This document shows, in pieces, positions 1 to 64,000 of a DNA stretch of 64,000 bases (positions within the stretch are counted from its first letter, which is position 1; each line of letters begins with the position of its first letter). The notes beneath the pieces were generated by a model. The model did no database searches and was not told where the DNA came from. It worked only from the letters and a program-made list of their open reading frames with translations. Origin of the DNA: Candidatus Magasanikiibacteriota bacterium (GTDB lineage: Bacteria; Patescibacteriota; Patescibacteriia; Magasanikbacterales; GWA2-37-8); NCBI GenBank assembly GCA_963802255.1, contig CAWDHY010000001.1:363842-427841 (forward strand). Reading direction: 5' to 3'. A program made the position numbers and the translations under genes.

Positions 1-9900: not shown

Positions 9901-11706
9901 GGAGAAAAAATTAAGAAGATAGTTGATAAAATAATTTCTGAAACTGAAAAGAAATTAAAGGGCAAGGAATCCGGTTTGATTTTGGATACTGATATGAAAG
10001 AGGCAAAAAAGAGTGCGGCGTATGTGCGCGCCCAGCTTGATGCCGGAGCATTTATTGATGATGATGTATTGAAAAATCGTGCTGAAAATTTTGTTTCCAG
10101 GATAAACAGATTGTCTCTGGAAAGCATGGAAGAACCGTATTTTGATATTGAAGATTTACTTAAAGATGTTTCCGAACGTTCCCGCCGGCTGGAAAAAGAA
10201 ACAAAGAAAAATATTGAACGGGTGGCAAAACTTTCTAAAGACAAAAAAGCTCTGATATTTATGGCGGCCGGCGCTGTTATCGGCGGCGGTCTTGGTTATC
10301 TCGGATCGCAATTGTCGCAATATCTGCGTGCGCCAGCACCAAAAACAATAACACCGGCCGAACATGATATCGGCGTAACTGGCGGATCCAGATCAGTGGT
10401 GATGCCGTTAGAAAAAACTGCACCACCGGAAACTCCTTTATACCCAATTCCTCCGGAAACTCCGCTCAAGCCAATTCATGAAGGAGTGGGATTGAGTGCT
10501 CATAAGGCGGATATTGATAAAGCCCTGGAAACAGCTACAAGAAAAATTACCGAGCACGGTCCGGCCGTGCCCGCTGTCAGCACGTTAAGCGGTAAACCGA
10601 TGGAAGTTTCAGAATTGTATTCTGCCAGTATCAAAGATATTGAACATCCTCAGCCGGTGTTTTTAACCAGAGAGGAAAATATTGAACTTCAGCGACTCAC
10701 AAGCGGTAAAGCGGAAGGATCAGCGATTTTTGATTTTATTGAACGCGCTCATGAACGCGGTCAAATTTATGAAGACGCTAATGGAAATCAATATCATGCT
10801 GACGAACTTGACTTCACACCGGAAAAAAATATTACAAATCCGTATGATGCTGAGGGTCCGAAAGTCGGAAAGGGTGGCGTAGCTGAAGATTTGACTGAAA
10901 AAGTTAAAACAGCACCAAAGCAAAAAATTAAGAATCCTTATGCGGATGAGGAATTGTTGAAAAAGATTAAACCGACAAAGGCCGGGTCTTCCGCCAAATT
11001 GGATTCGTATGAAGACGTTTACGGAAAAAGTAAAATTATTCCAAAAGTACGGAATTTGGATTCAGTTGATGATGTGTACGGCAAAGACATACCGGCAGGA
11101 ATGACTCCGGAAGAAATAAAGGCAATCGGCGCGAGTGGAGATGAAAATATTTTGAAAGGTCCGGCTGAAGGGGTTGGGGCTCACGAACCGGCTGAGATTG
11201 AACAGATTCGTTTTAAAGGAGCGGATAAAGATATCAAAACACCGATTCCGGAAGAAAGACCGGTGGAAGATTTTACCGGAAGAGGGTCGGCTCATTCAGG
11301 TGAATCACTATCTCAGGATACTGCGCCAGCAAAATCTTCCGGTCCTTCGCCTGACGATCTGGAGCGGGAAAGAATCTTGAAAGAAATTGAAGAAAGAAGA
11401 CAAGCGGAAGCGGTTGAAGAACAGGATGACTTAGAAGTTGAAGAAGAAGCGGCACGAAATCCTGAGGTTACAAAAATTATTGCGCAAAGAGAGCAATCAA
11501 TGGCTTCTCAGCTCGCATCGCCAAAAGCAAGGTCGGCGTATAATTGGCTGGCAGAGCAAGCGGACAATAAAAATTTAAGTGAGGCCGATAGTACGGCGGT
11601 AAAAGGGCTGAAAGATGATTTTGTAAAGGATATGGTTGGCGATCGTAAGATCGAGCCTACATTACTTAGAAAAATAACGGCATTGCAGAAGAAAATTGGT
11701 CAATAA
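6976..11706 (+). CDS. Giant (1576 aa) K/E-rich coiled-coil protein with three glycine-zipper hydrophobic hairpins
   Basis: Uninterrupted 4.7-kb ORF, low-complexity charged alpha-helical sequence. Three segments (AGIGVGAAMIIGSGGAAAAVAGVSIVAA; GGIGAAVFGGGMAYAVAE...GAIAGAGLGLMI; LIFMAAGAVIGGGLGYLGSQL) look like membrane hairpins. Confidence 0.6.
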   Translation: MAQKNIGENERKGRDFSASAINGESDAQSLIDEIETNDREVDQKIAEMKAAGKFSSEIGDIGKKYHINGDDVYDAFEEACVNKNEDGSFTVADVDNLSKKLAEYHRSLQTFTDAYHGKKSGDNEADPEREKIGRKKEADTLKENEILRGIESELTTGQIRLKYCENTYRQIIESGMEIVLDEDMSERLNQFAKSMDYMQKTLDALVKIKDEIKNKFNSSDEISGGEVEEIYERLDKLGDNLKYLESWGVSISKRIEAKSKEQLDMLDKLVKLESQLQERKNKGKFRDEKTATLNDSLIEKINKLRAGVVRGAKLNGSEVAGLEDLAKKQILSPEEKGDVYAERMELYYKIRPRLQKENAEIEEMSDQLIWIGNRDKTAPPKMRELFSKAGKKIGDAIGLNNLLSRAVSLETNPPVDEIKEQLKEYEDTLPEARKLYNKLMPEIKLMKINSLRPKLMWAEGDIEKKKLNVEQRAMLEGWKSILKSGDVSLEELDVIADSLEEKIISPLKVAGEKESAAVRDKLVTAMRGREAEKKFEREGEEMNKAREKKFEPPKKKLKEQAGIKEESFGLDELGEAAPTKAEKTVLRKGVKEMMAESGVIEIDPQQIMDLLSDQEMKMLVFNVRKDAIERSDSNYNNFYQVLRDALNENIFKELKKEERDTMLKEVSSQTYIILRDAVKAETESQLLKAKSGEASRLAKAGKIGAKLLANVAMAAGIGVGAAMIIGSGGAAAAVAGVSIVAAREMNKRIAKSDVFQRAKARAGSLWERMTGGLFKKDKNQVDDDQVLKEVSEQIATKEKLAVILSNQIRENSSRDIIEQINFFAEQKQEAVKHPSPETSAKFENALDGVSKEFYKKALNYVSIEYGDKNLSDEELSRMAMTLTLTIGQNQRGDVAAASALSELEKKTKSPEERNWFLDKAEKFFKIRSGGIGAAVFGGGMAYAVAETSSIGRIVSGAIAGAGLGLMIEKKMRVGEGEKIKKIVDKIISETEKKLKGKESGLILDTDMKEAKKSAAYVRAQLDAGAFIDDDVLKNRAENFVSRINRLSLESMEEPYFDIEDLLKDVSERSRRLEKETKKNIERVAKLSKDKKALIFMAAGAVIGGGLGYLGSQLSQYLRAPAPKTITPAEHDIGVTGGSRSVVMPLEKTAPPETPLYPIPPETPLKPIHEGVGLSAHKADIDKALETATRKITEHGPAVPAVSTLSGKPMEVSELYSASIKDIEHPQPVFLTREENIELQRLTSGKAEGSAIFDFIERAHERGQIYEDANGNQYHADELDFTPEKNITNPYDAEGPKVGKGGVAEDLTEKVKTAPKQKIKNPYADEELLKKIKPTKAGSSAKLDSYEDVYGKSKIIPKVRNLDSVDDVYGKDIPAGMTPEEIKAIGASGDENILKGPAEGVGAHEPAEIEQIRFKGADKDIKTPIPEERPVEDFTGRGSAHSGESLSQDTAPAKSSGPSPDDLERERILKEIEERRQAEAVEEQDDLEVEEEAARNPEVTKIIAQREQSMASQLASPKARSAYNWLAEQADNKNLSEADSTAVKGLKDDFVKDMVGDRKIEPTLLRKITALQKKIGQ

Positions 11707-11728
11707 TTGGCTAAAATATCATATAAAT

Positions 11729-11753
11729 AAGGGCGCCCGACAGGGGCGCTCTT
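11729..11753 (+). terminator. Hairpin after the giant gene (AAGGGCGCC-cgacagg-GGCGCTCTT), weak T stretch
   Basis: Imperfect 9-bp inverted repeat 20 nt after the stop codon. Confidence 0.35.
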
Positions 11754-11760
11754 ATTGATC

Positions 11761-11789
11761 TTGACAAAATCGGTAAAATATGTTATATT
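11761..11789 (+). promoter_or_regulatory. Sigma70-type promoter: TTGACA - 17 nt - TATATT with extended -10 (TGt)
   Basis: Exact -35 hexamer and 17-nt spacer about 105 nt upstream of the FHA gene start; same architecture as the promoters at 18272, 18477 and 21647. Confidence 0.45.
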
Positions 11790-11893
11790 TCTTTGTTATG
11801 CTTTATTAAAAGGCATGCGTTCCTTTTATAGAAAATAGGCAAAAAAATTGTAACGAACATCCAAGAGGATGAAAAACCGAAAGGGGTTTTAAA

Positions 11894-13648
11894 ATGGCAG
11901 AGGATAAGAAGACGAAAGCTCTCACTTCACGCGGGAAAACCGTGGATGGAGAGTCGTCCGGAACGAAGCCGACGGGCACTTTGATCAGTGAAGCCGAAGC
12001 TCAGGCGGTAAGGGGCAATACGATGCCGCCGCCGAAGCCCGATCCCAGCCGGTTCCCCAGCACAATCGCGGAGATATCCGGTGAGGAGTCGGCCGATGAA
12101 GCGGACGTTGTCCGTGGAACGGAAGAACTGGAAGTCGGAGAGGGCGTTCGGCCGGTACGGCCGGACGAGACCATGCGAACGCGAGTTTCGGGAATGATCA
12201 AGGACGCACTCGGCAAGCCCGAGGAGCCCGAGCCCGTTCCCGCCAAGATCATCAACACGTCAGCCGCTAGTTCGGATACGTGGTCCAGCGTCGGCATCGA
12301 GGGCGATGAAGCGGCGGAAGAGAATCCGCTGGCGGATTTGCCCGCGCCAGAAATGGCCGAAGGCGAAGTGGTTCAGGATGAAAGTCCTGAAGTCGCTGAG
12401 CCGGAAGTGGTTTCGGCTGATGCGAGCGTGGATGCGGAGGAGGCCTCCCCGGAGGAAACGAACGGGACGCCTCACCAGGCGAGTCCTTACGTGGAGCTTC
12501 GGATGATCGAGGGCGGAATCGTTCTCGAGGGTCCTGCGGTGGAAGTGGGTGATGAGCTCATCATCGGCCGTGACAAGGGTTGCGGCATGGTGATCGAGTC
12601 GCGCTACATCTCCCGGCATCATGCGGTGATCACCAAGTCGAAGGATGGCGACAAGTTCGTCATCATCGATCTCGGGTCCAAGCAGAAAACGTTCGTCAAC
12701 GACTTCGTCGTGGAACGCGACAAGGAATTCGAAATCGCGCACGGAGATACCATCCGGTTTGGCCGGGCGGACTGCGGCGCCGAGCTCGTCTTTCACGATC
12801 CGATGGTTCAGAAAGCAGATGTGGTGGCGGATGCCACCGTCATGAACCCCGACACCGACAGCCAGCCGGCCGATTCCGTTTCTGCGGATGAGCCGGAGAA
12901 GGAGGAAGATGTGACGAAAGCGGAACAGCACGCTGAGACGCTCAGCATCGACACGGGCCCGCTCCAGGGTGCCGTCGACAGCGGAGGAAAGGATGGCGAG
13001 AAGCCCGACGCAGACGCGACGGTCGTACCGCCCGACTTGCCTCCGCCGCCCGCCGACATGAAGAAGGCAGATACCAAGGGCGACAAGAAGAAGCCCGCCG
13101 GCGCGAAGAGCGCCTCCGGTGGCGGAACGCCGCCGCGTCTCCCGCCCTCGACTCAGAACTACAGCAAGGTGCTCTCGTCGGTTTTCATCGTTCTCATGCT
13201 CATGGTGGTCTTCGTCTTCGGCGCTATCCTCGTCGTTCGCGAGGTGATACCGGGCATTACCGGTTTCTTCGCAGAAACGGCAACGGTCGTCCCCATAGCG
13301 CCGCCCGCACAGGTGGCGAAGACGTCGGCAACCCAGCTGGCCAGCACTCCGGTGCAGGGTGAGCTGGCCGACCAGGTGGTACTCGCGGTTCAGGTGCCGG
13401 AGTTTGCGGACCTCAGAAAGATCCAGCTACCCGATGCATATGTTCCGCCTGCCAAATCGCCGATCAAGGATTTCGCGAGAGGGGTAGTCCTCCCCAAGTC
13501 ATTTGAGGACTGCTTCCCCAAGAACGCCACACTCGAAGCGGCGGAAGTGGCCTGGTGTTGCTCCTTCTTGCATCCGAATGCGGGTGACCTGGATGAACTG
13601 ATCAGGATGTCCGACTGCATGATCAAGCTCGAGCAGATGCAATATTAA
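11894..13648 (+). CDS. FHA-domain membrane protein (N-terminal acidic/Pro-rich region, FHA domain, one TM, C-terminal Cys-containing extracytoplasmic tail)
   Basis: LIIGRDKGCGMVIESRYISRHHAVI...DLGSKQKTFVNDFVV...HGDTIRFG is a canonical FHA core (GR...SRxH...N.T.vN). TM segment VLSSVFIVLMLMVVFVFGAILVV. GC-rich codon usage (first gene of the island). Confidence 0.65.
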   Translation: MAEDKKTKALTSRGKTVDGESSGTKPTGTLISEAEAQAVRGNTMPPPKPDPSRFPSTIAEISGEESADEADVVRGTEELEVGEGVRPVRPDETMRTRVSGMIKDALGKPEEPEPVPAKIINTSAASSDTWSSVGIEGDEAAEENPLADLPAPEMAEGEVVQDESPEVAEPEVVSADASVDAEEASPEETNGTPHQASPYVELRMIEGGIVLEGPAVEVGDELIIGRDKGCGMVIESRYISRHHAVITKSKDGDKFVIIDLGSKQKTFVNDFVVERDKEFEIAHGDTIRFGRADCGAELVFHDPMVQKADVVADATVMNPDTDSQPADSVSADEPEKEEDVTKAEQHAETLSIDTGPLQGAVDSGGKDGEKPDADATVVPPDLPPPPADMKKADTKGDKKKPAGAKSASGGGTPPRLPPSTQNYSKVLSSVFIVLMLMVVFVFGAILVVREVIPGITGFFAETATVVPIAPPAQVAKTSATQLASTPVQGELADQVVLAVQVPEFADLRKIQLPDAYVPPAKSPIKDFARGVVLPKSFEDCFPKNATLEAAEVAWCCSFLHPNAGDLDELIRMSDCMIKLEQMQY

Positions 13649-13666
13649 TTTTTGCCTACCATTTCA

Positions 13667-13692
13667 GGGAAGCAACAGTCCTGTTGCTTCCC
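13667..13692 (+). other. Perfect 11-12-bp stem-loop GGGAAGCAACAG/CTGTTGCTTCCC directly after the FHA gene (no U-tract)
   Basis: Inverted repeat read directly; followed downstream by a second long inverted repeat ACGGGTGTT...AACACCCGT plus T8 ending at about 13854. Confidence 0.4.
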
Positions 13693-13914
13693 ATTCCCAT
13701 CGGATGCCTGTGTTAACGGACATCCCGAGGAATAATATTTTTTGCACTTTATCGCAATCACCTGGTTTTCACGGGTGTTGCAATAAAGTGCAACAAAACG
13801 CACCTTACAATATAACAAGCAAGGCAATTAGAAAAACACCCGTTTTTTTTCGAAGCAGAGGGTCCGTAACAAAACGCGCAGAGCGCGCGATAACGGAGAA
13901 AGGGAGAAATCAAG

Positions 13915-15384
13915 ATGAAGAGATTCTTCGTCAGTTTGTTCACGGCAGCGGCCATCATGTACTCGGTCGGCGTTTCCGCGCAGTCCGCGGTGGATGGTGA
14001 TTACGAGGTCCAAGATTGGATGACGGTGGATATCACCGAGTCCGATCCGGGCGCTCAGCAGAGCGCCACCAATCAGGCCGTATTCTTCGGTCTGCAGGAG
14101 GTGGCCGTTCATCTGAAGAGGCTCGAGAACAAGTGCACGTCACCCAATTCGGACGGCTGCACTGACGCGATCATCGCTGCCGAGAAAAAGGCCAGCGAGA
14201 TCGTGAAGACCCAGGGTCTCTCACCCAAACAGAAGCGCGCGGTCCGACGGATCGTCGATGAAGCCATCACGGCCGCGAACGTGGGCGACACCGAGGGTGT
14301 CAAGAAAATCCGCGAACAGCTCGCGGACCACGAACGGCGAATTGGCGATCTCGAGGGTGACGTTACGAAGCTCAAGAGCAAAGTGACAGCGATCGAGAGC
14401 GGTGGCACAGTGGTCATCTCTTCGGAAAGTGGTTCGTCGGTAGCGGATTCCATGGATACGCGGCGCAAGGCCGTAGTGGCGCAGTCCACGGCAGACGAGG
14501 CGTTGCGGGTGGCCAAAGAGGCCAAGACCGCAGCCGATGAAGCCAAGGCTGCCTCTGCCGGTGAAAATTCCGGTATTTCCAAGGAAGACTTCCAGATCGT
14601 CCGCGATGCCGCGGCTGACGCGCAAGCGCGAGCCGATCTGGCACAGCGTGCTGCCGAGGAAGCCAAGGAAGCGGCCGATAAGGCTCTCGCCGGTTCCGAC
14701 AACGCGAACGAGTCCGGTGATGCCGAGGCGCTCGCGGATGCCAACAGGCGTTCGGACGAGGCCCTGACACAGGCCAAGGAAGCTCTCGCCAAGGCGGAAG
14801 AGGCGCGCGAGAATTCCGATGGTCTTGCCGATCAGATCGCGGCGCTCAAGACCGACATCGGCGCTTTGGAAGCCAAGCTCGATAAGAAGCAGGATGCCAA
14901 CGAGGTGGAGGCCGGTCTCGGCTATTTCACCACCGGCAAGATTTTCGCCCCAACCGTAGGTGTTACCTACACCGTGCGGCGCGGAGATATCCGGCTGGCG
15001 ATTGGCGCTGACTTCGGCTACCACTTCTTCTACGACAACATCGAGTACGAGCCCGAGATCAGAATCCTGTTCAACAGCTACTTCCGGCTCGGATACCAGT
15101 TCGTGGATTGGTTCTCCGCAGGCATCGGCGCATTTTCCTACAGCGCCGGCCAGCCCTATTCCGACACTTTCGGTTTCGGAGCAGAGTTGAGCGCCCGGTT
15201 CAACTGGATGCTCACGGACGCTCTCGGAATGGCCGTGGAGCTCTGGGGAGGACCCACCTACGAGTGGCAGAAGGTCACTAATCCGGAACCGCCGGATGTC
15301 GGTGCCAATGAGATCTACAAAAGCACTGACCAAAAAGGCGGTGCTTCCGGCGCCGGAGGCCTCCGGTTGACCCTCACGTTCTAA
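13915..15384 (+). CDS. Secreted protein: signal peptide, Ala-rich coiled-coil stalk, C-terminal beta-rich domain ending in an OMP-like beta-signal (…GLRLTLTF)
   Basis: MKRFFVSLFTAAAIMYSVGVSAQS signal peptide. Heptad-like AKEAKTAADEAKAAS...AEEAKEAADKALAG region. The C-terminal 160 aa has alternating aromatic/hydrophobic beta-strand patterns and a terminal Phe. RBS GGAGAAAGGGAG upstream. Confidence 0.6.
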   Translation: MKRFFVSLFTAAAIMYSVGVSAQSAVDGDYEVQDWMTVDITESDPGAQQSATNQAVFFGLQEVAVHLKRLENKCTSPNSDGCTDAIIAAEKKASEIVKTQGLSPKQKRAVRRIVDEAITAANVGDTEGVKKIREQLADHERRIGDLEGDVTKLKSKVTAIESGGTVVISSESGSSVADSMDTRRKAVVAQSTADEALRVAKEAKTAADEAKAASAGENSGISKEDFQIVRDAAADAQARADLAQRAAEEAKEAADKALAGSDNANESGDAEALADANRRSDEALTQAKEALAKAEEARENSDGLADQIAALKTDIGALEAKLDKKQDANEVEAGLGYFTTGKIFAPTVGVTYTVRRGDIRLAIGADFGYHFFYDNIEYEPEIRILFNSYFRLGYQFVDWFSAGIGAFSYSAGQPYSDTFGFGAELSARFNWMLTDALGMAVELWGGPTYEWQKVTNPEPPDVGANEIYKSTDQKGGASGAGGLRLTLTF

Positions 15385-15410
15385 GTTCTTTCCTGCCTTT
15401 GTTTGTTCTT

Positions 15411-15438
15411 GGGGCGAATGCGTTCTGCATATCGCCCC
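15411..15438 (+). terminator. Hairpin GGGGCGAatgcgttctgcaTATCGCCCC after gene 13915-15384
   Basis: 8-bp GC stem 27 nt after the stop; only a weak T-run follows. Confidence 0.35.
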
Positions 15439-15628
15439 CTCTATTTTGCCAATTATTATTTGTTGGCAGAATAGGGGATACACTTTGGCCCTTTCGCATT
15501 TTTATGCGATAATACCAAAGAAAGAAATATAATCTGTTCATTACAACTGACTGATAGTAAATAAGACAGCCGATGATGGCTGTTTCAACACAGAAATTTC
15601 GGGCAAAGACCCGAGAAAGGAACATAAA

Positions 15629-17272
<1,644 letters not shown>

Positions 17273-17310
17273 TCTTATCAGTTAGTTAAGTTCTTTCCGT
17301 TTGTTCTTTT

Positions 17311-17341
17311 GCGGCCGCGTGTTCTCACGCGGCCGCTTTTT
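17311..17341 (+). terminator. Rho-independent terminator GCGGCCGCGtgttctcaCGCGGCCGC + TTTTT
   Basis: 9-bp GC stem then U-tract, 38 nt after the stop of gene 15629-17272. Confidence 0.6.
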
Positions 17342-17365
17342 ATTTTATTTTAAAAATTTTTTTAA

Positions 17366-17397
17366 TAAAAAAACACCGAGCCAGATTGGCTCGGTGT
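17366..17397 (-). terminator. Rho-independent terminator for the minus-strand gene (CACCGAGCC-aatct-GGCTCGGTG + U7 on the minus strand)
   Basis: Plus strand shows aaaaaaaCACCGAGCCagattGGCTCGGTG, 22 nt downstream of the 17420 stop. Confidence 0.55.
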
Positions 17398-17419
17398 GGG
17401 ATGTGCGGAAGAGCAAGGG

Positions 17420-18079
17420 TTAAAGAGCGGAGAGAGCGGCGGGGGGAAGTGGACGGTAGAGGCTGTACATCCGGAGGAGGCATTCGTTCCGATACGGAAC
17501 AGGCAGTGCCTCGCAGCAGGGTTGCACGTTCTCTCGGCACAACACCGGACCGCCGGAAAAGCAGATGTCGGAAGGGTTCGGCGTGATGGCCGGAGGAGCT
17601 GTGAGCGTCGGCGGCTCCTTGTCCGTCACGTCTTCTCCGCGGTTGGCCACGGAGTAGGCGATCCAGCCGGCCAGCAGCAGGAGGATGATGATGACGATGA
17701 TCCATCCGATGGGGATGTCCCTCACCGGGCGGTGCGGCGGCGTCTGCTCGGCCTGCTCACGGAGTCGGGCGTTCAGCGCCGCTTCCTCGGCGACACGTCG
17801 CGCTTCGGCCTCTTCGCGGAGGCGAGCGTTCTGAGCCGATTCTTCTGCTGCGCGTCGCGTGCGTTCGACTTCCTCGGCCGCCAAGCGCGCTTTCTCGCGC
17901 TCGACGCTTTCGTCCACCATCTTGATGCCTTTGTCCACGACCTTCATCGCGGCCGCGAACATCTTCGCGCCGTAGTCATCCACGCTTTTCGCCGTCTTGG
18001 CACCCGGCTTCTGCTGATCGCCAGTCTTGCCATGGCCTCCGCCTTGCTGAGAGCCGTTCTGATTATTGTCGTTTGCCAT
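17420..18079 (-). CDS. Membrane protein: Gly/Gln-rich N-terminus, AEEA/ARLRE-repeat coiled coil, one TM, short Cys-rich C-terminal tail
   Basis: Start MANDNNQ at 18079 with GGAG 7 nt upstream; TM IGWIIVIIILLLLAGWIAY; C-terminal ...DICFSGGPVLCRENVQPCCEALPVPYRNECLL. The annotated ORF-track start at 18163 is probably too long. Confidence 0.55.
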   Translation of the reverse strand: MANDNNQNGSQQGGGHGKTGDQQKPGAKTAKSVDDYGAKMFAAAMKVVDKGIKMVDESVEREKARLAAEEVERTRRAAEESAQNARLREEAEARRVAEEAALNARLREQAEQTPPHRPVRDIPIGWIIVIIILLLLAGWIAYSVANRGEDVTDKEPPTLTAPPAITPNPSDICFSGGPVLCRENVQPCCEALPVPYRNECLLRMYSLYRPLPPAALSAL

Positions 18080-18213
18080 TTGCAAATCTCCTTTTTTGGA
18101 ATGGCTTCTCGCCGGTTTTTTAGTTTGGTTGTCAATGGTGCTGCCAAAAAATGACAGTATCAATAAATAATCAAATTAAATATTTAAAATATATTGATCT
18201 AAATTAACTAATC

Positions 18214-18242
18214 ATCTTAGCACATTTATTGGAGTATGTCAA
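18214..18242 (-). promoter_or_regulatory. Candidate divergent promoter for gene 17420-18079 (minus strand TTGACA - 17 - TAAGAT, with aaatgtgc extended -10 context)
   Basis: Minus-strand reading gcccaTTGACAtactccaataaatgtgcTAAGAT; shares the aaatgtgc-TAnAnT context with the plus-strand promoters. Confidence 0.3.
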
Positions 18243-18271
18243 TGGGCTAATTGGCCATTTTGGTAGGGGGC

Positions 18272-18300
18272 TTGACAAAATCATACAAATGTGGTATACT
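18272..18300 (+). promoter_or_regulatory. Sigma70 promoter TTGACA - 17 nt - TATACT, extended -10 (TGg)
   Basis: cTTGACAaaatcatacaaatgtggTATACT; perfect -35, 17-nt spacer, 5/6 -10. Confidence 0.55.
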
Positions 18301-18306
18301 ATCCCT

Positions 18307-18430
18307 TGTAAGTGAAAAATATAAGTTTTTGGCCTGCGTTTGAGAGAGGCGCCTGTCAAAAACAACCTAAATATGCCTAATTATATCAAGGCATAATACC
18401 CGAAAACTCTCTCAAAAGGAGAGGTTTTTT
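18307..18430 (+). ncRNA. Candidate short transcript or leader from promoter 18272, ending at an intrinsic terminator (CUCUC-aaaag-GAGAG + U6) just before the second promoter
   Basis: tGAGAGAGg (18341-18349) can pair with CTCTCTCA (18407-18414); the same CUCUC can instead pair with GGAGAGG (18418-18424) followed by TTTTTT (18425-18430). Internal ATGCCT/AGGCAT hairpin. No ORF. Confidence 0.3.
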
Positions 18431-18476
18431 CTTTAAAATAAGGCAAAATTGTTCAATAGTTGAGTCTTTAATGGTG

Positions 18477-18505
18477 TTGACAAAATTGCTTAAATGTGCT
18501 ATACT
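18477..18505 (+). promoter_or_regulatory. Sigma70 promoter TTGACA - 17 nt - TATACT, extended -10 (TGc)
   Basis: gTTGACAaaattgcttaaatgtgcTATACT, about 170 nt upstream of the start at 18676. Confidence 0.55.
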
Positions 18506-18675
18506 TATACGTTAAGATAAATTTTCCTTTACTTTGCGCCTATCTTTCAAGAGCGGGTGCAGACTGAGGGAAATTTCCTTAGAAAAGCTCTTTTCATATA
18601 GAAAGAAGTTGAAAGAAACAGCGGCCGTGAGTCGGCCATAACAAGCCGCACTGCGGCGCAATATTGGAGGATCCG

Positions 18676-19714
18676 ATGAAAAACGTCATCGTGACCGTGT
18701 TCGTAGTGCACTGCGCCATGTTCGTTTCGGCGAACGCCCTCGCGCAGTACAATGGCGCTAGCCCCGCCGGCCCGCTCATCGTGGACAACTTGTCCGCCAT
18801 GCAGGCGGCCGGCCGGTGCGTCTCGCAGATCCAGACGGTCTGCAACGGCTACTGGAACGCCCCCGGGTGTTCGCAGGCCGTGATCGACTGCGACAAGGTA
18901 CGCTCCGGTGCCAAGAAGGCGGCCACCGGCCTGACCAAGAAGCAGGTCATCGCCATCGTTGAAGACGCAATCAAGGGTCTCGCCAGCAAGGCGGATCTCG
19001 ATGCTCTCGCGAAGCGTGTGGCCGCGCTCGAGGATGGTCTGGCCAAGGAAGCTGCGGCACGCGCCGCTGCCGATGAGGCACTCCAGGCGGATATCGACGA
19101 GCATAAGGCCGCGGAGTGTCACGACGGCGAACGGCGCTGCACGGACGAAAATACGCCGGCGGTTTGTACGGACGGTAAGTACGTCGACCAGCCAGACTGC
19201 GGCGAGGACACCTTCTGCAACGACGGGCTTTGTATGGAAGAAGCCTTGGGACGAGGACATCAACGCCCTGAAGGATGAAGTCATGTTCGAGATCGGCGCT
19301 ACGTTCTTCGGCGCTCCTCACCTTCAGGCGATCGGTGCCGCGGCTGGTTTGCAGCTGCGGATTGCCGACAACATCGCGGTGGTGGGAGACCTCGGGCTCG
19401 GCTACGCCTTCGACAAGGATGTGGCCGTGATCGCGAGTGGTGGTGTTGTCTTCTACGTGACCGAGAAGTTCGGTCTCGGACCCGTCGCACTCTTCGGCAA
19501 GGAGAGTTTTGATGACGAAGGTGACGTCGAAGTTGGTGGAGGTGTGGAGCTTCGGTTCCGTACCGGCACCGGTTTCTTCGTCTCTGGAACCATCGGCCTC
19601 GGCGCTGAGGGAGTGCTTCAGAAGATCGGCACGCGTCCTGACGGCGAGAAGCTGACCGACCGCGAGTGGGGCCTGGCCGTCATGGGCGGGCTCATGATCG
19701 GCGGCGAGTTCTAA
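18676..19714 (+). CDS. Paralog of 13915-15384 (signal peptide, Cys/coiled-coil region, C-terminal beta-rich domain ending ...GGLMIGGEF), interrupted by a +1 frameshift near 19233-19247
   Basis: GGAGG RBS + ATG at 18676, signal peptide MKNVIVTVFVVHCAMFVSANALAQ. Frame 1 runs to 19278 (…FCNDGLCMEEALGRGHQRPEG*). The overlapping +1 frame (ORF 18959-19714) continues …WDEDINALKDEVMFEIGATFFG…, homologous to the C-terminal domain of 13915-15384. Either a pseudogene or a sequence error. Confidence 0.5.
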
Positions 19715-19948
19715 CCAACCAGTTCTTTCCTTTCTATATAAGGTCGGCGCGATTCTGCGCCGGCCTCCCAACTCTTGCGTACAAAATTTGTTCGCAGAAG
19801 TTGGGACCAAAGTTCTCATATAAAAATTGGGAACGACGGAGCACCCATTAAAATAGCTCTTTGAAATATTATTAGGAACTTAAAAGTTTAGAAACGCAAC
19901 GAACGAAACACATCCCGACACGTCGGGATTGACAAAAAGGAGATACCG

Positions 19949-21415
19949 ATGAAGACCATCGCTATGATTCTCTGGGTTGCTCTGGTCGTGATCGCGGCGA
20001 GCGCGTGTGGTGTGGAGGCGGGCGACGGTGACTTCACCGCGACCGCGGACACCGACAGCGACACCGACTCCGACACGGATTCGGACAGCGATTCGGACAC
20101 CGACAGCGACACCGACTCCGACACGGATTCGGACAGCGATTCGGACACCGACAGCGACACCGACTCCGACACGGACGAGTGTACGGATGGCGAGGTCGGG
20201 TGCACCGACGACGACTCCTTCCACATCTGCGTGGATGGTCAGTGGTCGGCGGAACTCGATTGCGCCGGCGACCTCGTCTGCGAAGACGGTGAGTGTGTCG
20301 ATCCGGGTTCGGACTGCGAGGACGGCGAGAGTGAGTGCACCGACGACGATTCGTACCACGTGTGCGTCGGCGGCAGCTGGTCGGCAACGATTGACTGTGC
20401 CGATGGCTACGAGTGTGCGGAAGGTCAGTGCGAGCTCGTTCAGATCTGCGATCCCGGTGACGAGCGCTGCTACGGCGGAAACGCCCAGCAGTGCAACAGC
20501 GCCGGAACGGCTTGGGCCACCATCGATTTCTGCGCCTCCGATGAGGAGTGCGTGGTGGTGGGTGGCGAGGCTGAGTGCGTCGCGGACACGATTTGCACCC
20601 CCTACGACGAGCGCTGCTACGGCGGAAACGCCCAGCAGTGCAACAGCGCCGGAACGGCTTGGGCTGTCATCGACTACTGCGCCTCCGATGAGGACTGCGT
20701 GGTGGTGAGCGGTGAGGCCGAGTGCGTGTCCGATTCTATCTGCACCCCCTACGACGAGCGCTGCTACGGCGGAAACGCCCAGCAGTGCAACAGCGCCGGA
20801 ACAGCTTGGGTCACCATCGACACCTGCGGCTCCGACGAGGAGTGCGAGATGGTGGGTGACGAAGCCGAGTGTCACGAGTGCGGCGCATTCAACAGCTATG
20901 ACTGTCCCAGCGGGGAAACCTGCGAAGAGGGACAGTGCGTAGGCGGCGATGACGACGAGTGCATCGTCGGCGACCCGGCACATCAGTGCGACGAAGGGTA
21001 CGCCTGTGTGGATGGCGAGTGTGTGGAGGCCGACTGCACGGGCGCGACTGATTGTCCGACAGGGCAGGTCTGCCACATCCTCGGAACGCGCTTCGAGACC
21101 GTGGGTAGCGAGATCTACGGGTACAAGATCGACGGCGTTTGCGCTTCGGCCCCGTCCGGTACCGCCGAGTGTTGGGACAGGGACTGGGACGGCAGCGCCC
21201 TGACGATCGGCGGAGTGTGTGAGCTGTTCTACAGCGAGTACTCCCCGGACGTCTGGTACTCCTACCAGAGCACCCCGCACTGCCAGGGTTCGTCCTGGCA
21301 CAACCCGATCCCAGAATGCTGTATCCGGGACAGTATGGACAAGTGCGTCAAGCATACGGTTTCCACCGGCTTGGGCACGATCATGTCCAGCTCCTGGATC
21401 GCCCGCGTTATCTAG
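19949..21415 (+). CDS. Lipoprotein, (S/T)D-repeat Cys-rich family member 2 (488 aa)
   Basis: Signal/lipobox VVIAASACG; SD/TD tract; three near-identical about 40-aa Cys modules (CxPYDERCYGGNAQQCNSAGTAWAxIDxCASDEECVVVxGEAECV); C-terminal ECWDRDWDGSALTIGGVC...IPECC domain shared with family. Confidence 0.65.
   Translation: MKTIAMILWVALVVIAASACGVEAGDGDFTATADTDSDTDSDTDSDSDSDTDSDTDSDTDSDSDSDTDSDTDSDTDECTDGEVGCTDDDSFHICVDGQWSAELDCAGDLVCEDGECVDPGSDCEDGESECTDDDSYHVCVGGSWSATIDCADGYECAEGQCELVQICDPGDERCYGGNAQQCNSAGTAWATIDFCASDEECVVVGGEAECVADTICTPYDERCYGGNAQQCNSAGTAWAVIDYCASDEDCVVVSGEAECVSDSICTPYDERCYGGNAQQCNSAGTAWVTIDTCGSDEECEMVGDEAECHECGAFNSYDCPSGETCEEGQCVGGDDDECIVGDPAHQCDEGYACVDGECVEADCTGATDCPTGQVCHILGTRFETVGSEIYGYKIDGVCASAPSGTAECWDRDWDGSALTIGGVCELFYSEYSPDVWYSYQSTPHCQGSSWHNPIPECCIRDSMDKCVKHTVSTGLGTIMSSSWIARVI
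20048..20170 (+). repeat. 48-nt tandem repeat about 2.5 copies (SD/TD dipeptide tract)
   Basis: gacaccgacagcgacaccgactccgacacggattcggacagcgattcg repeated. Confidence 0.75.
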
Positions 21416-21646
21416 TAGTTCCTACCTTGTTCTTTCAGGTCGACGGCGCCTTTAAAGCCGTCAATTCATATGAGATGATCTGTCTCTCGGATAATCTCAG
21501 ATGAATCAAAGAATCCGGGCCTTGTGCCGGGATTTTTTGTTTTTGATGATTACATGGTTTTGCTGTCACAAACACACCTCTTTATGCGTAATATCTAATG
21601 TAATATCAGTGGTTTTTGACATTTTTGTGGATAATCATATAAACAC

Positions 21647-21675
21647 TTGACAACAGAGCCAAAAAGTGTTAATAT
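21647..21675 (+). promoter_or_regulatory. Sigma70 promoter TTGACA - 17 nt - TAATAT, extended -10 (TGt)
   Basis: cTTGACAacagagccaaaaagtgtTAATAT about 300 nt upstream of gene 21973. Confidence 0.5.
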
Positions 21676-21716
21676 TTAGTGTTACAATTTATGTGTATTT
21701 CAAGCTGATTAGCAAT

Positions 21717-21775
21717 TGAGAGAGGTGGCTAATTTTGGCGAAATACAGCGCAAAACCTCTCTCGGCGAGGTTTTT
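21717..21775 (+). promoter_or_regulatory. Conserved leader element: GAGAGAGG ... CCUCUCUC hairpin followed by a short GC stem and U-run (attenuator-like)
   Basis: tGAGAGAGG (21717-21725) is perfectly complementary to CCTCTCTC (21756-21763), followed by ggcgaggTTTTTgttaTTTTT; same GA/CU motif pair as in leader 18341-18424. Confidence 0.35.
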
Positions 21776-21972
21776 GTTATTTTTATTGGCGTCAATATTT
21801 TCATGCTAAATTTTTTGGCTTGAAACAGGGACGCTTCCCCTGGCCGTACTCGCTTATGCGTAATTCGGCTTGAAGCTAAATATAATAGTACCTTGAAAAT
21901 TGAAGGGAACAAAAATAAACAATCGCGATTGGAATCGCGACAAACAGAATCGAAGGAAAAGAGGAGGAAAAG

Positions 21973-24723
21973 ATGAGAAAGTATTTGGTCTGGTTTGCGA
22001 TCGTCCTGTCTGCGACCGGATGTATCTCGCCGAACATGGGGGGAAACGGAGACGAGTACAAGTTCGGCAGTGACACGGACACGGACACGGACACCGACAC
22101 GGACACCGACACGGACACCGACACGGACACCGACACGGACACCGACACGGACACCGACACGGACACCGACACGGACACCGACACGGACACCGACACGGAC
22201 ACCGACACGGACACCGACACGGACACCGACACGGACACCGACACGGACACCGACACGGACACCGACACGGACACCGACACGGACACCGACACGGACACCG
22301 ACACGGACACCGACACGGACACCGACACTGGTGACGGTGGCCCGGATGGTGGAGACACTGATTCGGGCGTTGACTGCATCAGCGGGCCGTGTTGCAACGC
22401 GGGCGGATTCTTCCAACCCGAAGGATACCCTTGCGCTTCGTTCGCCGAGTATCAATGCAATGGGACTCTTTGCGGAGCCGACGCTCAGTCGCGCTCAGTG
22501 ACGCAGTTCTGCTCGGGCGAAAGTTTCGAGTGCGACGGCGATACGTTCGAGACGGTCTGGGCGACAATCCAGAACTGTTCAGACTCCGACGTCTGCAACA
22601 CCGATATGGTTTCTTATGCCGAGTGCGCCGAGTGCGACCTTGGTTGTGAAGATGTCGGTGGAATCGGCGACTGTCTTTTGGAGTGCGATCCTGCCGACGA
22701 ATGCTGCGGATCCGATGGTCTCTTCGAGATCGTGGGCACCCTTTGTGGTGATTCATCCGACAGCGTGTGCGACGGAGCGGATACTTGCGACGGCGCCGGT
22801 GTGTGCCTCGAGAATATCGAGCCAGACACGACTGAATGCCACGCATCTGCCGGAGATTGCGACATCACGGAATTCTGTGATGGCGCTGGCGCTTGTCCTA
22901 CCGATACGTTCGAAGCGGCGCTTATTGAGTGCCGTCCTTCCGCTGGTGTTTGCGATATCGCTGAGTACTGTACCGGCGATTCGCCGGCTTGTCCTTCCGA
23001 TGAGGTGGAGTTCACGAGTTTGCCCTGCGACAGCTGGGCAGAATATCAGTGCTTCGCCGGAACCGGAGATGGATGCGGAGCTGACGCTCAAGCGCGTTGG
23101 GCTACGCAGTACTGTGGCGGTGGGGTTTCGTGCGATGGCAGTATCTTCAGTACCGCCTGGATGACTATCCAGAATTGCGGTGATGATGATATTTGTTTCA
23201 CCGATACCTTCTCCTACGCCGAGTGTGAGGTCTGTGATGTCGGCTGTACGGATGGTGAATGTGATGATCTGCCTGACGGCGGCGCTGACACCGACACCGA
23301 CACCGACACGGATACGGATACGGACACGGACACGGATACCGACACGGATACCGACACGGATACGGATACCGACACGGATACCGACACGGATACCGATACC
23401 GACACCGATACGGATACCGATACGGACACGGACACGGATACGGATACCGATACCGACACGGATACCGACACGGATACCGATACGGACACGGATACCGACA
23501 CGGATACCGATACGGATACCGATACGGATACCGATACGGATACCGATACCGATACCGATACGGATACCGATACTGGGGACTGCGTCCCTGGCGATATGTG
23601 CTGTGATCTCGCCGGCAATTTCGAGCCGGCCGGTACGTCCTGCGGTGACACCACTGCTTCGACCTGCGACAACCCCGACACCTGTGATGGTGGCGGCAAC
23701 TGCGAGTCGAACTACGAGCCGACTACCACTGTTTGCCGCCCGGCGGCAGACATCTGCGACGTGGATGATTTCTGCAATGGTGCAGGACTCTGCGATCCGG
23801 ACGAGGTGGAGCTCGAGTTCGTGGAGTGCCGAGGTTCTCTCGGTGCTTGCGACGCGGTGGATTACTGCGATGGTATCACCACATCGTGTGATGACGGACT
23901 GCTCTTCGGCGATGTCTGCCACGCTTCGGCCGGCGACTGTGATCCCGAGGAGACCTGCGACGGTGCGTTGCCGGATTGTCCGGTCGACACGCTCGAGCCA
24001 GACACCACGGTATGCCGTGCGGAAACCGGTGACTGCGACAACGCCGAGACCTGTACCGGTAGCTCTGCTACCTGTCCGGCCGACACGTTCAAGTCGCCGT
24101 CTACCATCTGCGATACCTCCTACGAGTTCAGATGCAATGGCTCGCTCTGCGGGTCCGATGCTCAGCGCAGACTGGTTCGCCAGTACTGTGACGGCACCGG
24201 TGCCGCCTGTGACGGGTCCATCTACTACAACAGCTGGTTGACGATCGAAAACTGCGACGCTTCCTCTGTTTGCATCGCGACTCCCATTTCTGCTACCTGC
24301 GACGTTTGCGGTTACGAGTGTCAGAACATTCCTGACGGTACCTGCGTCGGCGAAGAGGACGAACCCTGTGCTGAGCCTCCTTTCGAGGAGTGCGATGACG
24401 GGCTCGTCTGCACCGAAGGTATCTGCGGTACCGAACCCGATGGCGGGACGGACGGCGGAATCGACGGCGGCGCTGACACCGACACCGGATACCGATACGG
24501 ACACCGACACGGATACGGATACGGATACCGACACGGATACGGACACCGACACGGACACCGACACGGACACCGATACCGACACGGACACGGACACCGACAC
24601 GGATACCGACACGGATACGGATACCGATACGGATACCGATACGGACACCGATACGGATACCGATACGGATACCGATACGGATACCGATACGGATACCGAT
24701 ACTGGGGACTGCGTCCCTGGTGA
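21973..24723 (+). CDS. Lipoprotein family member 3, segment A of a 4.2-kb gene (real frame ends at a +1 frameshift about 24487; the ORF tail to 24723 is an out-of-frame read of the repeat as GYRYGHRHG...)
   Basis: Lipobox LSATGC followed by [16 protein letters not shown] (same post-Cys motif as 15629). About 42 consecutive TD dipeptides, Cys-rich modules (CRxxxGxCDxxExCxGxxxxCPxD), second TD tract, first copy of the 909-bp block. Confidence 0.6.
22093..22326 (+). repeat. Perfect 12-nt tandem repeat (gacaccgacacg) x about 19.5, encoding (TD)n
   Basis: Exact head-to-tail copies over about 234 nt, read directly from the sequence. Confidence 0.9.
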
Positions 24724-25609
24724 TACGTGCTGTGATCTCGCCGGCAATTTCGAGCCGGCCGGTACGTCCTGCGGTGACACCACTGTTTCGACCTGCGACA
24801 ACCCCGACACCTGTGATGGTGGCGGCAACTGCGAGTCGAACTACGAGCCGACTACCACTGTTTGCCGCCCGGCGGCAGACATCTGCGACGTGGATGATTT
24901 CTGCAATGGTGCAGGACTCTGCGATCCGGACGAGGTGGAGCTCGAGTTCGTGGAGTGCCGAGGTTCTCTCGGTGCTTGCGACGCGGTGGATTACTGCGAT
25001 GGTATCACCACATCGTGTGATGACGGACTGCTCTTCGGCGATGTCTGCCACGCTTCGGCCGGCGACTGTGATCCCGAGGAGACCTGCGACGGTGCGTTGC
25101 CGGATTGTCCGGTCGACACGCTCGAGCCAGACACCACGGTATGCCGTGCGGAAACCGGTGACTGCGACAACGCCGAGACCTGTACCGGTAGCTCTGCTAC
25201 CTGTCCGGCCGACACGTTCAAGTCGCCGTCTACCATCTGCGATACCTCCTACGAGTTCAGATGCAATGGCTCGCTCTGCGGGTCCGATGCTCAGCGCAGA
25301 CTGGTTCGCCAGTACTGTGACGGCACCGGTGCCGCCTGTGACGGGTCCATCTACTACAACAGCTGGTTGACGATCGAAAACTGCGACGCTTCCTCTGTTT
25401 GCATCGCGACTCCCATTTCTGCTACCTGCGACGTTTGCGGTTACGAGTGTCAGAACATTCCTGACGGTACCTGCGTCGGCGAAGAGGACGAACCCTGTGC
25501 TGAGCCTCCTTTCGAGGAGTGCGATGACGGGCTCGTCTGCACCGAAGGTATCTGCGGTACCGAACCCGATGGCGGGACGGACGGCGGAATCGACGGCGGC
25601 GCTGACACC
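23572..25609 (+). repeat. Tandem direct duplication: two 909-bp near-identical copies (23572-24480 and 24701-25609) separated by a 220-bp TD-repeat tract (period 1129 bp)
   Basis: Copies align base for base from actggggactgcgtccctgg... to ...cgacggcggcgctgacacc. Only a few substitutions are visible (ggcgatatg vs ggtgatacg; actgcttcg vs actgtttcg). The antisense ORFs 23862-24107 and 24991-25236 are identical. Confidence 0.85.
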
Positions 25610-25765
25610 GATACGGATACCGATACGGATACGCGACACGGACACGGATACCGACACGGATACGGACACCGACACGGATACCGACACGGATACCGACACG
25701 GATACGGATACCGATACGGATACCGACACGGATACGGATACCGAACTCTGGGAGTGTGTGTCTGA
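24368..25765 (+). CDS. Segment B of the same gene (real coding about 24487-25634 in this frame; second copy of the Cys-rich block). The ORF-track N-terminus MLSLLS... is an out-of-frame artefact.
   Basis: The frame carries PDTDTDTD... then [25 protein letters not shown]... identical to segment A residues, then [11 protein letters not shown] followed by an RHGHGY out-of-frame repeat read after a second +1 shift near 25634. Confidence 0.5.
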   Translation: MLSLLSRSAMTGSSAPKVSAVPNPMAGRTAESTAALTPTPDTDTDTDTDTDTDTDTDTDTDTDTDTDTDTDTDTDTDTDTDTDTDTDTDTDTDTDTDTDTDTDTDTDTDTDTGDCVPGDTCCDLAGNFEPAGTSCGDTTVSTCDNPDTCDGGGNCESNYEPTTTVCRPAADICDVDDFCNGAGLCDPDEVELEFVECRGSLGACDAVDYCDGITTSCDDGLLFGDVCHASAGDCDPEETCDGALPDCPVDTLEPDTTVCRAETGDCDNAETCTGSSATCPADTFKSPSTICDTSYEFRCNGSLCGSDAQRRLVRQYCDGTGAACDGSIYYNSWLTIENCDASSVCIATPISATCDVCGYECQNIPDGTCVGEEDEPCAEPPFEECDDGLVCTEGICGTEPDGGTDGGIDGGADTDTDTDTDTRHGHGYRHGYGHRHGYRHGYRHGYGYRYGYRHGYGYRTLGVCV

Positions 25766-26213
25766 CACTGACTGCACTGATCCGGCTTTGCCCATCTGCT
25801 CACAGTTCCACATCTGCGTGGAGTGTGAGTACGGCGAAGACTGTTTCGTCGATGAAGGGTGTGGCAAGGAATCGTTCACCTGCGAACCCATTCCGAAGCC
25901 CGCAGTGGGTGAGTATCTGTTCTGTTGGGACCTCGATCCCGACGGCGACCCCCTCACTATCAACAGTACTTGTGATGACTTCGACGTCGTTGATGGCTGT
26001 GACTACTGGGGGCCGGTGCCCTGGCAGTACGAGGAAGGCGTAGGTATGCCGATTTGTGGCAGCTGCGATTGGGTCGTCGATCACTGTGAGGCGTGTGCCG
26101 AACAGGAACCCATTCCGGAGTGTTGCCTCAGCAATCAGTGGAACTTCTTTGAGCTGGATCCTGTGGAGCGGATTTGTCTGACGCAGGGACTGCTCATTGA
26201 ATTCATTCCATAG
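25497..26213 (+). CDS. Segment C of the same gene (real coding about 25634-26213: TD tract plus conserved C-terminal domain FCWDLDPDGDPLTINSTC...IPECC)
   Basis: Frame carries (TD)n then ELWECVSDTDCTD... and the family C-terminal domain; stop at 26211-26213. Confidence 0.55.
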   Translation: MLSLLSRSAMTGSSAPKVSAVPNPMAGRTAESTAALTPIRIPIRIRDTDTDTDTDTDTDTDTDTDTDTDTDTDTDTDTDTDTELWECVSDTDCTDPALPICSQFHICVECEYGEDCFVDEGCGKESFTCEPIPKPAVGEYLFCWDLDPDGDPLTINSTCDDFDVVDGCDYWGPVPWQYEEGVGMPICGSCDWVVDHCEACAEQEPIPECCLSNQWNFFELDPVERICLTQGLLIEFIP

Positions 26214-26240
26214 ATAGTTCCCTCCAATCGTTCTTTTCTC

Positions 26241-26260
26241 GCCCCATCTTCGGATGGGGC
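26241..26260 (+). other. GC hairpin GCCCCATC-ttcg-GATGGGGC (UUCG tetraloop) 28 nt after the gene end
   Basis: Perfect 8-bp stem read from the sequence. Confidence 0.5.
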
Positions 26261-26312
26261 AAATCACCATGAGATTATCATTACTCTCTCTTTGATGATC
26301 TCAGTTGATACG

Positions 26313-26346
26313 CAAAACCCGTCTTTACCGGCGGGTTTTGCGTTTT
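26313..26346 (+). terminator. Rho-independent terminator CAAAACCCG-tctttaccgg-CGGGTTTTG + CGTTTT
   Basis: 9-bp stem followed by U-rich run; closes the GC-rich island. Confidence 0.6.
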
Positions 26347-26416
26347 ATTGTAGGATTATATTCAAGTAAAAATTATTTATCATAATAGTAGAAATAAAAG
26401 ATGATAATATTTACTT

Positions 26417-27946
26417 TTGTTCAATTTAATGATATTATTTATGCGTATGAAATCACTTTTACCCTTAGATACAGATGCAAAACAGCATTTGTTTTGGAGC
26501 ATACTAGCCGTTTCATCCGTGGCCGTTTTTTGCACTGCCACTATTTGTTTTGGCTTATCGCTCGCATTGTATTTCTTTTCGTTTTTATTAATATTTCTCG
26601 CCACCATTATGCGGCCGGAGGCCGGTTTGTATGTTGTTGTTATCGGCACGATGTGGTTTGAAAGATACTTTACTCTCTTACCCATTACCGCAAATGGCGT
26701 GGATTACAAATTATATCCTTTAGATTTAGTTATATTATTTATAGTTTTAAGTGTCGGAGCGCGTCTTTTGGAAGGACGATTAAAGTGGAAGTTTAAAAAA
26801 ATTGATTTTTTTCTTATCGGATTCGGCATTGCCTGCACTTATGGAATGATTATCGCCATATCCCGTCATCTAAATTTAGCTTTAGCATTTGGAACATACA
26901 AAAATTATTTTATTTACGGGATTTTGTATTTTCTTGTTGCAGTTATCCTGCGGACAAAGGATGATTGGCTGAAATTTATGAAGGCGTTAACCGTCGGAGG
27001 AGCCGGGCTTTTTTTCTTTTTATTTTATGGTTTAATTGTTGGCAAAGGATTATGGAGCGAGTATACGCCGCTATCGACGGCCGGCGAACGTTTAATTGCC
27101 GGTACGCATATATTTTATTTTGTGATTTTTTTCTTTTGGCTGATATCATGGATTATCTGGCCGATTGCCAAAGAACACGCGAGAAGAAAAACATATAACA
27201 TTTTTATTTTTATCGCCTTGTCTCTTATCGGCGTTGCACTAGTCGTATCGCTGGTAAGACATTTGTGGATAGCGGTTGCGGCCGTCCTGTTATTTTGGGT
27301 GCTTTTTTTGCCGACAATTCGGAGGCGCTTGCGTTATTTATATATTGTTGTCGCCGTATCGGCTGTATCAGCTATATTAATGTTTGCCTACATAAATGTC
27401 GGAAAAATATTTTTTAAAGCGACCGGCGAATCATTTTCTAATACATCGCAGGTGCTTTCTGAGCGGACCGATGTGGAGTATGCAACCAGTGGCCAGGACG
27501 CCAGTTTTCGTTGGCGTTTATCAACCTGGAAGGTTGGCCTTTCCGCCTGGATGACTCATCCGTTTTTTGGCGTAGGCCTTGGATATGAAATTTATGGTTT
27601 GGACAATAACTGGCCTTTTCACATTGCTATGCGCGAGATCCACAACGATTATTTAGCCATTTTGTATCAACTTGGAGCAATCGGTTTTTTGGTTATTGTG
27701 GAGTGGATGATATATCTTTGGTATCAGTTTTTTAAAAACCGGTCTTCAATGCTTTCTTCGGATGATCCGGAAGAATCCAGATTATTTTTTACCTGGTGGA
27801 GCGTTGCACTAACACTAATGGCAGGTTTTACCATTTCCATTTATTGGGATGTAAATTTTTTCAACATTTGGTGGTGGATTGCGTTGGCGGCTGTAAGATT
27901 TTTATGGTTTAAATTTTCCGAATATGAGAATCCTGGAAATAAATAA
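26417..27946 (+). CDS. O-antigen ligase / Wzy_C-family polytopic membrane protein (WaaL/PglL-like)
   Basis: About 12 TM segments; periplasmic loop HIAMREIHNDYLAILYQLG typical of the Wzy_C/O-antigen ligase signature (H..NDYL); host-like AT-rich codons. Confidence 0.6.
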   Translation: MFNLMILFMRMKSLLPLDTDAKQHLFWSILAVSSVAVFCTATICFGLSLALYFFSFLLIFLATIMRPEAGLYVVVIGTMWFERYFTLLPITANGVDYKLYPLDLVILFIVLSVGARLLEGRLKWKFKKIDFFLIGFGIACTYGMIIAISRHLNLALAFGTYKNYFIYGILYFLVAVILRTKDDWLKFMKALTVGGAGLFFFLFYGLIVGKGLWSEYTPLSTAGERLIAGTHIFYFVIFFFWLISWIIWPIAKEHARRKTYNIFIFIALSLIGVALVVSLVRHLWIAVAAVLLFWVLFLPTIRRRLRYLYIVVAVSAVSAILMFAYINVGKIFFKATGESFSNTSQVLSERTDVEYATSGQDASFRWRLSTWKVGLSAWMTHPFFGVGLGYEIYGLDNNWPFHIAMREIHNDYLAILYQLGAIGFLVIVEWMIYLWYQFFKNRSSMLSSDDPEESRLFFTWWSVALTLMAGFTISIYWDVNFFNIWWWIALAAVRFLWFKFSEYENPGNK

Positions 27947-29144
27947 ATTTTATTATCGTCGAGGCGGTGCCGATCTTCATTTTTTAGACCTTTGTGATAT
28001 TTTGAAATCAAAAGGGGAGTCGGTTTCGATTTTTTCAATGAAGGATAAGCGCAATGAGCCGACGCCTTATGAAAAATATTTTGTTTCTAATATCGAATTC
28101 GGTTCATTGAATTTCGGCTCGTTGTCGCGTCCGTTACGGGTTATTTATTCACGCGAGGCAGCTAAAAATATTGAGCGTTTAATAAAGGATGAACGTCCTG
28201 ATATAGCTCACGCGCACCTTATTTATCATCATTTGTCTCCGTCTATTTTGTCGGTATTGAAAAAGGAGAAAATTCCCGTCGTAATGACTATACACGATTG
28301 GAAACCGCTTTGCCCGAATTATTTAATGTTTACGAATGGCTCCGTTTGTGAACGGTGCAGAGGCGGTCATTATTTTCAGTGCGCGAAGCATTCATGTATT
28401 CATCATTCGTTTCCTCAAAGCGTGCTGGCCTCATTGGAGGCGTACATACATCATGCCAAAAAATATTACGAAGAGTATGTTGATTTATATATTGCGCCAA
28501 GCAATTTCGTGAAAGAGATGTTTGTTAAATGGGGTTTTCCGGAAAAAAAGATTGAAGTAATTCCGCATTTTTTACCACCGACAATTGAGCGGGTCAACAG
28601 CGTCACCCAACCCCCTAGAGAACCGAGCTTCGCTTTTGTCGGGAGAATTAATGAAGAAAAGGGTGTCCAGACGCTGGTTAAACAATGGGTGGAGAAAAAA
28701 ATTCCTTATTCACTGCATGTATTTGGCGGCGGTCCGCTATTTTTATCTTTGAAAAATATTGTGGATAAGTCCGGTATGAATAACATTTTTTTGCATGGAG
28801 CAATGTCGCGTGAAGATGTGGCCAAATATTTAAGACAGATGACGGCGATTATTATTCCCAGCGAATGGTACGAAATTTTTGGCTTAGTCGCTATTGAAGC
28901 TTGGTCGCAAGGCATACCGGCGATTACTTCAACATTCGGTTCTTTGCCGGAACTTGTAAAAAAATCAGGGGCCGGAATTTCTTTAGATCTGGAAGGCGAT
29001 AATTTATTTAACACACTGCAAAAAATATCTGATATCACATACAGGCAAAATGCAGTTGAGTATATGGCAAAAAATCATTTTTCTGATGAATACTATCTTA
29101 GTTTAAAGAAAGTTTTTCAAAAAGCGCAATCTTTAGCCAGATAA
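27924..29144 (+). CDS. Glycosyltransferase family 4 (GT-B fold)
   Basis: C-terminal EWYEIFGLVAIEAWSQGIPAITSTFGSLPELV matches the GT4 E-x7-E nucleotide-sugar binding region. Confidence 0.75.
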   Translation: MRILEINKFYYRRGGADLHFLDLCDILKSKGESVSIFSMKDKRNEPTPYEKYFVSNIEFGSLNFGSLSRPLRVIYSREAAKNIERLIKDERPDIAHAHLIYHHLSPSILSVLKKEKIPVVMTIHDWKPLCPNYLMFTNGSVCERCRGGHYFQCAKHSCIHHSFPQSVLASLEAYIHHAKKYYEEYVDLYIAPSNFVKEMFVKWGFPEKKIEVIPHFLPPTIERVNSVTQPPREPSFAFVGRINEEKGVQTLVKQWVEKKIPYSLHVFGGGPLFLSLKNIVDKSGMNNIFLHGAMSREDVAKYLRQMTAIIIPSEWYEIFGLVAIEAWSQGIPAITSTFGSLPELVKKSGAGISLDLEGDNLFNTLQKISDITYRQNAVEYMAKNHFSDEYYLSLKKVFQKAQSLAR

Positions 29145-29151
29145 TTTTTTT

Positions 29152-31200
29152 ATGAAGCCCGCTTACCCGCGACAATTTAACAGAAGTTTGTCGCTAATAA
29201 TAATGGCGGTTGCTTTTATTTTTTATCTGTCTTATTCTTCTCCGGCCAAAGCGCAGACCGTAAATGATTACCCGAGAATGGCAAACCTTTATTTATATTC
29301 GCCGATTCGTCAAAGTGACGTGCCTTTGCTCGCCAAGTGGGATGTGCTTATTCTGCACATGCTGGCTCAGCAAAATAGCGCGGAGCAGATCCGTCAAATT
29401 AGGCAGATAAATCCTAATATTAAAATTCTTGTATATATTACCTCTCAGGAATTTCCGATAAACAAGCACGCCGAATGGGATACGAATCCCAACGGCTTAT
29501 TTAAACGCCTGCTTCGCGGAATTACCGATGAAATGTGGCTGCGCGATAACGATGGGGCCCATGTTGTTTTTTGGGATACCGCTTGGATGCTAAATGTAAC
29601 CGATTTTCCCGGAAATGGAAAAAAATGGAATGATTATTTATCGGATTTTGTAGTTAACGAACTGCTTTCTTCTGGTTTGTGGGATGGTGTTTTTTACGAT
29701 AATACCTGGTCAAATATTTCCTGGCTGAACGGCGGAGCGATAGATGCAAACCGTGATGGTCAGAATGATAAGGCGGCAAGTTTAGATAGTGCATGGCAGG
29801 CGGGTATGAGTAAGCTTTTTAAACTTACGCGCGAAAAATATAACAAGCCGTTAATTATTGTAGGTAATGGCGACAGGGGATATTACAGCGATATCAATGG
29901 TATATATTTTGAAAATTTTTCCACAAACAGTTATCTCTCATGGGAGGAAAAAATGCGGCTGTATGGTTTATCGTCAAATACCAGCCGAGAACCTCAAGTA
30001 GCTATTCTTGGAAACACATCGGCCGATACCGCAAAGGCGCAGGCCGATTTCAGTAAAATGCGTTTTGGTTTAGCCAGTTCTCTTCTGGAAGATGGGTATT
30101 ATAGTTATGACGCTGGCTCAAATAGTCACGCGGAAAAATGGTGGTATGACGAATATAATGTGAATCTTGGCGAGCCGATGGGAGAGGCAACATCAATGAG
30201 CGGCAATGATAATTATGTTAAAGATGTTTGGCGTCGCGAATTTACTAATGGTCTGGCGGTTGTAAACTCACTGGCGGAAGAAAAAGAAGTTGATCTGGGC
30301 GGAGAGTTTGAAAAATTAATCGGCACTCAGGATTCAAAAGTTAACGACGGCGGTATTGTCAGTAAAATTAAACTGGCGGCAAAAGATGGTTTGTTAATGT
30401 TAAAAACTTATCAAACGGTGAAAGATCTGGTTTTTGTTAACGGCTCGTTCGTCCGATTTGTAGATTATTTAGGCCAGAGAGTGCGTAATGGATTTTTTGC
30501 TTATGACTCCAAATACCCCGGCGGCGCGCGTGTATATTCGGCTGATATTGATGGAGTCGGTGATGATGAAACAATTGTTGCAAGCGGGGCGAAATTTGAG
30601 ATATTTAACAGTAGTGGAGAGCGCTGGTTTAATGATTATCCGTTTGGCGGTAATTTTGAAGGCGACATCAGAATATCCGTAAATAAATTATTTGAAAAGC
30701 AATTGCAGGATCAGATCGTCATTGCGCCAAGTTTTGGTGAAAAAATAATAATGTACAATTATCATGGAGCTGTAATGCAGGGCGGGTATACTCCGTTTGA
30801 TCCGACGAAATATGTCGGCGGATTTTCCGTGGCGGCGGCTCTTTTAGACGGGCCGGGGAAACCCGGCAGTGTTGTGGTGGGGGTGGGGAAAGGAAAACCG
30901 GCCGAAGTTTTAATTTACGACAATCGCATATCTCAATTAAAAAAACGTTTTTATCCTTATGAAAAAACGTTTAAGGGCGGTTTATACGTCGCCACCGGAG
31001 ATGTGACCGGAGACAACAGAGATGAAATAATTGTCAGCGCGGTATCAGGAACGGATAAATCAATTAAAGTTTTTGACGGTAATGGAAAAAAATTATCTGA
31101 ATTTAAACCCAGCGGCCTTTTTGGCTCAGCCGGAACAATGGTTGGTACGGTTGATATTAATTTTGACGGTAAAATGGATATCGCCGTAATTAGTTTATAA
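29152..31200 (+). CDS. Secreted protein: N-terminal TIM-barrel-like glycoside-hydrolase-like region, C-terminal FG-GAP/VCBS-like repeats
   Basis: Signal peptide ...SYSSPAKAQ; C-terminal repeats DIDGVGDDETIV, GDVTGDNRDEIIVSA, DINFDGKMDIAVI (FG-GAP-like Ca-binding loops). The hydrolase assignment is tentative. Confidence 0.5.
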   Translation: MKPAYPRQFNRSLSLIIMAVAFIFYLSYSSPAKAQTVNDYPRMANLYLYSPIRQSDVPLLAKWDVLILHMLAQQNSAEQIRQIRQINPNIKILVYITSQEFPINKHAEWDTNPNGLFKRLLRGITDEMWLRDNDGAHVVFWDTAWMLNVTDFPGNGKKWNDYLSDFVVNELLSSGLWDGVFYDNTWSNISWLNGGAIDANRDGQNDKAASLDSAWQAGMSKLFKLTREKYNKPLIIVGNGDRGYYSDINGIYFENFSTNSYLSWEEKMRLYGLSSNTSREPQVAILGNTSADTAKAQADFSKMRFGLASSLLEDGYYSYDAGSNSHAEKWWYDEYNVNLGEPMGEATSMSGNDNYVKDVWRREFTNGLAVVNSLAEEKEVDLGGEFEKLIGTQDSKVNDGGIVSKIKLAAKDGLLMLKTYQTVKDLVFVNGSFVRFVDYLGQRVRNGFFAYDSKYPGGARVYSADIDGVGDDETIVASGAKFEIFNSSGERWFNDYPFGGNFEGDIRISVNKLFEKQLQDQIVIAPSFGEKIIMYNYHGAVMQGGYTPFDPTKYVGGFSVAAALLDGPGKPGSVVVGVGKGKPAEVLIYDNRISQLKKRFYPYEKTFKGGLYVATGDVTGDNRDEIIVSAVSGTDKSIKVFDGNGKKLSEFKPSGLFGSAGTMVGTVDINFDGKMDIAVISL

Positions 31201-32085
31201 TCCGGTAATCAGACAAACAACAGGACCCTTAAATTTTATGCCGCTTTGGACGGCTTTTTTTAATCCTGCCACAGACAGAGAACTGTTTGGTGATATATCA
31301 ATATCTTCCGCCTGTTTAACCAAATTTATCGCTTCCGTTATTTCACTGTTTGAAATTATCCAGCCGTTACCGCCACTTGATTTCATCGCGTTAATTACCG
31401 AATTTTTCCGATGACCTACTTTATCCACAATTGCCCTAGCCAGTGAAGGTTCACCGGAAGATGGTACCCAGGAATCAATAATAGGGTGGCATTCGCTTGT
31501 TTGCGCGATATGAATTTGTGGGTTTATACCAATTTTTTTAAAGCCCAAATGCAATCCTTGGGCGGTAGTGCCACTTGAAGTCGGGATAAATACCGCCCCG
31601 ATATTTTTAATTTTTGACAGTTCCAGTGCAAGTTCTTCATATCCTGCTAACGCGAAATCGTCAGTAGATTGTCTCAATAGCTTTGCATCATTATTTTTTT
31701 CCTCCAGAAAAGCCCCCTGCTTTGGGTTTGATACTTTCCGAACCAAAATTCTGCCGTCTTTTTTCGCTGCGTCCTTAATGCCCTGCATTTTTTTGAAATG
31801 AATTTTTTCACCGACAAAAATTTGCAGTGAAATTTTATCGTCATTTTCTATGTTGTATTTTACAACCGTCATCGCAGCGGCAAGCGCAGCATTTCCGGAT
31901 GAAGAAATGATAAAACTGCTATGTCCAAGATCGGCATATTTCTTAATCATTACGGGAATGGAACGGCCCTTATGTGAACCGAATGGATGAAGATCTTCGC
32001 GTTTTAAGTAGAGGTCTTCTTTCAAACCAATCGATTGAGCCAATTTTTTGGCTTTTTTTTGCGGGGTAACCATAATAGTTGACAA
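31195..32085 (-). CDS. PLP-dependent fold-type II enzyme (threonine synthase / cysteine synthase-like)
   Basis: REDLHPFGSHKGRSIP (PLP-lysine region) and SSSGNAALAAAMTV glycine-rich loop. Confidence 0.5.
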   Translation of the reverse strand: MSTIMVTPQKKAKKLAQSIGLKEDLYLKREDLHPFGSHKGRSIPVMIKKYADLGHSSFIISSSGNAALAAAMTVVKYNIENDDKISLQIFVGEKIHFKKMQGIKDAAKKDGRILVRKVSNPKQGAFLEEKNNDAKLLRQSTDDFALAGYEELALELSKIKNIGAVFIPTSSGTTAQGLHLGFKKIGINPQIHIAQTSECHPIIDSWVPSSGEPSLARAIVDKVGHRKNSVINAMKSSGGNGWIISNSEITEAINLVKQAEDIDISPNSSLSVAGLKKAVQSGIKFKGPVVCLITGL

Positions 32086-32139
32086 ATAGTTGAAATAGTA
32101 TTAGAATGTAATCGTTTTTAAAATCATTTAATATACATT

Positions 32140-32301
32140 ATGAAACTTGCTTGCCCTGAATGTAAAAATGATATTGATTTGACCAATTACTCTGATATGG
32201 CCGACGGCCATGTCATTGAATGTAATCACTGCGGAATTACGCTTGAGGTCAAAGAGGTGGGCGATAATTATACTGCTGAAGTCATAGATGAAGGCAAATA
32301 A
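32140..32301 (+). CDS. Small zinc-ribbon protein, LysW/ArgW-like (53 aa; below ORF-track cutoff)
   Basis: MKLACPECKNDIDL...GHVIECNHCGITLEVKEV... resembles the LysW CPECG...ECxxCGxxLEV pattern; ends ...VIDEGK, so the conserved C-terminal Glu is absent. Confidence 0.4.
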   Translation: MKLACPECKNDIDLTNYSDMADGHVIECNHCGITLEVKEVGDNYTAEVIDEGK

Positions 32302-33696
32302 TCAGACCGCCAATTTCTCAATCATTCCTCTAAAACCGTGGCTGCCTAAAAAGACGATTGCGTCTTCAGGGCCGGCCGCGGTTTTTAAATATTCTACTAG
32401 CTGTTCGTCGTTATCAATAAGTTCGACAGCCTTGTGAGTTCGCGTGATTGTAGTTTTAAGCATTTCGCCGTCCATAACCGCGTCTGTCGCATCTTTATCA
32501 ATTTTAATTTTTGTTAAACGAGGAATGATGACGATGTCAGCGTTAAAAAAACTGTTATCGTAGCTGGGCACGGAAGACATCTGGCGGTTGCCGGTATTTG
32601 GTTCAAAAACAGTAATAATTTTTCCGGTAAAGATATTTTTTAACGTTTGAAGAACTGAGCGGGCTTTAACCGGAGAATGAGCAATGTCGTCAAATATTGT
32701 TGCCCCGCTGGTTGTTTTACCTCTTTTTTCCAAACGTCTTTTTATGCCACCAAATGAACCGATGGCGCTAATTATCAGGTTTTTATCAATACCGATTTCG
32801 CTTGCCATGGCAAAAGCGCCGCAGATATTTTCCGCCATATAATTTCCCAGCATGGGTGACTTAATTTTATAGTTTTCTCCTTCGTGATAAATTGAAAAGG
32901 ATATTCCATTTTTATCACCTATTATATTGTTAAATATGTAATCAGCATCAGTGGTTCCATATCTGACTATTTTAGATGTTGTTTCAGACAATACACGGTC
33001 AATATTTTTATTATCGGCGCAAGCAACAACCAAGCCGCCTTCCGGTAATAACCGCATTAATTTTTTAAAGGCGCCATAATACAATTCTTCCGTTGGATAC
33101 ATATCAAAATGGTCCCATTCTAAACCGGTAAGAAGCAGAAATTTCGGCTTGTAGGAAAAAAATTTAGCCTCCGGATGATTTTTTCCGGTTTTATATTCAT
33201 CACCCTCAAGCACGCTCCAGCGTCCGCCCAAGTCGTCTGCGGCATATGGTAAGCTTTGGGAAAGCCCTCCGAACATATAGGCTGGTTTTAATTCCGCCGT
33301 AATTAATATGTGAGCGAGTAGCGCGGTGGTTGAAGTTTTTCCCCATGTTCCGGCACAAACAATAGAATTTTCTTTAATAAGATTTTGGGCGATTAATTCC
33401 GGGTAAGAAACATACGGAATGTTATTTTCCTGAACAAATAGCCATTCCGTGTTTTCCGAACCGGCCACATTTCCGACAACTACCAAATCCGGCGCACCTC
33501 CGCCCGAGGCGGATTGGCACATTTTTTCAGGATGCCAACCGGCGTAAAAATCAATCCGGTTGTTTTCCAGATGAGTTGATACCGGCGGATAAAATCCCGC
33601 GTCAGAGCCGGTCACCCGCCACCCTCTCTTTTTCCACAGAATAGCAAGAGCGCTCATGCCGACACCGCAGATGCCGATAAAGTGAATATGCTTCAT
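32302..33696 (-). CDS. Mur ligase family protein, MurC/Mpl-like (UDP-N-acetylmuramate-L-alanine or murein-peptide ligase)
   Basis: N-terminal HFIGICGVGMSALAILWKKRGWRVTGSDAGFYPPVST (Mpl/MurC-like), P-loop GTWGKTSTTALLAHIL, Mur ligase C-terminal domain. Confidence 0.8.
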   Translation of the reverse strand: MKHIHFIGICGVGMSALAILWKKRGWRVTGSDAGFYPPVSTHLENNRIDFYAGWHPEKMCQSASGGGAPDLVVVGNVAGSENTEWLFVQENNIPYVSYPELIAQNLIKENSIVCAGTWGKTSTTALLAHILITAELKPAYMFGGLSQSLPYAADDLGGRWSVLEGDEYKTGKNHPEAKFFSYKPKFLLLTGLEWDHFDMYPTEELYYGAFKKLMRLLPEGGLVVACADNKNIDRVLSETTSKIVRYGTTDADYIFNNIIGDKNGISFSIYHEGENYKIKSPMLGNYMAENICGAFAMASEIGIDKNLIISAIGSFGGIKRRLEKRGKTTSGATIFDDIAHSPVKARSVLQTLKNIFTGKIITVFEPNTGNRQMSSVPSYDNSFFNADIVIIPRLTKIKIDKDATDAVMDGEMLKTTITRTHKAVELIDNDEQLVEYLKTAAGPEDAIVFLGSHGFRGMIEKLAV

Positions 33697-34340
33697 AAAA
33701 TTTTTTTTAATTCCTCCAAGTCAGCACTCCATTTTTTCCCATCAAACCATTCTACGCCGGAAAATTGCAGTTTGTAAATTGCCGCAGAATTTCGTGCACT
33801 GCCTAAACAAATAAACTTTTTCCCGTTTTCCTTGGCTTGGATAATTGCTTTCGTCATCATGCCTATGCCTAAATTATTTATAACGGTTTTTAGATCGTAA
33901 AACGGATAACCATAGTGAAACCAGTCAGAGTTTTCAAAGCAAATGCAATAGCCGATTGGCTTCTCTTCCAAGGAATATAACAGCAAAGAATTAAAATTGC
34001 TTTTTTTATCCGTAATTAACTCTTTTATCTTGTTTGCTGAAAAAGTTTTTGGTCCGAATTTATTAGAATAAAAATCATAGCCCAGTTTATGGATGTGCCA
34101 ATTATAATTTGGATGGGGGAGAGGTACATTTTCAAGCCGAATATTTTCCGTCTTTTTCAGTACACGCCGGTTTTCACTGGATAATTCAAATTTATCTAAA
34201 TCAACCCGCACGCTTCTTGTTTGAGTCATATGGCCCCTGTTTAGGCGGGTAAAAACAAAGCCGTGCTCATACATGGCGTTTATGTTTGAATCGGAAAAAT
34301 CAGTAATTGTTTTTTCATCCCAAGAAAGGTAATCGCTCAT
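33693..34340 (-). CDS. Hypothetical protein; possible GNAT-fold aminoacyl-transferase (FemAB/ATE-like). Tentative.
   Basis: ORF between mraY and the Mur ligase; start chosen at MSDYLSWDEK to avoid overlap with mraY; only weak similarity by eye. Confidence 0.35.
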   Translation of the reverse strand: MSDYLSWDEKTITDFSDSNINAMYEHGFVFTRLNRGHMTQTRSVRVDLDKFELSSENRRVLKKTENIRLENVPLPHPNYNWHIHKLGYDFYSNKFGPKTFSANKIKELITDKKSNFNSLLLYSLEEKPIGYCICFENSDWFHYGYPFYDLKTVINNLGIGMMTKAIIQAKENGKKFICLGSARNSAAIYKLQFSGVEWFDGKKWSADLEELKKIL

Positions 34341-34345
34341 ATTTT

Positions 34346-35485
34346 TTAGTGCAGTGACAGCCAAACGGCTACGACAACAAAAAATAAATGAATAAGCCAA
34401 AATCTCATCACAATTTTTTCTTCGCTCCAACCCTTAAATTCAAAATGATGATGGATTGGCGCCATCTTGAAAAATCTTTTCCCGAATGCGCGTCTGAAGA
34501 AAACTTGTATGATAACGGAAATAGCTTCCACGTAAAAAATAAAGCCGAGCAAAGGAATTAGAATAGTTTTGTTTACCGCGATTACGTTTATAGCGAAAAG
34601 CGCTCCAAGTCCAAGCGTACCGACATCTCCCATCTGAAAACGGGCCGGCTTGATATTAAAATATGTATAAGCGATCAGCGCTCCAACCGCGGTGGCATTG
34701 AGTAAAGTGAAAGCAACACGGCCTTCAATCCAGCTGATAGCTGTAAGTCCGGAAAAAGTCATAATTAACGCGCCTCCAGCCAAGCCGTCTAAACCGTCGG
34801 CAATATTCACGGCATTGGCCGTAAACATTACCAATAAAATAACAAGAGGAATAATCCACCATCCTAAGGATATTTCGCCGTCAAATGGAACCCAAAGTGA
34901 ACGCCAGTTTTCACCGAGCTTAAAATATATCCACCAGGCCGTAATGGCGCCGGCTATAAATTGCATGAATAATTTTTCGTGAACTTGTATCCCTTTTCCG
35001 GGGTGCGATCCGAAAGCCGAAGTAAATTGTCTGAATGCCACCCAAGGCAAACTAAGTGCGTGTAGCAGGCGCATATACCAGCTTTTATGAACCTTGACCA
35101 AAAGCCATGTGTTTTTTAAACTGCGTTTGCGTCTTTTTGCTCCAAAAATATTTAACAGGTCATCAGCGGCTCCCAGGATGGCGGATATAGCCATAACGCC
35201 GATTGGTACATAGGTGTAACTTCTCTCCCAATTGAAAAAAAGCGTTATGACCGTTACGGTAACAATCACCAAAATTCCACCCATAATTGGCGTTCCGATT
35301 TTTTGCGCCCGCTCGGTTCCGTATAAAGTAAAATCATATTCTCCCCGGCGAGTGATATTAAATTTATACAAAAGTTTTGTGAGAAGCGGAGCCAGAATAA
35401 AAGCGCCGATGGTCGCGCAAATTAGATAAAGCAGCGCCTGTTCCAAAAGCTCCGGTGAAAACGGCTGACATGACATTATTTGCAT
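34346..35485 (-). CDS. mraY: Phospho-N-acetylmuramoyl-pentapeptide transferase MraY
   Basis: Polytopic; NAVNIADGLDGLAGG and APIHHHFEFKGWSEEKIVMRFW motifs; start MQIMS at 35485. Confidence 0.85.
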   Translation of the reverse strand: MQIMSCQPFSPELLEQALLYLICATIGAFILAPLLTKLLYKFNITRRGEYDFTLYGTERAQKIGTPIMGGILVIVTVTVITLFFNWERSYTYVPIGVMAISAILGAADDLLNIFGAKRRKRSLKNTWLLVKVHKSWYMRLLHALSLPWVAFRQFTSAFGSHPGKGIQVHEKLFMQFIAGAITAWWIYFKLGENWRSLWVPFDGEISLGWWIIPLVILLVMFTANAVNIADGLDGLAGGALIMTFSGLTAISWIEGRVAFTLLNATAVGALIAYTYFNIKPARFQMGDVGTLGLGALFAINVIAVNKTILIPLLGFIFYVEAISVIIQVFFRRAFGKRFFKMAPIHHHFEFKGWSEEKIVMRFWLIHLFFVVVAVWLSLH

Positions 35486-35499
35486 AGTAGTGGCAGGAA

Positions 35500-36315
35500 T
35501 TAAATTTTTATACGGCGTACCTCGAATATTTTTGCATCTCTCGCTTCGCAAAATGTTTCATTTTCGTTATTAATTTTCCCGTGTTCTTCCCATGTCTGGT
35601 CCAATAGATTGCCGCCAAGTTTCGTAATTCTAATTTCCCCTCGCGAAACACCGTGTCCATATTTTCCGTCGGATGACCACGCTCGTGAATGAATGTATTT
35701 TATTATTGAACCGTCATTGTTCTCAATTAATAAAATATGATTGCGCTTATTATTCGGTCCGGTTTCCGTCATAATCAGTAAATCAGCCGGTTCTAACCGT
35801 GACCAATCAGACACATCAAGACCGTTTACAATTTTTTCAGAATTTTCATTTTTTGCGATTATCCGCACTGACATGTTTTCAATTGGCCTTAATTTTGAAA
35901 CCAGCCATCGCCATAAGTTTTTTATCGGCCAAAAGCGGAAATTTTTTGTGATATCGATATGCTTTGATTCCTTGTAATGCTCAATAAGAATCTGGCTGAC
36001 GAAGCCGGAACAATCGATTCCGAGATCGTTGTCAATTAAGAATTTTCTTATATCTTGATTTTTCTCCTCGTCGCTGTGTGTTGCATGAATACAACAAAAT
36101 CCGTCTTTATCAAAAATATTGTGTCTATATTGGGTGGATAAAATTTTAGCCTCTTCAACTATCTCGTCCGGAGTCCCTTTGCCTATCAGGCCTCTTAGCT
36201 GTCCGCGGGCACGGCGTTTGATATTGTTGAAGTAGGGGCAGCGAACTCCGGACAAACCCTCAAAAGGAAGGTTAAAATAATTATCAATTAATTTTTGCGC
36301 TCTGGGAGAAAGCAT
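35500..36315 (-). CDS. Hypothetical protein with NlpC/P60-like Cys motif (GIDCSGFVSQIL)
   Basis: DCSGFV matches the NlpC/P60 catalytic Cys context, with downstream His candidates; no signal peptide seen. Confidence 0.4.
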   Translation of the reverse strand: MLSPRAQKLIDNYFNLPFEGLSGVRCPYFNNIKRRARGQLRGLIGKGTPDEIVEEAKILSTQYRHNIFDKDGFCCIHATHSDEEKNQDIRKFLIDNDLGIDCSGFVSQILIEHYKESKHIDITKNFRFWPIKNLWRWLVSKLRPIENMSVRIIAKNENSEKIVNGLDVSDWSRLEPADLLIMTETGPNNKRNHILLIENNDGSIIKYIHSRAWSSDGKYGHGVSRGEIRITKLGGNLLDQTWEEHGKINNENETFCEARDAKIFEVRRIKI

Positions 36316-36319
36316 AACA

Positions 36320-37966
36320 TTATAAAATTTTTAACAGTTGCTTTTTTAATTGCGACGGCAAAAGATTGGTATTTTTTAAATCCGTCAATTGCACCCATTT
36401 TAAGCTGTAATGATTTCCCGTTCCATTACGCTCCTTTTCCGGTCCGCCCAAACGGGCCCGGCCGGAAACTTTGTCGGCCCAGAAGTATGTTTCATGGCGG
36501 GTTCCGTCGAAAATAAACGGTTTTCTTTTTTTGTCTATATTTGCTTTTAGACCAGTTTCTTCGTAAATTTCACGTAAAGCAGTTTTTTCCGTGCTTTCAC
36601 CTTTCTCCAAAGTACCCCCTGGTATTGTCAGATAGCGATAACCGAAGCGATTTCTGTTAATGCACAGCAATCGGCCATTCTTAATAATGATCAGGCCGGC
36701 GCGAGGCCCGTTGAAAACTCTTCCGGTTTTGCCGGACCGGACAAAAATCGAAATTTCATTTCCGTGTTCGTTCAGATTGTTGTGCGATTGCATTACGCCA
36801 TACCGGGTTTGCACTCTGATTAAGTCGCTGTCAGGACGTGAATTATTATAATGGATTACTTTAAAATTTACAGGTTTATATATGTAAGGTTCAGACAATG
36901 ACGGCATTGATTCAGTAACGCGCTGAACGAGCTGTGCGCCATTTTTTATTTTTATAATATTCCAATTTTTAGACGGGCAGTTCAGTAAAGCCAGCAAATG
37001 TGCTTCCATGATGGTTGCACCATTGTTCATTCTTGAATCATTTTGCAGGGCAGATTCAAAACTGGTTGATGCAGGCTGTCTGGCGTTAATTTCAATTAAA
37101 AAAATTCTCCCTGATTTATTGTCCAATGACAAATCAATGCCAAAAAGCCCCCGCCATCCTTCAGTTGATAATTTTCTTCCCACATCGCCGGAAATCTTTT
37201 TTATATCGCTGATCTGTTTTTTTGTCAGGATTGAATCCGGGAGCGACCAGTCGTTGCCGATTGTGGCGAACATATTGTCAGTAAACGGTTTTAGTCCGGT
37301 TATCTGATAACTGATATTGCCAATAAATATTTTTTTATCCCAAACCAGACAATTTACGGTAAAACTTGGCCCGTCAATAAAGCGTGAAATTCGCACATCC
37401 CGTTCCGGAAATTGCTTCTTCAATTTATCCAATTTTGCCTTTGATTCAATAAGAATAGTGCCGCTTCCGGTGTGTGCGCGGTTATATTGAAGAATAAACT
37501 TTTGTCCGCTCCATTTGATATTTTTTAAAGTGTCAATTTTTTTGAGCGGTAAGTACTTTTTTAATTTTCCCAGCCAGATAACCTGAGAAATTTTTTCCTC
37601 AACCTGAGCGGCAAGAGCGGGGGATGGGTTTAATAATTGCCAGCCGTGCTTTCTGCAAATTTCTTCAATTTGAGCGGTTGGTTTAAACACCACGACATAG
37701 TCGTGACGCCTGATAAACTTTTTAGCGTAGGAGCTTTCTAATAGTTCACGCGTGTCTAATATTTTTTTACTTTTTACCGATAAAATGCGGGGATATTTTT
37801 TTGATAATTGGCCGCTGTACTTATTACTGCCGGAAATAATATAGAAGTTTTTCAGACCAATATAAAGACCGGCTTCAGCGCGTTCAATATCACGGCAGAC
37901 ATAAAAAAGCCGCTTTGTTCCAAGCTTCTTTATCAGGATATTATTTGCGCTATTTGCCAGCGTCAT
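36320..37966 (-). CDS. ATP-grasp domain protein fused to a C-terminal Nudix hydrolase domain
   Basis: ATP-grasp-like core ...WRGLFGIDLSLDNKSGRIFLIEINARQP...; C-terminal Nudix box GGTLEKGESTEKTALREIYEETGL. Start chosen at MTLANS (37966) because the longer ORF would abut divergent murB. Confidence 0.55.
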   Translation of the reverse strand: MTLANSANNILIKKLGTKRLFYVCRDIERAEAGLYIGLKNFYIISGSNKYSGQLSKKYPRILSVKSKKILDTRELLESSYAKKFIRRHDYVVVFKPTAQIEEICRKHGWQLLNPSPALAAQVEEKISQVIWLGKLKKYLPLKKIDTLKNIKWSGQKFILQYNRAHTGSGTILIESKAKLDKLKKQFPERDVRISRFIDGPSFTVNCLVWDKKIFIGNISYQITGLKPFTDNMFATIGNDWSLPDSILTKKQISDIKKISGDVGRKLSTEGWRGLFGIDLSLDNKSGRIFLIEINARQPASTSFESALQNDSRMNNGATIMEAHLLALLNCPSKNWNIIKIKNGAQLVQRVTESMPSLSEPYIYKPVNFKVIHYNNSRPDSDLIRVQTRYGVMQSHNNLNEHGNEISIFVRSGKTGRVFNGPRAGLIIIKNGRLLCINRNRFGYRYLTIPGGTLEKGESTEKTALREIYEETGLKANIDKKRKPFIFDGTRHETYFWADKVSGRARLGGPEKERNGTGNHYSLKWVQLTDLKNTNLLPSQLKKQLLKIL

Positions 37967-38019
37967 AATTTTCCAATATAATGAACTAATAATAGCCCAA
38001 AATATCAAAAAAGGCAAGT

Positions 38020-38958
38020 ATGAATGAGTTGTATAAAGAGCTTAAAAAATACGGTCGTGTAAGGCTAAATGAGCCAATGTGTAAACATACCACTATGAAA
38101 GTCGGCGGTCCGGCCGAGTTTTTTGTAGCCGTTAATGATAATGATAAATTAGCCGGTCTTTTAAATTTTTTATCCGGAGAAGGCGTCCCATTTTTTATCC
38201 TTGGAGGCGGATCAAATGTTCTTATTAGGGACGATGGTTTTGAAGGGGTGGTTATCGCGGTTGAAACAAACGCGTTGGATTGCCGGGGAGAGATGATTGT
38301 TTGTGACTCGGGAGAGAATCTTTCTTCCGTTGTTAGTGTTGCTGTCGCAAATTCGCTCGCCGGAATGGAATGGGCGGCCGGAATACCGGGAACTGCTGGC
38401 GGAGCAGTCCGGGGAAATGCCGGGGCTATGGGCAGCGACATATCACAAAGCGTATCGGAAGTAACCGTTTGGAAAAATGGAGAAATATTTACCTTGAAAA
38501 ATAATGAATGTGAATTCGGTTATCGTAGCAGTATTTTTAAGAAAGACGGCGGTGTTATTTTGCGTATTATTTTTAAGCTGCAACCGGGCGAGAAAAAAGA
38601 AATATTAAAAAAAACCGGAGAAAATATTCAAAAAAGACTTGGTCTTCATCCCGCACATCCTTCATCGGGCAGTTTTTTTAAGAATATAAGGATTGAAAAT
38701 TGGCCCGGTAATCAGGATGATTTGCCGGCACAATACCGCGAACGTGGCACAATTCCGGCCGGATATCTGATTGAACAGCTTGGTTTAAAGGGATATCGGG
38801 TTGGTGGGGCGGGCGTTTCCATAGAACATGGAAATTTCATTATTAACTATGGCGGAGCGACGCAAGCAGACATTGTCTCATTGGTTGAAACAGTTAAGGA
38901 AAAAGTATATAATAAATATGGAATAGAGCTTGTTCCGGAGGTGGAGATAGTTAAATAA
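38020..38958 (+). CDS. murB: UDP-N-acetylenolpyruvoylglucosamine reductase MurB
   Basis: FAD-binding N-terminus KHTTMKVGGPAEFF...PFFILGGGSNVLI, MurB C-terminal domain. Confidence 0.85.
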   Translation: MNELYKELKKYGRVRLNEPMCKHTTMKVGGPAEFFVAVNDNDKLAGLLNFLSGEGVPFFILGGGSNVLIRDDGFEGVVIAVETNALDCRGEMIVCDSGENLSSVVSVAVANSLAGMEWAAGIPGTAGGAVRGNAGAMGSDISQSVSEVTVWKNGEIFTLKNNECEFGYRSSIFKKDGGVILRIIFKLQPGEKKEILKKTGENIQKRLGLHPAHPSSGSFFKNIRIENWPGNQDDLPAQYRERGTIPAGYLIEQLGLKGYRVGGAGVSIEHGNFIINYGGATQADIVSLVETVKEKVYNKYGIELVPEVEIVK

Positions 38959-39028
38959 GGCACCGGTCAAAAATCACAATAATATCGTTTCATTTTCAAT
39001 TTACTAATAGAAATTAACCCCAATGTTT

Positions 39029-39385
39029 ATGAATATACAGATTACAGGCCGCGGGATAGATCTCACAGAGGCTATAAAAAGTTATATTGAAAAAAAAATT
39101 GGCGGATTGGAAAAGTTTTATGACAGCATTTTAAAAGCAGATGTAAAAGTCGGTAAAGAAAGTGATCATCATCTGAAGGGTGAAGTATTTATGTGTGAAT
39201 GCCGGCTGGGTGTGCCTGGTGTAAATTTATTCGCTTCAAAAAATGAAAAAAATTTATATAAAGCGATAGATAAAGTGCGGGATTATTTGGAAGGTGAGTT
39301 AAAAAAACATAAAATCCTTCAGCGCGAAAAAATTAAAAAGGATAAACGGGCGGTGCGCACCGGAAAGGAATACAAAATTGAATAA
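39029..39385 (+). CDS. hpf: Ribosome hibernation promoting factor / RaiA family
   Basis: MNIQITGRGIDLTEAIKSYIEKKIGGLEKFYD... typical HPF/YfiA N-terminus; about 118 aa. Confidence 0.75.
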   Translation: MNIQITGRGIDLTEAIKSYIEKKIGGLEKFYDSILKADVKVGKESDHHLKGEVFMCECRLGVPGVNLFASKNEKNLYKAIDKVRDYLEGELKKHKILQREKIKKDKRAVRTGKEYKIE

Positions 39386-39429
39386 TTATTTAAAAATATT
39401 GAGTATCAAAAAATATTCAATATTTTTTT

Positions 39430-41709
39430 ATGTGGAATTTTTTTGAAAAAAATGCCTGGTTTGTCGGAGCGGTTAAAAATTTGACTGCCGCTTTTTTTAT
39501 TACTGCCGGCTGGCAATGGTATCATTTTCCACATCATCCATATTCACGGTTTGTCCTGGTCTCTCTCGCAGTCTGTTTTGCTATTTTTGTCGCCCTGCGC
39601 ATTTTTCGCTTGTTGTATGTCTATTTGGTAAAGCGGTTTGAACGGCATCCTTTTTGGCAGACTAAGTTTTTTGTTTTTTTAGATGAATTATTTTTATTGT
39701 CATCATTGTATTTTTTGGTATTTTTCAGCCGTAATGAACTGGTCAGTTTGATATATTTTGCTGGTATATCCGTTCTCCTATACTTGCGCCTTGACTCGTA
39801 TCTGGCGCGCCATCCGGCGGAAGGGTGGCGCAAGGCAGGGCGCGCTTTTTTTATTCTTGCCGCATTTATTTTTTTAATAAACGCAATTTTTCAGTATTTC
39901 GCTTTCTCACATTACATCCTAGATTCAAACATTAAATATTACAACATTGTTTTATTCCGCTCTGTCGCAATGGCCGCATTTTGGCTTTGCGGTTTCGCGC
40001 TTGCCAGCATGCTTTATGTTTTTTTTACCGGCAGAGTTAGATTTCTCTTTTTGTATTTTTGGGTCGCTTTTTTTCTATTTTCACTTTTTATTGGAGTGGT
40101 AAATGTCGGCGTTTTGTATCACTCCGGCCTTTATTTGAATCCGGTGGTCATAGACCATGCCGGCGGCGGAGGCGAAATGGTATTTTTATCCACCGCTATT
40201 TTGCTTATTTCTCTTTATATTATTGTTAGCTCGGTTTTTTTGTATATCATTTCAAAATTTGTCAAAACTCACAAATTGTCCGGCGTCCGGCAATGGTATT
40301 ATTATGACATTGCGTTAATAGCTTTATCCATAATTGCTTTTATTACCGTTGCTTCGCTTCGCAATACACCGGAGGCGCTGATAATAAAATCTTTTTATGA
40401 TAATTGGCGCGGAGCCGATCCCCGGGCCGAATTAAACACAGTAGTGCAACAAAAGATGGAGCGTTTTGGCATATTTCACAATGTCGGTGATTTTTACATA
40501 AATAATCATCAGACAGTGTATCAAAGTGAAAATAAATTACTCCCGGAAAATTTTTCCGGGCAGAAGCCTAATATAGTAATTATTTTCTTGGAATCATTTT
40601 CTGCGCGCCTCACCGGTCCGTACAACTCCAAAATGAAAGATGTGACACCCGGATTAGTCGCCATGGCTGAAAATAAAAATACTACAGTTTTTAAAAACAT
40701 GTACAATCCTTCCACGCCGACTGTAACAGGTCTGATTTCGGAATTATGTTCATTATTACCGCCAACGGGGCACAATGAAATAGAGCAGGAAAAACATTTG
40801 CAGAATGTCCATTTATTTTGTTTGCCGGAAGCATTAAAGGATAACGGCTACAAATCAAATTTATACATTACCGCAGTGGAAAAAGATTTTGCTAATAAAG
40901 ATTCAATTTTGGAAAGTATGGGGGTAGGTGAAGTGTGGGGAACAGCTGAACTCTCACACCGTATTTCCGGCGAACCATTATCATGGGGCTATTCGGACCA
41001 TCAGATGTTTCCGGTTCTGTTTGATCAGATGAAAATTAAAAAAATGAAGAATGATGAACCGTTTTTATTGATGCTTTCCACTGTTGATACTCATCCGCCC
41101 TTTGATCTGGTTAAAGACGTTGTACCCTATGGCGACGGCAAGAATTTGCTTTTAAACACGATTCACACAACTGACGATGCTTTTAAAATATTTTGGGATG
41201 AATTTACCGCAAGCGAGTTTGCTTCCAATACCATTGTTATTGCCATAGCCGACCACGCAGTATTTCCTACGGCTTATGAAAAAAAGTTTTTTCCTGATAT
41301 CGCCGGAAAGATGACATTTTATGACGAAATTTTGTTTCAAATGTATGTGCCGGACACGATACTGTCCAATGAAGTTTTAACAATAAGTTCGGCAATGGAT
41401 TTTGCGCCAACCATAATGCAAGTGCTTGGCATCAATGTGCCGAATTCGTTTGAGGGTCATTCAATTTTTGATGACAGAGAAAAATATCCCAATCTGCTCG
41501 GGATGCATGAGTTTGGCTTGTGGATTAACCAGGAAACGGGAACGTCTTCGCGACAAATTGATTATTCTCCGCCGGTTGATATTGAATGTCGGGAAGATAT
41601 GATAGGTACAGATGTAAATTTACCGCTTACACTTTGTGAATATTTAAATTATTTTAAATGGAAGCGACTCATGTTTGAACAGGGGAGGTTATGGTTTGGA
41701 GGAAAATAA
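39430..41709 (+). CDS. LtaS-like sulfatase-family membrane protein (polytopic N-terminus plus extracellular alkaline-phosphatase-like domain)
   Basis: About 9 N-terminal TMs; PNIVIIFLESFSARLTGPYN...TPTVTGLISELC sulfatase/LtaS catalytic region. Confidence 0.7.
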   Translation: MWNFFEKNAWFVGAVKNLTAAFFITAGWQWYHFPHHPYSRFVLVSLAVCFAIFVALRIFRLLYVYLVKRFERHPFWQTKFFVFLDELFLLSSLYFLVFFSRNELVSLIYFAGISVLLYLRLDSYLARHPAEGWRKAGRAFFILAAFIFLINAIFQYFAFSHYILDSNIKYYNIVLFRSVAMAAFWLCGFALASMLYVFFTGRVRFLFLYFWVAFFLFSLFIGVVNVGVLYHSGLYLNPVVIDHAGGGGEMVFLSTAILLISLYIIVSSVFLYIISKFVKTHKLSGVRQWYYYDIALIALSIIAFITVASLRNTPEALIIKSFYDNWRGADPRAELNTVVQQKMERFGIFHNVGDFYINNHQTVYQSENKLLPENFSGQKPNIVIIFLESFSARLTGPYNSKMKDVTPGLVAMAENKNTTVFKNMYNPSTPTVTGLISELCSLLPPTGHNEIEQEKHLQNVHLFCLPEALKDNGYKSNLYITAVEKDFANKDSILESMGVGEVWGTAELSHRISGEPLSWGYSDHQMFPVLFDQMKIKKMKNDEPFLLMLSTVDTHPPFDLVKDVVPYGDGKNLLLNTIHTTDDAFKIFWDEFTASEFASNTIVIAIADHAVFPTAYEKKFFPDIAGKMTFYDEILFQMYVPDTILSNEVLTISSAMDFAPTIMQVLGINVPNSFEGHSIFDDREKYPNLLGMHEFGLWINQETGTSSRQIDYSPPVDIECREDMIGTDVNLPLTLCEYLNYFKWKRLMFEQGRLWFGGK

Positions 41710-41729
41710 TTTGTTTATAGTCTTATAAT

Positions 41730-41762
41730 ACCGCTAATCCGTCCTGGCCGGCGGTTTTTTTA
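41730..41762 (+). terminator. Probable terminator (GC hairpin around GGCCGGCGG followed by T8)
   Basis: ccgtcctggccggcggTTTTTTTT 25 nt after the stop; stem weak. Confidence 0.3.
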
Positions 41763-41862
41763 AAATATGGATTGTTACATGTTTTTTCTTGTTTTAGAAG
41801 GTAATAAATGATAGAATATATTCAGCTGACCAGCTATATTTTTTGGATATAATTTTTTATTT

Positions 41863-44094
41863 ATGCTCCATAAGACGAACAAAATCAATAGTTCTAAGAA
41901 AAGCATTAAATTATCAAAAAACAAGCTTGAAAATGCCGGGGAATATGTTGATTTGCGAAATGCCAAGCTCGAACCGTTCAAAGGTATTCAGATTGAACGT
42001 TTGGAGAGAATGGCAAAAATAATCCGGGGTTTAATTTTTGTCACTGTGGAAAATGCCGAGTCCGGACATCCGGGCGGGAGCTCTTCCAAAGTGGAGCAGT
42101 TTTTGGCCTTGACCATGGGCGGATCGTTTGTTTTTGATCCGGCTGAGCCAAAACATCCCGGCCGCGACCGTATGATTTGGAGTGCGGGACACTGCACCCC
42201 GCTTCTTTTTGGCGGTCAAGCGATTTATTACGAAGCACTGCGCCGGACAGGGCGGCAATTTTCGGAAGCAGTAATTGATTGCGCTTTACCTGAACATCTT
42301 TTGCGTTTTAGGCATAGTGATGGCTTGCCGGGTCACGCGGAAAGCAATTACCCATTTTGTGATTATTCCACCGGGCCATCCGGTCATGGTTTTAGTGCCG
42401 CAGTGGGCATCGCACTGTCGCATCACGCCAGCGGTTTATCGACAAAAGTATGGGTAATGATGGGTGACGCCGAAAGTGAAGAAGGTATGACCTACGAAGC
42501 CCGCAATGTGGCGGTGGCAAGCGGTATTGACAACATTATTGTTTCGCTTGACTACAATCATTTTGGTATTGATGGCCCGATTGAAGAGGCAATGAGCGCT
42601 CCATACGCCCGCTTATGGCGCGGCTTTGGCTGGAATGTTATTGAAGCTGATGGTCATAATATAAATGAATTATTGTATGCATACGATATGGCCGGTAAAG
42701 GATTTAATAATAATCGTCCGACAGTGGTTATAGCGCACACTATAAAAGGTAAAGAATATGGGAAGTTATCAAATACGCCGGCTTCTCACGGATCTCCTAT
42801 TGCGCACGATGAATATGTGATGCTTATGCGCAAGCTTGGGTTTAAGATAAAGGGCGAATCCGGTAAGGCGGCCGAAGATCTTGAAATTGTTATCAGTGCG
42901 CTTTTAGAAGAAGATTGTGAATATATTGAGAAGCGTTTTGCTGTTATGTCAGAGAAACTTGAAGCGGAAGCAGAACTGGTGGAACGGATGAAAAAAAATT
43001 TGAAAGGCAGACGGTTAATCAGTCCTTGTTCGGTTGAACGGCCAAAAATTTTACCGCCGGAATTAATATTTAAAGAAGGCGAACAAATAAGTTTACGGGA
43101 AGCCGCCAGCTTCTGGTTTGCCTGGCTGATGAAACAGTCGGCATTCTTTTACGCGGGAGCGGGGGATTTAAGCGGGTCGACCGGGACAAAAAAGGCCGAG
43201 CAGGTTTATGGAATAATTAATGCAAAAAATTCTTATGGACGTGGAATTCGCTTTGGCATAGCCGAACAAAATATGGCGATGATGTCTATGGCTTTAACGC
43301 AGGATGTATTACCGGGTGATTTTAAGCCGGTTTCAGTGTTTGGTACTTATGGCGTATTTACCGCAATGTATGGGCATGCGATGCATTTGGCGTTAATAAA
43401 TAACGCTATAAATCCGCGGATGTCCGGATTTTTTATCGCCCTGGCCACACACGACGGCCCGGAGACGGGAGAAGACGGCCCGACTCATCAGGGCATGTAT
43501 TGGCAGTCGCTTTATAGCGCTTATCCGGGCATAAAAGTACTTAAGCCGTCAGACGCTAATGAAACAATTGAGATGCTGTTTAATTCTCTTCATATTGGAG
43601 AACCGGTTGTTCTTGCACTGCCTCGTGATAAAGCGACCGTAATCAGGCGTACGGGCGGTATTCCTACAGCCTCGTCTGCCAATGTTGGCGCTTATGTATA
43701 CGCGCCGTATAAAAAAAATGGAGATAAAAAGATTGCCATTGCCGTTTGTGGCGCAAAAATGGTGGCAAATATAATTGAGGCGCTTCCGGAAATTGAAAAG
43801 AAAAAAATTGACGCAAAAATTGTTGTAGTAACTTCCCCTCAGCTTTTTTCTCAGTTTGCCATATCAGATCCGGAAAAAGCATCCGAAATTGTTTCAAAAG
43901 AAGATAAAAAAAATCTGATTACCGTACACAATGGCTGGAAAGGATTTTTAGATTGTTTATTTTTGCCCGCTGAAACGGTTAAGCGCCGCATTGGAGTTTC
44001 CGGATATCTAAAATCAGGCAGTGCATCCGAAATAATTGCCATTGCCGGATTAGACCCGGCTTCGCTGGTAAAGAAAATATTTGATTCTATATAG
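41863..44094 (+). CDS. tkt: Transketolase (long form with N-terminal extension)
   Basis: ENAESGHPGGSSSKVEQFLAL (TPP-binding GHPG), pyrimidine-binding and C-terminal domains. Confidence 0.8.
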   Translation: MLHKTNKINSSKKSIKLSKNKLENAGEYVDLRNAKLEPFKGIQIERLERMAKIIRGLIFVTVENAESGHPGGSSSKVEQFLALTMGGSFVFDPAEPKHPGRDRMIWSAGHCTPLLFGGQAIYYEALRRTGRQFSEAVIDCALPEHLLRFRHSDGLPGHAESNYPFCDYSTGPSGHGFSAAVGIALSHHASGLSTKVWVMMGDAESEEGMTYEARNVAVASGIDNIIVSLDYNHFGIDGPIEEAMSAPYARLWRGFGWNVIEADGHNINELLYAYDMAGKGFNNNRPTVVIAHTIKGKEYGKLSNTPASHGSPIAHDEYVMLMRKLGFKIKGESGKAAEDLEIVISALLEEDCEYIEKRFAVMSEKLEAEAELVERMKKNLKGRRLISPCSVERPKILPPELIFKEGEQISLREAASFWFAWLMKQSAFFYAGAGDLSGSTGTKKAEQVYGIINAKNSYGRGIRFGIAEQNMAMMSMALTQDVLPGDFKPVSVFGTYGVFTAMYGHAMHLALINNAINPRMSGFFIALATHDGPETGEDGPTHQGMYWQSLYSAYPGIKVLKPSDANETIEMLFNSLHIGEPVVLALPRDKATVIRRTGGIPTASSANVGAYVYAPYKKNGDKKIAIAVCGAKMVANIIEALPEIEKKKIDAKIVVVTSPQLFSQFAISDPEKASEIVSKEDKKNLITVHNGWKGFLDCLFLPAETVKRRIGVSGYLKSGSASEIIAIAGLDPASLVKKIFDSI

Positions 44095-44103
44095 CGCATA
44101 AAC

Positions 44104-46629
44104 ATGAATAACATAGATATTTTAAAAGCCATAATTGGCTCAAATGAAAAATATTACGGCCTAAGCTCAACAGAGGCGGCCGAGCGGTTGAATATTTATG
44201 GGCCAAATTTTCGCGGACGCAAAAAAAACAGGACGTTTTTTAAGCGCCTCAAAGACATTGTCGGTGAACCGATGATGCTTCTTATTATTGTGACGGCAGT
44301 CGTCTATTTGTTTATTGGTGAAAAAGTTGAAGCGATAATATTCGCTTTTTCAGTAATACCGATTGGCTTTATTCAATATCTGCAACAGCAGAAAACTGAT
44401 CAGGCCGTGGCTGAGTTGGATAAAATGCTTGAAGAAATGTGCAAAGTTTATCGCGATAAAAATCTGGCTTCGCTTGAAGTGAAAAAATTGGTTCCCGGCG
44501 ACCTGGTTTATCTTACCGCGGGGGACAGGGTGCCGGCCGACGGTTATATTCTCTACGGCAGCGGGCTTATGATTGATGAATCCGTATTAACCGGCGAATC
44601 TGTACCGGCCACAAAAAAGCAATTGCCGAAAAATATCAGTGAAATTATCGGCGAGCATAAATTGTATCAGGGGACACTGGTAACTCAAGGTGATGCGGAA
44701 TTTTTAGTAGCACTCACTGGACCAAAAACAGAATATGGACAGCTGGGTTCGCTTCTGGAGAAAATTATCAGTGAGAAAACGCCGCTTCAGAAAAAAATTG
44801 TCAGGCTTATCAGGGGCGTGGCTATTATGGCAATTTCTGTAGCATTGTTCACTTTTATTTTGCTTTGGATGACAAGGGGTTTCAAAGAAGGCCTTTTGGG
44901 AGGATTGACCATGGCCATGTCGCTAATACCGGAAGAATTTCCCGTAGTATTTAGTGTTTTTTTAGTAATGGGCGTTTGGCGCCTTGCCAAGAAAAACGCG
45001 CTGGTTCGTCAGATGGTAACAGTGGAAACACTTGGTTCAGCCACGGTAATTTGTACCGACAAAACCGGTACTCTGACAGAAGGCCGGATGTCGCTTAAAG
45101 AAGTTTTCTATGACGGAAAAATTATCAGGATTAATAACAAACGGCAAAATAGCGGGCAGGTAGAGGATCTTATTAAAATTGCTGTCCTGTCTCTTGAGCG
45201 GATTGCTACGGACCCGCTTGAAATTGAAACACAAAAATTTGCGGTTAATATCGGTATTGATTTGAATGAATATTTTAATCGCTATGAACTTGTAAACGAA
45301 GCGTCGTTTGATGCTGATACGAAAATGGTTCATCACCTGTGGTGTGAAAAAGAAAGCCACCAGTGCGCGTTATATTCTGTTGGTGCGCCGGAGGCAATTA
45401 TTGCTTCATGCTCCGGTAGCGAAGCGGAAAAGAAAAAATATCTATCAGTTAATGAACAGATGGCAAAAGACGGTTATCGGGTTATCGCCGTTGCCACCAA
45501 GGAATGTTCGGAAAAAGATAAGATTGTTGTGAATGAATTAAAGTTTGCCGGTCTTTTGGCCATGGAAGATCCGCCGCGTGAACGGGCAAAAGAAGCAATA
45601 GCCATGTGCCAGGAAGCGGGGATAAGGATTATTATGATCACGGGAGATAATAAGATAACGGCTCGAACGGTTGCGGAGAATATCGGGCTAAATCACAGTG
45701 ATGATATTATAGACGGCGAAGAACTGTTAAAAATGTCTCCGGCGGCGATGAAAACAGTTGTAGCCCGCCATAGCATTTTCGCCCGCGTCAAGCCGGAGCA
45801 TAAATTTTTAATAATTGAAGCATTGCAAAAAAACGGCGAGATCGTTGCAATGACGGGTGACGGCGTCAATGATGCACCGGCATTAAAAAGATCGGATATC
45901 GGCATCGCCATGGGGAAAAAAGGAACGGAGGTTGCGCGTGAAGCGGCAGATATGATTTTGCTTGACGATAATTTTTTCACTATTGCCCGGGCGGTCAAAG
46001 AGGGGAGAAAAATTTACCGCAACCTGCAACAGGCGTTTGTTTTTCTACTGTCTTTTCATCTGCCTATTGTCGGTTTAGCCGCAGTGCCGTTACTTCTGGG
46101 ACAACCGCTTATATTTTTTCCGCTTCATATCGTATTTCTGGAATTAGTTTGCGATCCGGTATCGGTTCTTGGTTTTGAAAACGAGAAAGCGCCGAGAAAC
46201 GTCATGAGGGTTCCGCCTCGTCCGGCCAACGAACCGCTCATCCCGAAACATTTGTGGTCGCAGGTTTTTATTCAGACCACCGCCATTCTTATAGTCGCTT
46301 TTAGCTTTTATTGGTTTTTTACTTTTAAGGTCGGCGATTTATCGCTTGCCAGAACCACTACTTTTATCTCAATGGTATTTGCGCAGGTTATGCTTGTATT
46401 TTTTACGCGTGAATGGTTTCAGGTCAGAAATAATTTTATTTTGGCCGGCATCGGTATTTTAACTATCGTATCATTATTAGTTATTATTTTTACCCCACCG
46501 CTCACAAAATTATTTCATTTTACCCAGCTTTCGGTCGGATTATTTGGCACAGCTTTCTTATTATCGCTTGTTGTCAGTTTGTTCGCCGGAATATTAATTA
46601 AAAAATTAAACAGAAGAACCAATGTATGA
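44104..46629 (+). CDS. P-type cation-transporting ATPase (Ca2+/Mg2+-type, IIA-like)
   Basis: ICTDKTGTLT phosphorylation motif, MTGDGVNDAPALK hinge, 10 TM helices, PEGL-like LIPEEFP. Confidence 0.85.
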   Translation: MNNIDILKAIIGSNEKYYGLSSTEAAERLNIYGPNFRGRKKNRTFFKRLKDIVGEPMMLLIIVTAVVYLFIGEKVEAIIFAFSVIPIGFIQYLQQQKTDQAVAELDKMLEEMCKVYRDKNLASLEVKKLVPGDLVYLTAGDRVPADGYILYGSGLMIDESVLTGESVPATKKQLPKNISEIIGEHKLYQGTLVTQGDAEFLVALTGPKTEYGQLGSLLEKIISEKTPLQKKIVRLIRGVAIMAISVALFTFILLWMTRGFKEGLLGGLTMAMSLIPEEFPVVFSVFLVMGVWRLAKKNALVRQMVTVETLGSATVICTDKTGTLTEGRMSLKEVFYDGKIIRINNKRQNSGQVEDLIKIAVLSLERIATDPLEIETQKFAVNIGIDLNEYFNRYELVNEASFDADTKMVHHLWCEKESHQCALYSVGAPEAIIASCSGSEAEKKKYLSVNEQMAKDGYRVIAVATKECSEKDKIVVNELKFAGLLAMEDPPRERAKEAIAMCQEAGIRIIMITGDNKITARTVAENIGLNHSDDIIDGEELLKMSPAAMKTVVARHSIFARVKPEHKFLIIEALQKNGEIVAMTGDGVNDAPALKRSDIGIAMGKKGTEVAREAADMILLDDNFFTIARAVKEGRKIYRNLQQAFVFLLSFHLPIVGLAAVPLLLGQPLIFFPLHIVFLELVCDPVSVLGFENEKAPRNVMRVPPRPANEPLIPKHLWSQVFIQTTAILIVAFSFYWFFTFKVGDLSLARTTTFISMVFAQVMLVFFTREWFQVRNNFILAGIGILTIVSLLVIIFTPPLTKLFHFTQLSVGLFGTAFLLSLVVSLFAGILIKKLNRRTNV

Positions 46630-47675
46630 TCGGCTGGAATGATATTGCGTTGCTTGAACCTAAATATCGCCGAGAACAAATTTATCGCGCCTGGTTTGAT
46701 GTGGAAATAAAAGACATAGCGGATATTTCCACATTGCCAAAAGACTTGCGTGAAAAATTTAAATCCTTACCATGGATGCCGGTAGTATTGGAGAAGATGT
46801 TTGAAAGCCGGCAGGATGATACAAAAAAGGCACTACTTCGCTTGTCCGACGGAGAGATGATAGAAACCGTGCTGATGGGAAGAAAGTCAAAAAAAATTTC
46901 AAAACTTGCGGAAAAAAGATATACTATTTGCGTTTCTTCTCAAGTTGGCTGTCCGATGAAGTGCGCTTTTTGCGCCACCGGGCAGGCCGGATTCAAAAGA
47001 AACTTGACAATGGAGGAAATTGTCGGTCAATACAGATTTTGGCGCGAATTTGTTGGTAAAAATGAAAACGATAATATTGGCAATGTGGTATTCATGGGAC
47101 AAGGAGAACCGCTGCTGAATTATGAGCCGGTAAAAAACGCCATGAATATAATGATAAAATTTGCCAATCTTGGCCATACGAAAATAACCTTGTCCACCGC
47201 CGGTGTTGTTGCCGGGATGGAAAAAATGATTGAGGACCCTGAATTTCCTCCGGTACGATTTGCTCTTTCTTTGCATAGCGCCATACCTGAAGAAAGAAAA
47301 AAATTAATTCCTTCACAGCCGGATGATTTTTTTGAATATTTAATTTCCTGGTCAAAAAAATATCATGGCAAATTTTTCAGCCGGACTCATTTTATCGGTC
47401 TTGAATATATGTTTATTGAAGGCGTAAATGATTCCGGCCGCCATTTGAAAGCGCTAATTAAACTTGCCTCTAAACTCGGAAGGGTGCGGCTGAATCTTAT
47501 TCCGTATAATCTGATAATTGAAAAAGGCAAATTAAAAAGCACTGAATTTGATGTAATAAAAAAATGGCAAAATGAATTGATGAAAGCCGGCTTTACAACA
47601 ACAATCCGTCTTTCTCAGGGTGCGGATATTAATGCCGCGTGTGGACAGCTAAAAAATGTTTATGGCAACAGTTAG
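46626..47675 (+). CDS. rlmN: Radical SAM 23S rRNA (A2503-C2) methyltransferase RlmN/Cfr family
   Basis: CVSSQVGCPMKCAFCATG CxxxCxxC cluster; RlmN-type C-terminal region. Confidence 0.8.
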   Translation: MIGWNDIALLEPKYRREQIYRAWFDVEIKDIADISTLPKDLREKFKSLPWMPVVLEKMFESRQDDTKKALLRLSDGEMIETVLMGRKSKKISKLAEKRYTICVSSQVGCPMKCAFCATGQAGFKRNLTMEEIVGQYRFWREFVGKNENDNIGNVVFMGQGEPLLNYEPVKNAMNIMIKFANLGHTKITLSTAGVVAGMEKMIEDPEFPPVRFALSLHSAIPEERKKLIPSQPDDFFEYLISWSKKYHGKFFSRTHFIGLEYMFIEGVNDSGRHLKALIKLASKLGRVRLNLIPYNLIIEKGKLKSTEFDVIKKWQNELMKAGFTTTIRLSQGADINAACGQLKNVYGNS

Positions 47676-49398
47676 AAAAGCCGAACAATTTGTTGAGCTA
47701 AGGGTTCTTTCCTATTTGTTTCTCGTTATCGCAATTATGATTACGGTCCAGCTTTTTCGCATTCAAATTTTACAGCACGACTTTTACTCAACTATGGCTC
47801 TGTCGTCTCACGAAATATATGAGAAATTGCATCCTGACCGTGGAAATATATATTTTCAAGATTCCCGCACCGGTGAATTATACCCGGCGGCCATAAATCG
47901 CGTTTACTATAAGATTTATGCGGTTCCGGTTGAGATACCGGTTGATCAGGTTGAAGACATTGCCAAAAAGCTGGAAGAGATTTTGGTGTTGCCGGCTGAA
48001 AAATCCGGCGAACTTCGTGAGAAACTTGCAAAGGACGGCGATCCTTACGAGCCGATAGCAAAAAAAATTCCTGAGGAAAAAGTTGCCGAATTAACAGCGG
48101 CCGGCCTTACCGGTATTTACAGTTCGCCGGAAATATACCGTTACTATCCGGAAGAAAACAGTGCTGCGGCGATTTTGGGCTTTTGTTCATTAGATAAAGA
48201 AGAAAATCTGATCGGTAATTATGGGATTGAAGGATATTGGGATAAAACACTCTCAGGCAAACCCGGTTTTTTAATGGGTGAAAAAGCGGCGGCCGGAGGG
48301 TGGATTTCGCTTGCCGGATTAACATCGGTTGAAGCCGAAAACGGCGCCGATATTATTTTAACAATTGACCGCGCGCTTCAGTATAAGGCGTGTACGCGGC
48401 TGTCTGAAGCGGCTGCCGCGTTTGAAGCGAAAAGCGCTTCTCTCATAATAATGGACCCGCAGACCGGAGCGATTTTATCCATGTGTAGCGCACCTGATTA
48501 TGATCCGAATAATTATTCTGACGCTTCAAGCGTAGGAGTATTTAACAATCGTTCGATATTTACCCCTTACGAACCCGGTTCAGTGTTTAAACCGATTGTG
48601 ATGTCCATGGCGATTGACCTTGGCTTGATGGGACCTAACACCACTTTTAATGATCCTTGTGAGAGAAAATTTAATCAATACACGATTCACAATGCTTTAA
48701 ATAAATGTTACGGCCAAAATGTGACGATGACGCAGGTATTGGAAAATTCCATTAATACAGGTATGATTTGGGTATCGGAAAGAATACAGAGAGAAAGAAT
48801 GAAAACATATATTGAAAAATTCGGATTCGGCCAAAAAACTGGCATACCGTTAGACACAGAAATGCCCGGTAACGTATCTTCAATGGAAAAAAAATCGGCA
48901 ATTTTTTCCGCTCAGGCATCATTCGGTCAGGGTATTACGGTAACTCCGCTTCAGCTCGCATTGGCGTATTCCGCTCTAGCCAATGAAGGAAGACTGCCAA
49001 AGCCATATCTGGTAAAAGAAATCCGTTATGGCAATGGTAAAAAAGAAAAATTTGAACCCGAAGTATCGGCCCAGGTGATTTCGCCGCGAACAGCAAAACT
49101 TATTGACGGCATGATGACATCGGTGGTGGAAAAGACATATGCCAATACAGTCCGTATGGATGATTACTATATCGCCGGAAAAACGGGGACAGCTCAGATT
49201 GCGGCGACCGGAGGGTACAGCGAGGAAACAAATCATACTTTTTGCGGTTTTGCACCGGCAAGCAATCCAAAATTTGTGATGGTTGTCAGGTTCGAAGCAC
49301 CGCAGCGGCAGTGGGCGGAATCAACAGCCGCCGTAATTTTTAAAGATGTGGCGGATTTTGCACTTGATTATTTTGGAGTGGAAAAAGACAAAGATTAA
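47656..49398 (+). CDS. Penicillin-binding protein (class B transpeptidase, FtsI/PBP2-like)
   Basis: N-terminal TM; SVFK (SxxK), SIN (SxN), KTGTA motifs in order. Confidence 0.8.
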   Translation: MFMATVRKAEQFVELRVLSYLFLVIAIMITVQLFRIQILQHDFYSTMALSSHEIYEKLHPDRGNIYFQDSRTGELYPAAINRVYYKIYAVPVEIPVDQVEDIAKKLEEILVLPAEKSGELREKLAKDGDPYEPIAKKIPEEKVAELTAAGLTGIYSSPEIYRYYPEENSAAAILGFCSLDKEENLIGNYGIEGYWDKTLSGKPGFLMGEKAAAGGWISLAGLTSVEAENGADIILTIDRALQYKACTRLSEAAAAFEAKSASLIIMDPQTGAILSMCSAPDYDPNNYSDASSVGVFNNRSIFTPYEPGSVFKPIVMSMAIDLGLMGPNTTFNDPCERKFNQYTIHNALNKCYGQNVTMTQVLENSINTGMIWVSERIQRERMKTYIEKFGFGQKTGIPLDTEMPGNVSSMEKKSAIFSAQASFGQGITVTPLQLALAYSALANEGRLPKPYLVKEIRYGNGKKEKFEPEVSAQVISPRTAKLIDGMMTSVVEKTYANTVRMDDYYIAGKTGTAQIAATGGYSEETNHTFCGFAPASNPKFVMVVRFEAPQRQWAESTAAVIFKDVADFALDYFGVEKDKD

Positions 49399-49410
49399 TA
49401 ATTTTTATAT

Positions 49411-50703
49411 ATGTTAAAAACAATTTTATTGTGGATATTGCGGAATCTTTCAAAAAAAATATTAAAAAAATACCGGCCTGATATTATAGGCATAACCGGC
49501 TCAATTGGAAAAACTTCCACTAAAGAGGCGGCCACGGCTGTTTTGAAATCGCATTTTAATGTCCGGGCAAACGTCAAAAATTATAATAACGAGGTCGGAT
49601 TGCCGCTGACTATTATTGGTATTGAAAAAACACCCGGCAGATCAATTTTTGGCTGGTTAAAAGCGATTATCCGGGCGTTGAAAATGCTGGCTAAACGCGA
49701 CGCAAATTATCCGGAGATGCTGGTGCTGGAAATGGGCGCGGATAAGCCGGGGGATATCGCGTATCTTACGGATATAGCACCATGCAAAGTGGGCGTGCTT
49801 ACATATATCGCGCATGCGCATACGGAATATTTTAAAACCGTAAAAAAAATTGCTCAGGAGAAAAGAGTCATTGTTTCTCATTTATCTGACGATGGATTTG
49901 CCGTATTGAATTTTGATAATGAAATGGTGATGGAAAATGCGAAAACAAAAGCTGAAGTGGTCACATTCGGCTTTAAAGAAGGCGCAGATTTTCAGGCAAC
50001 GGATGTGAACATTATTACTGATTCGGAAAAAAGATGGCCGACTGGTCTGAATTTTAAAGTTAACCATCTCGGGCATATTGTTCCGGTTTTTTTGCCGGGT
50101 ATCATGGCCGAGCATCTCATCCCGTCCGCTCTTGCCGGAATGGCGATAGGCCATATTTTTGGTGTAAATTTAGTTGATGCCGCCAAAGCCCTGCGTGATT
50201 TGAAACCATTACCCGGCCACATGTGTCTGATACCGGGCATCAAAAAAACTATGATTATTGATGACACGTATAATTCTTCACCCGAGCCCACCAAATCAGC
50301 GCTTAAGACTCTTTCCGGAATTGAGCTTAAGGAAGAAGCGGAGAGGTATGCCGTTCTTGGAGATATGCTTGAGCTTGGACCGGAAACTGAAAATTTACAC
50401 CGTGAAATCGGTTTGCGCGTTGCGGAGCTTGGCATTAATATGTTGGTAACAGTAGGGGAGGCGAGCAAGCATACTGCGTCGGCGGCGCGTGAGGCTGGCA
50501 TGGGCGAACATCATGTTATAACTTTTGCTGACAGTATTTCTGCCGGAAGATTTTTGCAGGATGTGATAAAAGAAGGAGACGTGGTTTTGGTTAAAGGGTC
50601 TCAAGGCGTCAGGATGGAAAAAGTCGTAAAAGAATTGATGGCTGAACCGTTGCGATCCAAAGAGCTATTGGTCAGACAGACAGAAGAATGGGAGAATAAA
50701 TAA
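49411..50703 (+). CDS. murF: UDP-N-acetylmuramoyl-tripeptide-D-alanyl-D-alanine ligase MurF
   Basis: ITGSIGKTSTKEA P-loop; Mur ligase middle and C-terminal domains; 430 aa. Confidence 0.8.
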   Translation: MLKTILLWILRNLSKKILKKYRPDIIGITGSIGKTSTKEAATAVLKSHFNVRANVKNYNNEVGLPLTIIGIEKTPGRSIFGWLKAIIRALKMLAKRDANYPEMLVLEMGADKPGDIAYLTDIAPCKVGVLTYIAHAHTEYFKTVKKIAQEKRVIVSHLSDDGFAVLNFDNEMVMENAKTKAEVVTFGFKEGADFQATDVNIITDSEKRWPTGLNFKVNHLGHIVPVFLPGIMAEHLIPSALAGMAIGHIFGVNLVDAAKALRDLKPLPGHMCLIPGIKKTMIIDDTYNSSPEPTKSALKTLSGIELKEEAERYAVLGDMLELGPETENLHREIGLRVAELGINMLVTVGEASKHTASAAREAGMGEHHVITFADSISAGRFLQDVIKEGDVVLVKGSQGVRMEKVVKELMAEPLRSKELLVRQTEEWENK

Positions 50704-50736
50704 TTATATATAATGTTGCGACGGTAAAATAAAAAA

Positions 50737-50771
50737 CACCTGATGTTTAAATATTCATCAGGTGTTTTTTA
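50737..50771. terminator. Bidirectional rho-independent terminator (CACCTGATG-tttaaatatt-CATCAGGTG flanked by A-run and T-run)
   Basis: 9-bp perfect stem between convergent murF and the AMMECR1 gene, with aaaaaa upstream and tttttt downstream. Confidence 0.7.
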
Positions 50772-51338
50772 TTTACTATTTTTCTCTTCAAATATTTGCG
50801 CCGTAAAAATAAAGAGTTCGGTATTTGGATTTTTGTAACATCCGGGTTCAAGTCCGGCTTTTTCAATACACAGCGTATCAAGAAAAGTTTTTTTATCCCA
50901 GCCGGTTTCAACCGCGACTTGTGGTAAAAAAACTCCGTGTCGACTTCCTCGTTTAATATAGACGCCGTGTTTTCCAAGCTCAATGTCATCCGCATCAGAG
51001 ATTTTTTTCATTGGTGAAAGCACGGATATCTCAATTGAGATATCAGGCAACTCACTCTTTCTCACCGGTGAAAACCGGTTATCTTCCAGCGCGGCAGCAA
51101 GAGCCATCTCTTTAATATTTTGCGCTAATGGTTTGTCTGATTCAAAAACGCCGATACATCCGCGCAGTTCACCATTCTTTCGCAGGGTGACAAATACACC
51201 GCGATTTTGCTTTGACAATATTTTTAACTCATCCTGAGTAGGTATATAATCCTTTCCGTCAAAATATTCTTCCAATGTTTTTCGTACAATTTTTAGAAGC
51301 ACATCTTGTTCAGATTTAATCATTAATGCATCAGACAT
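50769..51338 (-). CDS. AMMECR1-domain protein
   Basis: LRGCIGVFESDKPLAQNIKEMALAAALEDNRFSPV matches the AMMECR1 core (CxG...DxRF). Confidence 0.75.
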   Translation of the reverse strand: MSDALMIKSEQDVLLKIVRKTLEEYFDGKDYIPTQDELKILSKQNRGVFVTLRKNGELRGCIGVFESDKPLAQNIKEMALAAALEDNRFSPVRKSELPDISIEISVLSPMKKISDADDIELGKHGVYIKRGSRHGVFLPQVAVETGWDKKTFLDTLCIEKAGLEPGCYKNPNTELFIFTAQIFEEKNSK

Positions 51339-51376
51339 AGTAATAGCGTAATTACATAATATCGTCTTACATAATT

Positions 51377-51604
51377 TTGTAGCCCGTACGGGAATTCCGC
51401 GTCGCCAAGCCGACCATAATCGGCTCGACTCCTTGTCCTGGGCAGCGGCGGACTTTCACCGAAAGTCTGCCGACGCTCGACGCCTCGTTTTTGCTTCCTC
51501 AAAAACTTCGTCTATCGCTTCTGCCCGTGCGATTCCCTTGTGTCAGAATTACAATTTAAATATCGGCATAAAGCCGCTATTTAAATTGTAGCCCGTACGG
51601 GAAT
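51377..51604 (+). repeat. Two copies of an identical 19-mer TTGTAGCCCGTACGGGAAT (51377-51395 and 51586-51604) flanking about 190 bp of GC-rich non-coding sequence
   Basis: Exact direct repeat; contains the palindrome CCCGTACGGG; no ORF of 60 aa or more in any frame between 51339 and 51766. Confidence 0.6.
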
Positions 51605-51766
51605 CGCACCCGTCTTTCAGCCTTGAGAGGGCCGTGTCCTAACTGATAGACGAACGGGCCATTTTGTAAAATTATAGCAAAATATAAGCAAAAGTCAATC
51701 TGTAAAAGAAAAGCCGGCACGTCTTGAAGAGCGTACCGGCTGAATTTTCCAAAACCAGAAACCTGA

Positions 51767-52219
51767 CTATTCGTTCACAGCGACGGCGAGGCGCGGCTTG
51801 CCGTCGCTATTTTCTCCATCTATAGTCCCGAAAGTTTTTTTCGCGAGTTCAGCTTGCTCAGCCTTGAACTCGGCGAAAATCTTTTCGACGATATCCCGCA
51901 GCATCGGTGGGCATGTTCTCAGCACGACATTCTCCGCTTCTTCTGCGGGCATGAAGACATCGTCCCTAATCGGCAGGCGTCTCAGTATGCGCTGGCCGAG
52001 AACCATCGCTTTGTACTTATCGAGTTTGCCGTCATTGGCGAATTCGATGAGCAGAATGATTCCGGGCAAGGCGGCGGTGAACTGCTTGATGCGTTCTCCG
52101 CCAAACCAGACGTCCCAATGGAGGTTTCCGTCGCATTTGCCGCATTCACAGAAGTGGGAACGAAATTCACCGCAAGAAGTTTCCTCGCTGTTGTTGAATC
52201 CGTCGTAGTTGGTATTCAT
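51767..52219 (-). CDS. Hypothetical GC-rich protein (150 aa) with N-terminal Cys cluster CGEFRSHFCECGKCDG
   Basis: ORF with GC3-rich codons unlike its neighbours; second gene of a two-gene minus-strand cassette. Confidence 0.5.
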   Translation of the reverse strand: MNTNYDGFNNSEETSCGEFRSHFCECGKCDGNLHWDVWFGGERIKQFTAALPGIILLIEFANDGKLDKYKAMVLGQRILRRLPIRDDVFMPAEEAENVVLRTCPPMLRDIVEKIFAEFKAEQAELAKKTFGTIDGENSDGKPRLAVAVNE

Positions 52220-52223
52220 GACT

Positions 52224-52457
52224 TCACGCGGGATAGAAGTGCAGACGGAGCTCAGCCTTGGCTTTTTCCTTCTGCTCCTGCGTGACGCCGTCGACCTTTT
52301 CGATGAAGGCCACGAGCTCGGTGTAGCTGATCAGGCAACCGCTACGCTCAGATTCGCCAACGTATTGTTCGTTGACGATGATCTGGGCGTAGGGCAAACC
52401 GTCGAACAGCGCCCTCGTGCGGAACTTCGACACAATGATTATTCTGGATCTGGGCAT
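52224..52457 (-). CDS. Hypothetical GC-rich small protein (77 aa)
   Basis: AAGGAGG RBS 7 nt upstream of the ATG (minus strand); 4-nt gap to the downstream gene. Confidence 0.45.
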   Translation of the reverse strand: MPRSRIIIVSKFRTRALFDGLPYAQIIVNEQYVGESERSGCLISYTELVAFIEKVDGVTQEQKEKAKAELRLHFYPA

Positions 52458-52597
52458 CGTATAGCCTCCTTATCGTTTGTATTGCCCTTCGGCTTTTCTG
52501 TTTTGGATAAAATGAGCGTTGTTTTTTGTTCCTGTTTTTACGCCCGCCATCACTTATTTCTTTTGGCAAGCAACTACATATTTAATCATATTTTTGA

Positions 52598-52612
52598 TAT
52601 CTTGTCAAGATA
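52598..52612. promoter_or_regulatory. 15-nt palindrome TATCTTGTCAAGATA overlapping a minus-strand -35 TTGACA (candidate operator/promoter for cassette 52457-51767)
   Basis: Perfect inverted repeat around a central T; minus strand reads TTGACAagatatcaaaaatatgaTTAAAT (17-nt spacer). Confidence 0.4.
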
Positions 52613-52754
52613 GACCACTTGACCATCAGCATATTTGGCTAATTTAAGCTAAATAGCGCGTACAACACTTGACTTTTCGGCTGTATTATACTATGATATT
52701 CAGTTAACATAAATTTACCAATAATAATCATTAAATATACTTAATATATTTTGT

Positions 52755-54680
52755 ATGAAGAAATACCCAAGGTTTATTGCTTTTTTGGCAATGATAATTA
52801 CAATTCCGTCATTTTTTAGCCCGGCTTTAGTTTCTGCCGCCGTGCTAAACGCGCCGACATTAAAATTGCCGGCCAGCGACCAAGTTTTAACAAATTATCC
52901 GCGAACAGCAACTTTCAGTTGGAATAGCGTTAGCGGCGCCGACCGTTATGATTTGGAAATTGCTTGTGATGTTTGCGTAAGCAAGACAAATAAATGGCTT
53001 AATGCAACAAATTATAATGTCAGCGGTACATCTTTTACAGTAAAGGTACCCGGCGCTGATAATCAATTCCGCTGGCGCGTTCGTGCCTATAGTGGCAGCA
53101 CTGCCGGCAATTGGTCATCTTATCGTTATTTTAAATACAATACGGCGCCTCAGAGCACTGCAACTACGATCGGAAAACCGATTTTGTATTCACCAACAAG
53201 CGGACAATATGTGAACACTTCCAACGTGACTTTTGATTGGTCTGACGTTTCTAATGCCGTTCAATATACATACGCTATTGAAAAGTACAATGAGTCTGCC
53301 AGCATCTGGCAAAGCTATGCCAGTGAAACGATTACACCAAGCTACAAAGATTTATATTTTAGCGGTAATTCCGGCACTAGCCAATTTAGATTTCGCGTCC
53401 GGGCAATATCAAATGAAAGTGCGTTTGGCGCATGGACAGACTGGAGAAATTTTTATTATGTAAACGGCGGAACCGGTTATTACGGCACGCCGTCCATTAA
53501 TAATCCGACAGAAGATCAAATATTTACGAATCGCAATGTCTATATTAGCTGGACAAATTTATCCGGCGCTACTTCTTATGAAGTAAATGTAAATTACAAA
53601 GTTGGTAGTAATTGGACAAATCAAGATACATATACGGCAAGTCAGAATAATACAAGCCTGTATTTCAGTTATGACAATAATTACCGTTTGCGTGTAAGAG
53701 CCAATTTCGGTTCAGGTAATTATGGCAGTTGGTCTGGCTGGCGCGAATTTGTCGTTAACGCGGATACTTATAGTACCACCGCTCCGACGGTTTACAGCCC
53801 GGCGCAGAATGCAGTGGTTGAAAATAATAATTATGAAGCATATTTGAGCTGGGGCAGTGTTTCCGGCGCTTCGGAATATATTATTGAAATTAATCGCGAC
53901 GGTTATGGCGTGCAAACTTTGTATGCCGGAACAAATACTTCCTACACATTTACCGGCGCGGTTGATACTGCCTGGTATCATTTCCGTGTCCGTGCGCGTT
54001 TGAGCGGAACCAATTATACGGATTGGTCGGATTATCGATATTTTCAATACCGGAATGCCGGCGGTTATTCATATGACCGGCCTTCTGTTAATAGTCCAAC
54101 CGAAGACCAAATTCTCACAAATAGAAATGTATACATGAACTGGACCACTGTTTCCGGTGCGACCAGTTACGAAGTAAACGTAAATTACAAATCCGGTAGC
54201 AATTGGGTTGATCAGGGAACATACAGTTCAAACCAGAATTATTACAATCTTTATTTCTATTACGATAATAATTATCGCATGCGCGTCCGCGCAAAATTTA
54301 GCGGCAGTTCATACAGCGATTGGTCAGACTGGCGCGAATTTGTTGTTGATGCCGACAGCTATAGTTCTTCCGCTCCAACCATATATAATCCGACACAAAA
54401 TGCGGCGATTAATCAGTCATCCCGAAATGTCACTCTGAATTGGAGTACGATCAGTGATGCCTCATATTATGAGATTCAGACATCCTGTGATTGGTGCAGT
54501 GGCGGTTCAACGGAATGGCTATACAGTAATACATATTCCACTTATAGCACCGCTTACATTTGGTATACGCCCGGTTCTGATAATATGTTGCGGTTCAAAG
54601 TGCGTGCCTATAAAACAGATGACACCTTTACCCCTTGGACTGACTGGCGGACTTTTCATTATTTTCAGACAGGATTATAA
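52755..54680 (+). CDS. Secreted repeat protein: six about 95-aa FN3/Ig-like repeats
   Basis: Signal peptide ...PALVSAAVLNA; each repeat carries W-x-x-V-x-GA-x-x-Y-x-(L/V)-(E/N)-(I/V) and (F/L)R(W/F)RVRA; first and last repeats contain Cys pairs (CDVC, CDWC). Confidence 0.6.
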   Translation: MKKYPRFIAFLAMIITIPSFFSPALVSAAVLNAPTLKLPASDQVLTNYPRTATFSWNSVSGADRYDLEIACDVCVSKTNKWLNATNYNVSGTSFTVKVPGADNQFRWRVRAYSGSTAGNWSSYRYFKYNTAPQSTATTIGKPILYSPTSGQYVNTSNVTFDWSDVSNAVQYTYAIEKYNESASIWQSYASETITPSYKDLYFSGNSGTSQFRFRVRAISNESAFGAWTDWRNFYYVNGGTGYYGTPSINNPTEDQIFTNRNVYISWTNLSGATSYEVNVNYKVGSNWTNQDTYTASQNNTSLYFSYDNNYRLRVRANFGSGNYGSWSGWREFVVNADTYSTTAPTVYSPAQNAVVENNNYEAYLSWGSVSGASEYIIEINRDGYGVQTLYAGTNTSYTFTGAVDTAWYHFRVRARLSGTNYTDWSDYRYFQYRNAGGYSYDRPSVNSPTEDQILTNRNVYMNWTTVSGATSYEVNVNYKSGSNWVDQGTYSSNQNYYNLYFYYDNNYRMRVRAKFSGSSYSDWSDWREFVVDADSYSSSAPTIYNPTQNAAINQSSRNVTLNWSTISDASYYEIQTSCDWCSGGSTEWLYSNTYSTYSTAYIWYTPGSDNMLRFKVRAYKTDDTFTPWTDWRTFHYFQTGL

Positions 54681-54774
54681 TTTTGATAAAAACCCGTCCG
54701 CCAGCCGCGGGCGGGTTTTTATTTTGACGCTATAGTGCAAAAGTGATAAAATTATTCCATATAACCAAATATTT

Positions 54775-56796
54775 ATGGCAAATGGAAAAGCCCGCGACAT
54801 TGGCGCCTATCCGCCTTTTGAAGCAAAATCAAAAAAAAGAAGAATAGAAAAATCGCCCGTCGTCCTTTCCGGCGTGGAAGATGTTTTTGAAACCGGTACT
54901 TCTGAAGAAAAAATTGAAGTTGACGAATCAGCTGTTGAACGCGCCAGAAACTCATTGAATCGCGCCGGCCTGATTGAAAAGATGGAAGCAAATGCCGAGC
55001 TTTCGGAAAGCGACCGGGAACGTCTTGGCGGTATGGTTAAGGACCGCGGATGGTTCGGGCTATTTAAGGAACTGCAGGCGGGGGACAGTCTTGCATATTT
55101 TTCCACTCCGGGCGGTGCTTTTTCCGTTAAAAATTTAAATACTTTAATGGGAGAACAGCTTACGGACAGTATTATTGACTCAAGAAAAAAGATTTTGAAT
55201 GAATTAATGGCGTCTGCCGGCTACGAATCGCTAACTCAGGATTACCGAAGCGCCGCTTTTAAACTGCCGAAAAAAGATGACGCTGATTTTCAAAAAGAAT
55301 TAAATATTATCGCGGCGGACCTAAATGAGAGAATGGTTGAGGTGATAAGCAGCGCAATCGACCGCCGGATAGTTGAAGGGATTGATGAAGATAAATTTGA
55401 ACGTTTAAGAGCTCTGCTTCACTCAACAGATGTCGGTTTTCGCATGAATTTTGGCATTAGCGAAGTCGGTGAAGCAAAAGATGATTCAGATAAATCCAAC
55501 GTCGTTCTTGCTTTGGCCGAATGTGCTCAAATGTCGCAGTTGTCCCGTCATTTATCAAACGAATTATACGGTGAGGCATACAGTCGCGACAGCGTAATTC
55601 AGGAAATTTCGGGAGGCAGAGAGACAGAAGGGATAAATGAATTGGGCAATAGGATTGCAGACAGAACCGTGGTTGATCAATCCGGAATTGAATACAAAAT
55701 ATTTACGATTGAAAACGGCCGCAGAGTTATGAATCGCGATTTATTGCGCTTAACCAGAAAAGGTGATTTTGTGCCTAAAGAGGGTAGCGAAGATATTTTT
55801 AATCAGATAAGCCAGTATGTCCGCCGAATAAATATTCTTGATTTGGTTAAACCGTTCACATCAATTGAAGCCTCAGGCGGAACTATCAGCAGACGAGTGG
55901 AAAAAAATGGAAAATTTGTTGAAAAAAATGACAAGGGGCGATATGTTTTACGGGCTGACTTGTCAGAGCTTGATAAAAAACGGCTTGCCTATGAACTTAA
56001 AAAGGATCAAAAAGATGCGACCTATGACGCACCCGAGTTTTTTCATAAAGAAGCGATGCAACTGAAAGATTGTGTATATATAAATGTTGATGTTTTGGAT
56101 CTGGGTGTTGATTTGTTACTTGAATACGAGCAACTCATCCAAGAAGTTGGCGACGATGAAAGCAAATTGACAGAGGCCTCTCTGATTGCGGGTGATAAAA
56201 TAACCGAGAGCATGCGCGCGGTAAGAGAAAAGGCGCTAAAGGTTTTTGAGAAATATTTTCCCGGCGTAAAACCGATTGACCGTGTTGGCGGCGATGAAAT
56301 AGCCATAGCGCTTGAAGATACCGGTGACGCGCAAAAAATGGAGGAATTTTTATTGGCTCTTCAGCACGAAACCGGTACCAGGGTAATAAAGACGGTTGTC
56401 GGCAGTGCGTCTCGCCATAGTAGTAATGAGTGGAATGGAGACGCTTCGGACAAAGCCAATGACGATTATTTGTGCGAACATTTAACGGCATTAAAGCGGG
56501 CGGAGCAGGGAAGCGATATGTGTAAGAAAGTGGAAAAAAAGATGCGGTTAGCCGAACTTGCTCTTCAACAGATGAAAAATATATCGTCAACAGATACCGA
56601 TAGGCTTGCTGAAGAGTTATCGCGAATGGAAATAAGCCGATTTAAAAATATTGCCGTAATTGAAAAAGGTCCGGGTGATTTGCGTGTACTTTGCCGGCGC
56701 GACAGTGGAGAAGAAATTGATGAGCTTTCTCTTGAGGATGTGATAAACTGGATCGGACAAAAAATTGCTATAATTGCCGGTAATAACAATAAATAA
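54775..56796 (+). CDS. Hypothetical cytoplasmic protein (673 aa) with a possible degenerate GGDEF-like palm segment. Tentative.
   Basis: …YINVDVLDLGVD… about 60 aa upstream of RVGGDEIAIALEDTGD resembles the DxD…GG(D/E)EF spacing of diguanylate cyclases; not verifiable by eye. Confidence 0.45.
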   Translation: MANGKARDIGAYPPFEAKSKKRRIEKSPVVLSGVEDVFETGTSEEKIEVDESAVERARNSLNRAGLIEKMEANAELSESDRERLGGMVKDRGWFGLFKELQAGDSLAYFSTPGGAFSVKNLNTLMGEQLTDSIIDSRKKILNELMASAGYESLTQDYRSAAFKLPKKDDADFQKELNIIAADLNERMVEVISSAIDRRIVEGIDEDKFERLRALLHSTDVGFRMNFGISEVGEAKDDSDKSNVVLALAECAQMSQLSRHLSNELYGEAYSRDSVIQEISGGRETEGINELGNRIADRTVVDQSGIEYKIFTIENGRRVMNRDLLRLTRKGDFVPKEGSEDIFNQISQYVRRINILDLVKPFTSIEASGGTISRRVEKNGKFVEKNDKGRYVLRADLSELDKKRLAYELKKDQKDATYDAPEFFHKEAMQLKDCVYINVDVLDLGVDLLLEYEQLIQEVGDDESKLTEASLIAGDKITESMRAVREKALKVFEKYFPGVKPIDRVGGDEIAIALEDTGDAQKMEEFLLALQHETGTRVIKTVVGSASRHSSNEWNGDASDKANDDYLCEHLTALKRAEQGSDMCKKVEKKMRLAELALQQMKNISSTDTDRLAEELSRMEISRFKNIAVIEKGPGDLRVLCRRDSGEEIDELSLEDVINWIGQKIAIIAGNNNK

Positions 56797-56800
56797 GATT

Positions 56801-57343
56801 ATGCTTGAGCGGTTGCTTCTCCATACCTGTTGCGCTCCCTGTAGTATCGCCATTATAGATGAGCTGAAAAATCGATATGATTTGACTGCGTTTTTTTATA
56901 ATCCCAATATTTATCCGGAAACCGAATACTTAAAACGGAAGGCTGAGGTAATCCGAATATGCAAAGAATGGGATGTGCCGGTAGTTGACGCTGATTATGA
57001 AACTGCGCAATGGGACAAAGCCGTTATGGGTCTTGAAAGCGAGCCGGAAATGGGGGAGAGATGCCCTGCCTGTTTTGCCTTGCGTCTGAGCAAAAGCGCC
57101 GAATATGCGGCGAATAATGGCTTTGATACATTTGCCACTAGTTTGACCAGTGGCAGAAATAAAAAAGCCGAAGTGATTAATCCCATCGGCGATAAACTGG
57201 CTAAAAAATATCAAATTAAATTTTTATCTGAAAATTGGAAATCTGCGGGTCGGCAGGAGAAGGCCGGGAAAATGATAGAGGACCGTTCAATTTACCGCCA
57301 GAATTATTGCGGTTGTAAATATTCTCAACCCGGATCAAACTAA
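56801..57343 (+). CDS. queH: Epoxyqueuosine reductase QueH (DUF208)
   Basis: LLLHTCCAPCS N-terminal Cys motif plus CPAC and CGC clusters typical of QueH. Confidence 0.8.
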   Translation: MLERLLLHTCCAPCSIAIIDELKNRYDLTAFFYNPNIYPETEYLKRKAEVIRICKEWDVPVVDADYETAQWDKAVMGLESEPEMGERCPACFALRLSKSAEYAANNGFDTFATSLTSGRNKKAEVINPIGDKLAKKYQIKFLSENWKSAGRQEKAGKMIEDRSIYRQNYCGCKYSQPGSN

Positions 57344-57350
57344 CCGGAGA

Positions 57351-57764
57351 TTAAGGTGTGGTTATTTTTCTTCCGTTATTCAAATGCTCAATTTTAATTT
57401 GGAGTGTTTTTTTATTTTTAAGAAGCATTTGCATCTTTTCCGGCCACTCAACTACGCAGATGGAATCCGGCGCACCTAGATAGTCTTCAATGCCTATATC
57501 AATCAATTCCTGCTCATTTTTTAGCCGATAAGTATCAATATGAACAATCTTTGCCTTTTTTGTCGGATAGATGTTTAGTAACGCGAAAGTCGGGCTGGTA
57601 ATATTTTTTTTTACACCCAGCGCTTTGGCCAGACCTTTGACAAATGTTGTTTTTCCGGCACCGAGATCGCCATAGAGGCACACAATATCACCGCCCTTAA
57701 CAAGGGCAGCGAACTTTTCTCCTATTTCCATTGATTCCTTTTCATTTTTGGCTAGGTATTTCAT
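57351..57764 (-). CDS. tsaE: tRNA threonylcarbamoyladenosine biosynthesis ATPase TsaE
   Basis: P-loop LYGDLGAGKTTFVKGLAKAL, HIDTYRL Walker-B-like region; start assigned to MKYLAKNE. Confidence 0.75.
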   Translation of the reverse strand: MKYLAKNEKESMEIGEKFAALVKGGDIVCLYGDLGAGKTTFVKGLAKALGVKKNITSPTFALLNIYPTKKAKIVHIDTYRLKNEQELIDIGIEDYLGAPDSICVVEWPEKMQMLLKNKKTLQIKIEHLNNGRKITTP

Positions 57765-57906
57765 ACGTCGTAAAATACCATTTTTAGTGTAAATAATCAA
57801 CTTTTGAAATTGAATGTTTGCGCATAAAAGCGCCGTCTCTATTGTTTGACATTTATGCTTAAATCACATAAAATATCAGTTATAATTTTAACCCACAATC
57901 CGTCGG

Positions 57907-59997
57907 ATGGCGGAGGGATTAGTATATATTTTTATGCGTAAAAAATTGGAATTGGCCATAAAAATTTGTATTTACATTACATTTTTTGTGCCACTCGTCG
58001 TTATCCCAAGTTCATTCATTTTTCCGTTTATCGTACCAAAAGTTGTTTTTTTCAGAACGCTTGTTGAAGTTATGTTGGGCGCCTATGTCCTGCTTCTCAT
58101 GATCAACTGGAAGGAATACAAACCGCAAATTACACCGCTTACGCTGGCGGTTTTTATTTTTTACATTGTAAGTTTTGGATTATCTACAATTTTCGGCACA
58201 GATCCATATCATAGTTTTTGGGATAATCACGAACGCATGCTCGGTTTTTTTACTATCATACATTATTTTGCCTACTATTTTTTGTGCAGCAAATTTTTTC
58301 GCACCTGGACAGAATGGAAATGGGCGCTGCGTTTTTTCCTGTTCGCCGGAACGGCCGTTATGTTTGTGGGGCTGTTGCAGGTGGGCAATCCGCAGTTATT
58401 GCTAAACCAGGGAGGCACGCGTGTGGCGAGTACCTTAGGCAACCCGATTTATGTCGGCGGTTATGGGTTGTTTTTGCTTTTTTCCGCTTTTCTACTGATG
58501 ATGAAAGATAAAAATACGATTTGGAAATATGTTTATGCTTTCTTCATGTTTTTCGCGGTATTGGGAGTGTTTTTTAGCGGAACACGAGGGTCGATGCTGG
58601 GGTTGCTTGCCGGTGTTGGAGCAACCATGCTTATTTACGCGTTGGCATTGAAAAAATTCCCGAGAACCAGGTACTCACTTTTTGGTTTGATGGCTTTAAT
58701 TGTTTTGACAGTAGGCGTGCTATATGCGAACCGGCAAACAACTTTTGTCAGTAACATCCCGGCAGTCGGGCGTGCGATTAATACTTCGCTTGCCGATGTC
58801 ATGGCCAGTCCGCGTTGGATTGCCTGGGAAATTTCCTGGCAAAGTTTTATTGACCGCCCGGTTTTTGGTTGGGGTCCGAATAATTTTTTCTATGCTTTCA
58901 ATAAGCACTATAATCCACGTTCCCTTAATTTCGGTTATGGTGAAACATGGTTTGATAACGCGCACAATATCATAATGAATACATTGGCCGTTCAAGGAAT
59001 TATCGGTCTGTTGTCATATTTGGCTTTGTTCGGCGTGGGCGCATATGTATTGGTTGTCGCTTATCGCAGGGGATCCATTGATTATCATTTGCTGGCAATC
59101 GGCTGTGGTTTTTTAACCGCTCATTTTATCGGCAACATCACTGTGTTTGAAAATATTACGTCATATTTGTATTTTATGTTCTGGTTGGCGATGATAAACG
59201 CGTTAACTGTGCGCGCGAGCAGTGTGGTGCCAGCTCAAATCGGTGAGGATAATATATCATCGGATAAAAAAATCGGTTATGCGATAATTTCCGTTGTGGG
59301 TTTAATCACTTTTATTGTATTTTTTATCTGTAATATTCAACCGGCCAGAGCGAATATGAAAACTCTGGACGCGATAAAAGGTCTTTCAACCGATCCGGTA
59401 CTTGGATTGGCAAGAGCAAAGGACGCTGTAAGTTTTGATTCCCCACACATTGACGATATCAGAAGCGACATTAGCCGAACTGCCACGCAACTCTTGTTCA
59501 GTGCAGGACAAAATATAAACCCTGAATTGGCGAAAAATATCAATGATCTCAGCTATGATGAAATTCTGAAGAATACGATGCTACATCCGATGGATATCAG
59601 AAACTATATTAGTCTGTCTCAAGTCGTTCAATTAAAGGCATATTTGGAAAATGCTCCGCAATATTTAACAGAGGCTGATTTATACCTGGAAAAGGCCTTA
59701 GCCTATTCTCCGAAACGTCAGCAGGTAATGTATTCATTAGCGATGCTAAAATATCAAATTGGGCAGATGGACCGGGCGGTAACTTTACTGGAACAAGCAA
59801 TAAGCGATAATTCGGCCATTGGAGAAAGTTATTGGAGATTGGCTTATCTTTACAAATTATCCAATCAAATAGATAAGGCAAATGAGGTAATGGAATTGGC
59901 TGAGAAAAATGAAGTAATATTTACCGACCAAGATAAGGCAAATATAGCGCAAATATTCCCGCCGGCGACTACGTCGCCGACGTCGGTTGTAAAATAA
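57907..59997 (+). CDS. Wzy_C/O-antigen ligase-like polytopic membrane protein with C-terminal TPR-like repeats
   Basis: Many TM helices, GVFFSGTRGSMLGLLAGV loop, C-terminal 230 aa soluble with TPR-like helical repeats (…YWRLAYLYKLSNQIDKANEVMELA…). Confidence 0.6.
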   Translation: MAEGLVYIFMRKKLELAIKICIYITFFVPLVVIPSSFIFPFIVPKVVFFRTLVEVMLGAYVLLLMINWKEYKPQITPLTLAVFIFYIVSFGLSTIFGTDPYHSFWDNHERMLGFFTIIHYFAYYFLCSKFFRTWTEWKWALRFFLFAGTAVMFVGLLQVGNPQLLLNQGGTRVASTLGNPIYVGGYGLFLLFSAFLLMMKDKNTIWKYVYAFFMFFAVLGVFFSGTRGSMLGLLAGVGATMLIYALALKKFPRTRYSLFGLMALIVLTVGVLYANRQTTFVSNIPAVGRAINTSLADVMASPRWIAWEISWQSFIDRPVFGWGPNNFFYAFNKHYNPRSLNFGYGETWFDNAHNIIMNTLAVQGIIGLLSYLALFGVGAYVLVVAYRRGSIDYHLLAIGCGFLTAHFIGNITVFENITSYLYFMFWLAMINALTVRASSVVPAQIGEDNISSDKKIGYAIISVVGLITFIVFFICNIQPARANMKTLDAIKGLSTDPVLGLARAKDAVSFDSPHIDDIRSDISRTATQLLFSAGQNINPELAKNINDLSYDEILKNTMLHPMDIRNYISLSQVVQLKAYLENAPQYLTEADLYLEKALAYSPKRQQVMYSLAMLKYQIGQMDRAVTLLEQAISDNSAIGESYWRLAYLYKLSNQIDKANEVMELAEKNEVIFTDQDKANIAQIFPPATTSPTSVVK

Positions 59998-60041
59998 GTT
60001 CACCTCTTTTATTTTCAGGAAAAATTGTTCGGAAATTATTT

Positions 60042-61343
60042 ATGATTAACTCATTATTCATAAAATTAAACAAGTTTGTACCGGAAAAATGGAAGTGGGT
60101 ATTAGAACACGCTGGTTTTAAAAGATATTTTACCAATACCGGTTGGATGTTTTTTGGGCAGATGTTTTCTCTGGTTATCTCCTTTTTTATCGGCGCTTGG
60201 CTGGCGCGGTATTTAGGTCCGGAAAATTACGGCATCATTAGTTACGCGGTGGCATTTGTTGGGTTGTTCACATTCATTGCGTACCTTGGAGTTCACAATA
60301 TTTTATTGCGTGATTTAGTTAAATATCCGGAAAGAAAAAATGAATTATTGGGCACAAGTTTTTGGATATTATTTATTAGCAGTACGGTTGCTTTTTTCTT
60401 AATAGTGCTCGCGGCTTTTTTGTTCGAACCGACCGCGTTAAACCGTGGTTTGATAATTTTATACGCATCAACATTTTTGTGGTCTGCCTTTGGTATAATT
60501 AGTATTTTTTTTCAATCGACTGTACAGGCAAAAAAAAATGTTCTCGCCGCTGTAATTTCCGGCATAGTTGCGTCAATTTTAAAGATTATTTTAATTATTA
60601 CGGGGAAAGGAATTATCTGGTTGATGGCTATCTTTGTTATTGAATCATTGGTAATTTTAGTATTGTATATATCAAATTATAGAAAGAGCGGTTATAAGCT
60701 CAGTGACTGGAAGTTCAATCGTGAATTGGCAAAGCAAATTTTATCTGGCGCCTGGCTTTTGGCTCTGGCGGCGGCCGCCGGATATATATTTTTGCGTGTT
60801 GACCAAGTGATGATCAGAAATTTTTTAAATGAAACTTCGGTCGGGCTTTATGCCGCCGCTTTGCGATTAGTTGAAATTTGGTATTTTATTCCTGGAATAA
60901 TTTGTGCCTCTTTATTTCCCGCGATTATAAACGCCAAAAAAACGGAAGAAAAGAAATATTTGAGTCGATTAAAAAAACTTTATATTCTATTGGGTGGTAT
61001 TGCGGTGCTTATCGCAATTTTTCTTTCTGTTTTTTCCTACCGGATAGTTACTTTGTTGTTTGGTAGCGCATATATTGAGTCAGCTGCCATTCTTAAAATT
61101 TACGCATGGTCAGGCGTCGGTTATTTTTTAAATGTTGGTTTTTATCAATTTTTTCTTGCGGAAAACCGGTTAAAAGCAATTTTTTATTTTTATCTTTTTT
61201 TGATGATAATCAATATCGTTTTAAATTATGTTTTTATTTCCAGATTCGGTCTTATGGGCGCAGCCTGGGCCACGATGATTGCTTATCTATCCGGTCCGCT
61301 AATCTATATATTTTTAAGAAAAATTAACAATAGTTATGTATAA
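60042..61343 (+). CDS. Oligosaccharide flippase, Wzx/MOP (polysaccharide biosynthesis protein) family
   Basis: About 12-14 TM helices, N-terminal …TGWMFFGQMFSLVISFFIGAWLARYLGPENYG typical of the PST family. Confidence 0.7.
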   Translation: MINSLFIKLNKFVPEKWKWVLEHAGFKRYFTNTGWMFFGQMFSLVISFFIGAWLARYLGPENYGIISYAVAFVGLFTFIAYLGVHNILLRDLVKYPERKNELLGTSFWILFISSTVAFFLIVLAAFLFEPTALNRGLIILYASTFLWSAFGIISIFFQSTVQAKKNVLAAVISGIVASILKIILIITGKGIIWLMAIFVIESLVILVLYISNYRKSGYKLSDWKFNRELAKQILSGAWLLALAAAAGYIFLRVDQVMIRNFLNETSVGLYAAALRLVEIWYFIPGIICASLFPAIINAKKTEEKKYLSRLKKLYILLGGIAVLIAIFLSVFSYRIVTLLFGSAYIESAAILKIYAWSGVGYFLNVGFYQFFLAENRLKAIFYFYLFLMIINIVLNYVFISRFGLMGAAWATMIAYLSGPLIYIFLRKINNSYV

Positions 61344-62295
61344 TTTTAATCAAAAAAAAGTGGCCATCCCGGGTGGCGGGGGGTTTTTTGGAAGTCATAT
61401 AATAAGTAATTTAGAAAAAAGAACGAATTGTGAAATCTTATCTCCCAGGAGATCAGAAGGCTGGGATTTTCGAAGGCTTGACGATTGCCGTCATTTTTTT
61501 GAAATTAACAAGCCTGACGTCGTTATTAATTGTGCGGCTTGGCAGGGCGGTATCGGTTTTCATAATGGAAAACAGGCCGACCTATATTATGACAATCTTT
61601 TGATGGGAACTTTTTTAATGAAGGCCGCGCAAGAAAATGGCGTTGAGAAATTTGTAAATATTATTGCCGGTTGTTCCTATCCTGGTTACCTGGAAAAGGA
61701 TGAATTAAATGAAGCTGATTATTGGAACGGCGAAGTGCATGAATCAATTTTTAGTTATGGATTTTCAAGAAAAACAACGGCCGTTTATGGTTTGGCATTA
61801 AAAAAGCAAATTAATTTTAATTCAATCCATTTGATAATGGCTAATATGTATGGTCCGGGAAAACATTTTAATCCTGAGCAAAGCAAAGCTCTGGCCGGTT
61901 TGATAAAAAAAATATACGAAGCAAAGAAAAATAATTTGCCTGAAGTTGAAATTTGGGGTACCGGCAGGCCGATTCGCGACTGGCTTTATGTCAAAGACGG
62001 AGCCGAAGGTGTTTTAAAAGCCACTGAATTATATGATGATGTTGCGCCACTCAATATTGCTTCCGGCGTAGGAATTTCCGTAATTGATCTTGCTGAATTA
62101 ATAAAGAAAACGGTTGGTTATGAGGGCGATTTTGTATTTAATACAGATAAACCAGATGGTGCGATGAAGAAGACTTTTGGTGTTTCAAAAATGCGGGAAA
62201 AATTAAATTGGTCACCTCAGACATCAATTGAAAATGGGCTTAAGGAAACTGTTGAATGGTTCGTTAATAATTATGATTATGCAATCGGTCACTAA
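61336..62295 (+). CDS. GDP-L-fucose synthase-like NAD(P)-dependent epimerase/reductase
   Basis: GGGGFFGSHI Rossmann motif, ...INCAAWQGGI..., AGCSYPGY (SxxxY-type catalytic region) as in Fcl/GMER. Confidence 0.65.
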   Translation: MYNFNQKKVAIPGGGGFFGSHIISNLEKRTNCEILSPRRSEGWDFRRLDDCRHFFEINKPDVVINCAAWQGGIGFHNGKQADLYYDNLLMGTFLMKAAQENGVEKFVNIIAGCSYPGYLEKDELNEADYWNGEVHESIFSYGFSRKTTAVYGLALKKQINFNSIHLIMANMYGPGKHFNPEQSKALAGLIKKIYEAKKNNLPEVEIWGTGRPIRDWLYVKDGAEGVLKATELYDDVAPLNIASGVGISVIDLAELIKKTVGYEGDFVFNTDKPDGAMKKTFGVSKMREKLNWSPQTSIENGLKETVEWFVNNYDYAIGH

Positions 62296-63055
62296 AAAAA
62301 TTCTCATTATCGGAGCCAAGGGAATGCTGGGAAATGATCTTGTTAATTTTTTTAGTTCAAGATATACCGTATGCGCCGTTGATAAAGATAACTACAACGA
62401 TCATATCGGCGAGACATTTGATATTCTAATAAATGCAAATGGGAATAGCCGTCGTTTTTGGGCAAATCAAAATCCGCAACAAGATTATGACGCGTCCGTC
62501 TTTTCAGTTGAAAAGACTTTAAATGATTTTAAATTTGATAAATATATATTTATTTCTAGCAGTGATGTTTATAATTTTCACGGAGATCCTATTAAAAATT
62601 TTGAGGATATACGGATAGAAGAAGAAAAATTGGAGCCCTATGGCCTGCATAAATATCAAGCTGAAAATTTGGTCAAAACATTGCCCTCTTATTTGATTTT
62701 ACGATGCAGCGCAATGCTTGGAACACACTTAACGAAAGGGGTCGTCAGAGATATTCTTGATAAAAAGGATTTATTTGTTACAACAGATAGTTTTATACAA
62801 TTCATAACCACGTCGGCAGTAGCAGAAGTTATTCATGGGTTGTTAAACGCTGGCATCAATAACGATATGTTTAATTGCGGTGGCAGAGGAAGCGTGGTGG
62901 TAAAAAATATCATGGAGTTGGCAGGTTATGAGAGCAGCATATTACCGGAAGCAAAAAAACAAGAGTATGAAATGAACGTCGATAAATTGAGCAGGATTTA
63001 TAATTTAAATGAATCTCAAGAATATCTCGTGAATTATTTAACAAATATTAACTAA
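62279..63055 (+). CDS. NAD-dependent epimerase/dehydratase family protein (RfbD-like short form)
   Basis: ILIIGAKGMLGNDL Rossmann motif; start MQSVTKK at 62279 overlaps the previous gene's end. Confidence 0.5.
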   Translation: MQSVTKKILIIGAKGMLGNDLVNFFSSRYTVCAVDKDNYNDHIGETFDILINANGNSRRFWANQNPQQDYDASVFSVEKTLNDFKFDKYIFISSSDVYNFHGDPIKNFEDIRIEEEKLEPYGLHKYQAENLVKTLPSYLILRCSAMLGTHLTKGVVRDILDKKDLFVTTDSFIQFITTSAVAEVIHGLLNAGINNDMFNCGGRGSVVVKNIMELAGYESSILPEAKKQEYEMNVDKLSRIYNLNESQEYLVNYLTNIN

Positions 63056-63062
63056 TATAAAT

Positions 63063-64000
63063 ATGGAAAAAAATTTTAAAAAAATACTTGTTACCGGAGG
63101 TGCTGGATATATTGGCAGTGTTTTAGTTAAAATACTGCTTGACAATGGGTATGAGGTTCGTGTTTTGGACCGTCTCGATTTTGGCGTAGACCCAATAATA
63201 CCATTTTTTGCTAATAGAAATTTTGAGTTTATAAAAGGAGATGTTCGCGATAAAGCTGTTTTGGAGAATTCAATAAATGGTATTGACGCCATAATTCATT
63301 TAGCTGGGATTGTCGGCTTTCCCGCTTGCCGTAAATTTCCGAAGGAATCCCGTGAAATCAATGTTGACGCTACAAAGTTATTAGTTGATCTTGTTGACGG
63401 CAAAAGGCCGATTTTATTTGCTTCTTCAGGCAGCACATATGGGAAAATGATTGAAAAGTTATGTACAGAATCCTCTCCACTAAATCCATTGACAAATTAT
63501 GGTGAGCATAAAGCGGAAGGGGAACAGATTATCGCGAAGAACGCCGAATTTGTTACATTTCGGTTTGCGACCGCTTTTGGCGTGTCACCGAGGATGCGCC
63601 TTGATTTAATGCCAAATGATTTCACGTACCGAGCAGTTAGTGAAAAAACGTTGATAGTATATGAAAAGCATTTCATGCGAACGTTTATTCATGTACGTGA
63701 TATGGCGAACTCTTTTTTGTTTGCTTTAGAAAATTATGAAAAAATGAAAGGCCAGGTTTATAATGTCGGTGATAATAGAATGAATTACAGTAAAGAAGAT
63801 GTTTGCTTAATGATAAAAAAGAAAATTGATTTTTATTTGCATTTTGCTGATGTTGGCCATGATTTTGACCAGCGTGATTATATGGTTTCTTACGACAAAA
63901 TACATGAATTGGGTTACAAGAATACAGTAAGCATGGAAGATGGAATTGATGAACTTATAAAGGTTTGTGAATTGATAAATATTAAGAATCATTATTATAA
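63063..64000 (+). CDS. NAD-dependent sugar epimerase/dehydratase (partial, runs off the window end)
   Basis: ILVTGGAGYIGSVLV Rossmann motif, ...YGEHKAEGE... (YxxxK); open to the last base; not in ORF track because it is truncated. Confidence 0.6.
   Translation, partial: MEKNFKKILVTGGAGYIGSVLVKILLDNGYEVRVLDRLDFGVDPIIPFFANRNFEFIKGDVRDKAVLENSINGIDAIIHLAGIVGFPACRKFPKESREINVDATKLLVDLVDGKRPILFASSGSTYGKMIEKLCTESSPLNPLTNYGEHKAEGEQIIAKNAEFVTFRFATAFGVSPRMRLDLMPNDFTYRAVSEKTLIVYEKHFMRTFIHVRDMANSFLFALENYEKMKGQVYNVGDNRMNYSKEDVCLMIKKKIDFYLHFADVGHDFDQRDYMVSYDKIHELGYKNTVSMEDGIDELIKVCELINIKNHYY

Follow-up and report, generated by a model that had tools for sequence, protein, structure and literature searches.

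The question raised by this locus is why a cluster of strongly GC-rich genes lies in a genome that is otherwise AT-rich, separated by spacers as AT-rich as that genome. The window analysed here is a stretch of 64,000 nucleotides of DNA from Candidatus Magasanikiibacteriota, tiny symbiotic bacteria of the CPR, whose TypA is 89% identical to that of a Ca. Magasanikiibacteriota MAG; the cluster is referred to below as the island and the surrounding genome as the host.

Composition and integrity of the island

From 11.9 to 26.2 kb GC is about 0.60 and GC3 is 0.57–0.81, compared with GC 0.41 and GC3 0.31–0.48 in the surrounding genome. In 1-kb windows GC rises stepwise from the host level (0.411 ± 0.029, maximum 0.469) to a mean of 0.576 over 12–26 kb, and a 200-bp scan resolves the island into coding blocks of 0.55–0.70 and intergenic spacers, most of which are troughs of 0.32–0.44, the exception being the 17.3-kb spacer (minimum 0.475). 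The coding sequence spans 11894–26213, within about 150 bp of the boundaries first proposed. GC3 averages 0.726 in nine island coding segments (range 0.570–0.814) and 0.394 ± 0.038 in 30 host genes (range 0.309–0.478), with zero overlap between the ranges (z = 8.6), while pooled spacer GC is 0.381 in the island and 0.385 in the host. Codon families are all inverted relative to the host (AAG 0.84 vs 0.23, TTC 0.89 vs 0.14, ATC 0.84 vs 0.19, CTC 0.50 vs 0.05, TTA 0.00 vs 0.28), and C is the commonest third base in eight of the ten ORF segments measured. GC1 and GC2 are shifted as well as GC3, and so is amino-acid composition (FYMINK 0.15 in the island vs 0.32 in the host). By codon-usage distance, L20, IF3 and TypA group with the host and away from the island. 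The preliminary description of GC-rich ORFs with C-ending codons in AT-rich spacers is thus borne out by measurement; the cluster ORFs amount to a second codon dialect within a genome that is AT-rich.

An artefact could be suspected, in the form of a chimeric assembly, of contamination or of a protein composition rich in Asp, Thr, Cys and Gly acting by itself, because (GACACN)n tracts break short-read assemblies and because the island proteins contain 14% Asp, 10% Thr and 5% Cys. However, two Logan contigs reproduce the left junction and another reproduces the right one, with an identical 228-bp spacing, and the junction recurs in a sister genome (L086) and in that genome's own Logan assembly. 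Since both junctions are reproduced in other assemblies, the island is not chimeric. The same mosaic of GC-rich ORFs and AT-rich spacers recurs at four further loci from other samples. Protein composition, which had been put forward as a possible driver, fails as an explanation because the signal is carried by two-fold and four-fold synonymous sites, also in the non-repeat FHA, p489 and p247 genes. An artefact of any of these kinds is scarcely credible.

Genes and predicted products

The island comprises the following genes.

11894–13648, plus strand: FHA-domain membrane protein, 584 aa (Pfam FHA, E=5e-18; GC3 0.726)
13915–15384, plus strand: p489, with signal peptide, helical stalk and predicted C-terminal 8-stranded barrel with terminal Phe
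15629–17272, plus strand: p547, predicted lipoprotein (from translation; GC3 0.714)
17420–18079, minus strand: p247, small membrane protein, 219 aa counted from MANDNNQ (from translation; GC3 0.718, taken on the full ORF, 17420–18163)
18664–19714, plus strand: gene A, two overlapping ORFs, in which a signal peptide precedes a Cys-containing domain, a coiled coil and a beta-rich C-terminus with Phe as its last residue
19949–21415, plus strand: p488, predicted lipoprotein (GC3 0.814)
21973–26213, plus strand: large lipoprotein gene, whose repaired product would have about 1,410 aa (Pfam Disintegrin, E=2e-14)

Translation, Pfam matches and predictions agree with the earlier proposal that the products are envelope or secreted proteins. 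They appear to form a clade-restricted envelope set (the FHA membrane protein, the small membrane protein, two stalked proteins and three Cys-rich lipoproteins) that would function at, and is probably part of, the cell surface in contact with the host organism.

In the FHA protein, the FHA domain (residues 223–290) is followed, as far as topology can be read from sequence, by a single hydrophobic segment and then a C-terminus that contains Cys; its sole full-length homologue found by BLASTP among 5.8 billion proteins is P0007 of the sister genome (42% identical). A further FHA gene is carried by L088. The p247 protein has a single transmembrane segment, a Cys motif at its C-terminus and orthologues in L084 and L086 on the conserved strand; its best Pfam signal is a weak DotU match across the transmembrane region (E=0.004).

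Of the two stalked proteins, p489 is modelled as an OmpA/OmpW-like barrel, a prediction built on a 5-sequence alignment with pLDDT 64 overall. It has no sequence-family match to the OmpA N-domain, OmpW, NspA or OprF-N, from which it differs also in the fusion of the predicted barrel to a helical stalk of ~280 residues. CPR bacteria are generally regarded as having no outer membrane, and no Bam or Lpt genes were found within the window. Gene A is disrupted by a 1-nt frameshift near 19243, while its orthologues are intact (346 aa in L084, 331 aa in L003 and 331 aa in L086); its second ORF fragment (18959–19714) matches OMP_b-brl with E=0.063.

The three lipoproteins share a C-terminal module (CWDxDxDG…PIPECC in p547). 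Besides the module, p547 contains Cys-rich segments, three (Thr/Ser-Asp)n tracts and tandem repeats with periods of 18 and 48; p488 has one (S/T-D)n tract and three 147-bp Cys-rich repeats, and a search of 1.84 billion representatives matched its module to P0001 and P0024 only. The large lipoprotein combines four (Thr-Asp)n tracts with disintegrin-like Cys-rich regions and a 1.28-kb tandem duplication (23347–24627 vs 24475–25744, 96.4% identical); its gene is split into three reading frames by single-base insertions near 24487 and 25632, and the N-terminus of its orthologue is found in L086 and L003. The three frameshifts in the window copy of the island could represent partial decay there or sequencing errors. 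Because there are two sets of paralogues, the lipoproteins with the common module and the stalked proteins with a Phe end, as well as the 1.28-kb internal duplication, family expansion in situ is plausible. Distant relatives of the Cys-rich repeat include GC-rich-type proteins, and its closest relatives look AT-rich.

The lipoproteins recall staphylococcal Sdr/Clf MSCRAMM proteins in having (Ser/Thr-Asp)n tracts between functional domains, encoded by degenerate 12–48-bp repeats. The NCBIfam matches of p547, however, are confined to the SD-repeat region of the MSCRAMM models and score far below the cut-offs (135 against 999 and similar), with no match to the ligand-binding A domain, and the island proteins differ in their lipoprotein-type N-terminus, Cys-rich modules and unique C-terminal module. 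No LPXTG motif was noticed by eye in the island proteins.

Spacers and their conservation

The spacers contain the following elements.

11707–11893, plus strand: spacer 5′ of the FHA gene, containing promoter TTGACAAAATCGGTAAAATATGTTATATT (11761–11789) as well as the terminator of the giant gene; GC 0.34
17273–17419: convergent terminator pair between p547 and p247, hairpins 17311–17336 (plus) and 17397–17373 (minus)
18080–18663: divergent control region between p247 and gene A, with a minus-strand promoter (18242–18214) and promoters P1 (18272–18300) and P2 (18477–18505)
18301–18432: control-region leader element, with GAGAGAG at 18342 and CTCTCTC at 18407, followed by a terminator hairpin and a T-run
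21416–21548, plus strand: 3′ element with three hairpins, closed by the p488 terminator (21514–21531); fold −47.6 kcal/mol
21647–21972, plus strand: promoter (21647–21675), followed by the leader element in a second copy and the rest of the large lipoprotein leader
26214–26352, plus strand: final 3′ element, CTCTCTC in a hairpin loop at 26284, then a terminator (26310–26343); fold −56.4 kcal/mol

Terminators are present at the end of the giant gene and at 26310–26343, as originally noted. Near-consensus sigma-70 promoters with extended −10 TG were found at 11761, 18272, 18477 and 21647 on the plus strand and at 18242 on the minus strand, the first of these (TTGACAAAATCGGTAAAATATGTTATATT) scoring 11/12 with TG. 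Such promoters had been ascribed to the island spacers in general, but occupy three of the seven that precede island genes; two others have weaker promoter-like sites (9 of 12) and two have none.

The spacer 5′ of the FHA gene is 86% identical to that of L086, and its promoter stretch is 95% identical in L088. The convergent terminator spacer is 79% identical to L086 over 105 nt, and the divergent control region, which also holds a second conserved leader, is 74%, 70% and 79% identical to L084, L003 and L086 respectively (357–394 nt, z 64–153). The p488 3′ element is 97% identical to L086 across 128 nt and aligns with L003 also, the large lipoprotein promoter and leader region is 80% identical to L086 over 418 nt, and the whole spacer 21416–21972 aligns with L003 over 519 nt at 67% identity. 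By eye, the final 3′ element resembles the p488 3′ element. The control region has no Rfam match, its terminator-containing leader element is unclassified, and neither the extended promoter nor the GAGAGAG…CTCTCTC leader signature recurs elsewhere in the window or across 1.24 Mb of DNA from related CPR bacteria. On these results the AT-rich spacers are cluster-specific, inherited with the cluster and better conserved than its genes. They are not DNA borrowed from the host, and the suggestion that foreign coding sequences had been wired to native regulatory DNA is therefore not sustained.

The spacers are probably the cluster's own regulatory cassettes, each of them joining a sigma-70 promoter and a structured leader to a GGAG ribosome-binding site and a terminator. 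In the second leader copy, GAGAGAG lies at 21718 and CCTCTCTC at 21756, with the terminator at 21752–21774; the GAGAGAG…CUCUCUC element overlaps a terminator in both leaders and could act as an attenuator. The vsp/vlp systems of Mycoplasma, another reduced-genome bacterium, combine conserved 5′ regions with fast-evolving, repeat-rich lipoprotein coding sequences; in contrast, the upstream regions of the island differ between paralogues and are conserved between orthologues.

Vertical descent

In the sister genome L086 the island occupies the same site with identical synteny, and four-fold retention relative to L086 is 0.254 ± 0.029 for the island and 0.243 ± 0.023 for host genes. Because the site is shared and four-fold divergence equals that of the flanking genes, the island is, on sequence comparison, not a fresh transfer, as the preliminary description had argued; it descends vertically and its presence is old. 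The GC-rich dialect has been kept through vertical descent in at least five lineages, the fifth being L088 (GC3 0.81–0.88); L003, L084 and L088 are short contigs, and persistence in an AT-rich background is seen directly only in the window and L086.

The old horizontal acquisition proposed earlier is possible as the origin, but gained no support from the screens run, which returned no integrase, transposase or phage genes and no donor-like homologues among 5.8 billion proteins. Horizontally acquired genomic islands, whose composition is expected to approach that of the host under the Lawrence–Ochman amelioration model, likewise have sharply bounded deviant GC and codon usage and carry surface-protein genes. 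The present island differs in the lack of mobility genes, the same site in a sister species, flank-like neutral divergence, host-like spacer composition and no amelioration after synonymous turnover.

Apparent maintenance of the GC bias

A point absent from the preliminary description is that the GC bias appears to be maintained, limited to the ORFs and outlasting synonymous turnover, rather than being a fading trace of foreign DNA. Two-fold synonymous memory between lineages is about 0–0.16 (−0.02 to 0.09 for deeper pairs), yet in four lineages 0.74–0.82 of two-fold codons end in G or C, where the host has 0.25–0.31. Further four-fold retention values are 0.12, 0.08 and −0.03, with GC4 mostly 0.70–0.85. 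Maintenance is indicated because three further loci share the mosaic although ancestral synonymous memory is about zero. Codons whose amino acid has been replaced have GC3 of 0.77–0.83, as GC-rich as unchanged codons, and are raised in GC1 and GC2 too.

These results bear on ancient acquisition from a GC-rich, probably diderm, donor, with slow amelioration, no maintaining force and spacers that evolved quickly for expression in the new host. A shift that affects amino-acid usage and every codon position would fit such a history, as would the predicted OMP-type barrel, the lipoproteins and the distant GC-rich-type relatives of the Cys-rich repeat. However, even an ancestor with 100% GC-ending codons should by now have fallen to about 0.5–0.65, assuming that the host substitution process would otherwise apply; demonstrably changed codons are as GC-rich as the rest; the closest repeat relatives look AT-rich and donor-like homologues were not found; and the coding–spacer GC gap is 0.22 here, compared with 0.03–0.09 in the GC-rich CPR genomes examined. 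Ancient acquisition without maintenance is unlikely.

The shift begins at codon 1 and ends at the stop codon (GC3 0.76 over the first ten codons and 0.81 over the final ten). Leaders have GC of 0.36–0.46, save for the hairpin just 5′ of the ribosome-binding site (0.57), spacer mismatch positions 0.41 and spacer indels 0.30, and an AT-rich gene embedded in the L086 island (g685) has GC3 of 0.40. A shift that is limited to ORFs and spares leaders, variable spacer positions and g685 argues against regional mutation bias and regional gene conversion, and together with the evidence for maintenance it argues also against amino-acid composition and ordinary translational selection.

Regional GC-biased gene conversion at a recombination hotspot, as argued for antigenic-variation loci, would draw on the paralogous families, tandem repeats and 96%-identical internal duplication of the cluster. 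Its precedent is Borrelia vls, in which GC-rich surface-protein DNA (GC 49.1% vs about 28.6% for the genome, credited by the authors to selection and not recent transfer) is tied to gene conversion between an expression site and a promoterless silent cassette array, with G-runs and a GC skew of about 0.52 (PMC11499132). Both loci contain surface-protein coding DNA about 20 points above an AT-rich genome in a host-associated bacterium. Unlike vls, the island consists of separate genes from three protein families, and most of these genes have a promoter-like site and a terminator to themselves. [quoted passage not shown] With the GC switch a step at start and stop codons besides, gene conversion is very improbable as the cause.

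Ordinary translational selection taken to an extreme, with the cluster genes the most highly expressed and G/C-ending codons optimal, would accord with three features of the cluster, its strong consensus promoters (extended −10), its 5′ hairpins and its GGAG ribosome-binding sites, and translation genes are mildly shifted to C at NNY (0.38–0.41, against 0.24 in the host and 0.68 in the island). Ribosomal and translation-factor genes, however, show no shift to G at NNR (0.22–0.30, vs 0.27 in the host and 0.74–0.77 in the island), L20, IF3 and TypA fall with the host in codon usage, and GC1 and GC2 are raised at replaced codons. This explanation is improbable.

The explanation that is favoured, and is probable though far from certain, is a vertically inherited envelope gene cluster confined to one clade of Candidatus Magasanikiibacteriota, with ORFs held GC-rich in an AT-rich genome. 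The responsible force would act on translated sequence only, and its most likely cause may be selection on the mRNA or on decoding. Such selection could arise if the genes depended on a particular tRNA supply or physiological state, if the coding region had to withstand nucleases that target A/U-rich sequence or A-rich codons, or if translation speed had to be controlled for exported proteins rich in disulfides. In Streptomyces, the bldA/TTA system ties a subset of genes to one tRNA by codon choice, but the island inverts the whole codon table and not one codon. As a counterpoint, the shift in GC1, GC2 and amino acids is as expected from long residence under a GC-biased process, and is not expected from pure tRNA matching.

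Composition of the island and of its host

GC-rich open reading frames in AT-rich spacers, as reported in the preliminary description, were confirmed by GC content, GC3, codon tables and spacer composition. Taken in 1-kb windows, host DNA has a mean GC content of 0.411 ± 0.029 and never exceeds 0.469, whereas the region from 12 to 26 kb averages 0.576. At 200-bp resolution, the coding blocks of the island (coding positions 11894–26213) have 0.55–0.70 GC and most of the intergenic spacers are troughs of 0.32–0.44, with the exception of the spacer at 17.3 kb, where GC dips to 0.475 only; pooled spacer GC is 0.381 in the island and 0.385 in the host. The GC3 ranges of nine island coding segments (0.57–0.81, mean 0.726) and thirty host genes (0.31–0.48, mean 0.394) do not overlap (z = 8.6), which places the compositional shift at synonymous sites. 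Codon preference is reversed in every family, for example lysine AAG (0.84 in the island, 0.23 in the host), phenylalanine TTC (0.89, 0.14), isoleucine ATC (0.84, 0.19), leucine CTC (0.50, 0.05) and leucine TTA (0.00, 0.28). The comparison of codon-usage distance with L20, IF3 and TypA, which had been put forward as a check, separates the island genes from the host set: L20, IF3, TypA and SmpB cluster with the host, and the island genes all cluster together. Such deviant composition and codon usage are among the features by which genomic islands are defined.

The possibility that such blocks are a common feature of CPR genomes was rejected, as no comparable GC-rich block is present in 1.24 Mb of CPR DNA, where 12 of 884 genes exceed the median GC3 of their own locus by more than 0.20 and none of these are clustered. 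Among other Magasanikibacteria loci, L010 contains an isolated GC-rich gene of 335 aa (3966–4973, GC 0.59, GC3 0.69), the product of which may be radical-SAM-like to judge by eye from a cysteine motif, and L008 contains a 1.1-kb stretch of 0.57 GC with no convincing orf (3189–4289).

Chromosomal context and integrity of the assembly

The flanks of the island contain genes for TypA, L20, IF3, SmpB, an LtaS-like protein and enzymes of peptidoglycan synthesis, together with tRNA-Asp, tmRNA and polysaccharide genes. TypA shares 89% identity with its counterpart in a Candidatus Magasanikiibacteriota MAG obtained from sediment of Lake Pavin, and its remaining close matches are all from Patescibacteria/CPR. 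Features of note in the flanks are as follows.

Features flanking the island
3547–3940, minus strand: tmRNA, with an unusually long predicted tag peptide, ANLFNNVKAAIAGAFSPSMSFATVAV
6433–11706: DUF5663 gene, 65-aa gene and giant gene (1,576 aa), of host composition, directly upstream of the island
26441–29144: genes for a Wzy_C-family membrane protein and a GT4 glycosyltransferase, of host composition, directly 3′ of the island

The giant protein is rich in lysine and glutamate and has several hydrophobic segments; all three genes directly upstream of the island are kept in the sister genome, with 65% identity for the giant protein. Some members of the Wzy_C family act as O-oligosaccharyltransferases, and the Wzy_C/GT4 pair might glycosylate the Thr/Ser-Asp stalks of the island proteins.

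An assembly chimera is effectively excluded, as both junctions recur in separate assemblies. At the left junction, the giant gene, the FHA protein gene and the gene for the stalked protein p489 occur together in two Logan contigs (ERR12035938, 12.2 kb; ERR15459710, 9.7 kb), the longer of which also contains smpB. At the right junction, a 4.4-kb Logan contig found in two samples matches the window exactly: 165 codons from the 3′ end of the final island gene are followed by a gap of 228 bp, the Wzy_C gene and the GT4 gene. The runs behind these Logan junctions may share the sample of the source assembly and are a check on the assembler, not necessarily on the sample; replication from other samples is provided by the sister genome and three metagenomic contigs.

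An origin as a phage or mobile element was rejected: no viral relatives were found, no integrase, transposase or phage families were detected among the island proteins in Pfam and PHROGs scans (the latter covering all but the large lipoprotein), and the tRNA-Asp and tmRNA genes are 8–10 kb from the island, with seven host genes between.

Relatives and descent of the island

The island proteins are extremely rare: among 5.8 billion proteins, true homologues number two for the Cys-rich lipoprotein p488, one for the FHA protein and four for p489. Five island loci were recovered including the window, two of them with the host genome in view, and gene order and the GC mosaic are the same in all.

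Loci related to the island of the window
L086: sister MAG (GCA_026396515.1), JAPLWQ010000005.1; whole island; gene GC3 0.63–0.81; spacer GC 0.45–0.47 (250-bp windows spanning gaps)
L084: JGI contig of 4.5 kb, equivalent to 17.0–21 kb of the window; gene GC 0.60–0.68; spacer GC 0.38–0.49
L003: Logan contig of 4.3 kb, equivalent to 18.6–26 kb of the window; gene GC3 0.63–0.80; spacer GC 0.27–0.37
L088: Logan contig of 4.0 kb, with the FHA protein, p489 and the Cys-rich lipoprotein p547; gene GC3 0.81–0.88; spacer GC 0.33–0.44

The candidates L085 and P0003–P0005 were rejected as relatives of the cluster, as they share just the widespread Cys-rich repeat. A pattern-based genome scan with the FHA protein missed the sister orthologue (42% identical by BLASTP) although it was present in the scanned collection, and negatives of such scans for divergent proteins are weak evidence. 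Literature searches found no description of a CPR cluster of this kind.

In L086, the island occupies exactly the same chromosomal position as in the window, in a genome of 0.42–0.46 GC and after the upstream gene order L20, L35, IF3, SmpB, p266, p366, DUF5663, 65-aa gene, giant gene. Its last genes are p488, an additional gene, g685, and the orthologue of the large lipoprotein gene, where the locus ends. Four-fold retention, meaning the third-base identity of orthologues above random expectation at four-fold sites with the same amino acid, was compared between the window and L086: it amounts to 0.243 ± 0.023 for eight host genes in the flanks (n = 821 sites) and to 0.254 ± 0.029 for six genes of the island (n = 671 sites). 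The shared site and equal retention indicate that the island is older than the split of the window and L086 and that its synonymous sites have since diverged as fast as those of the chromosome. Fresh transfer, against which the preliminary description had argued, is ruled out by these observations, as are independent acquisitions; hypermutation of coding regions is likewise rejected, as synonymous divergence equals that of the flanks. A recently acquired genomic island would be expected to be absent from relatives or to diverge unlike its flanks, neither of which is seen, and inheritance at the same site and rate excludes a genomic island of the classical kind in spite of the deviant composition. 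A GC-rich CPR donor with AT-rich spacers was also rejected as a source, as the GC gap between coding sequences and spacers is 0.03–0.09 in the GC-rich CPR loci L031 and L034 versus 0.22 here.

Between the window and L086, island proteins are 40–66% identical and seven of the eight host proteins 65–92%, so the island proteins evolve faster than most host proteins. The eighth host protein, p682, is 23% identical to its counterpart, and this pair is probably not orthologous.

Apparent maintenance of the GC bias within reading frames

In the deeper pairs among the window, L086, L084 and L003, four-fold retention is 0.12, 0.08 and −0.03, and two-fold retention ranges from −0.02 to 0.09; such values near zero mean that the ancestral synonymous state has been essentially forgotten. 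The proportion of GC-ending codons at two-fold sites is 0.74–0.82 in four island lineages, and 0.25–0.31 in host genes. If island sites followed the host substitution process, the two-fold retention of 0.16 since the split of the window and L086 implies a loss of about 60% of any GC excess in each lineage (about 48% with the host retention of 0.27); starting from even 100% GC-ending codons, a lineage would by now have fallen to about 0.56–0.65, or much lower over the deeper splits. Codons in which the amino acid has changed between orthologues have a GC3 of 0.77–0.83, unchanged codons 0.78–0.81; the changed codons also have a GC1 of 0.58–0.62 and a GC2 of 0.43–0.48, compared with 0.52 and 0.37 in the host. 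The absence of decay and the GC-richness of changed codons indicate that ongoing substitution inside the island genes favours G and C: the GC bias of the island appears to be maintained.

Processes that act on a whole region, namely regional mutation bias, regional GC-biased gene conversion and transcription-coupled effects, are argued against by the confinement of GC-richness to particular orfs. The bias begins and ends with the reading frames: GC3 is 0.76 over the first ten codons and 0.81 over the final ten, and the 5′ leaders have 0.36–0.46 GC except for a hairpin at −21 to −40 (0.57). In aligned island spacers of the window and L086, mismatched positions have 0.41 GC and indels 0.30, both host-like. 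A natural control, indicating that GC-richness is specific to particular genes, is provided by g685, an AT-rich gene inside the L086 island.

Additional gene of the L086 island
L086 19101–21158: g685, 685 aa, rich in lysine and glutamate; GC 0.43, GC3 0.40, two-fold GC-ending codons 0.27

This gene, of which the window has no homologue, interrupts an island spacer in its middle: on one side is the terminator of p488, 97% identical to that of the window, and on the other the large lipoprotein gene's promoter and leader, 80% identical.

Translational selection along the axis seen in host genes was rejected as well. The host translation genes show a mild shift of NNY codons to C (0.38–0.41 versus 0.24) and no shift of NNR codons to G (0.22–0.30 versus 0.27), whereas the island is shifted in both (0.68 and 0.74–0.77, respectively). 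What remains is either selection on the translated sequence, acting on the mRNA or on decoding, or an undescribed process, and we class the island as a surface-protein locus of deviant composition that is probably maintained by selection.

Among documented cases, the vls locus of Borrelia comes closest: its GC content is 49.1% against about 28.6% for the genome, credited by the authors to selection linked to gene conversion, and it is characterised by silent cassettes and a coding-strand GC skew of about 0.52 (PMC11499132). The G+C content of the island is likewise far above that of the genome, but its GC skew is 0.051 as opposed to about 0.52, it contains no array of promoterless silent cassettes, and its genes belong to different families and mostly possess their own promoter-like site and terminator, unlike vls cassettes. 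The only large repeat in the island is one internal tandem duplication, of 1.28 kb with 96.4% identity, in the large lipoprotein gene.

Spacers, promoters and a candidate leader RNA

The preliminary description saw in the spacers native-looking regulatory DNA wired to foreign-looking genes; an origin as borrowed host DNA was not borne out, as the spacers are specific to the cluster and more conserved than the adjacent proteins. Orthologous spacers of the window, L084 and L003 have 67–80% identity over 170–520 nt (z 50–90, compared with z 0–6 for control alignments of unrelated host spacers), except that the spacer between gene A (encoding the second stalked protein) and p488 does not align with that of L003 (z 1–4). 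In L086, spacer identity is 77–88%, reaching 97% over the 128 nt after p488, and two of three spacers compared in L088 are 73–76% identical, the third aligning at the promoter stretch alone. The proteins adjoining these spacers are just 25–66% identical. In L005, a comparably distant relative (four-fold retention 0.18), alignment of the two host spacers compared is lost or weak (z 0.4; z 4.6 over 61 nt).

The near-consensus sigma-70 promoters that had been described are present, but strong ones were found in just three of the seven spacers that precede island genes. Host genes use the same consensus, ahead of the tRNA genes and in the vicinity of the L35–L20 operon, so the island promoters fit the host RNA polymerase. 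An extended promoter sequence, TTGACAAAATnGnTnAAATnTGnTATAnT, has three copies in the island and one in L003, and is absent from the other 50 kb of the window and from 1.24 Mb of CPR DNA.

Between promoter and gene, two spacers of the window contain a leader element with the order promoter, invariant GAGAGAG, variable insert, invariant CTCTCTC, T-run, in which CTCTCTC is the 5′ half of a terminator hairpin. Seven copies were identified in four genomes, all in island spacers.

Regulatory features of the island spacers
11761, 18272, 18477 and 21647, and 18242 on the minus strand: near-consensus sigma-70 promoters with extended −10
18301–18432 and 21676–21790: leader elements of the window
L086 15847–15985 and 21313–21425: leader elements of the sister genome
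L084 1435–1548; L003 135–258 and 3405–3512: leader elements of other loci
21416–21548 and 26214–26352: three-hairpin 3′ elements ending in a terminator

A pattern scan finds six of the seven copies, the seventh having a shorter gap; zero matches are expected by chance in the window and zero were found in other CPR DNA. The intrinsic terminators between promoter and gene (hairpin and T-run at 18407–18432 and 21752–21785) are kept in L086, L084 and L003. The long-range helix GAGAGAG:CUCUCUC differs little in energy from the terminator; each is the minimum-free-energy fold in some copies, the helix in two of five folded, and both arms are invariant in all seven copies, with no variation that could show covariation. 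A known RNA family was rejected, as no leader or spacer matches Rfam near a gathering score (best 29 bits versus 60). The arrangement has the geometry of an attenuator, which makes the element a candidate for a new leader or attenuator RNA.

The three-hairpin elements may be 3′-UTR-derived small RNAs or stabilisers. The copy at 21416–21548 is 97% identical to that of the sister genome, and the copy at 26214–26352 looks paralogous by eye, with CUCUCUC in a hairpin loop. A box of the type CCTACC or GTTCTTTC is common to the first 40 nt after most island stop codons (15384, 17272, 19714, 21415, 26213). Pairing of this box with AAGGnAAC of the 5′ leaders is unsupported, and pairing between the 5′ leader and 3′ end of the same mRNA was rejected, as duplexes of cognate ends (−23.8 kcal/mol) are not more stable than those of non-cognate (−21.4 ± 4.8) or shuffled sequences (−21.8 ± 5.5).

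Proteins encoded by the island

The FHA protein contains an FHA domain (Pfam, E = 5e-18), after which come a hydrophobic segment and a C-terminus that contains Cys. By eye, its C-terminus (13400–13648) and that of the small membrane protein p247 (17420–17560) seemingly share a motif C-F…CC…C-[LM]-[IL]-[KR]-[LM], which suggests a common extracellular module. In both stalked proteins, p489 and the product of gene A, a signal peptide and long helices are combined with a beta-rich C-terminal part whose last residue is phenylalanine, as it is in all five p489 homologues and in the gene A orthologues. The C-terminus of p489 is predicted by a medium-confidence structural model to form a closed antiparallel eight-stranded barrel of OmpA/OmpW size, which lends fold-level support to the earlier reading of a beta-signal. 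CPR bacteria are generally regarded as having no outer membrane, so a barrel is odd in such a bacterium. The 64-kb window (of a 628-kb contig) contains no outer-membrane genes, while genes for peptidoglycan synthesis and an LtaS-like protein are present.

The lipoproteins p547, p488 and the product of the large gene (21973–26213) have a lipoprotein-type start (…A-T/S-G/A-C), (Thr/Ser-Asp)n tracts, Cys-rich repeats and a common C-terminal module, CWDxDxDG…PIPECC, and the large protein matches Pfam Disintegrin (E = 2e-14). The Cys-rich repeat of about 49 aa is widespread, with 791 proteins found by profile search in both AT-rich and GC-rich types of genome, none of which has the acidic stalk; the C-terminal module has just two other matches among 1.84 billion representatives. 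The same repeat occurs at a GC3 of 0.12 in L001 (8633–12073; also in L002), next to a PA14-domain protein on a contig of 31% GC with many small same-strand genes that looks phage-like by eye, so the repeat can be written in AT-rich codons. The likeness to staphylococcal MSCRAMM proteins (Sdr/Clf) is one of analogy and not of membership: the best NCBIfam score is 134.7 bits versus a cut-off of 999, and the SD-repeat region alone aligns. No LPXTG was noticed by eye in the island lipoprotein translations. We infer that the island proteins form an envelope or host-contact apparatus.

A tentative reading: two possible codon dialects

It is possible, if on balance doubtful, that this CPR bacterium possesses two codon dialects, one of them a GC-rich host-contact regulon held by selection, with gated or protected expression, leader control and barrels inserted into its host. 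Selection limited to the translated sequence would keep the regulon in GC-rich codons, and expression of the surface proteins would be either gated by tRNA supply or shielded from nucleases that attack A/U-rich sequences or A-rich codons. The cluster-specific, attenuator-like GAGAGAG/CUCUCUC leader RNAs would add coordinated control. As the organism is expected to have no outer membrane, the stalked OmpA-like barrels would most plausibly insert as anchors in the outer membrane of the host cell.

Deviant GC content and codon usage are routinely taken as signs of recent transfer that are expected to fade towards the composition of the host. If upheld, the island would be a clear counter-example to the fading model, with an inverted codon table kept inside reading frames alone, and a natural system in which selection on coding-sequence GC or a codon dialect could be studied. 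For CPR biology, it offers a small set of surface proteins restricted to this clade (stalked barrels, Cys-rich lipoproteins with acidic stalks and an FHA protein) as concrete candidates for the poorly known host-attachment machinery of ultrasmall bacteria, and it points to a new candidate regulatory RNA.

State of the island genes in this genome

Three frameshifts were noticed in island genes, versus none in host genes, and could be sequencing errors, decay by pseudogenisation or phase variation. Gene A has a frameshift of 1 nt near 19243 and is intact in the three other loci that contain it. The large lipoprotein gene is split by two single-base insertions at boundaries of (GACACN)n repeat units, in the contexts GACACC-G-GATACC (near 24487) and GATACG-C-GACACG (near 25632).

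Follow-up and report, generated by a model that had tools for sequence, protein, structure and literature searches.

The window, by which we mean the whole 64,000-nucleotide stretch of DNA that was analysed, comes from an ultrasmall CPR bacterium of the Magasanikiibacteriota type. Two copies of a short promoter-proximal leader, W1 and W2, are found on its plus strand. The four plus-strand promoters of the original prediction, each with TTGACA, a 17-nt spacer and a TGn-extended -10, were all recovered: those starting at 11761, 18272, 18477, and 21647 are among the 10 matches to TTGACA-N17-TANNNT observed in the window, where 0.47 are expected, and they have TG ahead of the -10 and agree with the consensus at 10-11 of 12 positions. 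The promoter of W1 (18272..18300, +; TTGACA, 17 nt, TGg TATACT) has a predicted start near 18307, and that of W2 (21647..21675, +; TTGACA, 17 nt, TGt TAATAT) near 21682. A second consensus promoter lies 3' of the W1 terminator (18477..18505, +) and is predicted to drive the gene at 18676 independently of W1, while that of an FHA-domain gene (11761..11789, +; gene 11894-13648) is of the same type and has no GA/CU leader. This promoter type had been regarded as a shared grammar of the island. That part of the prediction does not hold, given that the same consensus occurs outside the island, e.g., in front of a tRNA-Asp (2190->2162), and also on a minus-strand gene (18163..17420, terminator 17397->17373), the divergent promoter of which (18214..18242, -) had not been listed. 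It is, therefore, the general strong-promoter consensus of the organism and is not specific to the island.

The leader or short transcript of W1 extends for approximately 124 nt from the predicted start to the end of the U-run (18307..18430, +), as delimited by folds and by the covariance model R1, which matches it at 18327-18432 with 66.9 bits. It contains a hairpin, P1 (18325..18363, +; GUUUUUGGC..GCGUUU[GAGAG]AGGCGC..GUCAAAAAC), that is proposed as an anti-antiterminator on the basis of minimum free energy (MFE) folds, flank shuffles (z=-2.66), and covariation, and that holds the GA block GAGAGAGG (18342..18349, +; sequence match). After an additional folded linker hairpin that most other copies do not have (UAUGCCU..AGGCAUA, 18372..18395, +) comes the CU block CUCUCUC (18407..18413, +), identified from sequence and folds as a 7-nt complement of the GA block. 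Two partners are available to the CU block, namely the GA block (10 bp with the UUU:AAA flanks counted) and 18419-18424, and pairing with the second gives a weak intrinsic terminator with a CUCUCU/GGAGAG stem and U6 (18407..18430, +; dG -10.5 kcal/mol).

W2 covers approximately 94 nt (21682..21775, +) and was delimited by folds and by its ortholog L004 (4048-4142), with which the leader and the 5'UTR are conserved. Its P1 (21704..21739, +; GCUGAUUAGC-A-AUU[GAGAGA]GGU-G-GCUAAUU-UU-GGC) is supported by folds, covariation, and flank shuffles (z=-2.40). The GA block GAGAGAGG is placed at 21718..21725 (+) by sequence match, and the CU block CCUCUCUC at 21756..21763 (+) by sequence and fold. The weak intrinsic terminator, AAAACCUC/GAGGUUUU with a U-run (21752..21775, +; dG -8.2 kcal/mol), needs only the CCUC of the CU block for its stem, with UCUC in the terminator loop. 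The leader is followed by a spacer of 197 nt without a promoter-like site and then by the ATG at 21973.

The composite pattern GAGAGAGG-N27-57-CTCTCTC-N2-9-GAGGTTT has two matches in the window, which are exactly W1 and W2, against 0.00 expected from shuffles. It is clear that the two leaders share a GA segment and a complementary CU segment, as originally predicted. The further claim that the CU segment can alternatively form a terminator with a GAGG arm and a U-run is borne out by the calls of a hairpin with a T-run at 18407-18424 and 21752-21774, which are terminator-like but weak, with three G-C pairs each. RNA folding supported these terminator alternatives; P1, however, had been missed. 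In the full transcripts the GA block is found mainly in the apical loop of P1 and, therefore, three hairpins and not two have to be considered.

The search for further copies of the motif that had been proposed with the prediction showed that it recurs in related genomes. Nine more were found in Candidatus Magasanikiibacteriota MAGs and metagenome contigs, for a total of 11 copies in 8 lineages, and all of them have the same order of consensus promoter, P1, variable linker, CCUCUCUC/terminator, and GC-rich gene. Seven of the nine were retrieved by a pattern demanding both blocks and GAGGTTT, and only L055 and L017b were found independently of it; the near-invariance of the GA:CU blocks is, therefore, partly a consequence of how most copies were obtained. 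L055 was the one new copy from homolog searches with the CxxC family, which otherwise gave only near-identical proteins. Over 325 kb, R1 recovers all 11 copies and gives no convincing new one. Its best extra matches are L041, a promoterless contig from the pattern scan that is judged a chance match and is the sole other match to outscore any true copy, and an ordinary terminator in L006 (1955-1925), a CCUCUC/GAGAGG-U hairpin at the end of an ordinary gene in the same lineage. Homologs of the 19949-21415 protein lie on unrelated contigs from which the element is absent, the exact look-up of one island protein matched no record, the only match in a scan of viral contigs was an unrelated GAGAGGTTTCCTCTCTC repeat array, and neither tblastn against plasmids nor a PHROGs scan was informative. 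The element matches no catalogued RNA family in Rfam, and no earlier description of this leader was found in a literature search.

P1 is the best-supported structure of the leader, and the support is strong. In the alignment of the copies 83.7% of the cells are paired, versus 53.9+-3.5 in shuffles (none of 500 as high) and 31-47% in slid controls, and both sides change in 12 of the 14 pairs. This alignment is manual and N-padded, with one-base register shifts and bulge columns. RNAalifold predicted no pairs on the ungapped P1 alignment because of these shifts and bulges, and for this reason the manual alignment was used together with an alignment-free test in which the flanks of the GA block are shuffled. 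The latter reached significance in each of the 11 copies (z -1.95 to -6.29). P1 is 6 to 13 bp long, depending on the copy, and it contains many G-U pairs, so that the structure works only as RNA of that strand.

For the GA:CU helix, 98.9% of the cells are paired, but 6 of the 8 pairs are invariant and 44 of 500 shuffles do as well. Support for this helix consists, therefore, of conservation and a single compensatory event, a G-C to U-A change by which the diverged copy L017b keeps the pairing. The original prediction had been staked on the conservation and covariation of this pairing in additional copies: conservation is found throughout them, and covariation amounts to the one event in L017b. 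Conservation of the CU block extends to its UCUC half, despite the position of this half in the terminator loop of W2, L004, and L006. Only the two 8-mers are conserved in sequence, while the length of P1, the optional inner hairpins, and the linker vary (approximately 5-40 nt between P1 and the CU block, with 28-57 nt between the GA and CU blocks).

Sequence and energy alike make P1, the GA:CU helix, and the terminator alternatives that exclude one another. When transcripts are cut just after the CU block, the antiterminator is in the MFE structure of 5 of the 11 copies and within approximately 3.3 kcal/mol of the P1 state in 10 of them. All 11 copies fold a terminator hairpin (-6.1 to -14.0 kcal/mol) with a short stem (core of 4-7 bp) followed by U4-7, and at full length P1 plus terminator is favored by 2.6-14.5 kcal/mol in 10 of 11.

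All copies are co-oriented with, and upstream of, an ORF of 56-72% GC, in a genome of approximately 40-45% GC, and the GA/CU leader probably gates transcription into these unusually GC-rich genes. Their products are either secreted Cys-rich/TD-repeat proteins or small CxxC basic proteins, and no pyr-related domains were found among them. In three independent loci (L002, L037/L055, and L021) the gene immediately after the leader encodes a small CxxC, Lys/Ala-rich protein; the AlphaFold model of the CxxC protein has a pLDDT of 58.7. In seven of the nine copies checked there is no promoter-like site between the terminator and the start codon, which fits a cis-acting attenuator. W1 is the only copy with a second consensus promoter behind it and, given this promoter, the leader is not needed there for expression of the gene.

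Taken together, we hold with moderate confidence that the leader is a lineage-specific promoter-proximal RNA of approximately 85-135 nt that acts as a factor-dependent transcription attenuator with three competing hairpins. P1 would form first, its apical loop containing GAGAGA and its closing pairs the last G(G) of GAGAGAGG, to be followed by the variable, often U-rich linker and then by the invariant CCUCUCUC. Just after the CU block has been made, the antiterminator and P1 states are nearly isoenergetic. In the antiterminator the CU block would pair with the GA block over 8-10 bp, for which the top of P1 must open, and in the terminator it would pair with the GAGG 3' of itself to give a weak hairpin ahead of the U-run. 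Once the 3' arm of the terminator is present, P1 plus terminator is favored, so that termination would be the default. Given that only two 8-mers are conserved, with no pocket-like core, a sequence-specific trans factor most likely sets the balance. Such a putative factor may read the GA loop of P1, with the same logic as PyrR on its anti-antiterminator, and read-through would transcribe the downstream GC-rich gene for a secreted Cys-rich/TD-repeat or small CxxC basic protein. The parts of the leader with their order and conservation, the covariation of P1, and the mutual exclusivity of the alternatives are shown; that termination and read-through take place, that a factor exists, and that regulation has this direction are inferred. 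Of the attenuator or riboswitch-like switch originally proposed, the attenuator logic and a real, non-chance module are retained, whereas a riboswitch-like function is unlikely given the lack of a conserved pocket.

Premature termination in a 5' leader can give rise to short riboswitch- or attenuator-derived sRNAs, and W1 would similarly release an RNA of approximately 124 nt that ends at the terminator and lies between two promoters. Release of W1 as an sRNA of about 120 nt is possible, although most copies look cis-acting. A distinctly less probable reading than attenuation, but one that deserves to be taken seriously, is that the element as a whole is a stand-alone sRNA gene, with a strong promoter and a terminator to itself, in which the exposed GAGAGAG loop would serve as a trans seed or a protein-binding sponge, with read-through being incidental. 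P1 plus terminator being the thermodynamic ground state in 10 of 11 copies agrees with this, as does the second promoter (18477) behind W1. Within the island, the 3'-UTR hairpins at 21472-21498 (identical in L004) and 26270-26303 also display complementary CUCUC(UC) in their loops. Nonetheless, a promoter-like site is missing between the terminator and seven of the nine downstream genes, every copy lies near the next gene and in its orientation (24 nt upstream of it in L001), and the terminators are weak and unlike those typical of sRNAs. A pure seed model also leaves unexplained why the full CU block is conserved within the same RNA.

A broader and speculative proposal, which we consider rather doubtful, is that a palindromic upstream site, the consensus promoter, and the GA/CU leader make up a dedicated expression-control cassette in front of high-GC, apparently foreign genes for surface or secreted proteins. 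This would be a lineage-specific taming of acquired genes, with the small CxxC Lys/Ala-rich protein of L002, L037/L055, and L021 as a candidate binder of the GA loop that regulates itself, as PyrR does.

Among the closest known parallels to this leader are the PyrR attenuators of Bacillus and Firmicutes pyr operons (RF00515). These also have three exclusive hairpins (anti-antiterminator, antiterminator, and terminator) and several copies per genome, one of which in PyrR systems precedes the gene of the regulator itself. A conserved purine motif occupies the tip of their anti-antiterminator, i.e., its terminal loop and upper stem (consensus ARUCCAGAGAGGYU; PMC7430163), and has the AGAGAGG core in common with the leader. 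It is unlikely that the leader is a genuine PyrR-type site, at which termination would be enforced by a PyrR/UPRTase homolog that carries UMP/UTP and binds the loop of P1, so that surface-protein expression is tied to pyrimidine supply. In favor of such a site are the common core at an equivalent position, the logic of three hairpins found in both, and the sequence AGUC-AG-AGAGAGG-CU of L006, which is the consensus with AG in place of one C. Against it, the leader has (U/A)GAGAGAGG as its motif, the closing pairs of which vary freely, and from copy to copy there is just as little constraint on the ARUC and YU positions. The consensus is matched no more often than expected by chance (8 versus 8.9 expected; the best match in the window has 3 mismatches), and the Rfam PyrR model gave no match at the gathering score or at E<=10 in 18200-22000 of the window or in L006 5590-5700. 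The downstream genes encode GC-rich secreted or CxxC proteins and are not pyrimidine genes, and neither a PyrR homolog nor a PRTase motif was found in the loci examined.

In the pyrG leader of Bacillus subtilis, termination is prevented when a purine-rich segment near the 5' end pairs with the pyrimidine-rich (CU) 5' arm of the terminator, and the purine tract arises from CTP-sensitive reiterative addition of G at the transcript start. The leader described here shares the purine 5' segment and the CU terminator arm with pyrG, but the purines of its GA block are templated, and the block is found in a hairpin loop, 14-47 nt past the predicted start. As in terminator/antiterminator leaders and riboswitch platforms at large, the 5' arm of the terminator can pair upstream and the states are nearly isoenergetic at the decision point; unlike in those, there is no leader peptide, T-box sequence, or conserved aptamer core. 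A small-molecule riboswitch with P1 and the linker as aptamer is very improbable. The promoter-proximal position and an expression platform of terminator and antiterminator would suit it, but no nucleotides are conserved beyond the two 8-mers, P1 varies from 6 to 13 bp, neither the length nor the secondary structure of the linker is conserved, there is no Rfam match, and the downstream genes are functionally heterogeneous. That the element lacks an RNA function, being either an inverted repeat of low complexity that arose by chance or a repeat at the level of DNA (MITE or terminal inverted repeats), is scarcely credible: unrelated GA/CT palindromic repeat families do exist in metagenomes (JAAUYA contigs), but 0.00 matches to the composite pattern are expected in the window, all true copies agree in promoter, orientation, and gene context, the P1 stems covary with G-U pairs valid on one strand only, and the internal sequence is not conserved, unlike that of a mobile element.

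Other candidates were rejected as well. A T-box leader is contradicted by the lack of an Rfam T-box match and of a T-box sequence, and by an element of only 85-135 nt; pairing with the anticodon of tRNA-Glu(CUC), by the presence of UUGAGAG in some copies only, again without a T-box sequence. When the 11 sequences were read by eye for a leader peptide, they had neither an ORF in common nor a start codon at a constant distance from the GA block, and a static kissing loop between P1 and the terminator loop is incompatible with W1, L001, L037, and L055, where the CU block lies in the terminator stem.

To our knowledge, hardly anything is understood of how Patescibacteria (CPR) regulate their genes, and we know of no cis-regulatory RNA in Rfam that is specific to them. 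The element is short, recurrent, and easily recognized, and it marks a regulon of strongly promoted genes of anomalous GC content, whose secreted Cys-rich/TD-repeat and small CxxC products may be putative episymbiont surface factors for host contact. If the attenuator model holds, the leader would provide a testable handle on how such genes are switched and a natural regulatory part for the CPR genetic tools now in development, and its GA loop would serve as a bait for finding the regulator.

The GA block GAGAGAGG occurs in the window only at 18342 and 21718, within the leaders W1 and W2 behind the promoters at 18272 and 21647, with its complement at 21756; a search with the 7-mer gave one further window site of the complement, at 18407. 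The composite pattern GAGAGAGG-N27-57-CTCTCTC-N2-9-GAGGTTT matched exactly these two leaders in the window (shuffles, 0.00), which bears out the original prediction that both carry the same GA block and a downstream CU block able to pair with it. The proposal that the CU block can also enter an intrinsic terminator is in line with the terminator scan, where both CU...GAGG plus U-run sites were called terminator-like, though weak. In folds of the complete predicted transcripts, the GA block is not free but belongs to an upstream hairpin, P1 (18325-18363 and 21704-21739), contributing to its apical loop and closing pairs.

Further copies were sought by pattern scans, in one genome per species and in metagenomes; the whole-collection scans used exact patterns only. 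Of four true copies from the genome scan, three (L002, L004, and L006) are in two Candidatus Magasanikiibacteriota MAGs, and one (L001) is in a MAG that bears the label Gammaproteobacteria. W2 has its ortholog in L004, which is followed by the same gene, and the window therefore probably comes from a related CPR genome. The metagenome scan gave 40 matches, and the consensus promoter and P1 were found only in L017, L021, and L037, the others being chance matches or unrelated palindromic repeats without these two features. A diverged second copy in L017 (L017b) was seen on scanning every consensus promoter in the copy-bearing loci, and the L055 copy was reached via protein homologs. This brings the number of copies to 11, from 8 sequence lineages, with W2/L004, L017a/L021, and L037/L055 as orthologous pairs. 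The pattern that brought in seven of the nine extra copies fixes the GA block, the CU block, and the GAGGTTT arm; the unbiased samples are only L055, with both blocks intact, and L017b, with a compensatory change. A covariance model of the 11 copies, R1, recovers them, and over 325 kb it gave no convincing additional one. Its best extra matches were L041, a promoterless contig from the pattern scan judged to be a chance match, and an ordinary gene-end terminator in L006. The leader was unmatched in Rfam at gathering and permissive thresholds, and literature searches returned no description of it. This leader RNA of Magasanikiibacteriota-type CPR bacteria is real, conserved, and previously uncatalogued.

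The pattern scan also caught the JAAUYA contigs (L010, L020, L023, L026, L031, L032, and L033), whose long near-perfect palindromes, ...CTC(T/A)(T/A)GAGAGAGGCAC...GTGCCTCTCTC(T/A)(T/A)GAGGTTT, make up an unrelated family, MITE-like in appearance. In the viral contig L028/L054 (Ga0315275_10000150 = IMGVR_UViG_3300032401_000014), inverted repeats resembling GAGAGGTTTCCTCTCTC are arrayed in tandem; they are unrelated to the leader.

All 11 copies begin with a consensus promoter followed, after about 14-47 nt, by P1, a hairpin of 6-13 bp whose stem sequences are wholly different among copies and whose loop reads (U/A)GAGAGA(G). The linker after P1 is frequently U-rich and forms its own hairpin in some copies, and the GA and CU blocks are separated by 28-57 nt. 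The 3' part consists of (C)CUCUCUC, 3-7 nt, and (GA)GAGG plus U4-7. An ORF of 56-72% GC follows after a spacer of 24-245 nt, L021 being exceptional at about 1.1 kb.

P1 is strongly supported as real by covariation. In alignment A3, which is hand-made, N-padded, and fitted to the structure, 83.7% of P1 cells are paired versus 53.9±3.5% when shuffled (0 of 500 shuffles reach the observed value), both sides change in 12 of 14 pairs, and sliding the partner columns leaves 31-47% paired. Given that A3 is fitted to the structure and that RNAalifold predicted nothing from the ungapped P1 alignment, the flanks were also tested without an alignment. The GA-block flanks pair better than shuffled flanks in every copy (z from -1.95 to -6.29), with a fraction of 0.000-0.046 of shuffles at least as good. 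The many G-U pairs in P1 indicate that it is formed by RNA of the leader strand.

The GA:CU helix is 98.9% paired, with six of its eight pairs invariant, partly as a consequence of pattern retrieval, and shows one compensatory change, GAGAGAUG:CAUCUCUC in L017b; 44 of 500 shuffles give as good a result for the helix. An argument for this pairing that is independent of retrieval comes from W2, L004, and L006, where the terminator requires CCUC alone and the loop UCUC is still conserved, in contrast to all of the surrounding sequence, which has diverged. At -6.1 to -14.0 kcal/mol, the terminator hairpins are weak, and the GA:CU duplexes range from -12.8 to -18.7 kcal/mol. For a transcript that ends directly behind the CU block, the MFE structure of 5 of the 11 copies includes the antiterminator, which in 10 copies is no more than about 3.3 kcal/mol away from the P1 state; at full length, 10 copies, all but L001, favour P1 plus terminator, by 2.6-14.5 kcal/mol. 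A terminator/antiterminator switch, consistent across copies, is plausible.

The evidence best fits a transcription attenuator with three hairpins, in which P1 would act as the anti-antiterminator, the GA:CU helix as the antiterminator, and CU:GAGG with its U-run as the terminator, with termination as the default outcome. The most economical trigger would be a sequence-specific factor reading the GA loop, which could either stabilise P1, giving PyrR-like repression, or open it. In seven of nine copies, a promoter-like site (at least 9 of 12 consensus positions) is absent between terminator and start codon and, therefore, expression of the downstream gene most likely needs read-through of the leader terminator. 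The exceptions are W1, with the consensus promoter at 18477, and L021, with two weak sites in its 1.1-kb spacer.

The main rival to attenuation is that the element is a stand-alone sRNA, which is most plausible for W1. Two 3'-UTR hairpins with the loop CUCUC(UC), at 21472-21498 and 26270-26303, give it some support. Their loops are complementary to the GAGAGAG loop of P1, and each lies just 5' of a terminator behind one of two paralogous Cys-rich genes; an identical ortholog of such a hairpin is found at L004 1700-1731. Among known systems, the nearest to the leader is PyrR attenuation. PyrR binds anti-antiterminator hairpins with ARUCCAGAGAGGYU in the terminal loop and upper stem (PMC7430163), and the leader has in common with it the position of the motif, the AGAGAGG core, and the three-hairpin logic. 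By the criteria examined, the leader is unlikely to be a PyrR site: the Rfam PyrR model is unmatched, matches to ARUCCAGAGAGGYU are not above chance, the closing pairs of P1 vary freely, the downstream genes are not pyr genes, and no PRTase was found in the window and copy-bearing loci. A small-molecule aptamer is unlikely because sequence conservation is confined to two 8-mers, with no conserved pocket, and the leader likewise did not qualify as a T-box, a leader-peptide attenuator, or a riboswitch. By this comparison, the leader appears to work like a protein-dependent attenuator outside all catalogued families tested.

TTGACA-N17-TANNNT has 10 matches in the window versus 0.47 expected. The promoters at 11761, 18272, 18477, and 21647 match the consensus at 10-11 of 12 positions and do have TG one base 5' of the -10 hexamer. 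This consensus is confirmed but is not particular to the island (about 11.9-26.2 kb), since it is also found on the minus strand at 18242->18214, driving the gene 18163..17420, and outside the island, at 2190->2162, preceding tRNA-Asp. It is, therefore, the organism's general strong-promoter consensus, with the extended form TTGACAAAA...TGTGnTATAnT-N5-GTTA. Several leader promoters have a palindrome, TGGCTAA-NN-TTAGCCA, 10-17 nt 5' of the -35 (perfect at L001 3128-3143 and L017 2046-2061; also L006 5742-5757, and weaker in L002 at 5158), resembling the operator of a dimeric DNA-binding protein. Long ORFs occupy both strands at 17420-18163; the minus-strand one is the gene, given its promoter (18242->18214) and terminator (17397->17373), and has a weak DotU-like match (E=0.003).

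The island, at 57-64% GC with AT-rich intergenic regions, lies in a chromosome of roughly 40% GC with TypA, MurB, transketolase, and tmRNA. Genes behind these promoters (window 11894-26213; L001, L002, L006, L021, L037, and L055) have 56-72% GC, in contrast to the AT-rich intergenic DNA (39-42%) and flanking chromosome (about 40-45%). Such GC-rich coding cassettes with native-looking promoters and UTRs are seen in several independent assemblies.

The genes behind the leaders are heterogeneous, and Pfam and PHROG gave no useful match for any of them. W2 and L004 precede a Cys-rich, TD-repeat secreted protein with disintegrin-like repeats, W1 a coiled-coil protein with a signal peptide, and L001 and L006 other secreted proteins. 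At three independent loci (L002, L037/L055, and L021), the product is a small CxxC...VP...KLGR...DLA.FAVC..C protein with a Lys/Ala-rich tail; one such CxxC protein has the NCBI locus tag NTW66_01210. The L037 leader and its 70% GC CxxC gene (4767-4890, minus) lie directly between the 5S rRNA gene and rpsL, a highly expressed neighbourhood. In L021 (minus), about 1.1 kb separates leader and CxxC ORF, and this stretch, like that in L017, is GC-rich (52-80%), lacks a convincing ORF, and is unmatched in Rfam. The RBS of the CxxC gene in the L021 region is UUGAGAGAGGUGACCC-AUG, so that the GA block sequence also serves as a Shine-Dalgarno sequence.

Within the island, one gene (18676-19714) is split by an apparent frameshift near 19245, several frameshifts fall within TD-repeat (ACNGAY) tracts at 21973-26213, and the large Cys-rich gene contains a 1129-bp direct duplication (23664->24793); assembly errors, pseudogenes, or phase variation in repeat length could account for these features. 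A short GC-rich hairpin stands 5-15 nt 5' of the Shine-Dalgarno sequence of every island gene, with an A-rich run before it (13875-13889, 15599-15614, 18622-18657, 19912-19929, and 21922-21941); the terminator scan scored these as minus-strand terminator-like sites. At 0-17 nt past stop codons of island genes lies GTTCTTTCC (15385-15393, 17290-17298, and 19722-19730), which has variants at 21429-21437 and 26230-26238 and behind which comes a GC-rich hairpin. The sequence appears to be a common 3'-end motif and resembles the complement of purine-rich RBS regions; GTTCYTTYC has 6 matches in the window versus 2.85 expected.

The value of the leader lies chiefly in giving an initial way into the regulation of CPR bacteria and in its link to strongly promoted genes with anomalous GC content.

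What the first reader, a model, noticed from the sequence alone, without database searches (positions are those of the whole stretch)
22093..22326. Perfect micro/minisatellite arrays encoding the dipeptide tracts (12-nt x about 19.5, 48-nt x 5, 48-nt x 2.5): built-in length hypervariability
The TD tracts are not merely biased codons but exact head-to-tail DNA repeats. The unit gacaccgacacg runs 22093-22326, the 48-mer unit runs 15736-15975, and another 48-mer runs 20048-20170. Each paralog uses a different unit, so the arrays expanded independently after gene duplication. All units are multiples of 3, so slippage or unequal crossing-over changes tract length without breaking the frame. Perfect copies imply very recent or ongoing expansion and contraction. 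The more diverged tracts in segment 23287-23571 and elsewhere show older arrays.
Basis: seen in the sequence. Interest (0 to 1): 0.6.

Follow-up and report, generated by a model that had tools for sequence, protein, structure and literature searches.

The report
Repeat-encoded acidic stalks in surface lipoproteins
Three neighbouring genes of an uncultured, small-genome (CPR) bacterium carry exact head-to-tail DNA repeats that encode Thr/Ser-Asp spacer tracts just after the lipid anchor of predicted surface proteins; this is a real example of a well-known way for bacteria to change surface-protein length, in a new host and with a new dipeptide.

Summary
There are perfect arrays at 22084-22328 (12 nt x 20.4), 15733-15993 (48 nt x 5.4) and 20046-20175 (48 nt x 2.7). 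None of 2000 synonymous-codon shuffles of the same peptides reaches these runs, so they are DNA-level expansions and not codon bias.

The arrays lie in three paralogous predicted lipoproteins of a Candidatus Magasanikiibacteriota (CPR) genome. Each D-x tract starts 13-16 residues after the lipobox Cys and precedes Cys-rich, disintegrin-like modules.

Orthologous tracts in two other genomes differ in length and in repeat unit. One ortholog has its own perfect 12-nt x 9.9 array with a different unit, which points to turnover or concerted evolution. A 1.1-kb module duplication with breakpoints inside TD tracts has 3 differences in about 900 nt, while the tracts beside it differ far more.

The claim that slippage never breaks the frame is only partly right. 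Two +1 indels sit inside TD tracts of the same gene (24487, 25634), and a third sits in the Lac Pavin ortholog. Variability within a population could not be tested.

The closest analogues are staphylococcal SD-repeat stalks and Mycoplasma size-variable lipoproteins. This is a new member of a known kind.

The more surprising side finding is that the 14-kb gene cluster keeps GC3 near 0.7 in a genome with GC3 near 0.4, across species.

The parts
22072..22329 (+). TD tract 1 of the third lipoprotein gene. It has 43 GAYACN units, written bbb(ab)x20e where a=GACACC, b=GACACG and e=GACACT. The perfect 12-nt array spans 22084-22328 (20.4 copies).
15733..15993 (+). Perfect 48-nt x 5.44 array encoding (DTDSDTDTDGDTDTDS)n. 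It is the membrane-proximal tract of the first lipoprotein gene.
16302..16450 (+). Second D-x tract of the first gene. The unit is 42 nt, with 2.8 copies at 93% matches and a perfect run at 16302-16401.
16559..16807 (+). Third D-x tract of the first gene. The unit is 48 nt, with 3.5 copies at 95% matches (16613-16782).
20046..20175 (+). Perfect 48-nt x 2.71 array encoding (DTDSDTDSDTDSDSDS)n. It is the membrane-proximal tract of the second lipoprotein gene.
23287..23574 (+). TD tract 2 of the third gene (96 aa). Its synonymous codons are scrambled and no long perfect run remains.
24475..24703 (+). TD tract 3 of the third gene. An extra G at 24487 shifts the reading frame from 0 to 1.
25604..25742 (+). 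TD tract 4 of the third gene. An extra C at 25634 shifts the reading frame from 1 to 2.
15629..17272 (+). Paralog 1, a predicted lipoprotein of 547 aa. D-x tracts make up 42% of its residues, it has Cys-rich modules, and it ends in the conserved C-terminal domain.
19949..21415 (+). Paralog 2, a predicted lipoprotein of 488 aa. It has one D-x tract, three tandem 49-aa Cys-rich repeats (147 nt x 2.8 at 20459-20871) and the conserved C-terminal domain.
21973..26213 (+). Paralog 3, a modular lipoprotein of about 1413 aa if the two frameshifts are removed. As assembled it reads as ORFs 21973-24723, 24368-25765 and 25497-26213. It carries disintegrin-like modules (Pfam PF00200 above the curated cut-off).
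23575..25603 (+). Tandem duplication of the disintegrin module: B at 23575-24474 and B' at 24704-25603. There are 3 differences in about 900 nt, and the breakpoints lie inside TD tracts.
11894..26213 (.). GC-rich gene cluster that contains all the arrays. Its GC3 is 0.67-0.81, against 0.38-0.41 in the flanks.

Best explanation
The arrays are in-frame coding micro/minisatellites. They were produced recently by replication slippage or unequal recombination. They encode acidic Thr/Ser-Asp low-complexity stalks in a small family of predicted surface lipoproteins of a CPR bacterium (Candidatus Magasanikiibacteriota). Each protein starts with a signal peptide and lipobox Cys, then a 13-16 residue conserved spacer, then a D-x tract of about 40-90 residues, and then Cys-rich modules (partly disintegrin-like). 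Longer proteins have further D-x tracts between modules. The inferred function is that the first tract acts as a flexible, negatively charged spacer that sets how far the binding modules stand from the membrane. The inferred dynamics are that whole-unit gain or loss changes this length without changing the frame, and that recombination between tracts duplicates or shuffles whole modules. Shown here: the exact repeats, their excess over codon bias, their position in the proteins, the turnover of length and unit between species, and a module duplication with breakpoints inside tracts. Inferred: lipidation, surface exposure, the stalk function, and the rate of change. Not shown: length variation within a population.
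For: The perfect arrays exceed all 2000 synonymous-codon shuffles. A PROSITE-type lipobox is present in all 10 family N-termini examined, and where the script located the first D-x tract (7 of the 10) it begins 11-18 residues after the Cys. Pfam Disintegrin scores above the curated cut-off in the modules. The cluster is syntenic in the Lac Pavin Magasanikiibacteriota MAG and in GCA_964407865.1, and the orthologous tracts there differ in length and unit. The tract orthologous to the 12-nt array is itself a perfect 12 nt x 9.9 array with another unit (GACACGGATACC), although flanking proteins are only 67-83% identical, which indicates homogenisation or turnover. Modules B and B' differ at 3 of about 900 nt, whereas the 1283-nt alignment that includes the flanking tracts has 31 mismatches and 6 gaps, nearly all of them in the tracts. 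The window has one more module than the Lac Pavin ortholog. NCBIfam aligns the tracts only with the SD-repeat stalk part of the ClfA/ClfB/SdrC/SdrD models. That stalk varies from 9 to 52 repeats among isolates and acts as a flexible stalk (PMC6533592).
Against: No reads and no second spanning assembly of the same species were available, so copy-number polymorphism is unproven. The stalk of paralog 2 is rather stable across three genomes (57/67/56 aa), so length may be constrained. Three out-of-frame indels inside tracts show that change is not always frame-safe. The copy number in the window depends on an assembly whose method is unknown to me. Lipidation and surface exposure rest on sequence motifs only.
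Confidence: 0.7

Rival explanations
1. Assembly or consensus artefact: the perfection, the copy number and the frameshifts of the arrays come from the assembler or polisher and not from the organism.
For: Every short-read assembly fails at these arrays. One Logan contig of the same organism ends about 29 nt into the 48-nt array, and a second appears to end at the same point. The two Lac Pavin contigs end inside a TD array and share a 72-nt overlap. GCA_964407865.1 has N runs in a TD array and in the module repeats. Both window frameshifts look as if both wobble alleles of a Thr codon were kept (ACC/ACG read as ACCG and ACGC), which a consensus of heterogeneous reads could produce.
Against: An independent MAG has a perfect 12-nt array at the orthologous site. 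Other tracts of the same gene remain heterogeneous, so polishing did not homogenise everything. The housekeeping genes examined across the ~50 kb of flank gave Pfam matches running to both ends of the profile, and the protein of 13915-15384 is identical in two independent read sets. By inference, collapse of a period-12 cycle in a de Bruijn graph preserves the frame.
Confidence: 0.12
2. Contingency (phase-variation) locus: out-of-frame indels inside the TD tracts reversibly truncate the modular adhesin after different modules, and that is the selected function of the repeats.
For: Three out-of-frame indels lie inside TD tracts in two genomes, and the downstream reading frames are still intact and conserved. 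The tracts are open in all three forward frames, so a shift produces a short alternative tail and then a stop.
Against: The repeat units are 6, 12 and 48 nt, so slippage of units keeps the frame. The indels are single bases or 2-4 nt at non-homopolymer sites, for which no high reversal rate is known. They may be sequencing errors or plain decay, and another gene of the cluster (18664-19714) is frameshifted outside any repeat. No promoter homopolymer tracts are present.
Confidence: 0.1
3. Selection at the protein level alone: a (TD)n peptide is required, for example for calcium binding or O-glycosylation, and the DNA periodicity is a by-product of codon preference.
For: Only GAC/GAT and ACC/ACG (rarely ACT) are used in the tracts. 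Tracts 2-4 of the third gene look like shuffled codons. The peptide type is conserved at orthologous positions in three genomes.
Against: None of 2000 codon shuffles reproduces the perfect runs. Strict ACG/ACC alternation over 20 units and identical 48-mers cannot come from codon bias.
Confidence: 0.05

Closest known systems
Serine-aspartate (SD) repeat R-domains of staphylococcal Clf/Sdr/Fbl adhesins
   Same: Both are acidic dipeptide repeats (X-Asp) encoded by short in-frame DNA repeats in a surface adhesin. [quoted passage not shown] NCBIfam aligns the TD tracts with exactly this part of the ClfA/ClfB/SdrC/SdrD models.
   Different: The dipeptide here is mainly Thr-Asp. The units are 12 or 48 nt, not 18. 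The stalk lies at the N-terminus just after a lipobox, and again between modules, rather than before a C-terminal LPXTG anchor (none present). There is no A-domain, and scores are far below the family cut-offs (134.7 versus 999 bits). The host is a CPR bacterium.
Size-variable surface lipoproteins of Mycoplasma (Vsa, Vlp)
   Same: Both are lipoproteins of small-genome, host-dependent bacteria that are encoded in clusters of paralogs. In Mycoplasma, in-frame tandem repeats change the length of the protein, and length modulates shielding and adherence (PMC6080569).
   Different: Vsa repeats are 10-19 aa units that form most of the mature protein at its C-terminus, and they are coupled to site-specific inversion or promoter switches. 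Here the repeats are dipeptide tracts between folded Cys-rich modules, and no switch element was found. No sequence similarity between the two was found, and none was specifically searched for.
Simple-sequence contingency loci (phase-variable genes of Neisseria and Haemophilus)
   Same: Both have repeats inside coding sequence that mutate by slippage. Out-of-frame changes are also seen here, in three tracts.
   Different: Contingency loci use units of 1-5 or 7 nt, so that unit slippage switches the frame. Here all units are multiples of 3, and the frame-breaking events are not unit slippage.
Bacterial disintegrin-like, cysteine-rich repeat proteins (Pfam PF00200 hits in Binatia, Deltaproteobacteria and Phycisphaerae MAGs)
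   Same: The modules between the tracts match PF00200 above the cut-off. Their best homologs are such proteins, at 27-62% identity over part of the query.
   Different: None of the 120 listed disintegrin homologs carries a D-x tract of 5 or more dipeptides. Many of the hits are partial.

Membership tests
In-frame coding tandem repeats (VNTR) of bacterial surface proteins | Head-to-tail DNA copies with high identity, beyond what the peptide and codon usage explain | tested here: met
   TRF reports 99-100% matches. None of 2000 synonymous shuffles reaches the observed runs.
In-frame coding tandem repeats (VNTR) of bacterial surface proteins | Unit length is a multiple of 3 and the array lies inside an ORF | tested here: met
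   Units are 12, 42 and 48 nt, and all are read as D-x in the frame of long ORFs.
In-frame coding tandem repeats (VNTR) of bacterial surface proteins | Copy number differs between strains or within a population | not testable with these tools
   No reads were available. Short-read contigs of the same organism stop at the array. Only differences between species could be shown.
Clf/Sdr MSCRAMM adhesins | Whole-protein match to the family model (A-domain plus SD region) | tested here: not met
   NCBIfam gives ClfB 134.7 bits against a cut-off of 999 and SdrD 98.5 against 2500. Only the repeat part of each profile aligns.
Clf/Sdr MSCRAMM adhesins | C-terminal LPXTG sorting signal | tested here: not met
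   No [LIV]Px[TSA][GNA] motif occurs in any of the three proteins.
Clf/Sdr MSCRAMM adhesins | Ser-Asp dipeptide repeats encoded by 18-bp units | tested here: not met
   The tracts are mainly Thr-Asp with some Ser, Gly or Ala in place of Thr, and the units are 12, 42 or 48 nt.
Bacterial lipoproteins | Signal peptide with a lipobox ([LIVMFWSTAG]2-[LIVMFYSTAGCQ]-[AGS]-C) and K/R near the N-terminus | tested here: met
   A regex modelled on the lipobox rule matches all 10 family N-termini (3 in the window, 6 orthologs and P0015). Lipidation itself was not tested.
Mycoplasma Vsa/Vlp-type variable lipoproteins | Switch element (invertible promoter or homopolymer tract) controlling expression | tested here: not met
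   No homopolymer of 6 or more bases lies within 160 nt upstream of the three genes. No recombinase gene is present in the cluster.
Simple-sequence contingency loci | Repeat unit not divisible by 3 (or located in the promoter), so that unit slippage switches expression | tested here: not met
   All units are multiples of 3. The observed frameshifts are 1-nt insertions, or 2-4 nt events, and not unit changes.
Disintegrin domain (Pfam PF00200) | Score above the Pfam gathering threshold | tested here: met
   Scores are 54.6 and 52.4 bits against a cut-off of 35.1, with three stretches each, in ORFs 21973-24723 and 24368-25765.

The most novel reading that the evidence does not exclude
The TD tracts may be more than length-variable spacers. 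They could be the recombination and mutation joints of a cassette system for surface adhesins in CPR episymbionts. Under this reading, recombination between tracts duplicates, deletes or swaps whole Cys-rich modules, as in the 1.1-kb duplication. Small out-of-frame indels in the tracts truncate the protein after chosen modules. The whole cluster is kept at GC3 near 0.7 in a genome with GC3 near 0.4, over a divergence that I infer to be beyond synonymous saturation, by a process linked to this recombination, such as GC-biased gene conversion, or by selection.
Probability: 0.12. Interest if true: 0.7.

Novelty: new member of a known kind. Interest (0 to 1): 0.42.

Why it matters
CPR bacteria are thought to live attached to host cells, yet very little is known about the surface proteins that mediate this. 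Here a conserved cluster of predicted lipoproteins combines adhesin-type (disintegrin-like) modules with repeat-encoded stalks that change quickly between species. That makes them candidate attachment proteins and gives a natural marker for strain-level dynamics in long-read metagenomes.

There is also a practical point. These arrays break every short-read assembly examined. Such genes are therefore systematically missing or truncated in MAG catalogues. None of the three repeat proteins turned up in the two searches of the 5.8-billion-cluster collection that should have hit them. Exact look-ups of the first two also failed.

The persistence of a GC-rich gene cluster inside an AT-rich genome across species has no explanation here and would merit its own study.

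Tried and rejected
1. Exact-sequence look-ups of the repeat proteins and several neighbours (17420-18163, 17420-18079, 19949-21415, 18676-19278, 15629-17272, 27924-29144) found nothing on record. Only 13915-15384 was found, on two Logan contigs whose DNA could not be fetched. Copy number in other samples therefore could not be compared.

2. A metagenome scan with the conserved N-terminus (alignment A3) found no confirmed relative; most of the 600 raw pattern matches probably came from the TD pattern. The DNA pattern for GDEYKFGS gave one hit, L004, which is a chance match in an unrelated gene.

3. A search with module B found no near-identical protein (best 62% over 26% of the query). The frameshifts therefore could not be checked in other samples.

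4. For the C-terminal domain, the AlphaFold2 model from 9 sequences had mean pLDDT 68.6. Foldseek against the PDB gave no match with E <= 0.001, so the fold is unknown.

5. I suspected a conserved +1 shift in gene 18664-19714 because the L006 ortholog was called as two genes. Translation shows the L006 gene is one intact ORF, so the shift is specific to the window.

6. No att-like direct repeats were found within either 350-600 nt cluster-border stretch searched, and no tRNA gene lies at the borders. Rfam finds only tmRNA and two tRNAs in the window.

7. Literature searches for Thr-Asp repeats, CPR disintegrins and Magasanikbacteria surface proteins found nothing relevant.

8. Codon bias as the sole cause of the periodicity was rejected by permutation.
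Full report
OBSERVATION. Tandem Repeats Finder gives 22072-22328 (period 12, 21.4 copies, 99% matches), 15733-15993 (period 48, 5.4 copies, 100%) and 20046-20175 (period 48, 2.7 copies, 100%). Exact self-match runs are 22084-22328 (20.4 copies), 15733-15993 (5.44) and 20046-20175 (2.71). If each GAYACN hexamer is written as a letter, the first tract of the third gene reads bbb(ab)x20e (a=GACACC, b=GACACG, e=GACACT). The other tracts of that gene are irregular mixtures of four hexamers.

MORE THAN CHANCE OR CODON BIAS. I kept each peptide and redrew synonymous codons, either from pooled tract usage or by shuffling the tract's own codons. None of 2000 shuffles reached the observed perfect run for the three arrays. 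The same was true for the two further arrays of the first gene (16304-16450, 16559-16807). The tracts at 23287-23574, 24488-24703 and 25635-25742 are close to the shuffled expectation. The perfect arrays are therefore DNA-level expansions, and the other tracts are either old arrays or are kept only at the peptide level.

THE GENES. All tracts are read as (Asp-Thr/Ser/Gly/Ala)n in three + strand genes: 15629-17272, 19949-21415 and 21973-26213.
- Each gene begins with a signal peptide that fits the PROSITE-type lipobox rule. So do six orthologs and one distant family member.
- In the three window genes the first D-x tract begins 13-16 residues after the lipobox Cys. Where the script located it (7 of the 10 N-termini), the range is 11-18 residues.
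- Cys-rich modules follow. Those of the third gene match Pfam Disintegrin above the curated cut-off (54.6 and 52.4 bits against 35.1).
- All three proteins end in a shared domain of about 125 aa (CWDxDxDG ... PECC). This domain is rare: 8 proteins with E <= 1e-10 among 1.84 billion representatives.
- One of those proteins, P0015, is a 163-aa lipoprotein made only of a lipobox, a TD/AD tract and this domain.
- The fold of the domain is unresolved (mean pLDDT 68.6, no PDB match).
- D-x tracts make up 42%, 9% and 22% of the three proteins, and there is no LPXTG motif.

THE ORGANISM AND THE CLUSTER. The flanks encode ordinary bacterial functions: BipA, IF-3, tmRNA, Wzy-type ligase, GT4, MurC, MraY, MurB, PBP2 and transketolase.
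- The conserved C-terminal domain located the same cluster in a MAG named Candidatus Magasanikiibacteriota (LacPavin_0920_SED2_MAG_44_15; L002 and L003).
- An exact-protein look-up located it in GCA_964407865.1 (L006) and on a small JGI contig (L001).
- Gene order is the same in these genomes.
- Flank proteins are 67-83% identical between the window and the Lac Pavin MAG. Cluster proteins are 42-76% identical.

TURNOVER BETWEEN SPECIES. Orthologous tracts sit at the same positions but differ in length and unit.
- Lac Pavin has 108- and 114-nt higher-order units where the window has 48-mers and irregular hexamer tracts.
- GCA_964407865.1 has only short, imperfect arrays.
- The distance from the lipobox Cys to the next Cys is 117/97/61 aa for paralog 3 and 57/67/56 aa for paralog 2 across three genomes. 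For paralog 1 it is 101 aa in the window and at least 70 aa in Lac Pavin, where a lone Cys interrupts a tract that continues.
- The Lac Pavin tract orthologous to the 12-nt array is itself a perfect 12 nt x 9.9 array. Its unit is GACACGGATACC instead of GACACGGACACC.
- Perfect identity within each array, set against this much divergence of the surrounding proteins, is the signature of continuing homogenisation or replacement of the arrays.

AN INTERNAL CLOCK. The window carries a tandem duplication of the disintegrin module. The stretches 23574-24487 and 24703-25616 differ at 5 positions, 3 of them in the roughly 900 nt outside the tracts. The wider 1283-nt alignment, which includes the flanking tracts, has 31 mismatches and 6 gaps, nearly all in the tracts. 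The three tracts involved are 288, 229 and 139 nt long.

The breakpoints lie inside TD tracts, and the Lac Pavin ortholog has one module fewer. The tracts therefore also act as substrates for unequal recombination that changes module number. There is one caveat. Because the breakpoints are inside the tracts, part of the tract alignment may not be homologous by descent from the duplication.

FRAME-BREAKING EVENTS. The third gene does not stay in one frame. An extra G at 24487 (ACC-G-GAT) and an extra C at 25634 (ACG-C-GAC) shift it from frame 0 to 1 and then to 2. This gives three overlapping ORFs whose downstream parts are intact. The Lac Pavin ortholog shifts from frame 0 to 2 directly after its perfect array (GATACACAGATACGG).

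A further gene of the cluster (18664-19714) is shifted near 19245, outside any repeat, while both orthologs are single ORFs. The flanking genes examined gave Pfam matches running to both ends of the profile.

I cannot decide whether the window's shifts are real. Their form, in which both wobble alleles appear to be kept, would fit a consensus error in a heterogeneous repeat. The Lac Pavin shift is harder to explain as a graph artefact, because collapse of a period-12 cycle keeps the phase (inference). Either way, the statement that these repeats cannot break the frame is too strong.

ASSEMBLY CAVEAT. One short-read Logan contig that carries the exact 13915-15384 protein ends about 29 nt into the 48-nt array, and a second appears to end at the same point. 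The two Lac Pavin contigs end inside one TD array and share an exact 72-nt overlap. GCA_964407865.1 has N runs in a TD array and in the module repeats.

None of the window's three repeat proteins turned up in the two homolog searches that should have hit them. Exact look-ups of the first two also failed. Their neighbours are on record, on a 628-kb contig. The existence and perfection of the arrays are secure, but their exact copy number rests on one assembly.

HOW IT MOST LIKELY WORKS.
- Shown: exact in-frame arrays; a conserved position just after the lipid-anchor motif and between modules; fast turnover of length and unit; recombination between tracts.
- Inferred: the first tract is an extended, strongly acidic spacer that carries the binding modules away from the membrane and through the wall. 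Whole-unit slippage tunes this reach.
- Speculative: Thr-rich tracts could also be O-glycosylated. Wzy_C-type and GT4 genes lie directly downstream in all three genomes, but the whole region is syntenic, so this adjacency proves nothing.

COMPARISON WITH KNOWN SYSTEMS. NCBIfam aligns the tracts only with the SD-repeat part of the ClfA/ClfB/SdrC/SdrD models, far below the cut-offs. The staphylococcal R-domain is encoded by 18-bp repeats, varies from 9 to 52 copies among isolates, acts as a flexible stalk, and affects binding when short (PMC6533592). Mycoplasma Vsa lipoproteins change length through tandem repeats, with effects on shielding and adherence (PMC6080569).

The present tracts work like these systems but belong to neither family. 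There is no A-domain or LPXTG, the dipeptide and unit differ, the position in the protein differs, and no switch element is present. They also fail the definition of simple-sequence contingency loci, because the units are multiples of 3.

SIDE FINDING. The cluster (11894-26213) has GC3 of 0.67-0.81, against 0.38-0.41 in the flanks, and its spacers are AT-rich. The same contrast holds in the Lac Pavin MAG, in GCA_964407865.1, on the JGI contig, and for the lone family member P0015 beside type IV secretion-like genes.

At the protein divergence seen (flank proteins 55-83% identical across these genomes), I expect synonymous sites to be saturated. A recent transfer that has not yet ameliorated therefore does not explain the pattern. 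The best module homologs are in GC-rich lineages (Binatia, Deltaproteobacteria, Phycisphaerae). What maintains the composition is unknown.

VERDICT. It is overstated on frame safety, and it is untested on variability within a population. As a phenomenon it is a new member of a familiar class, repeat-encoded stalks of surface proteins. Interest is moderate, and is raised somewhat by the CPR host, the module shuffling and the persistent GC anomaly.

Noticed in passing
window 11894-26213; also L003 2100-11014 and 13708-15194, L002 1-2250, L006 1-9623, L001 1-399, L005 8001-8492: A 14-kb gene cluster has GC3 of 0.67-0.81 in a genome with GC3 of 0.38-0.41, and the spacers inside it are AT-rich. The same contrast is kept in three to four other genomes whose flank proteins are only 55-83% identical, so I infer the composition is maintained and is not a fresh transfer.
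   Followed up: partly
window 24487 and 25634; L003 13975-13982: Single-base insertions inside TD tracts split the third lipoprotein gene into three ORFs. The Lac Pavin ortholog has its own frameshift at the end of its first TD tract. Whether these are real or consensus errors is undecided.
   Followed up: partly
window 23575-24474 and 24704-25603: A 1.1-kb tandem duplication of a disintegrin-like module has 3 differences in about 900 nt. Its breakpoints lie inside TD tracts, and the Lac Pavin ortholog has one copy fewer.
   Followed up: yes
window 18664-19714 (shift near 19245): A gene for a signal peptide, coiled coil and beta-rich C-terminus is split by a +1 shift and carries a Cys-rich insertion found only in the window. 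The orthologs L003 8272-9279 and L006 3797-4804 are single ORFs.
   Followed up: yes
window 16880-17272, 21000-21415, 25743-26213: A conserved C-terminal domain of about 125 aa (CWDxDxDG ... PECC) is shared by the three lipoproteins. It is very rare in public data (8 hits with E <= 1e-10 among 1.84 billion representatives) and has no recognisable fold match.
   Followed up: partly
window 13915-15384 and 19262-19714: Two cluster proteins end in a beta-rich domain that terminates in Phe (..LRLTLTF, ..MIGGEF). This resembles the C-terminal signature of outer-membrane beta-barrels, which is odd for a CPR bacterium thought to lack an outer membrane.
   Followed up: no
window about 15762; L003 end and L002 start; L006 about 1036-1140 and about 7700-7800: Short-read assemblies stop at the arrays. 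One Logan contig ends about 29 nt into the 48-nt array and a second appears to end at the same point. The two Lac Pavin contig ends overlap by 72 nt inside a TD array. N runs occur in GCA_964407865.1.
   Followed up: yes
window 20459-20871: A 147-nt x 2.8 tandem repeat (87% matches) encodes three copies of a 49-aa Cys-rich unit in the second lipoprotein. This is a domain-level repeat in the same gene family.
   Followed up: no
L003 7611-7737: A perfect 27-nt x 4.7 array encodes PPVV-type repeats on the minus strand, in the ortholog of window gene 17420-18079. TRF found no tandem array in the window gene.
   Followed up: no
window 26417-31200: Wzy_C-type ligase, GT4 glycosyltransferase and GHL15 genes lie directly downstream of the cluster in all three genomes. 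A link to glycosylation of the Thr-rich tracts is conceivable but untested.
   Followed up: no
L003 11200-13257: The Lac Pavin cluster holds an extra 685-aa gene of host-like composition (GC3 0.40) between the second and third lipoprotein genes. It is absent from the window.
   Followed up: no
window 11894-13648: The first gene of the cluster encodes an FHA-domain protein with a predicted membrane segment and a Cys-rich C-terminus. It has weak similarity to TagH/GltG-type FHA proteins.
   Followed up: no

Follow-up and report, generated by a model that had tools for sequence, protein, structure and literature searches.

WaaL binds Und-PP through Arg191 and Arg265 and uses His313 to activate the acceptor, a position held by Asp or Glu in the polymerase families of its clan (PMC10920833). 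A corresponding Arg/Arg/His set has been described for WaaL (R215/R288/H338) and PglL (R224/R298/H349) (PMC3643930). TacL of Streptococcus pneumoniae, a further Wzy_C protein, is proposed to transfer a polymer from Und-PP to a glycolipid in the membrane (PMC5727136). WsaB and WsfB, the O-oligosaccharyltransferases (O-OTases) of monoderm S-layer systems, also carry Wzy_C, their predicted role being the attachment of a long glycan to a protein of the cell surface; in WsfB and PglL, Wzy_C is described as combined with TPR repeats (PMC2943079). Known O-OTase genes often adjoin the genes of their substrates (PMC12645811, PMC3643930), as is the case for TfpO, PglS, and TfpM, and both TfpO and TfpM are devoid of the PglL marker domains (PMC12645811). 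With regard to cytoplasmic modification, SdgA and SdgB are GT-B enzymes with an inserted DUF1975 beta-domain that modify DSD motifs (PMC8561734).

The window analysed here is the whole 64,000-nucleotide stretch of DNA; its host is a Patescibacterium of Magasanikbacteria-like type. Patescibacteria are regarded as lacking LPS, although many members of the group have kept genes whose annotation reads "O-antigen ligase". No literature specific to O-antigen ligases or glycosylation in this group was found. The window ORFs that were scanned include no genes for lipid A, Kdo, or the LPS core, and since the group is regarded as LPS-less, a role as lipid A-core ligase is not expected for a Wzy_C protein of this host. 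Patescibacteria have also been placed among the monoderm lineages (10.1101/2020.07.15.205187). The reading preferred here, with a probability of roughly 0.55, is that the window contains a glycan operon of ligase type, spread across the lineage and with no tie to the repeat lipoproteins encoded next to it. The features concerned are listed in Table 1.

Table 1. Features of the window that bear on the Wzy_C locus (positions counted from the first nucleotide of the window).
Feature	Position	Strand	Remarks
Lipoprotein, (T/S)D repeats and Cys-rich domains	15629..17272	+	translation, tandem repeats; GC3 0.71
Lipoprotein, (T/S)D repeats and Cys-rich repeats	19949..21415	+	translation; GC3 0.81
Large TD-repeat, disintegrin-like Cys-rich lipoprotein gene(s)	21973..26213	+	three overlapping ORFs
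Terminator-like hairpin between last lipoprotein ORF and Wzy_C gene	26310..26343	+	sequence read
Wzy_C/O-antigen-ligase-like polytopic membrane protein	26417..27946	+	509 aa; probable true start 26429
Cytoplasmic GT4 (GT-B) glycosyltransferase	27924..29144	+	406 aa; Pfam
Secreted GHL15 TIM-barrel glycanase-like domain with C-terminal FG-GAP beta-propeller	29152..31200	+	Pfam, fold
Second Wzy_C protein with C-terminal TPR repeats	57907..59997	+	Pfam Wzy_C 1.5e-20, TPR_19 2e-6
Wzx/MOP-type flippase	60042..61343	+	Pfam Polysacc_synt 3.5e-24, Polysacc_synt_3 1.2e-22
Two NAD-dependent epimerase/reductase genes, nucleotide-sugar modification	61336..63055	+	Pfam

The Wzy_C, GT4, and GHL15/FG-GAP genes are read as one predicted operon (26417-31200), because the Wzy_C and GT4 ORFs share 23 nt and the third gene starts 8 nt past the GT4 stop. 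For the identical Wzy_C protein, the public gene call is 505 aa long as against 509 aa for the ORF, which suggests that the ATG at 26429 is the true start. The first-pass annotation, which had placed the Wzy_C-GT4 pair directly downstream of (S/T)D-repeat lipoproteins, was right about the order of the genes, the last lipoprotein ORF ending 204 nt 5′ of the Wzy_C ORF; it included neither the third gene of the operon nor the hairpin in the intervening spacer. This strong hairpin has a 14-bp stem, of whose pairs 8 are G-C, closed by a loop of 6 nt; a T run, TTTTATT, comes after it, and the spacer around it is 33% GC. Promoter-like sites were no commoner than in shuffled sequence, and none is claimed.

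The product of the first gene belongs to the Wzy_C family (Pfam E=1.2e-21, residues 267-427; 77.5 bits against a gathering cut-off of 31.7), as had been proposed, and all 25 family members match the same model. A single-sequence search of solved structures gave nothing useful, and only the family profile reached WaaL (7TPG, E=7.5e-5), with an identity of only about 15% and a Wzy_C protein about 100 residues longer. In this alignment, R367 falls on Arg265 and H409 on His313, the pair H409-N410 matching His313-Asn314. Nine residues are invariant among the 25 sequences (R225, R281, H282, R350, D361, S363, R367, H409, and N410); the alignment begins at chain residue 195 of 7TPG, and R281, which lies just before the aligned stretch, is a candidate for the counterpart of Arg191. 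The protein also has an HNx9GxxG motif. Its AlphaFold2 model (pLDDT 87, pTM 0.89) has a polytopic, WaaL-like fold in which a long loop lies close to the C-terminus, and the best Foldseek match is WaaL itself (7tpg_B, E=3e-4, TM 0.45/0.54). The first-pass annotation had called for a comparison with PglL/PilO and WaaL profiles; on the WaaL side this gave the 7TPG match, whereas PglL_A (PF15864) and Wzy_C_2 (PF11846) were matched by none of the 25 members even at E<=10. NCBIfam models were matched by neither the Wzy_C nor the GHL15 protein.

The second-best solved fold match is FtsW, a SEDS polymerase, which is one of the points in favour of a different assignment: the protein might be a Wzy-type repeat-unit polymerase that, together with a Wzz-like co-polymerase, makes a capsule or wall polysaccharide by the Wzx/Wzy-dependent route, the product being attached by the TPR paralogue or by an LCP-type enzyme encoded elsewhere. 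The invariant residue at the WaaL His313 position is His and not the Asp or Glu of the clan's inverting Wzy polymerases (GT-C1 members of CAZy GT122-GT137; PMC10920833), a rule drawn from a single comparative study, which does not amount to an experimental criterion. From these aligned residues and the WaaL-like fold, the Wzy_C protein looks like a ligase rather than a polymerase, with a chemistry that would follow that of WaaL, and the ligase-type Arg/His set makes en-bloc transfer to some acceptor plausible.

All Wzy_C homologues come from Patescibacteria, the closest species representative being a Magasanikbacteria-like genome at 82% identity. A same-strand GT4 homologue lies within 6 kb of the Wzy_C gene in every one of 77 species-level loci, over Wzy_C identities of 26-82%, and between -60 and +450 nt of it in 71 of them. 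By contrast, no more than 5 of 80 loci, all of them from close relatives, have homologues of the repeat lipoproteins upstream. Since the pair is kept in 77/77 loci and the lipoproteins in 5/80, the function of the pair cannot depend on the lipoproteins.

The lipoprotein ORFs open with a lipobox-like N-terminus, after which come long (T/S)D repeats and Cys-rich domains. The largest region is split into the overlapping ORFs 21973-24723, 24368-25765, and 25497-26213, with frame changes inside the TD repeats, and contains a Pfam Disintegrin match (1.9e-14). The core domain of the 19949-21415 protein has only three homologues in a set of 5.8 billion proteins, which gave no taxonomic lead. A high-GC block is present upstream of Wzy_C in 26 of 60 loci (within 1.5 kb in 22), as compared with 10 of 70 downstream. 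A foreign island or a chimeric assembly was considered as a simple explanation of this block and rejected: the spacers inside it keep the low GC of the host, and the same arrangement recurs in independent assemblies.

It had been put forward that the locus encodes a general O-glycosylation pathway for these lipoproteins. In its wider form, this explanation makes the Wzy_C protein an O-OTase of the PglL, PilO, or WsaB-like kind, which would transfer an Und-PP-glycan, built in part by the GT4 enzyme, onto Ser/Thr of the adjacent (S/T)D lipoproteins or of other secreted proteins encoded upstream. The Arg/His set is common to WaaL and PglL, the window of this Patescibacterium shows no LPS genes, and Wzy_C O-OTases do occur in monoderms. 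In addition, the orthologue of the last lipoprotein lies directly upstream, on the same strand, in 5/5 of the closest species-level relatives (its C-terminal domain being kept at this position in all 5), and genes for secreted proteins are unusually frequent directly upstream of Wzy_C across the wider family, an arrangement reminiscent of the known O-OTase loci. Against it stand the missing PglL_A and Wzy_C_2 domains, the 77/77 versus 5/80 conservation, and the terminator-like hairpin that separates the last lipoprotein gene from the operon. Pfam detects no TPR in the Wzy_C protein or its operon partners, TPR being found instead in the paralogue as in WsfB and PglL (PMC2943079), and the D-T-D motif is unlike any known O-OTase sequon. 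Furthermore, the co-polymerase and polysaccharide genes of relatives and the endo-glycanase-like gene suit a polymer better than short protein glycans. TfpO and TfpM manage without the PglL markers, so that the sequence leaves room for OTase activity, and yet the explanation as a whole is considered unlikely.

Adjacency to the lipoprotein family holds for the five closest species-level relatives and fails across the 80 loci. The first-pass annotation had set two findings against its own model, a WaaL-type assignment combined with an LPS core pathway and a lack of conserved adjacency; what was found is a WaaL match with no LPS core genes among the ORFs scanned, and an adjacency kept in close relatives. 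O-glycosylation of the repeat lipoproteins is possible, but gained no specific support. It is proposed that the lipoproteins are a clade-specific, separately transcribed neighbour and not the defining partner of the operon; for the original claim, the link to them would reflect gene order within one clade rather than mark the system as such.

The second gene product was confirmed as a GT4 enzyme (Pfam Glycos_transf_1 at 9e-23 and Glyco_transf_4 at 9e-21, both above cut-offs). Its NCBIfam matches are generic and far below the cut-offs, with a WaaB-type model as the best (1.5e-15), and its matches among PDB sequences are generic GT4 enzymes. The first-pass annotation had likened it to the staphylococcal enzymes that glycosylate SD repeats, and it could be supposed that GT4 by itself glycosylates the (S/T)D repeats directly, while the lipoproteins are still in the cytoplasm, in the manner of SdgA/SdgB, with Wzy_C unrelated to that step. 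The GT-B fold and DSD specificity of SdgA/SdgB, and a GT4 translation free of any signal peptide or membrane segment, agree with such a role. However, the DUF1975 insert of these enzymes has no Pfam match in GT4 at E<=0.01, no SdgA/SdgB chain was recognisable by name among its 49 solved-structure sequence matches, and all 77 loci have GT4 beside Wzy_C, with such repeat proteins missing upstream from almost all of them. The likeness was therefore not borne out, and this explanation is very improbable.

The third gene product has a signal-peptide-like N-terminus and matches GHL15, an uncharacterised family, at 8.6e-37 (128 bits against a cut-off of 27), together with FG-GAP_3. Its AlphaFold2 model (pLDDT 88.5) is closest in Foldseek to GH168 endo-1,3-fucanases (E=5e-16, TM 0.62-0.69), followed by GH66 and GH114. 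In its predicted fold, the protein resembles an endo-glycanase. It shares with GH168 enzymes and GH114 endo-alpha-1,4-polygalactosaminidases a secreted TIM barrel (E=5e-16 to 1e-6) and a likeness to endo-acting enzymes, but is only 14-19% identical to them and has an extra FG-GAP propeller.

A GHL15 gene occurs downstream in 23 of 71 loci, and in 23 other loci a beta-helix (pectate-lyase-like) protein is encoded downstream, at +2/+3 after GT4. A Wzz/PCP-like co-polymerase gene is found within about six genes in 52 of 78 related loci; of 11 sampled members, 9 match Pfam Wzz and 3 match GNVR. Further neighbours in relatives include extra GT4 copies, RmlC, and DUF4012, and in Moranbacteria-type loci the space from the co-polymerase to Wzy_C is taken up by genes for a lipoprotein, a secreted protein of barrel-like type, and another, small secreted protein. 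Both the relatives' co-polymerase and the secreted endo-glycanase-like enzyme point to a polysaccharide pathway. Searches of this window by tblastn and HMM detected no Wzz/PCP homologue and none of the relatives' lipoprotein, barrel-like, small secreted, DUF4012, or beta-helix families, so the polysaccharide context is drawn from more distant relatives.

These neighbourhoods, in which the frequent co-polymerase is joined by GT4 copies, RmlC, and genes for a glycanase or a beta-helix protein, resemble polysaccharide loci and would fit a Wzy-type polymerase, and the presence of two Wzy_C paralogues in the window would suit one polymerase and one ligase. Opposed to this are the invariant His, the lack of a detectable co-polymerase in this window, and the ligase-type HNx9GxxG motif, which is present in both paralogues; the polymerase explanation is accordingly held to be rather improbable.

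The Pfam matches at 57.9-64 kb bear out what had been described there, namely a second Wzy_C protein with TPR repeats, a Wzx flippase, and nucleotide-sugar enzymes. The flippase also matches NCBIfam MOP flippase models weakly, and the two downstream genes match Epimerase at 2.9e-36 and RmlD_sub_bind plus Epimerase at about 1e-9. No priming phosphoglycosyltransferase or glycolipid synthase could be assigned in the window. The two Wzy_C paralogues have no detectable pairwise similarity, and neither can be classified from the other; judged by architecture, the TPR paralogue matches the O-OTases WsfB and PglL better than the Wzy_C protein of the operon does.

Under the preferred reading of a ligase-type glycan operon, 26417-31200 would be the core of a surface-glycan pathway common to many Patescibacteria. 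Briefly, the cytoplasmic GT4 enzyme would add sugar to a lipid-linked intermediate, either an Und-PP-linked glycan or a lipid acceptor. After flipping, the Wzy_C protein would act as a ligase of the WaaL/TacL class, and the secreted GHL15/FG-GAP protein, if its fold is a guide, may trim or remodel the extracellular polymer. Given the view that these bacteria are LPS-less, the acceptor ranked first, at about a third of the total probability, is a glycolipid of the membrane or some other general component of the envelope, and the product is tentatively envisaged, by analogy, as a TacL-like lipoglycan. A protein acceptor is ranked second, and it stays alive because the secreted genes upstream resemble the pattern of an OTase gene next to its substrate. 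A further-reaching form of this second option, in which the Wzy_C-GT4 pair is a protein O-glycosylation system of LPS-less episymbionts with the directly upstream-encoded secreted proteins as substrates, is doubtful. If it were true, the substrates in the Magasanikbacteria-like clade would be an expanded array of fast-evolving, Cys-rich, (S/T)D-tethered lipoproteins with deviant, GC3-rich codon usage, and the glycans would decorate the cell surface that contacts the host.

For Patescibacteria, the analysis singles out one "O-antigen ligase" gene that is locked to GT4 across the many lineages sampled, has ligase-type rather than polymerase-type residues, and often has a co-polymerase gene and genes of secreted proteins as its neighbours. 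The Wzy_C-GT4 pair is thus a defined, testable module for the surface chemistry of episymbionts, with a lipoglycan, a wall polymer, and a glycoprotein coat as the possible products.

With respect to known systems, the locus is like that of SdgA/SdgB in having a GT-B enzyme near genes for Ser/Thr-Asp dipeptide-repeat proteins, and unlike it in that GT4 has no DUF1975 and is kept with Wzy_C whether or not repeat proteins are present. With PglL and PglS, whose genes are often beside their substrates, the protein shares the Wzy_C domain and the second Arg and the His of the Arg/Arg/His set, with R281 as a candidate for the first Arg; it differs in lacking PglL_A and Wzy_C_2 throughout the family (25/25 members), an adjacent pilin gene, and the C-terminal TPR motif of PglL. 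WsaB and WsfB (Geobacillus, Paenibacillus) are similar by description, being monoderm Wzy_C proteins from glycan clusters with glycosyltransferases, whereas those systems have an ABC transporter and lie beside rml genes and an S-layer gene. TPR is part of WsfB itself and is supplied to WsaB by a partner, WsaA; the Wzy_C protein of the operon has neither, and its paralogue has TPR.

The resemblance to WaaL (CAZy GT121; 7TPG) comprises the Wzy_C domain, the best solved fold match, the loop towards the C-terminus with invariant Arg and His, HNx9GxxG, and a neighbouring GT4 gene comparable to the core glycosyltransferases around waaL. Unlike WaaL, the protein comes from a host regarded as having no lipid A-core, so that the acceptor must be something else, its operon partner is a secreted glycanase-like protein, and the NCBIfam models are unmatched. 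TacL (RafX), the lipoteichoic acid ligase of Streptococcus pneumoniae, has 397 aa, and typical teichoic acid genes were not identified in the window. It is likewise, by description, a Wzy_C membrane protein of a bacterium without LPS, and by analogy it would be the closest functional precedent for the preferred glycolipid acceptor.

The gene for the Wzy_C protein (ORF 26417), a GT4 gene whose ORF shares 23 nt with the end of the Wzy_C ORF, and a third gene have the layout of a three-gene operon. All genes named in the first-pass annotation were recovered by Pfam matches and in translations, although the third gene and a terminator-like hairpin had been overlooked.

Features of the window (empty cells, not given)
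Feature	Coordinates	Strand	Details
Highly charged, mostly coiled-coil protein	6976-11706		1576 aa; few TM-like segments; no Pfam match; directly upstream of high-GC block
FHA-domain protein	11894-13648		one TM segment
Charged TM protein	17420-18163	-	strand opposite to FHA-domain gene
Proteins with lipobox-like N-termini, long (T/S)D repeats and Cys-rich domains	15629-17272, 19949-21415, 21973-26213		upstream of Wzy_C
Terminator-like hairpin	26310-26343		14-bp stem, 8 G-C pairs, T run; between last lipoprotein ORF and Wzy_C gene
Wzy_C membrane protein	26417-27946	+	509 aa; Pfam Wzy_C E=1.2e-21, residues 267-427
GT4	27924-29144	+	406 aa; Glyco_transf_4 and Glycos_transf_1 domains
Secreted GHL15 + FG-GAP protein (third gene)	29152-31200		start 8 nt past GT4 stop
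Weakly arginyl-tRNA-protein transferase-like (ATE_C)	33693-34430	-	NCBIfam 5e-10, under cut-off; inside peptidoglycan cluster; kept in relatives
ATP-grasp + NUDIX fusion	36320-38017	-	inside peptidoglycan cluster; kept in relatives
Membrane protein with sulfatase domain	39430-41709		759 aa; weakly similar to LtaS/OpgB-like phosphoglycerol transferase models
Wzy_C + TPR protein, Wzx-type flippase, two epimerase-type genes	57.9-63 kb		all present

In an alignment of 25 members of the Wzy_C family (28-83% identity), R225, R281, H282, R350, D361, S363, R367, H409, and N410 are invariant. A search of solved structures with the single sequence returned no match, and the family profile matched only WaaL of Cupriavidus (7TPG, E=7.5e-5), pairing R367 with Arg265 and H409-N410 with His313-Asn314 (positions read off the printed alignment). 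AF2 gave a confident model (pLDDT 87, pTM 0.89); among solved folds, WaaL again matched it best (TM 0.45/0.54), with the SEDS polymerase FtsW second. According to a CAZy survey, the GT121 ligase family binds Und-PP through Arg191 and Arg265 and activates the acceptor through His313, while Asp or Glu replaces this His in polymerase families of the same clan (PMC10920833). Since the His is invariant, the family is predicted by this criterion to be ligase-type rather than polymerase-type. The PglL_A and Wzy_C_2 models are markers of the PglL and PglS classes (PMC3643930, PMC12645811). Neither gave a match in any of the 25 sequences, even with the threshold relaxed to E<=10, which rules out membership in these classes. 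TfpO and TfpM also lack both domains (PMC12645811), so O-OTase activity would still be compatible with their absence. Public records annotate these genes as O-antigen ligase family protein and putative glycoside hydrolase, and no paper on what they do in Patescibacteria turned up in a literature search.

The NCBIfam matches of the GT4 protein all fall far under cut-off (best, a WaaB-type LPS galactosyltransferase, 1.5e-15), its solved relatives are ordinary GT4 enzymes, and it is a generic member of the family. In SdgA and SdgB, the staphylococcal glycosyltransferases of SD repeats, the GT-B fold is interrupted by a DUF1975 domain (PMC8561734), whereas no Pfam match to DUF1975 was found in the window GT4. 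A Cys-rich insertion at about residues 129-160 (CPNYLMFTNGSVCERCRGGHYFQCAKHSC) resembles a zinc-binding loop; distant GT4 orthologues, for example the one following Wzy_C (+1) in locus L023, retain it only in part. The N-terminus of the third protein is signal-peptide-like, and its AF2 model is confident (pLDDT 88.5), with a TIM barrel that best matches GH168 endo-1,3-fucanases (E=5e-16, TM 0.62-0.69), then GH66 and GH114; judging from these features, it is a putative secreted, probably endo-acting glycanase.

The named homologues of the Wzy_C protein are all from Patescibacteria, the nearest species-level genome being a Magasanikbacteria-like MAG (82% identity). This placement agrees with the remaining content of the window: a GC content of ~40%, scattered peptidoglycan genes (Mur ligases, MraY-family transferase, MurB, and PBP), and translation factors. 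Some MAG records with a Patescibacteria-type locus (L012, L016, L020, L028-L031, and others) carry the title 'uncultured Gammaproteobacteria' or 'uncultured Bdellovibrionales'; given a gene content and a low GC like those of Patescibacteria loci, these titles look like mislabels. The window ORFs that were scanned include no genes for lipid A, Kdo, or the LPS core, so the combination of a WaaL-type lipid A-core ligase with an LPS core pathway, which had been set against O-glycosylation, did not appear there; CPR bacteria are regarded as being without LPS. They have been assigned to the monoderm lineages (10.1101/2020.07.15.205187). Taken together, these three points mean that a role as lipid A-core ligase is not expected. 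The locus is classified as a putative Und-PP-dependent ligase module in a group regarded as LPS-less.

Conservation was surveyed in 80 species-level loci with Wzy_C relatives (26-82% identity) and nine further contigs. Where there was enough sequence, a GT4 homologue lies on the Wzy_C strand within 6 kb in 77/77 loci; in 71 loci, this homologue falls between -60 and +450 nt relative to where Wzy_C ends. A GHL15/FG-GAP gene is found downstream in 23/71 loci, and a right-handed beta-helix protein (NosD/pectate-lyase-like) at +2/+3 after GT4 in 23 others. Neighbour clustering also gave a two-TM protein in 52/78 loci; nine of 11 sampled members match Pfam Wzz (best 5e-7) and three GNVR, which marks it as a Wzz/PCP-like co-polymerase. 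Such a co-polymerase would favour a polymerase role for ORF 26417, against which the invariant His counts, and this reading is ranked third. DUF4012, RmlC, and additional GT4 copies are also frequent in relatives' loci; none of the extra families (e.g., Wzz-like, DUF4012, and beta-helix) was detectable in the window. Given the constant GT4 pairing and these polysaccharide-type neighbours, the Wzy_C-GT4 pair is the conserved core, which in many lineages lies in an apparent polysaccharide locus. In Moranbacteria-type loci (L019-L089), genes -4 to +5 follow a recurrent same-strand order. Wzy_C is preceded, in turn, by a Wzz-like co-polymerase, a lipoprotein (in 29 loci), a barrel-like secreted protein (in 32), and a small secreted protein whose C-terminus contains Cys (in 20), and is followed by one or more GT4 genes, a beta-helix protein, and DUF4012. 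The three secreted proteins gave no Pfam match.

The repeat lipoproteins had been proposed as candidate O-glycosylation substrates, with co-conservation as a check. Their homologues lie directly upstream of it in its five closest species-level relatives (Wzy_C identity 51-82%) but in none of the other 75 loci, and a set of 5.8 billion proteins yielded only three homologues of the lipoprotein core domain. Adjacency is therefore conserved in one clade, where general synteny also holds downstream (PALP, Mur ligase, and MraY-family genes), and the Wzy_C-GT4 pair goes back much further and is much more widespread than the lipoproteins. Together with the intervening hairpin, this argues that the lipoproteins are no defining partner of the pair. 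The O-glycosylation reading is only partly supported: the enzyme class fits it, whereas nothing singles out the suggested substrates. The large, disintegrin-like lipoprotein with TD repeats at 21973-26213 spans three overlapping ORFs with frame changes inside TD tracts (wrong-frame repeat GYRHGY…), and a segment of about 1.1 kb is duplicated within it (about 23.2-24.3 kb vs 24.4-25.5 kb), which could reflect repeat assembly error, a pseudogene, or real variation.

A block much GC-richer than the Wzy_C gene lies upstream in 26/60 loci (within 1.5 kb in 22) and, at greater distance, downstream in 10/70. The 14-kb block of surface/secreted-protein genes in the window (11894-26213) has a GC3 of 0.67-0.81, compared with 0.31-0.44 in every backbone gene tested, and intergenic spacers of 33-39% GC; comparable GC-rich blocks immediately precede the Wzy_C gene in numerous independent assemblies from Patescibacteria. 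Simple recent transfer does not explain these low-GC spacers and this recurrence, nor does amino-acid composition explain the pattern; a recombination hot spot with biased gene conversion, or repeated replacement, may do so. This codon-usage-deviant block, more than the Wzy_C locus, is the region's more unusual feature.

Within it, the proteins at 13915-15384 and 18664-19714 combine a signal peptide and a coiled coil with a Gly-rich/beta-rich C-terminal domain with a terminal aromatic residue, an architecture shared by relatives' loci L006 (4214-5236), L007 (4638-5903), L009 (7951-8787), and L041 (about 3.0-1.8 kb upstream of Wzy_C). Their C-termini (…GGLMIGGEF, …LRLTLTF, …FVGVEF; no Pfam match) resemble an outer-membrane beta-barrel signal, which would be odd for a lineage regarded as monoderm. 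The overlapping + strand ORFs 18664-19278 (signal peptide and coiled coil) and 18959-19714 (barrel-like domain) look like one gene split by a frameshift, with an intact equivalent in locus L004 (4117-5175). The FHA-domain and charged TM proteins share a similar C-terminal motif (…C…CC…C…), with counterparts in loci L002, L004, L007, and L009.

Mechanistically, the GT4 enzyme would lengthen a lipid-linked intermediate at the cytoplasmic face, the Wzy_C protein would take the glycan off Und-PP and pass it en bloc to an acceptor at the outer face, and the secreted third-gene enzyme would trim the polymer. A glycolipid or other general envelope acceptor is ranked first in this analysis; the sulfatase-domain membrane protein may be relevant if the envelope has a glycolipid-anchored polymer. 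A protein acceptor is ranked second. It is kept in play by the secreted-protein genes unusually common directly upstream of Wzy_C, since genes of known O-OTases often adjoin those of their substrates (PMC12645811), and has precedents in the S-layer O-OTases WsaB and WsfB (PMC2943079). On the other hand, a C-terminal TPR is present in WsfB and PglL, and a TPR partner serves WsaB (PMC2943079), and in the window the combination of Wzy_C with TPR belongs to the paralogue at 57907-59997, which adjoins the flippase and has an HNx9GxxG motif. If the window encodes a protein O-OTase, this paralogue, like WsfB and PglL in its Wzy_C plus TPR architecture, would be a better candidate than ORF 26417. For the first-ranked glycolipid acceptor of ORF 26417, the precedent would be TacL, likewise a Wzy_C protein in a monoderm, which has been proposed to ligate teichoic acid to glycolipid (PMC5727136).
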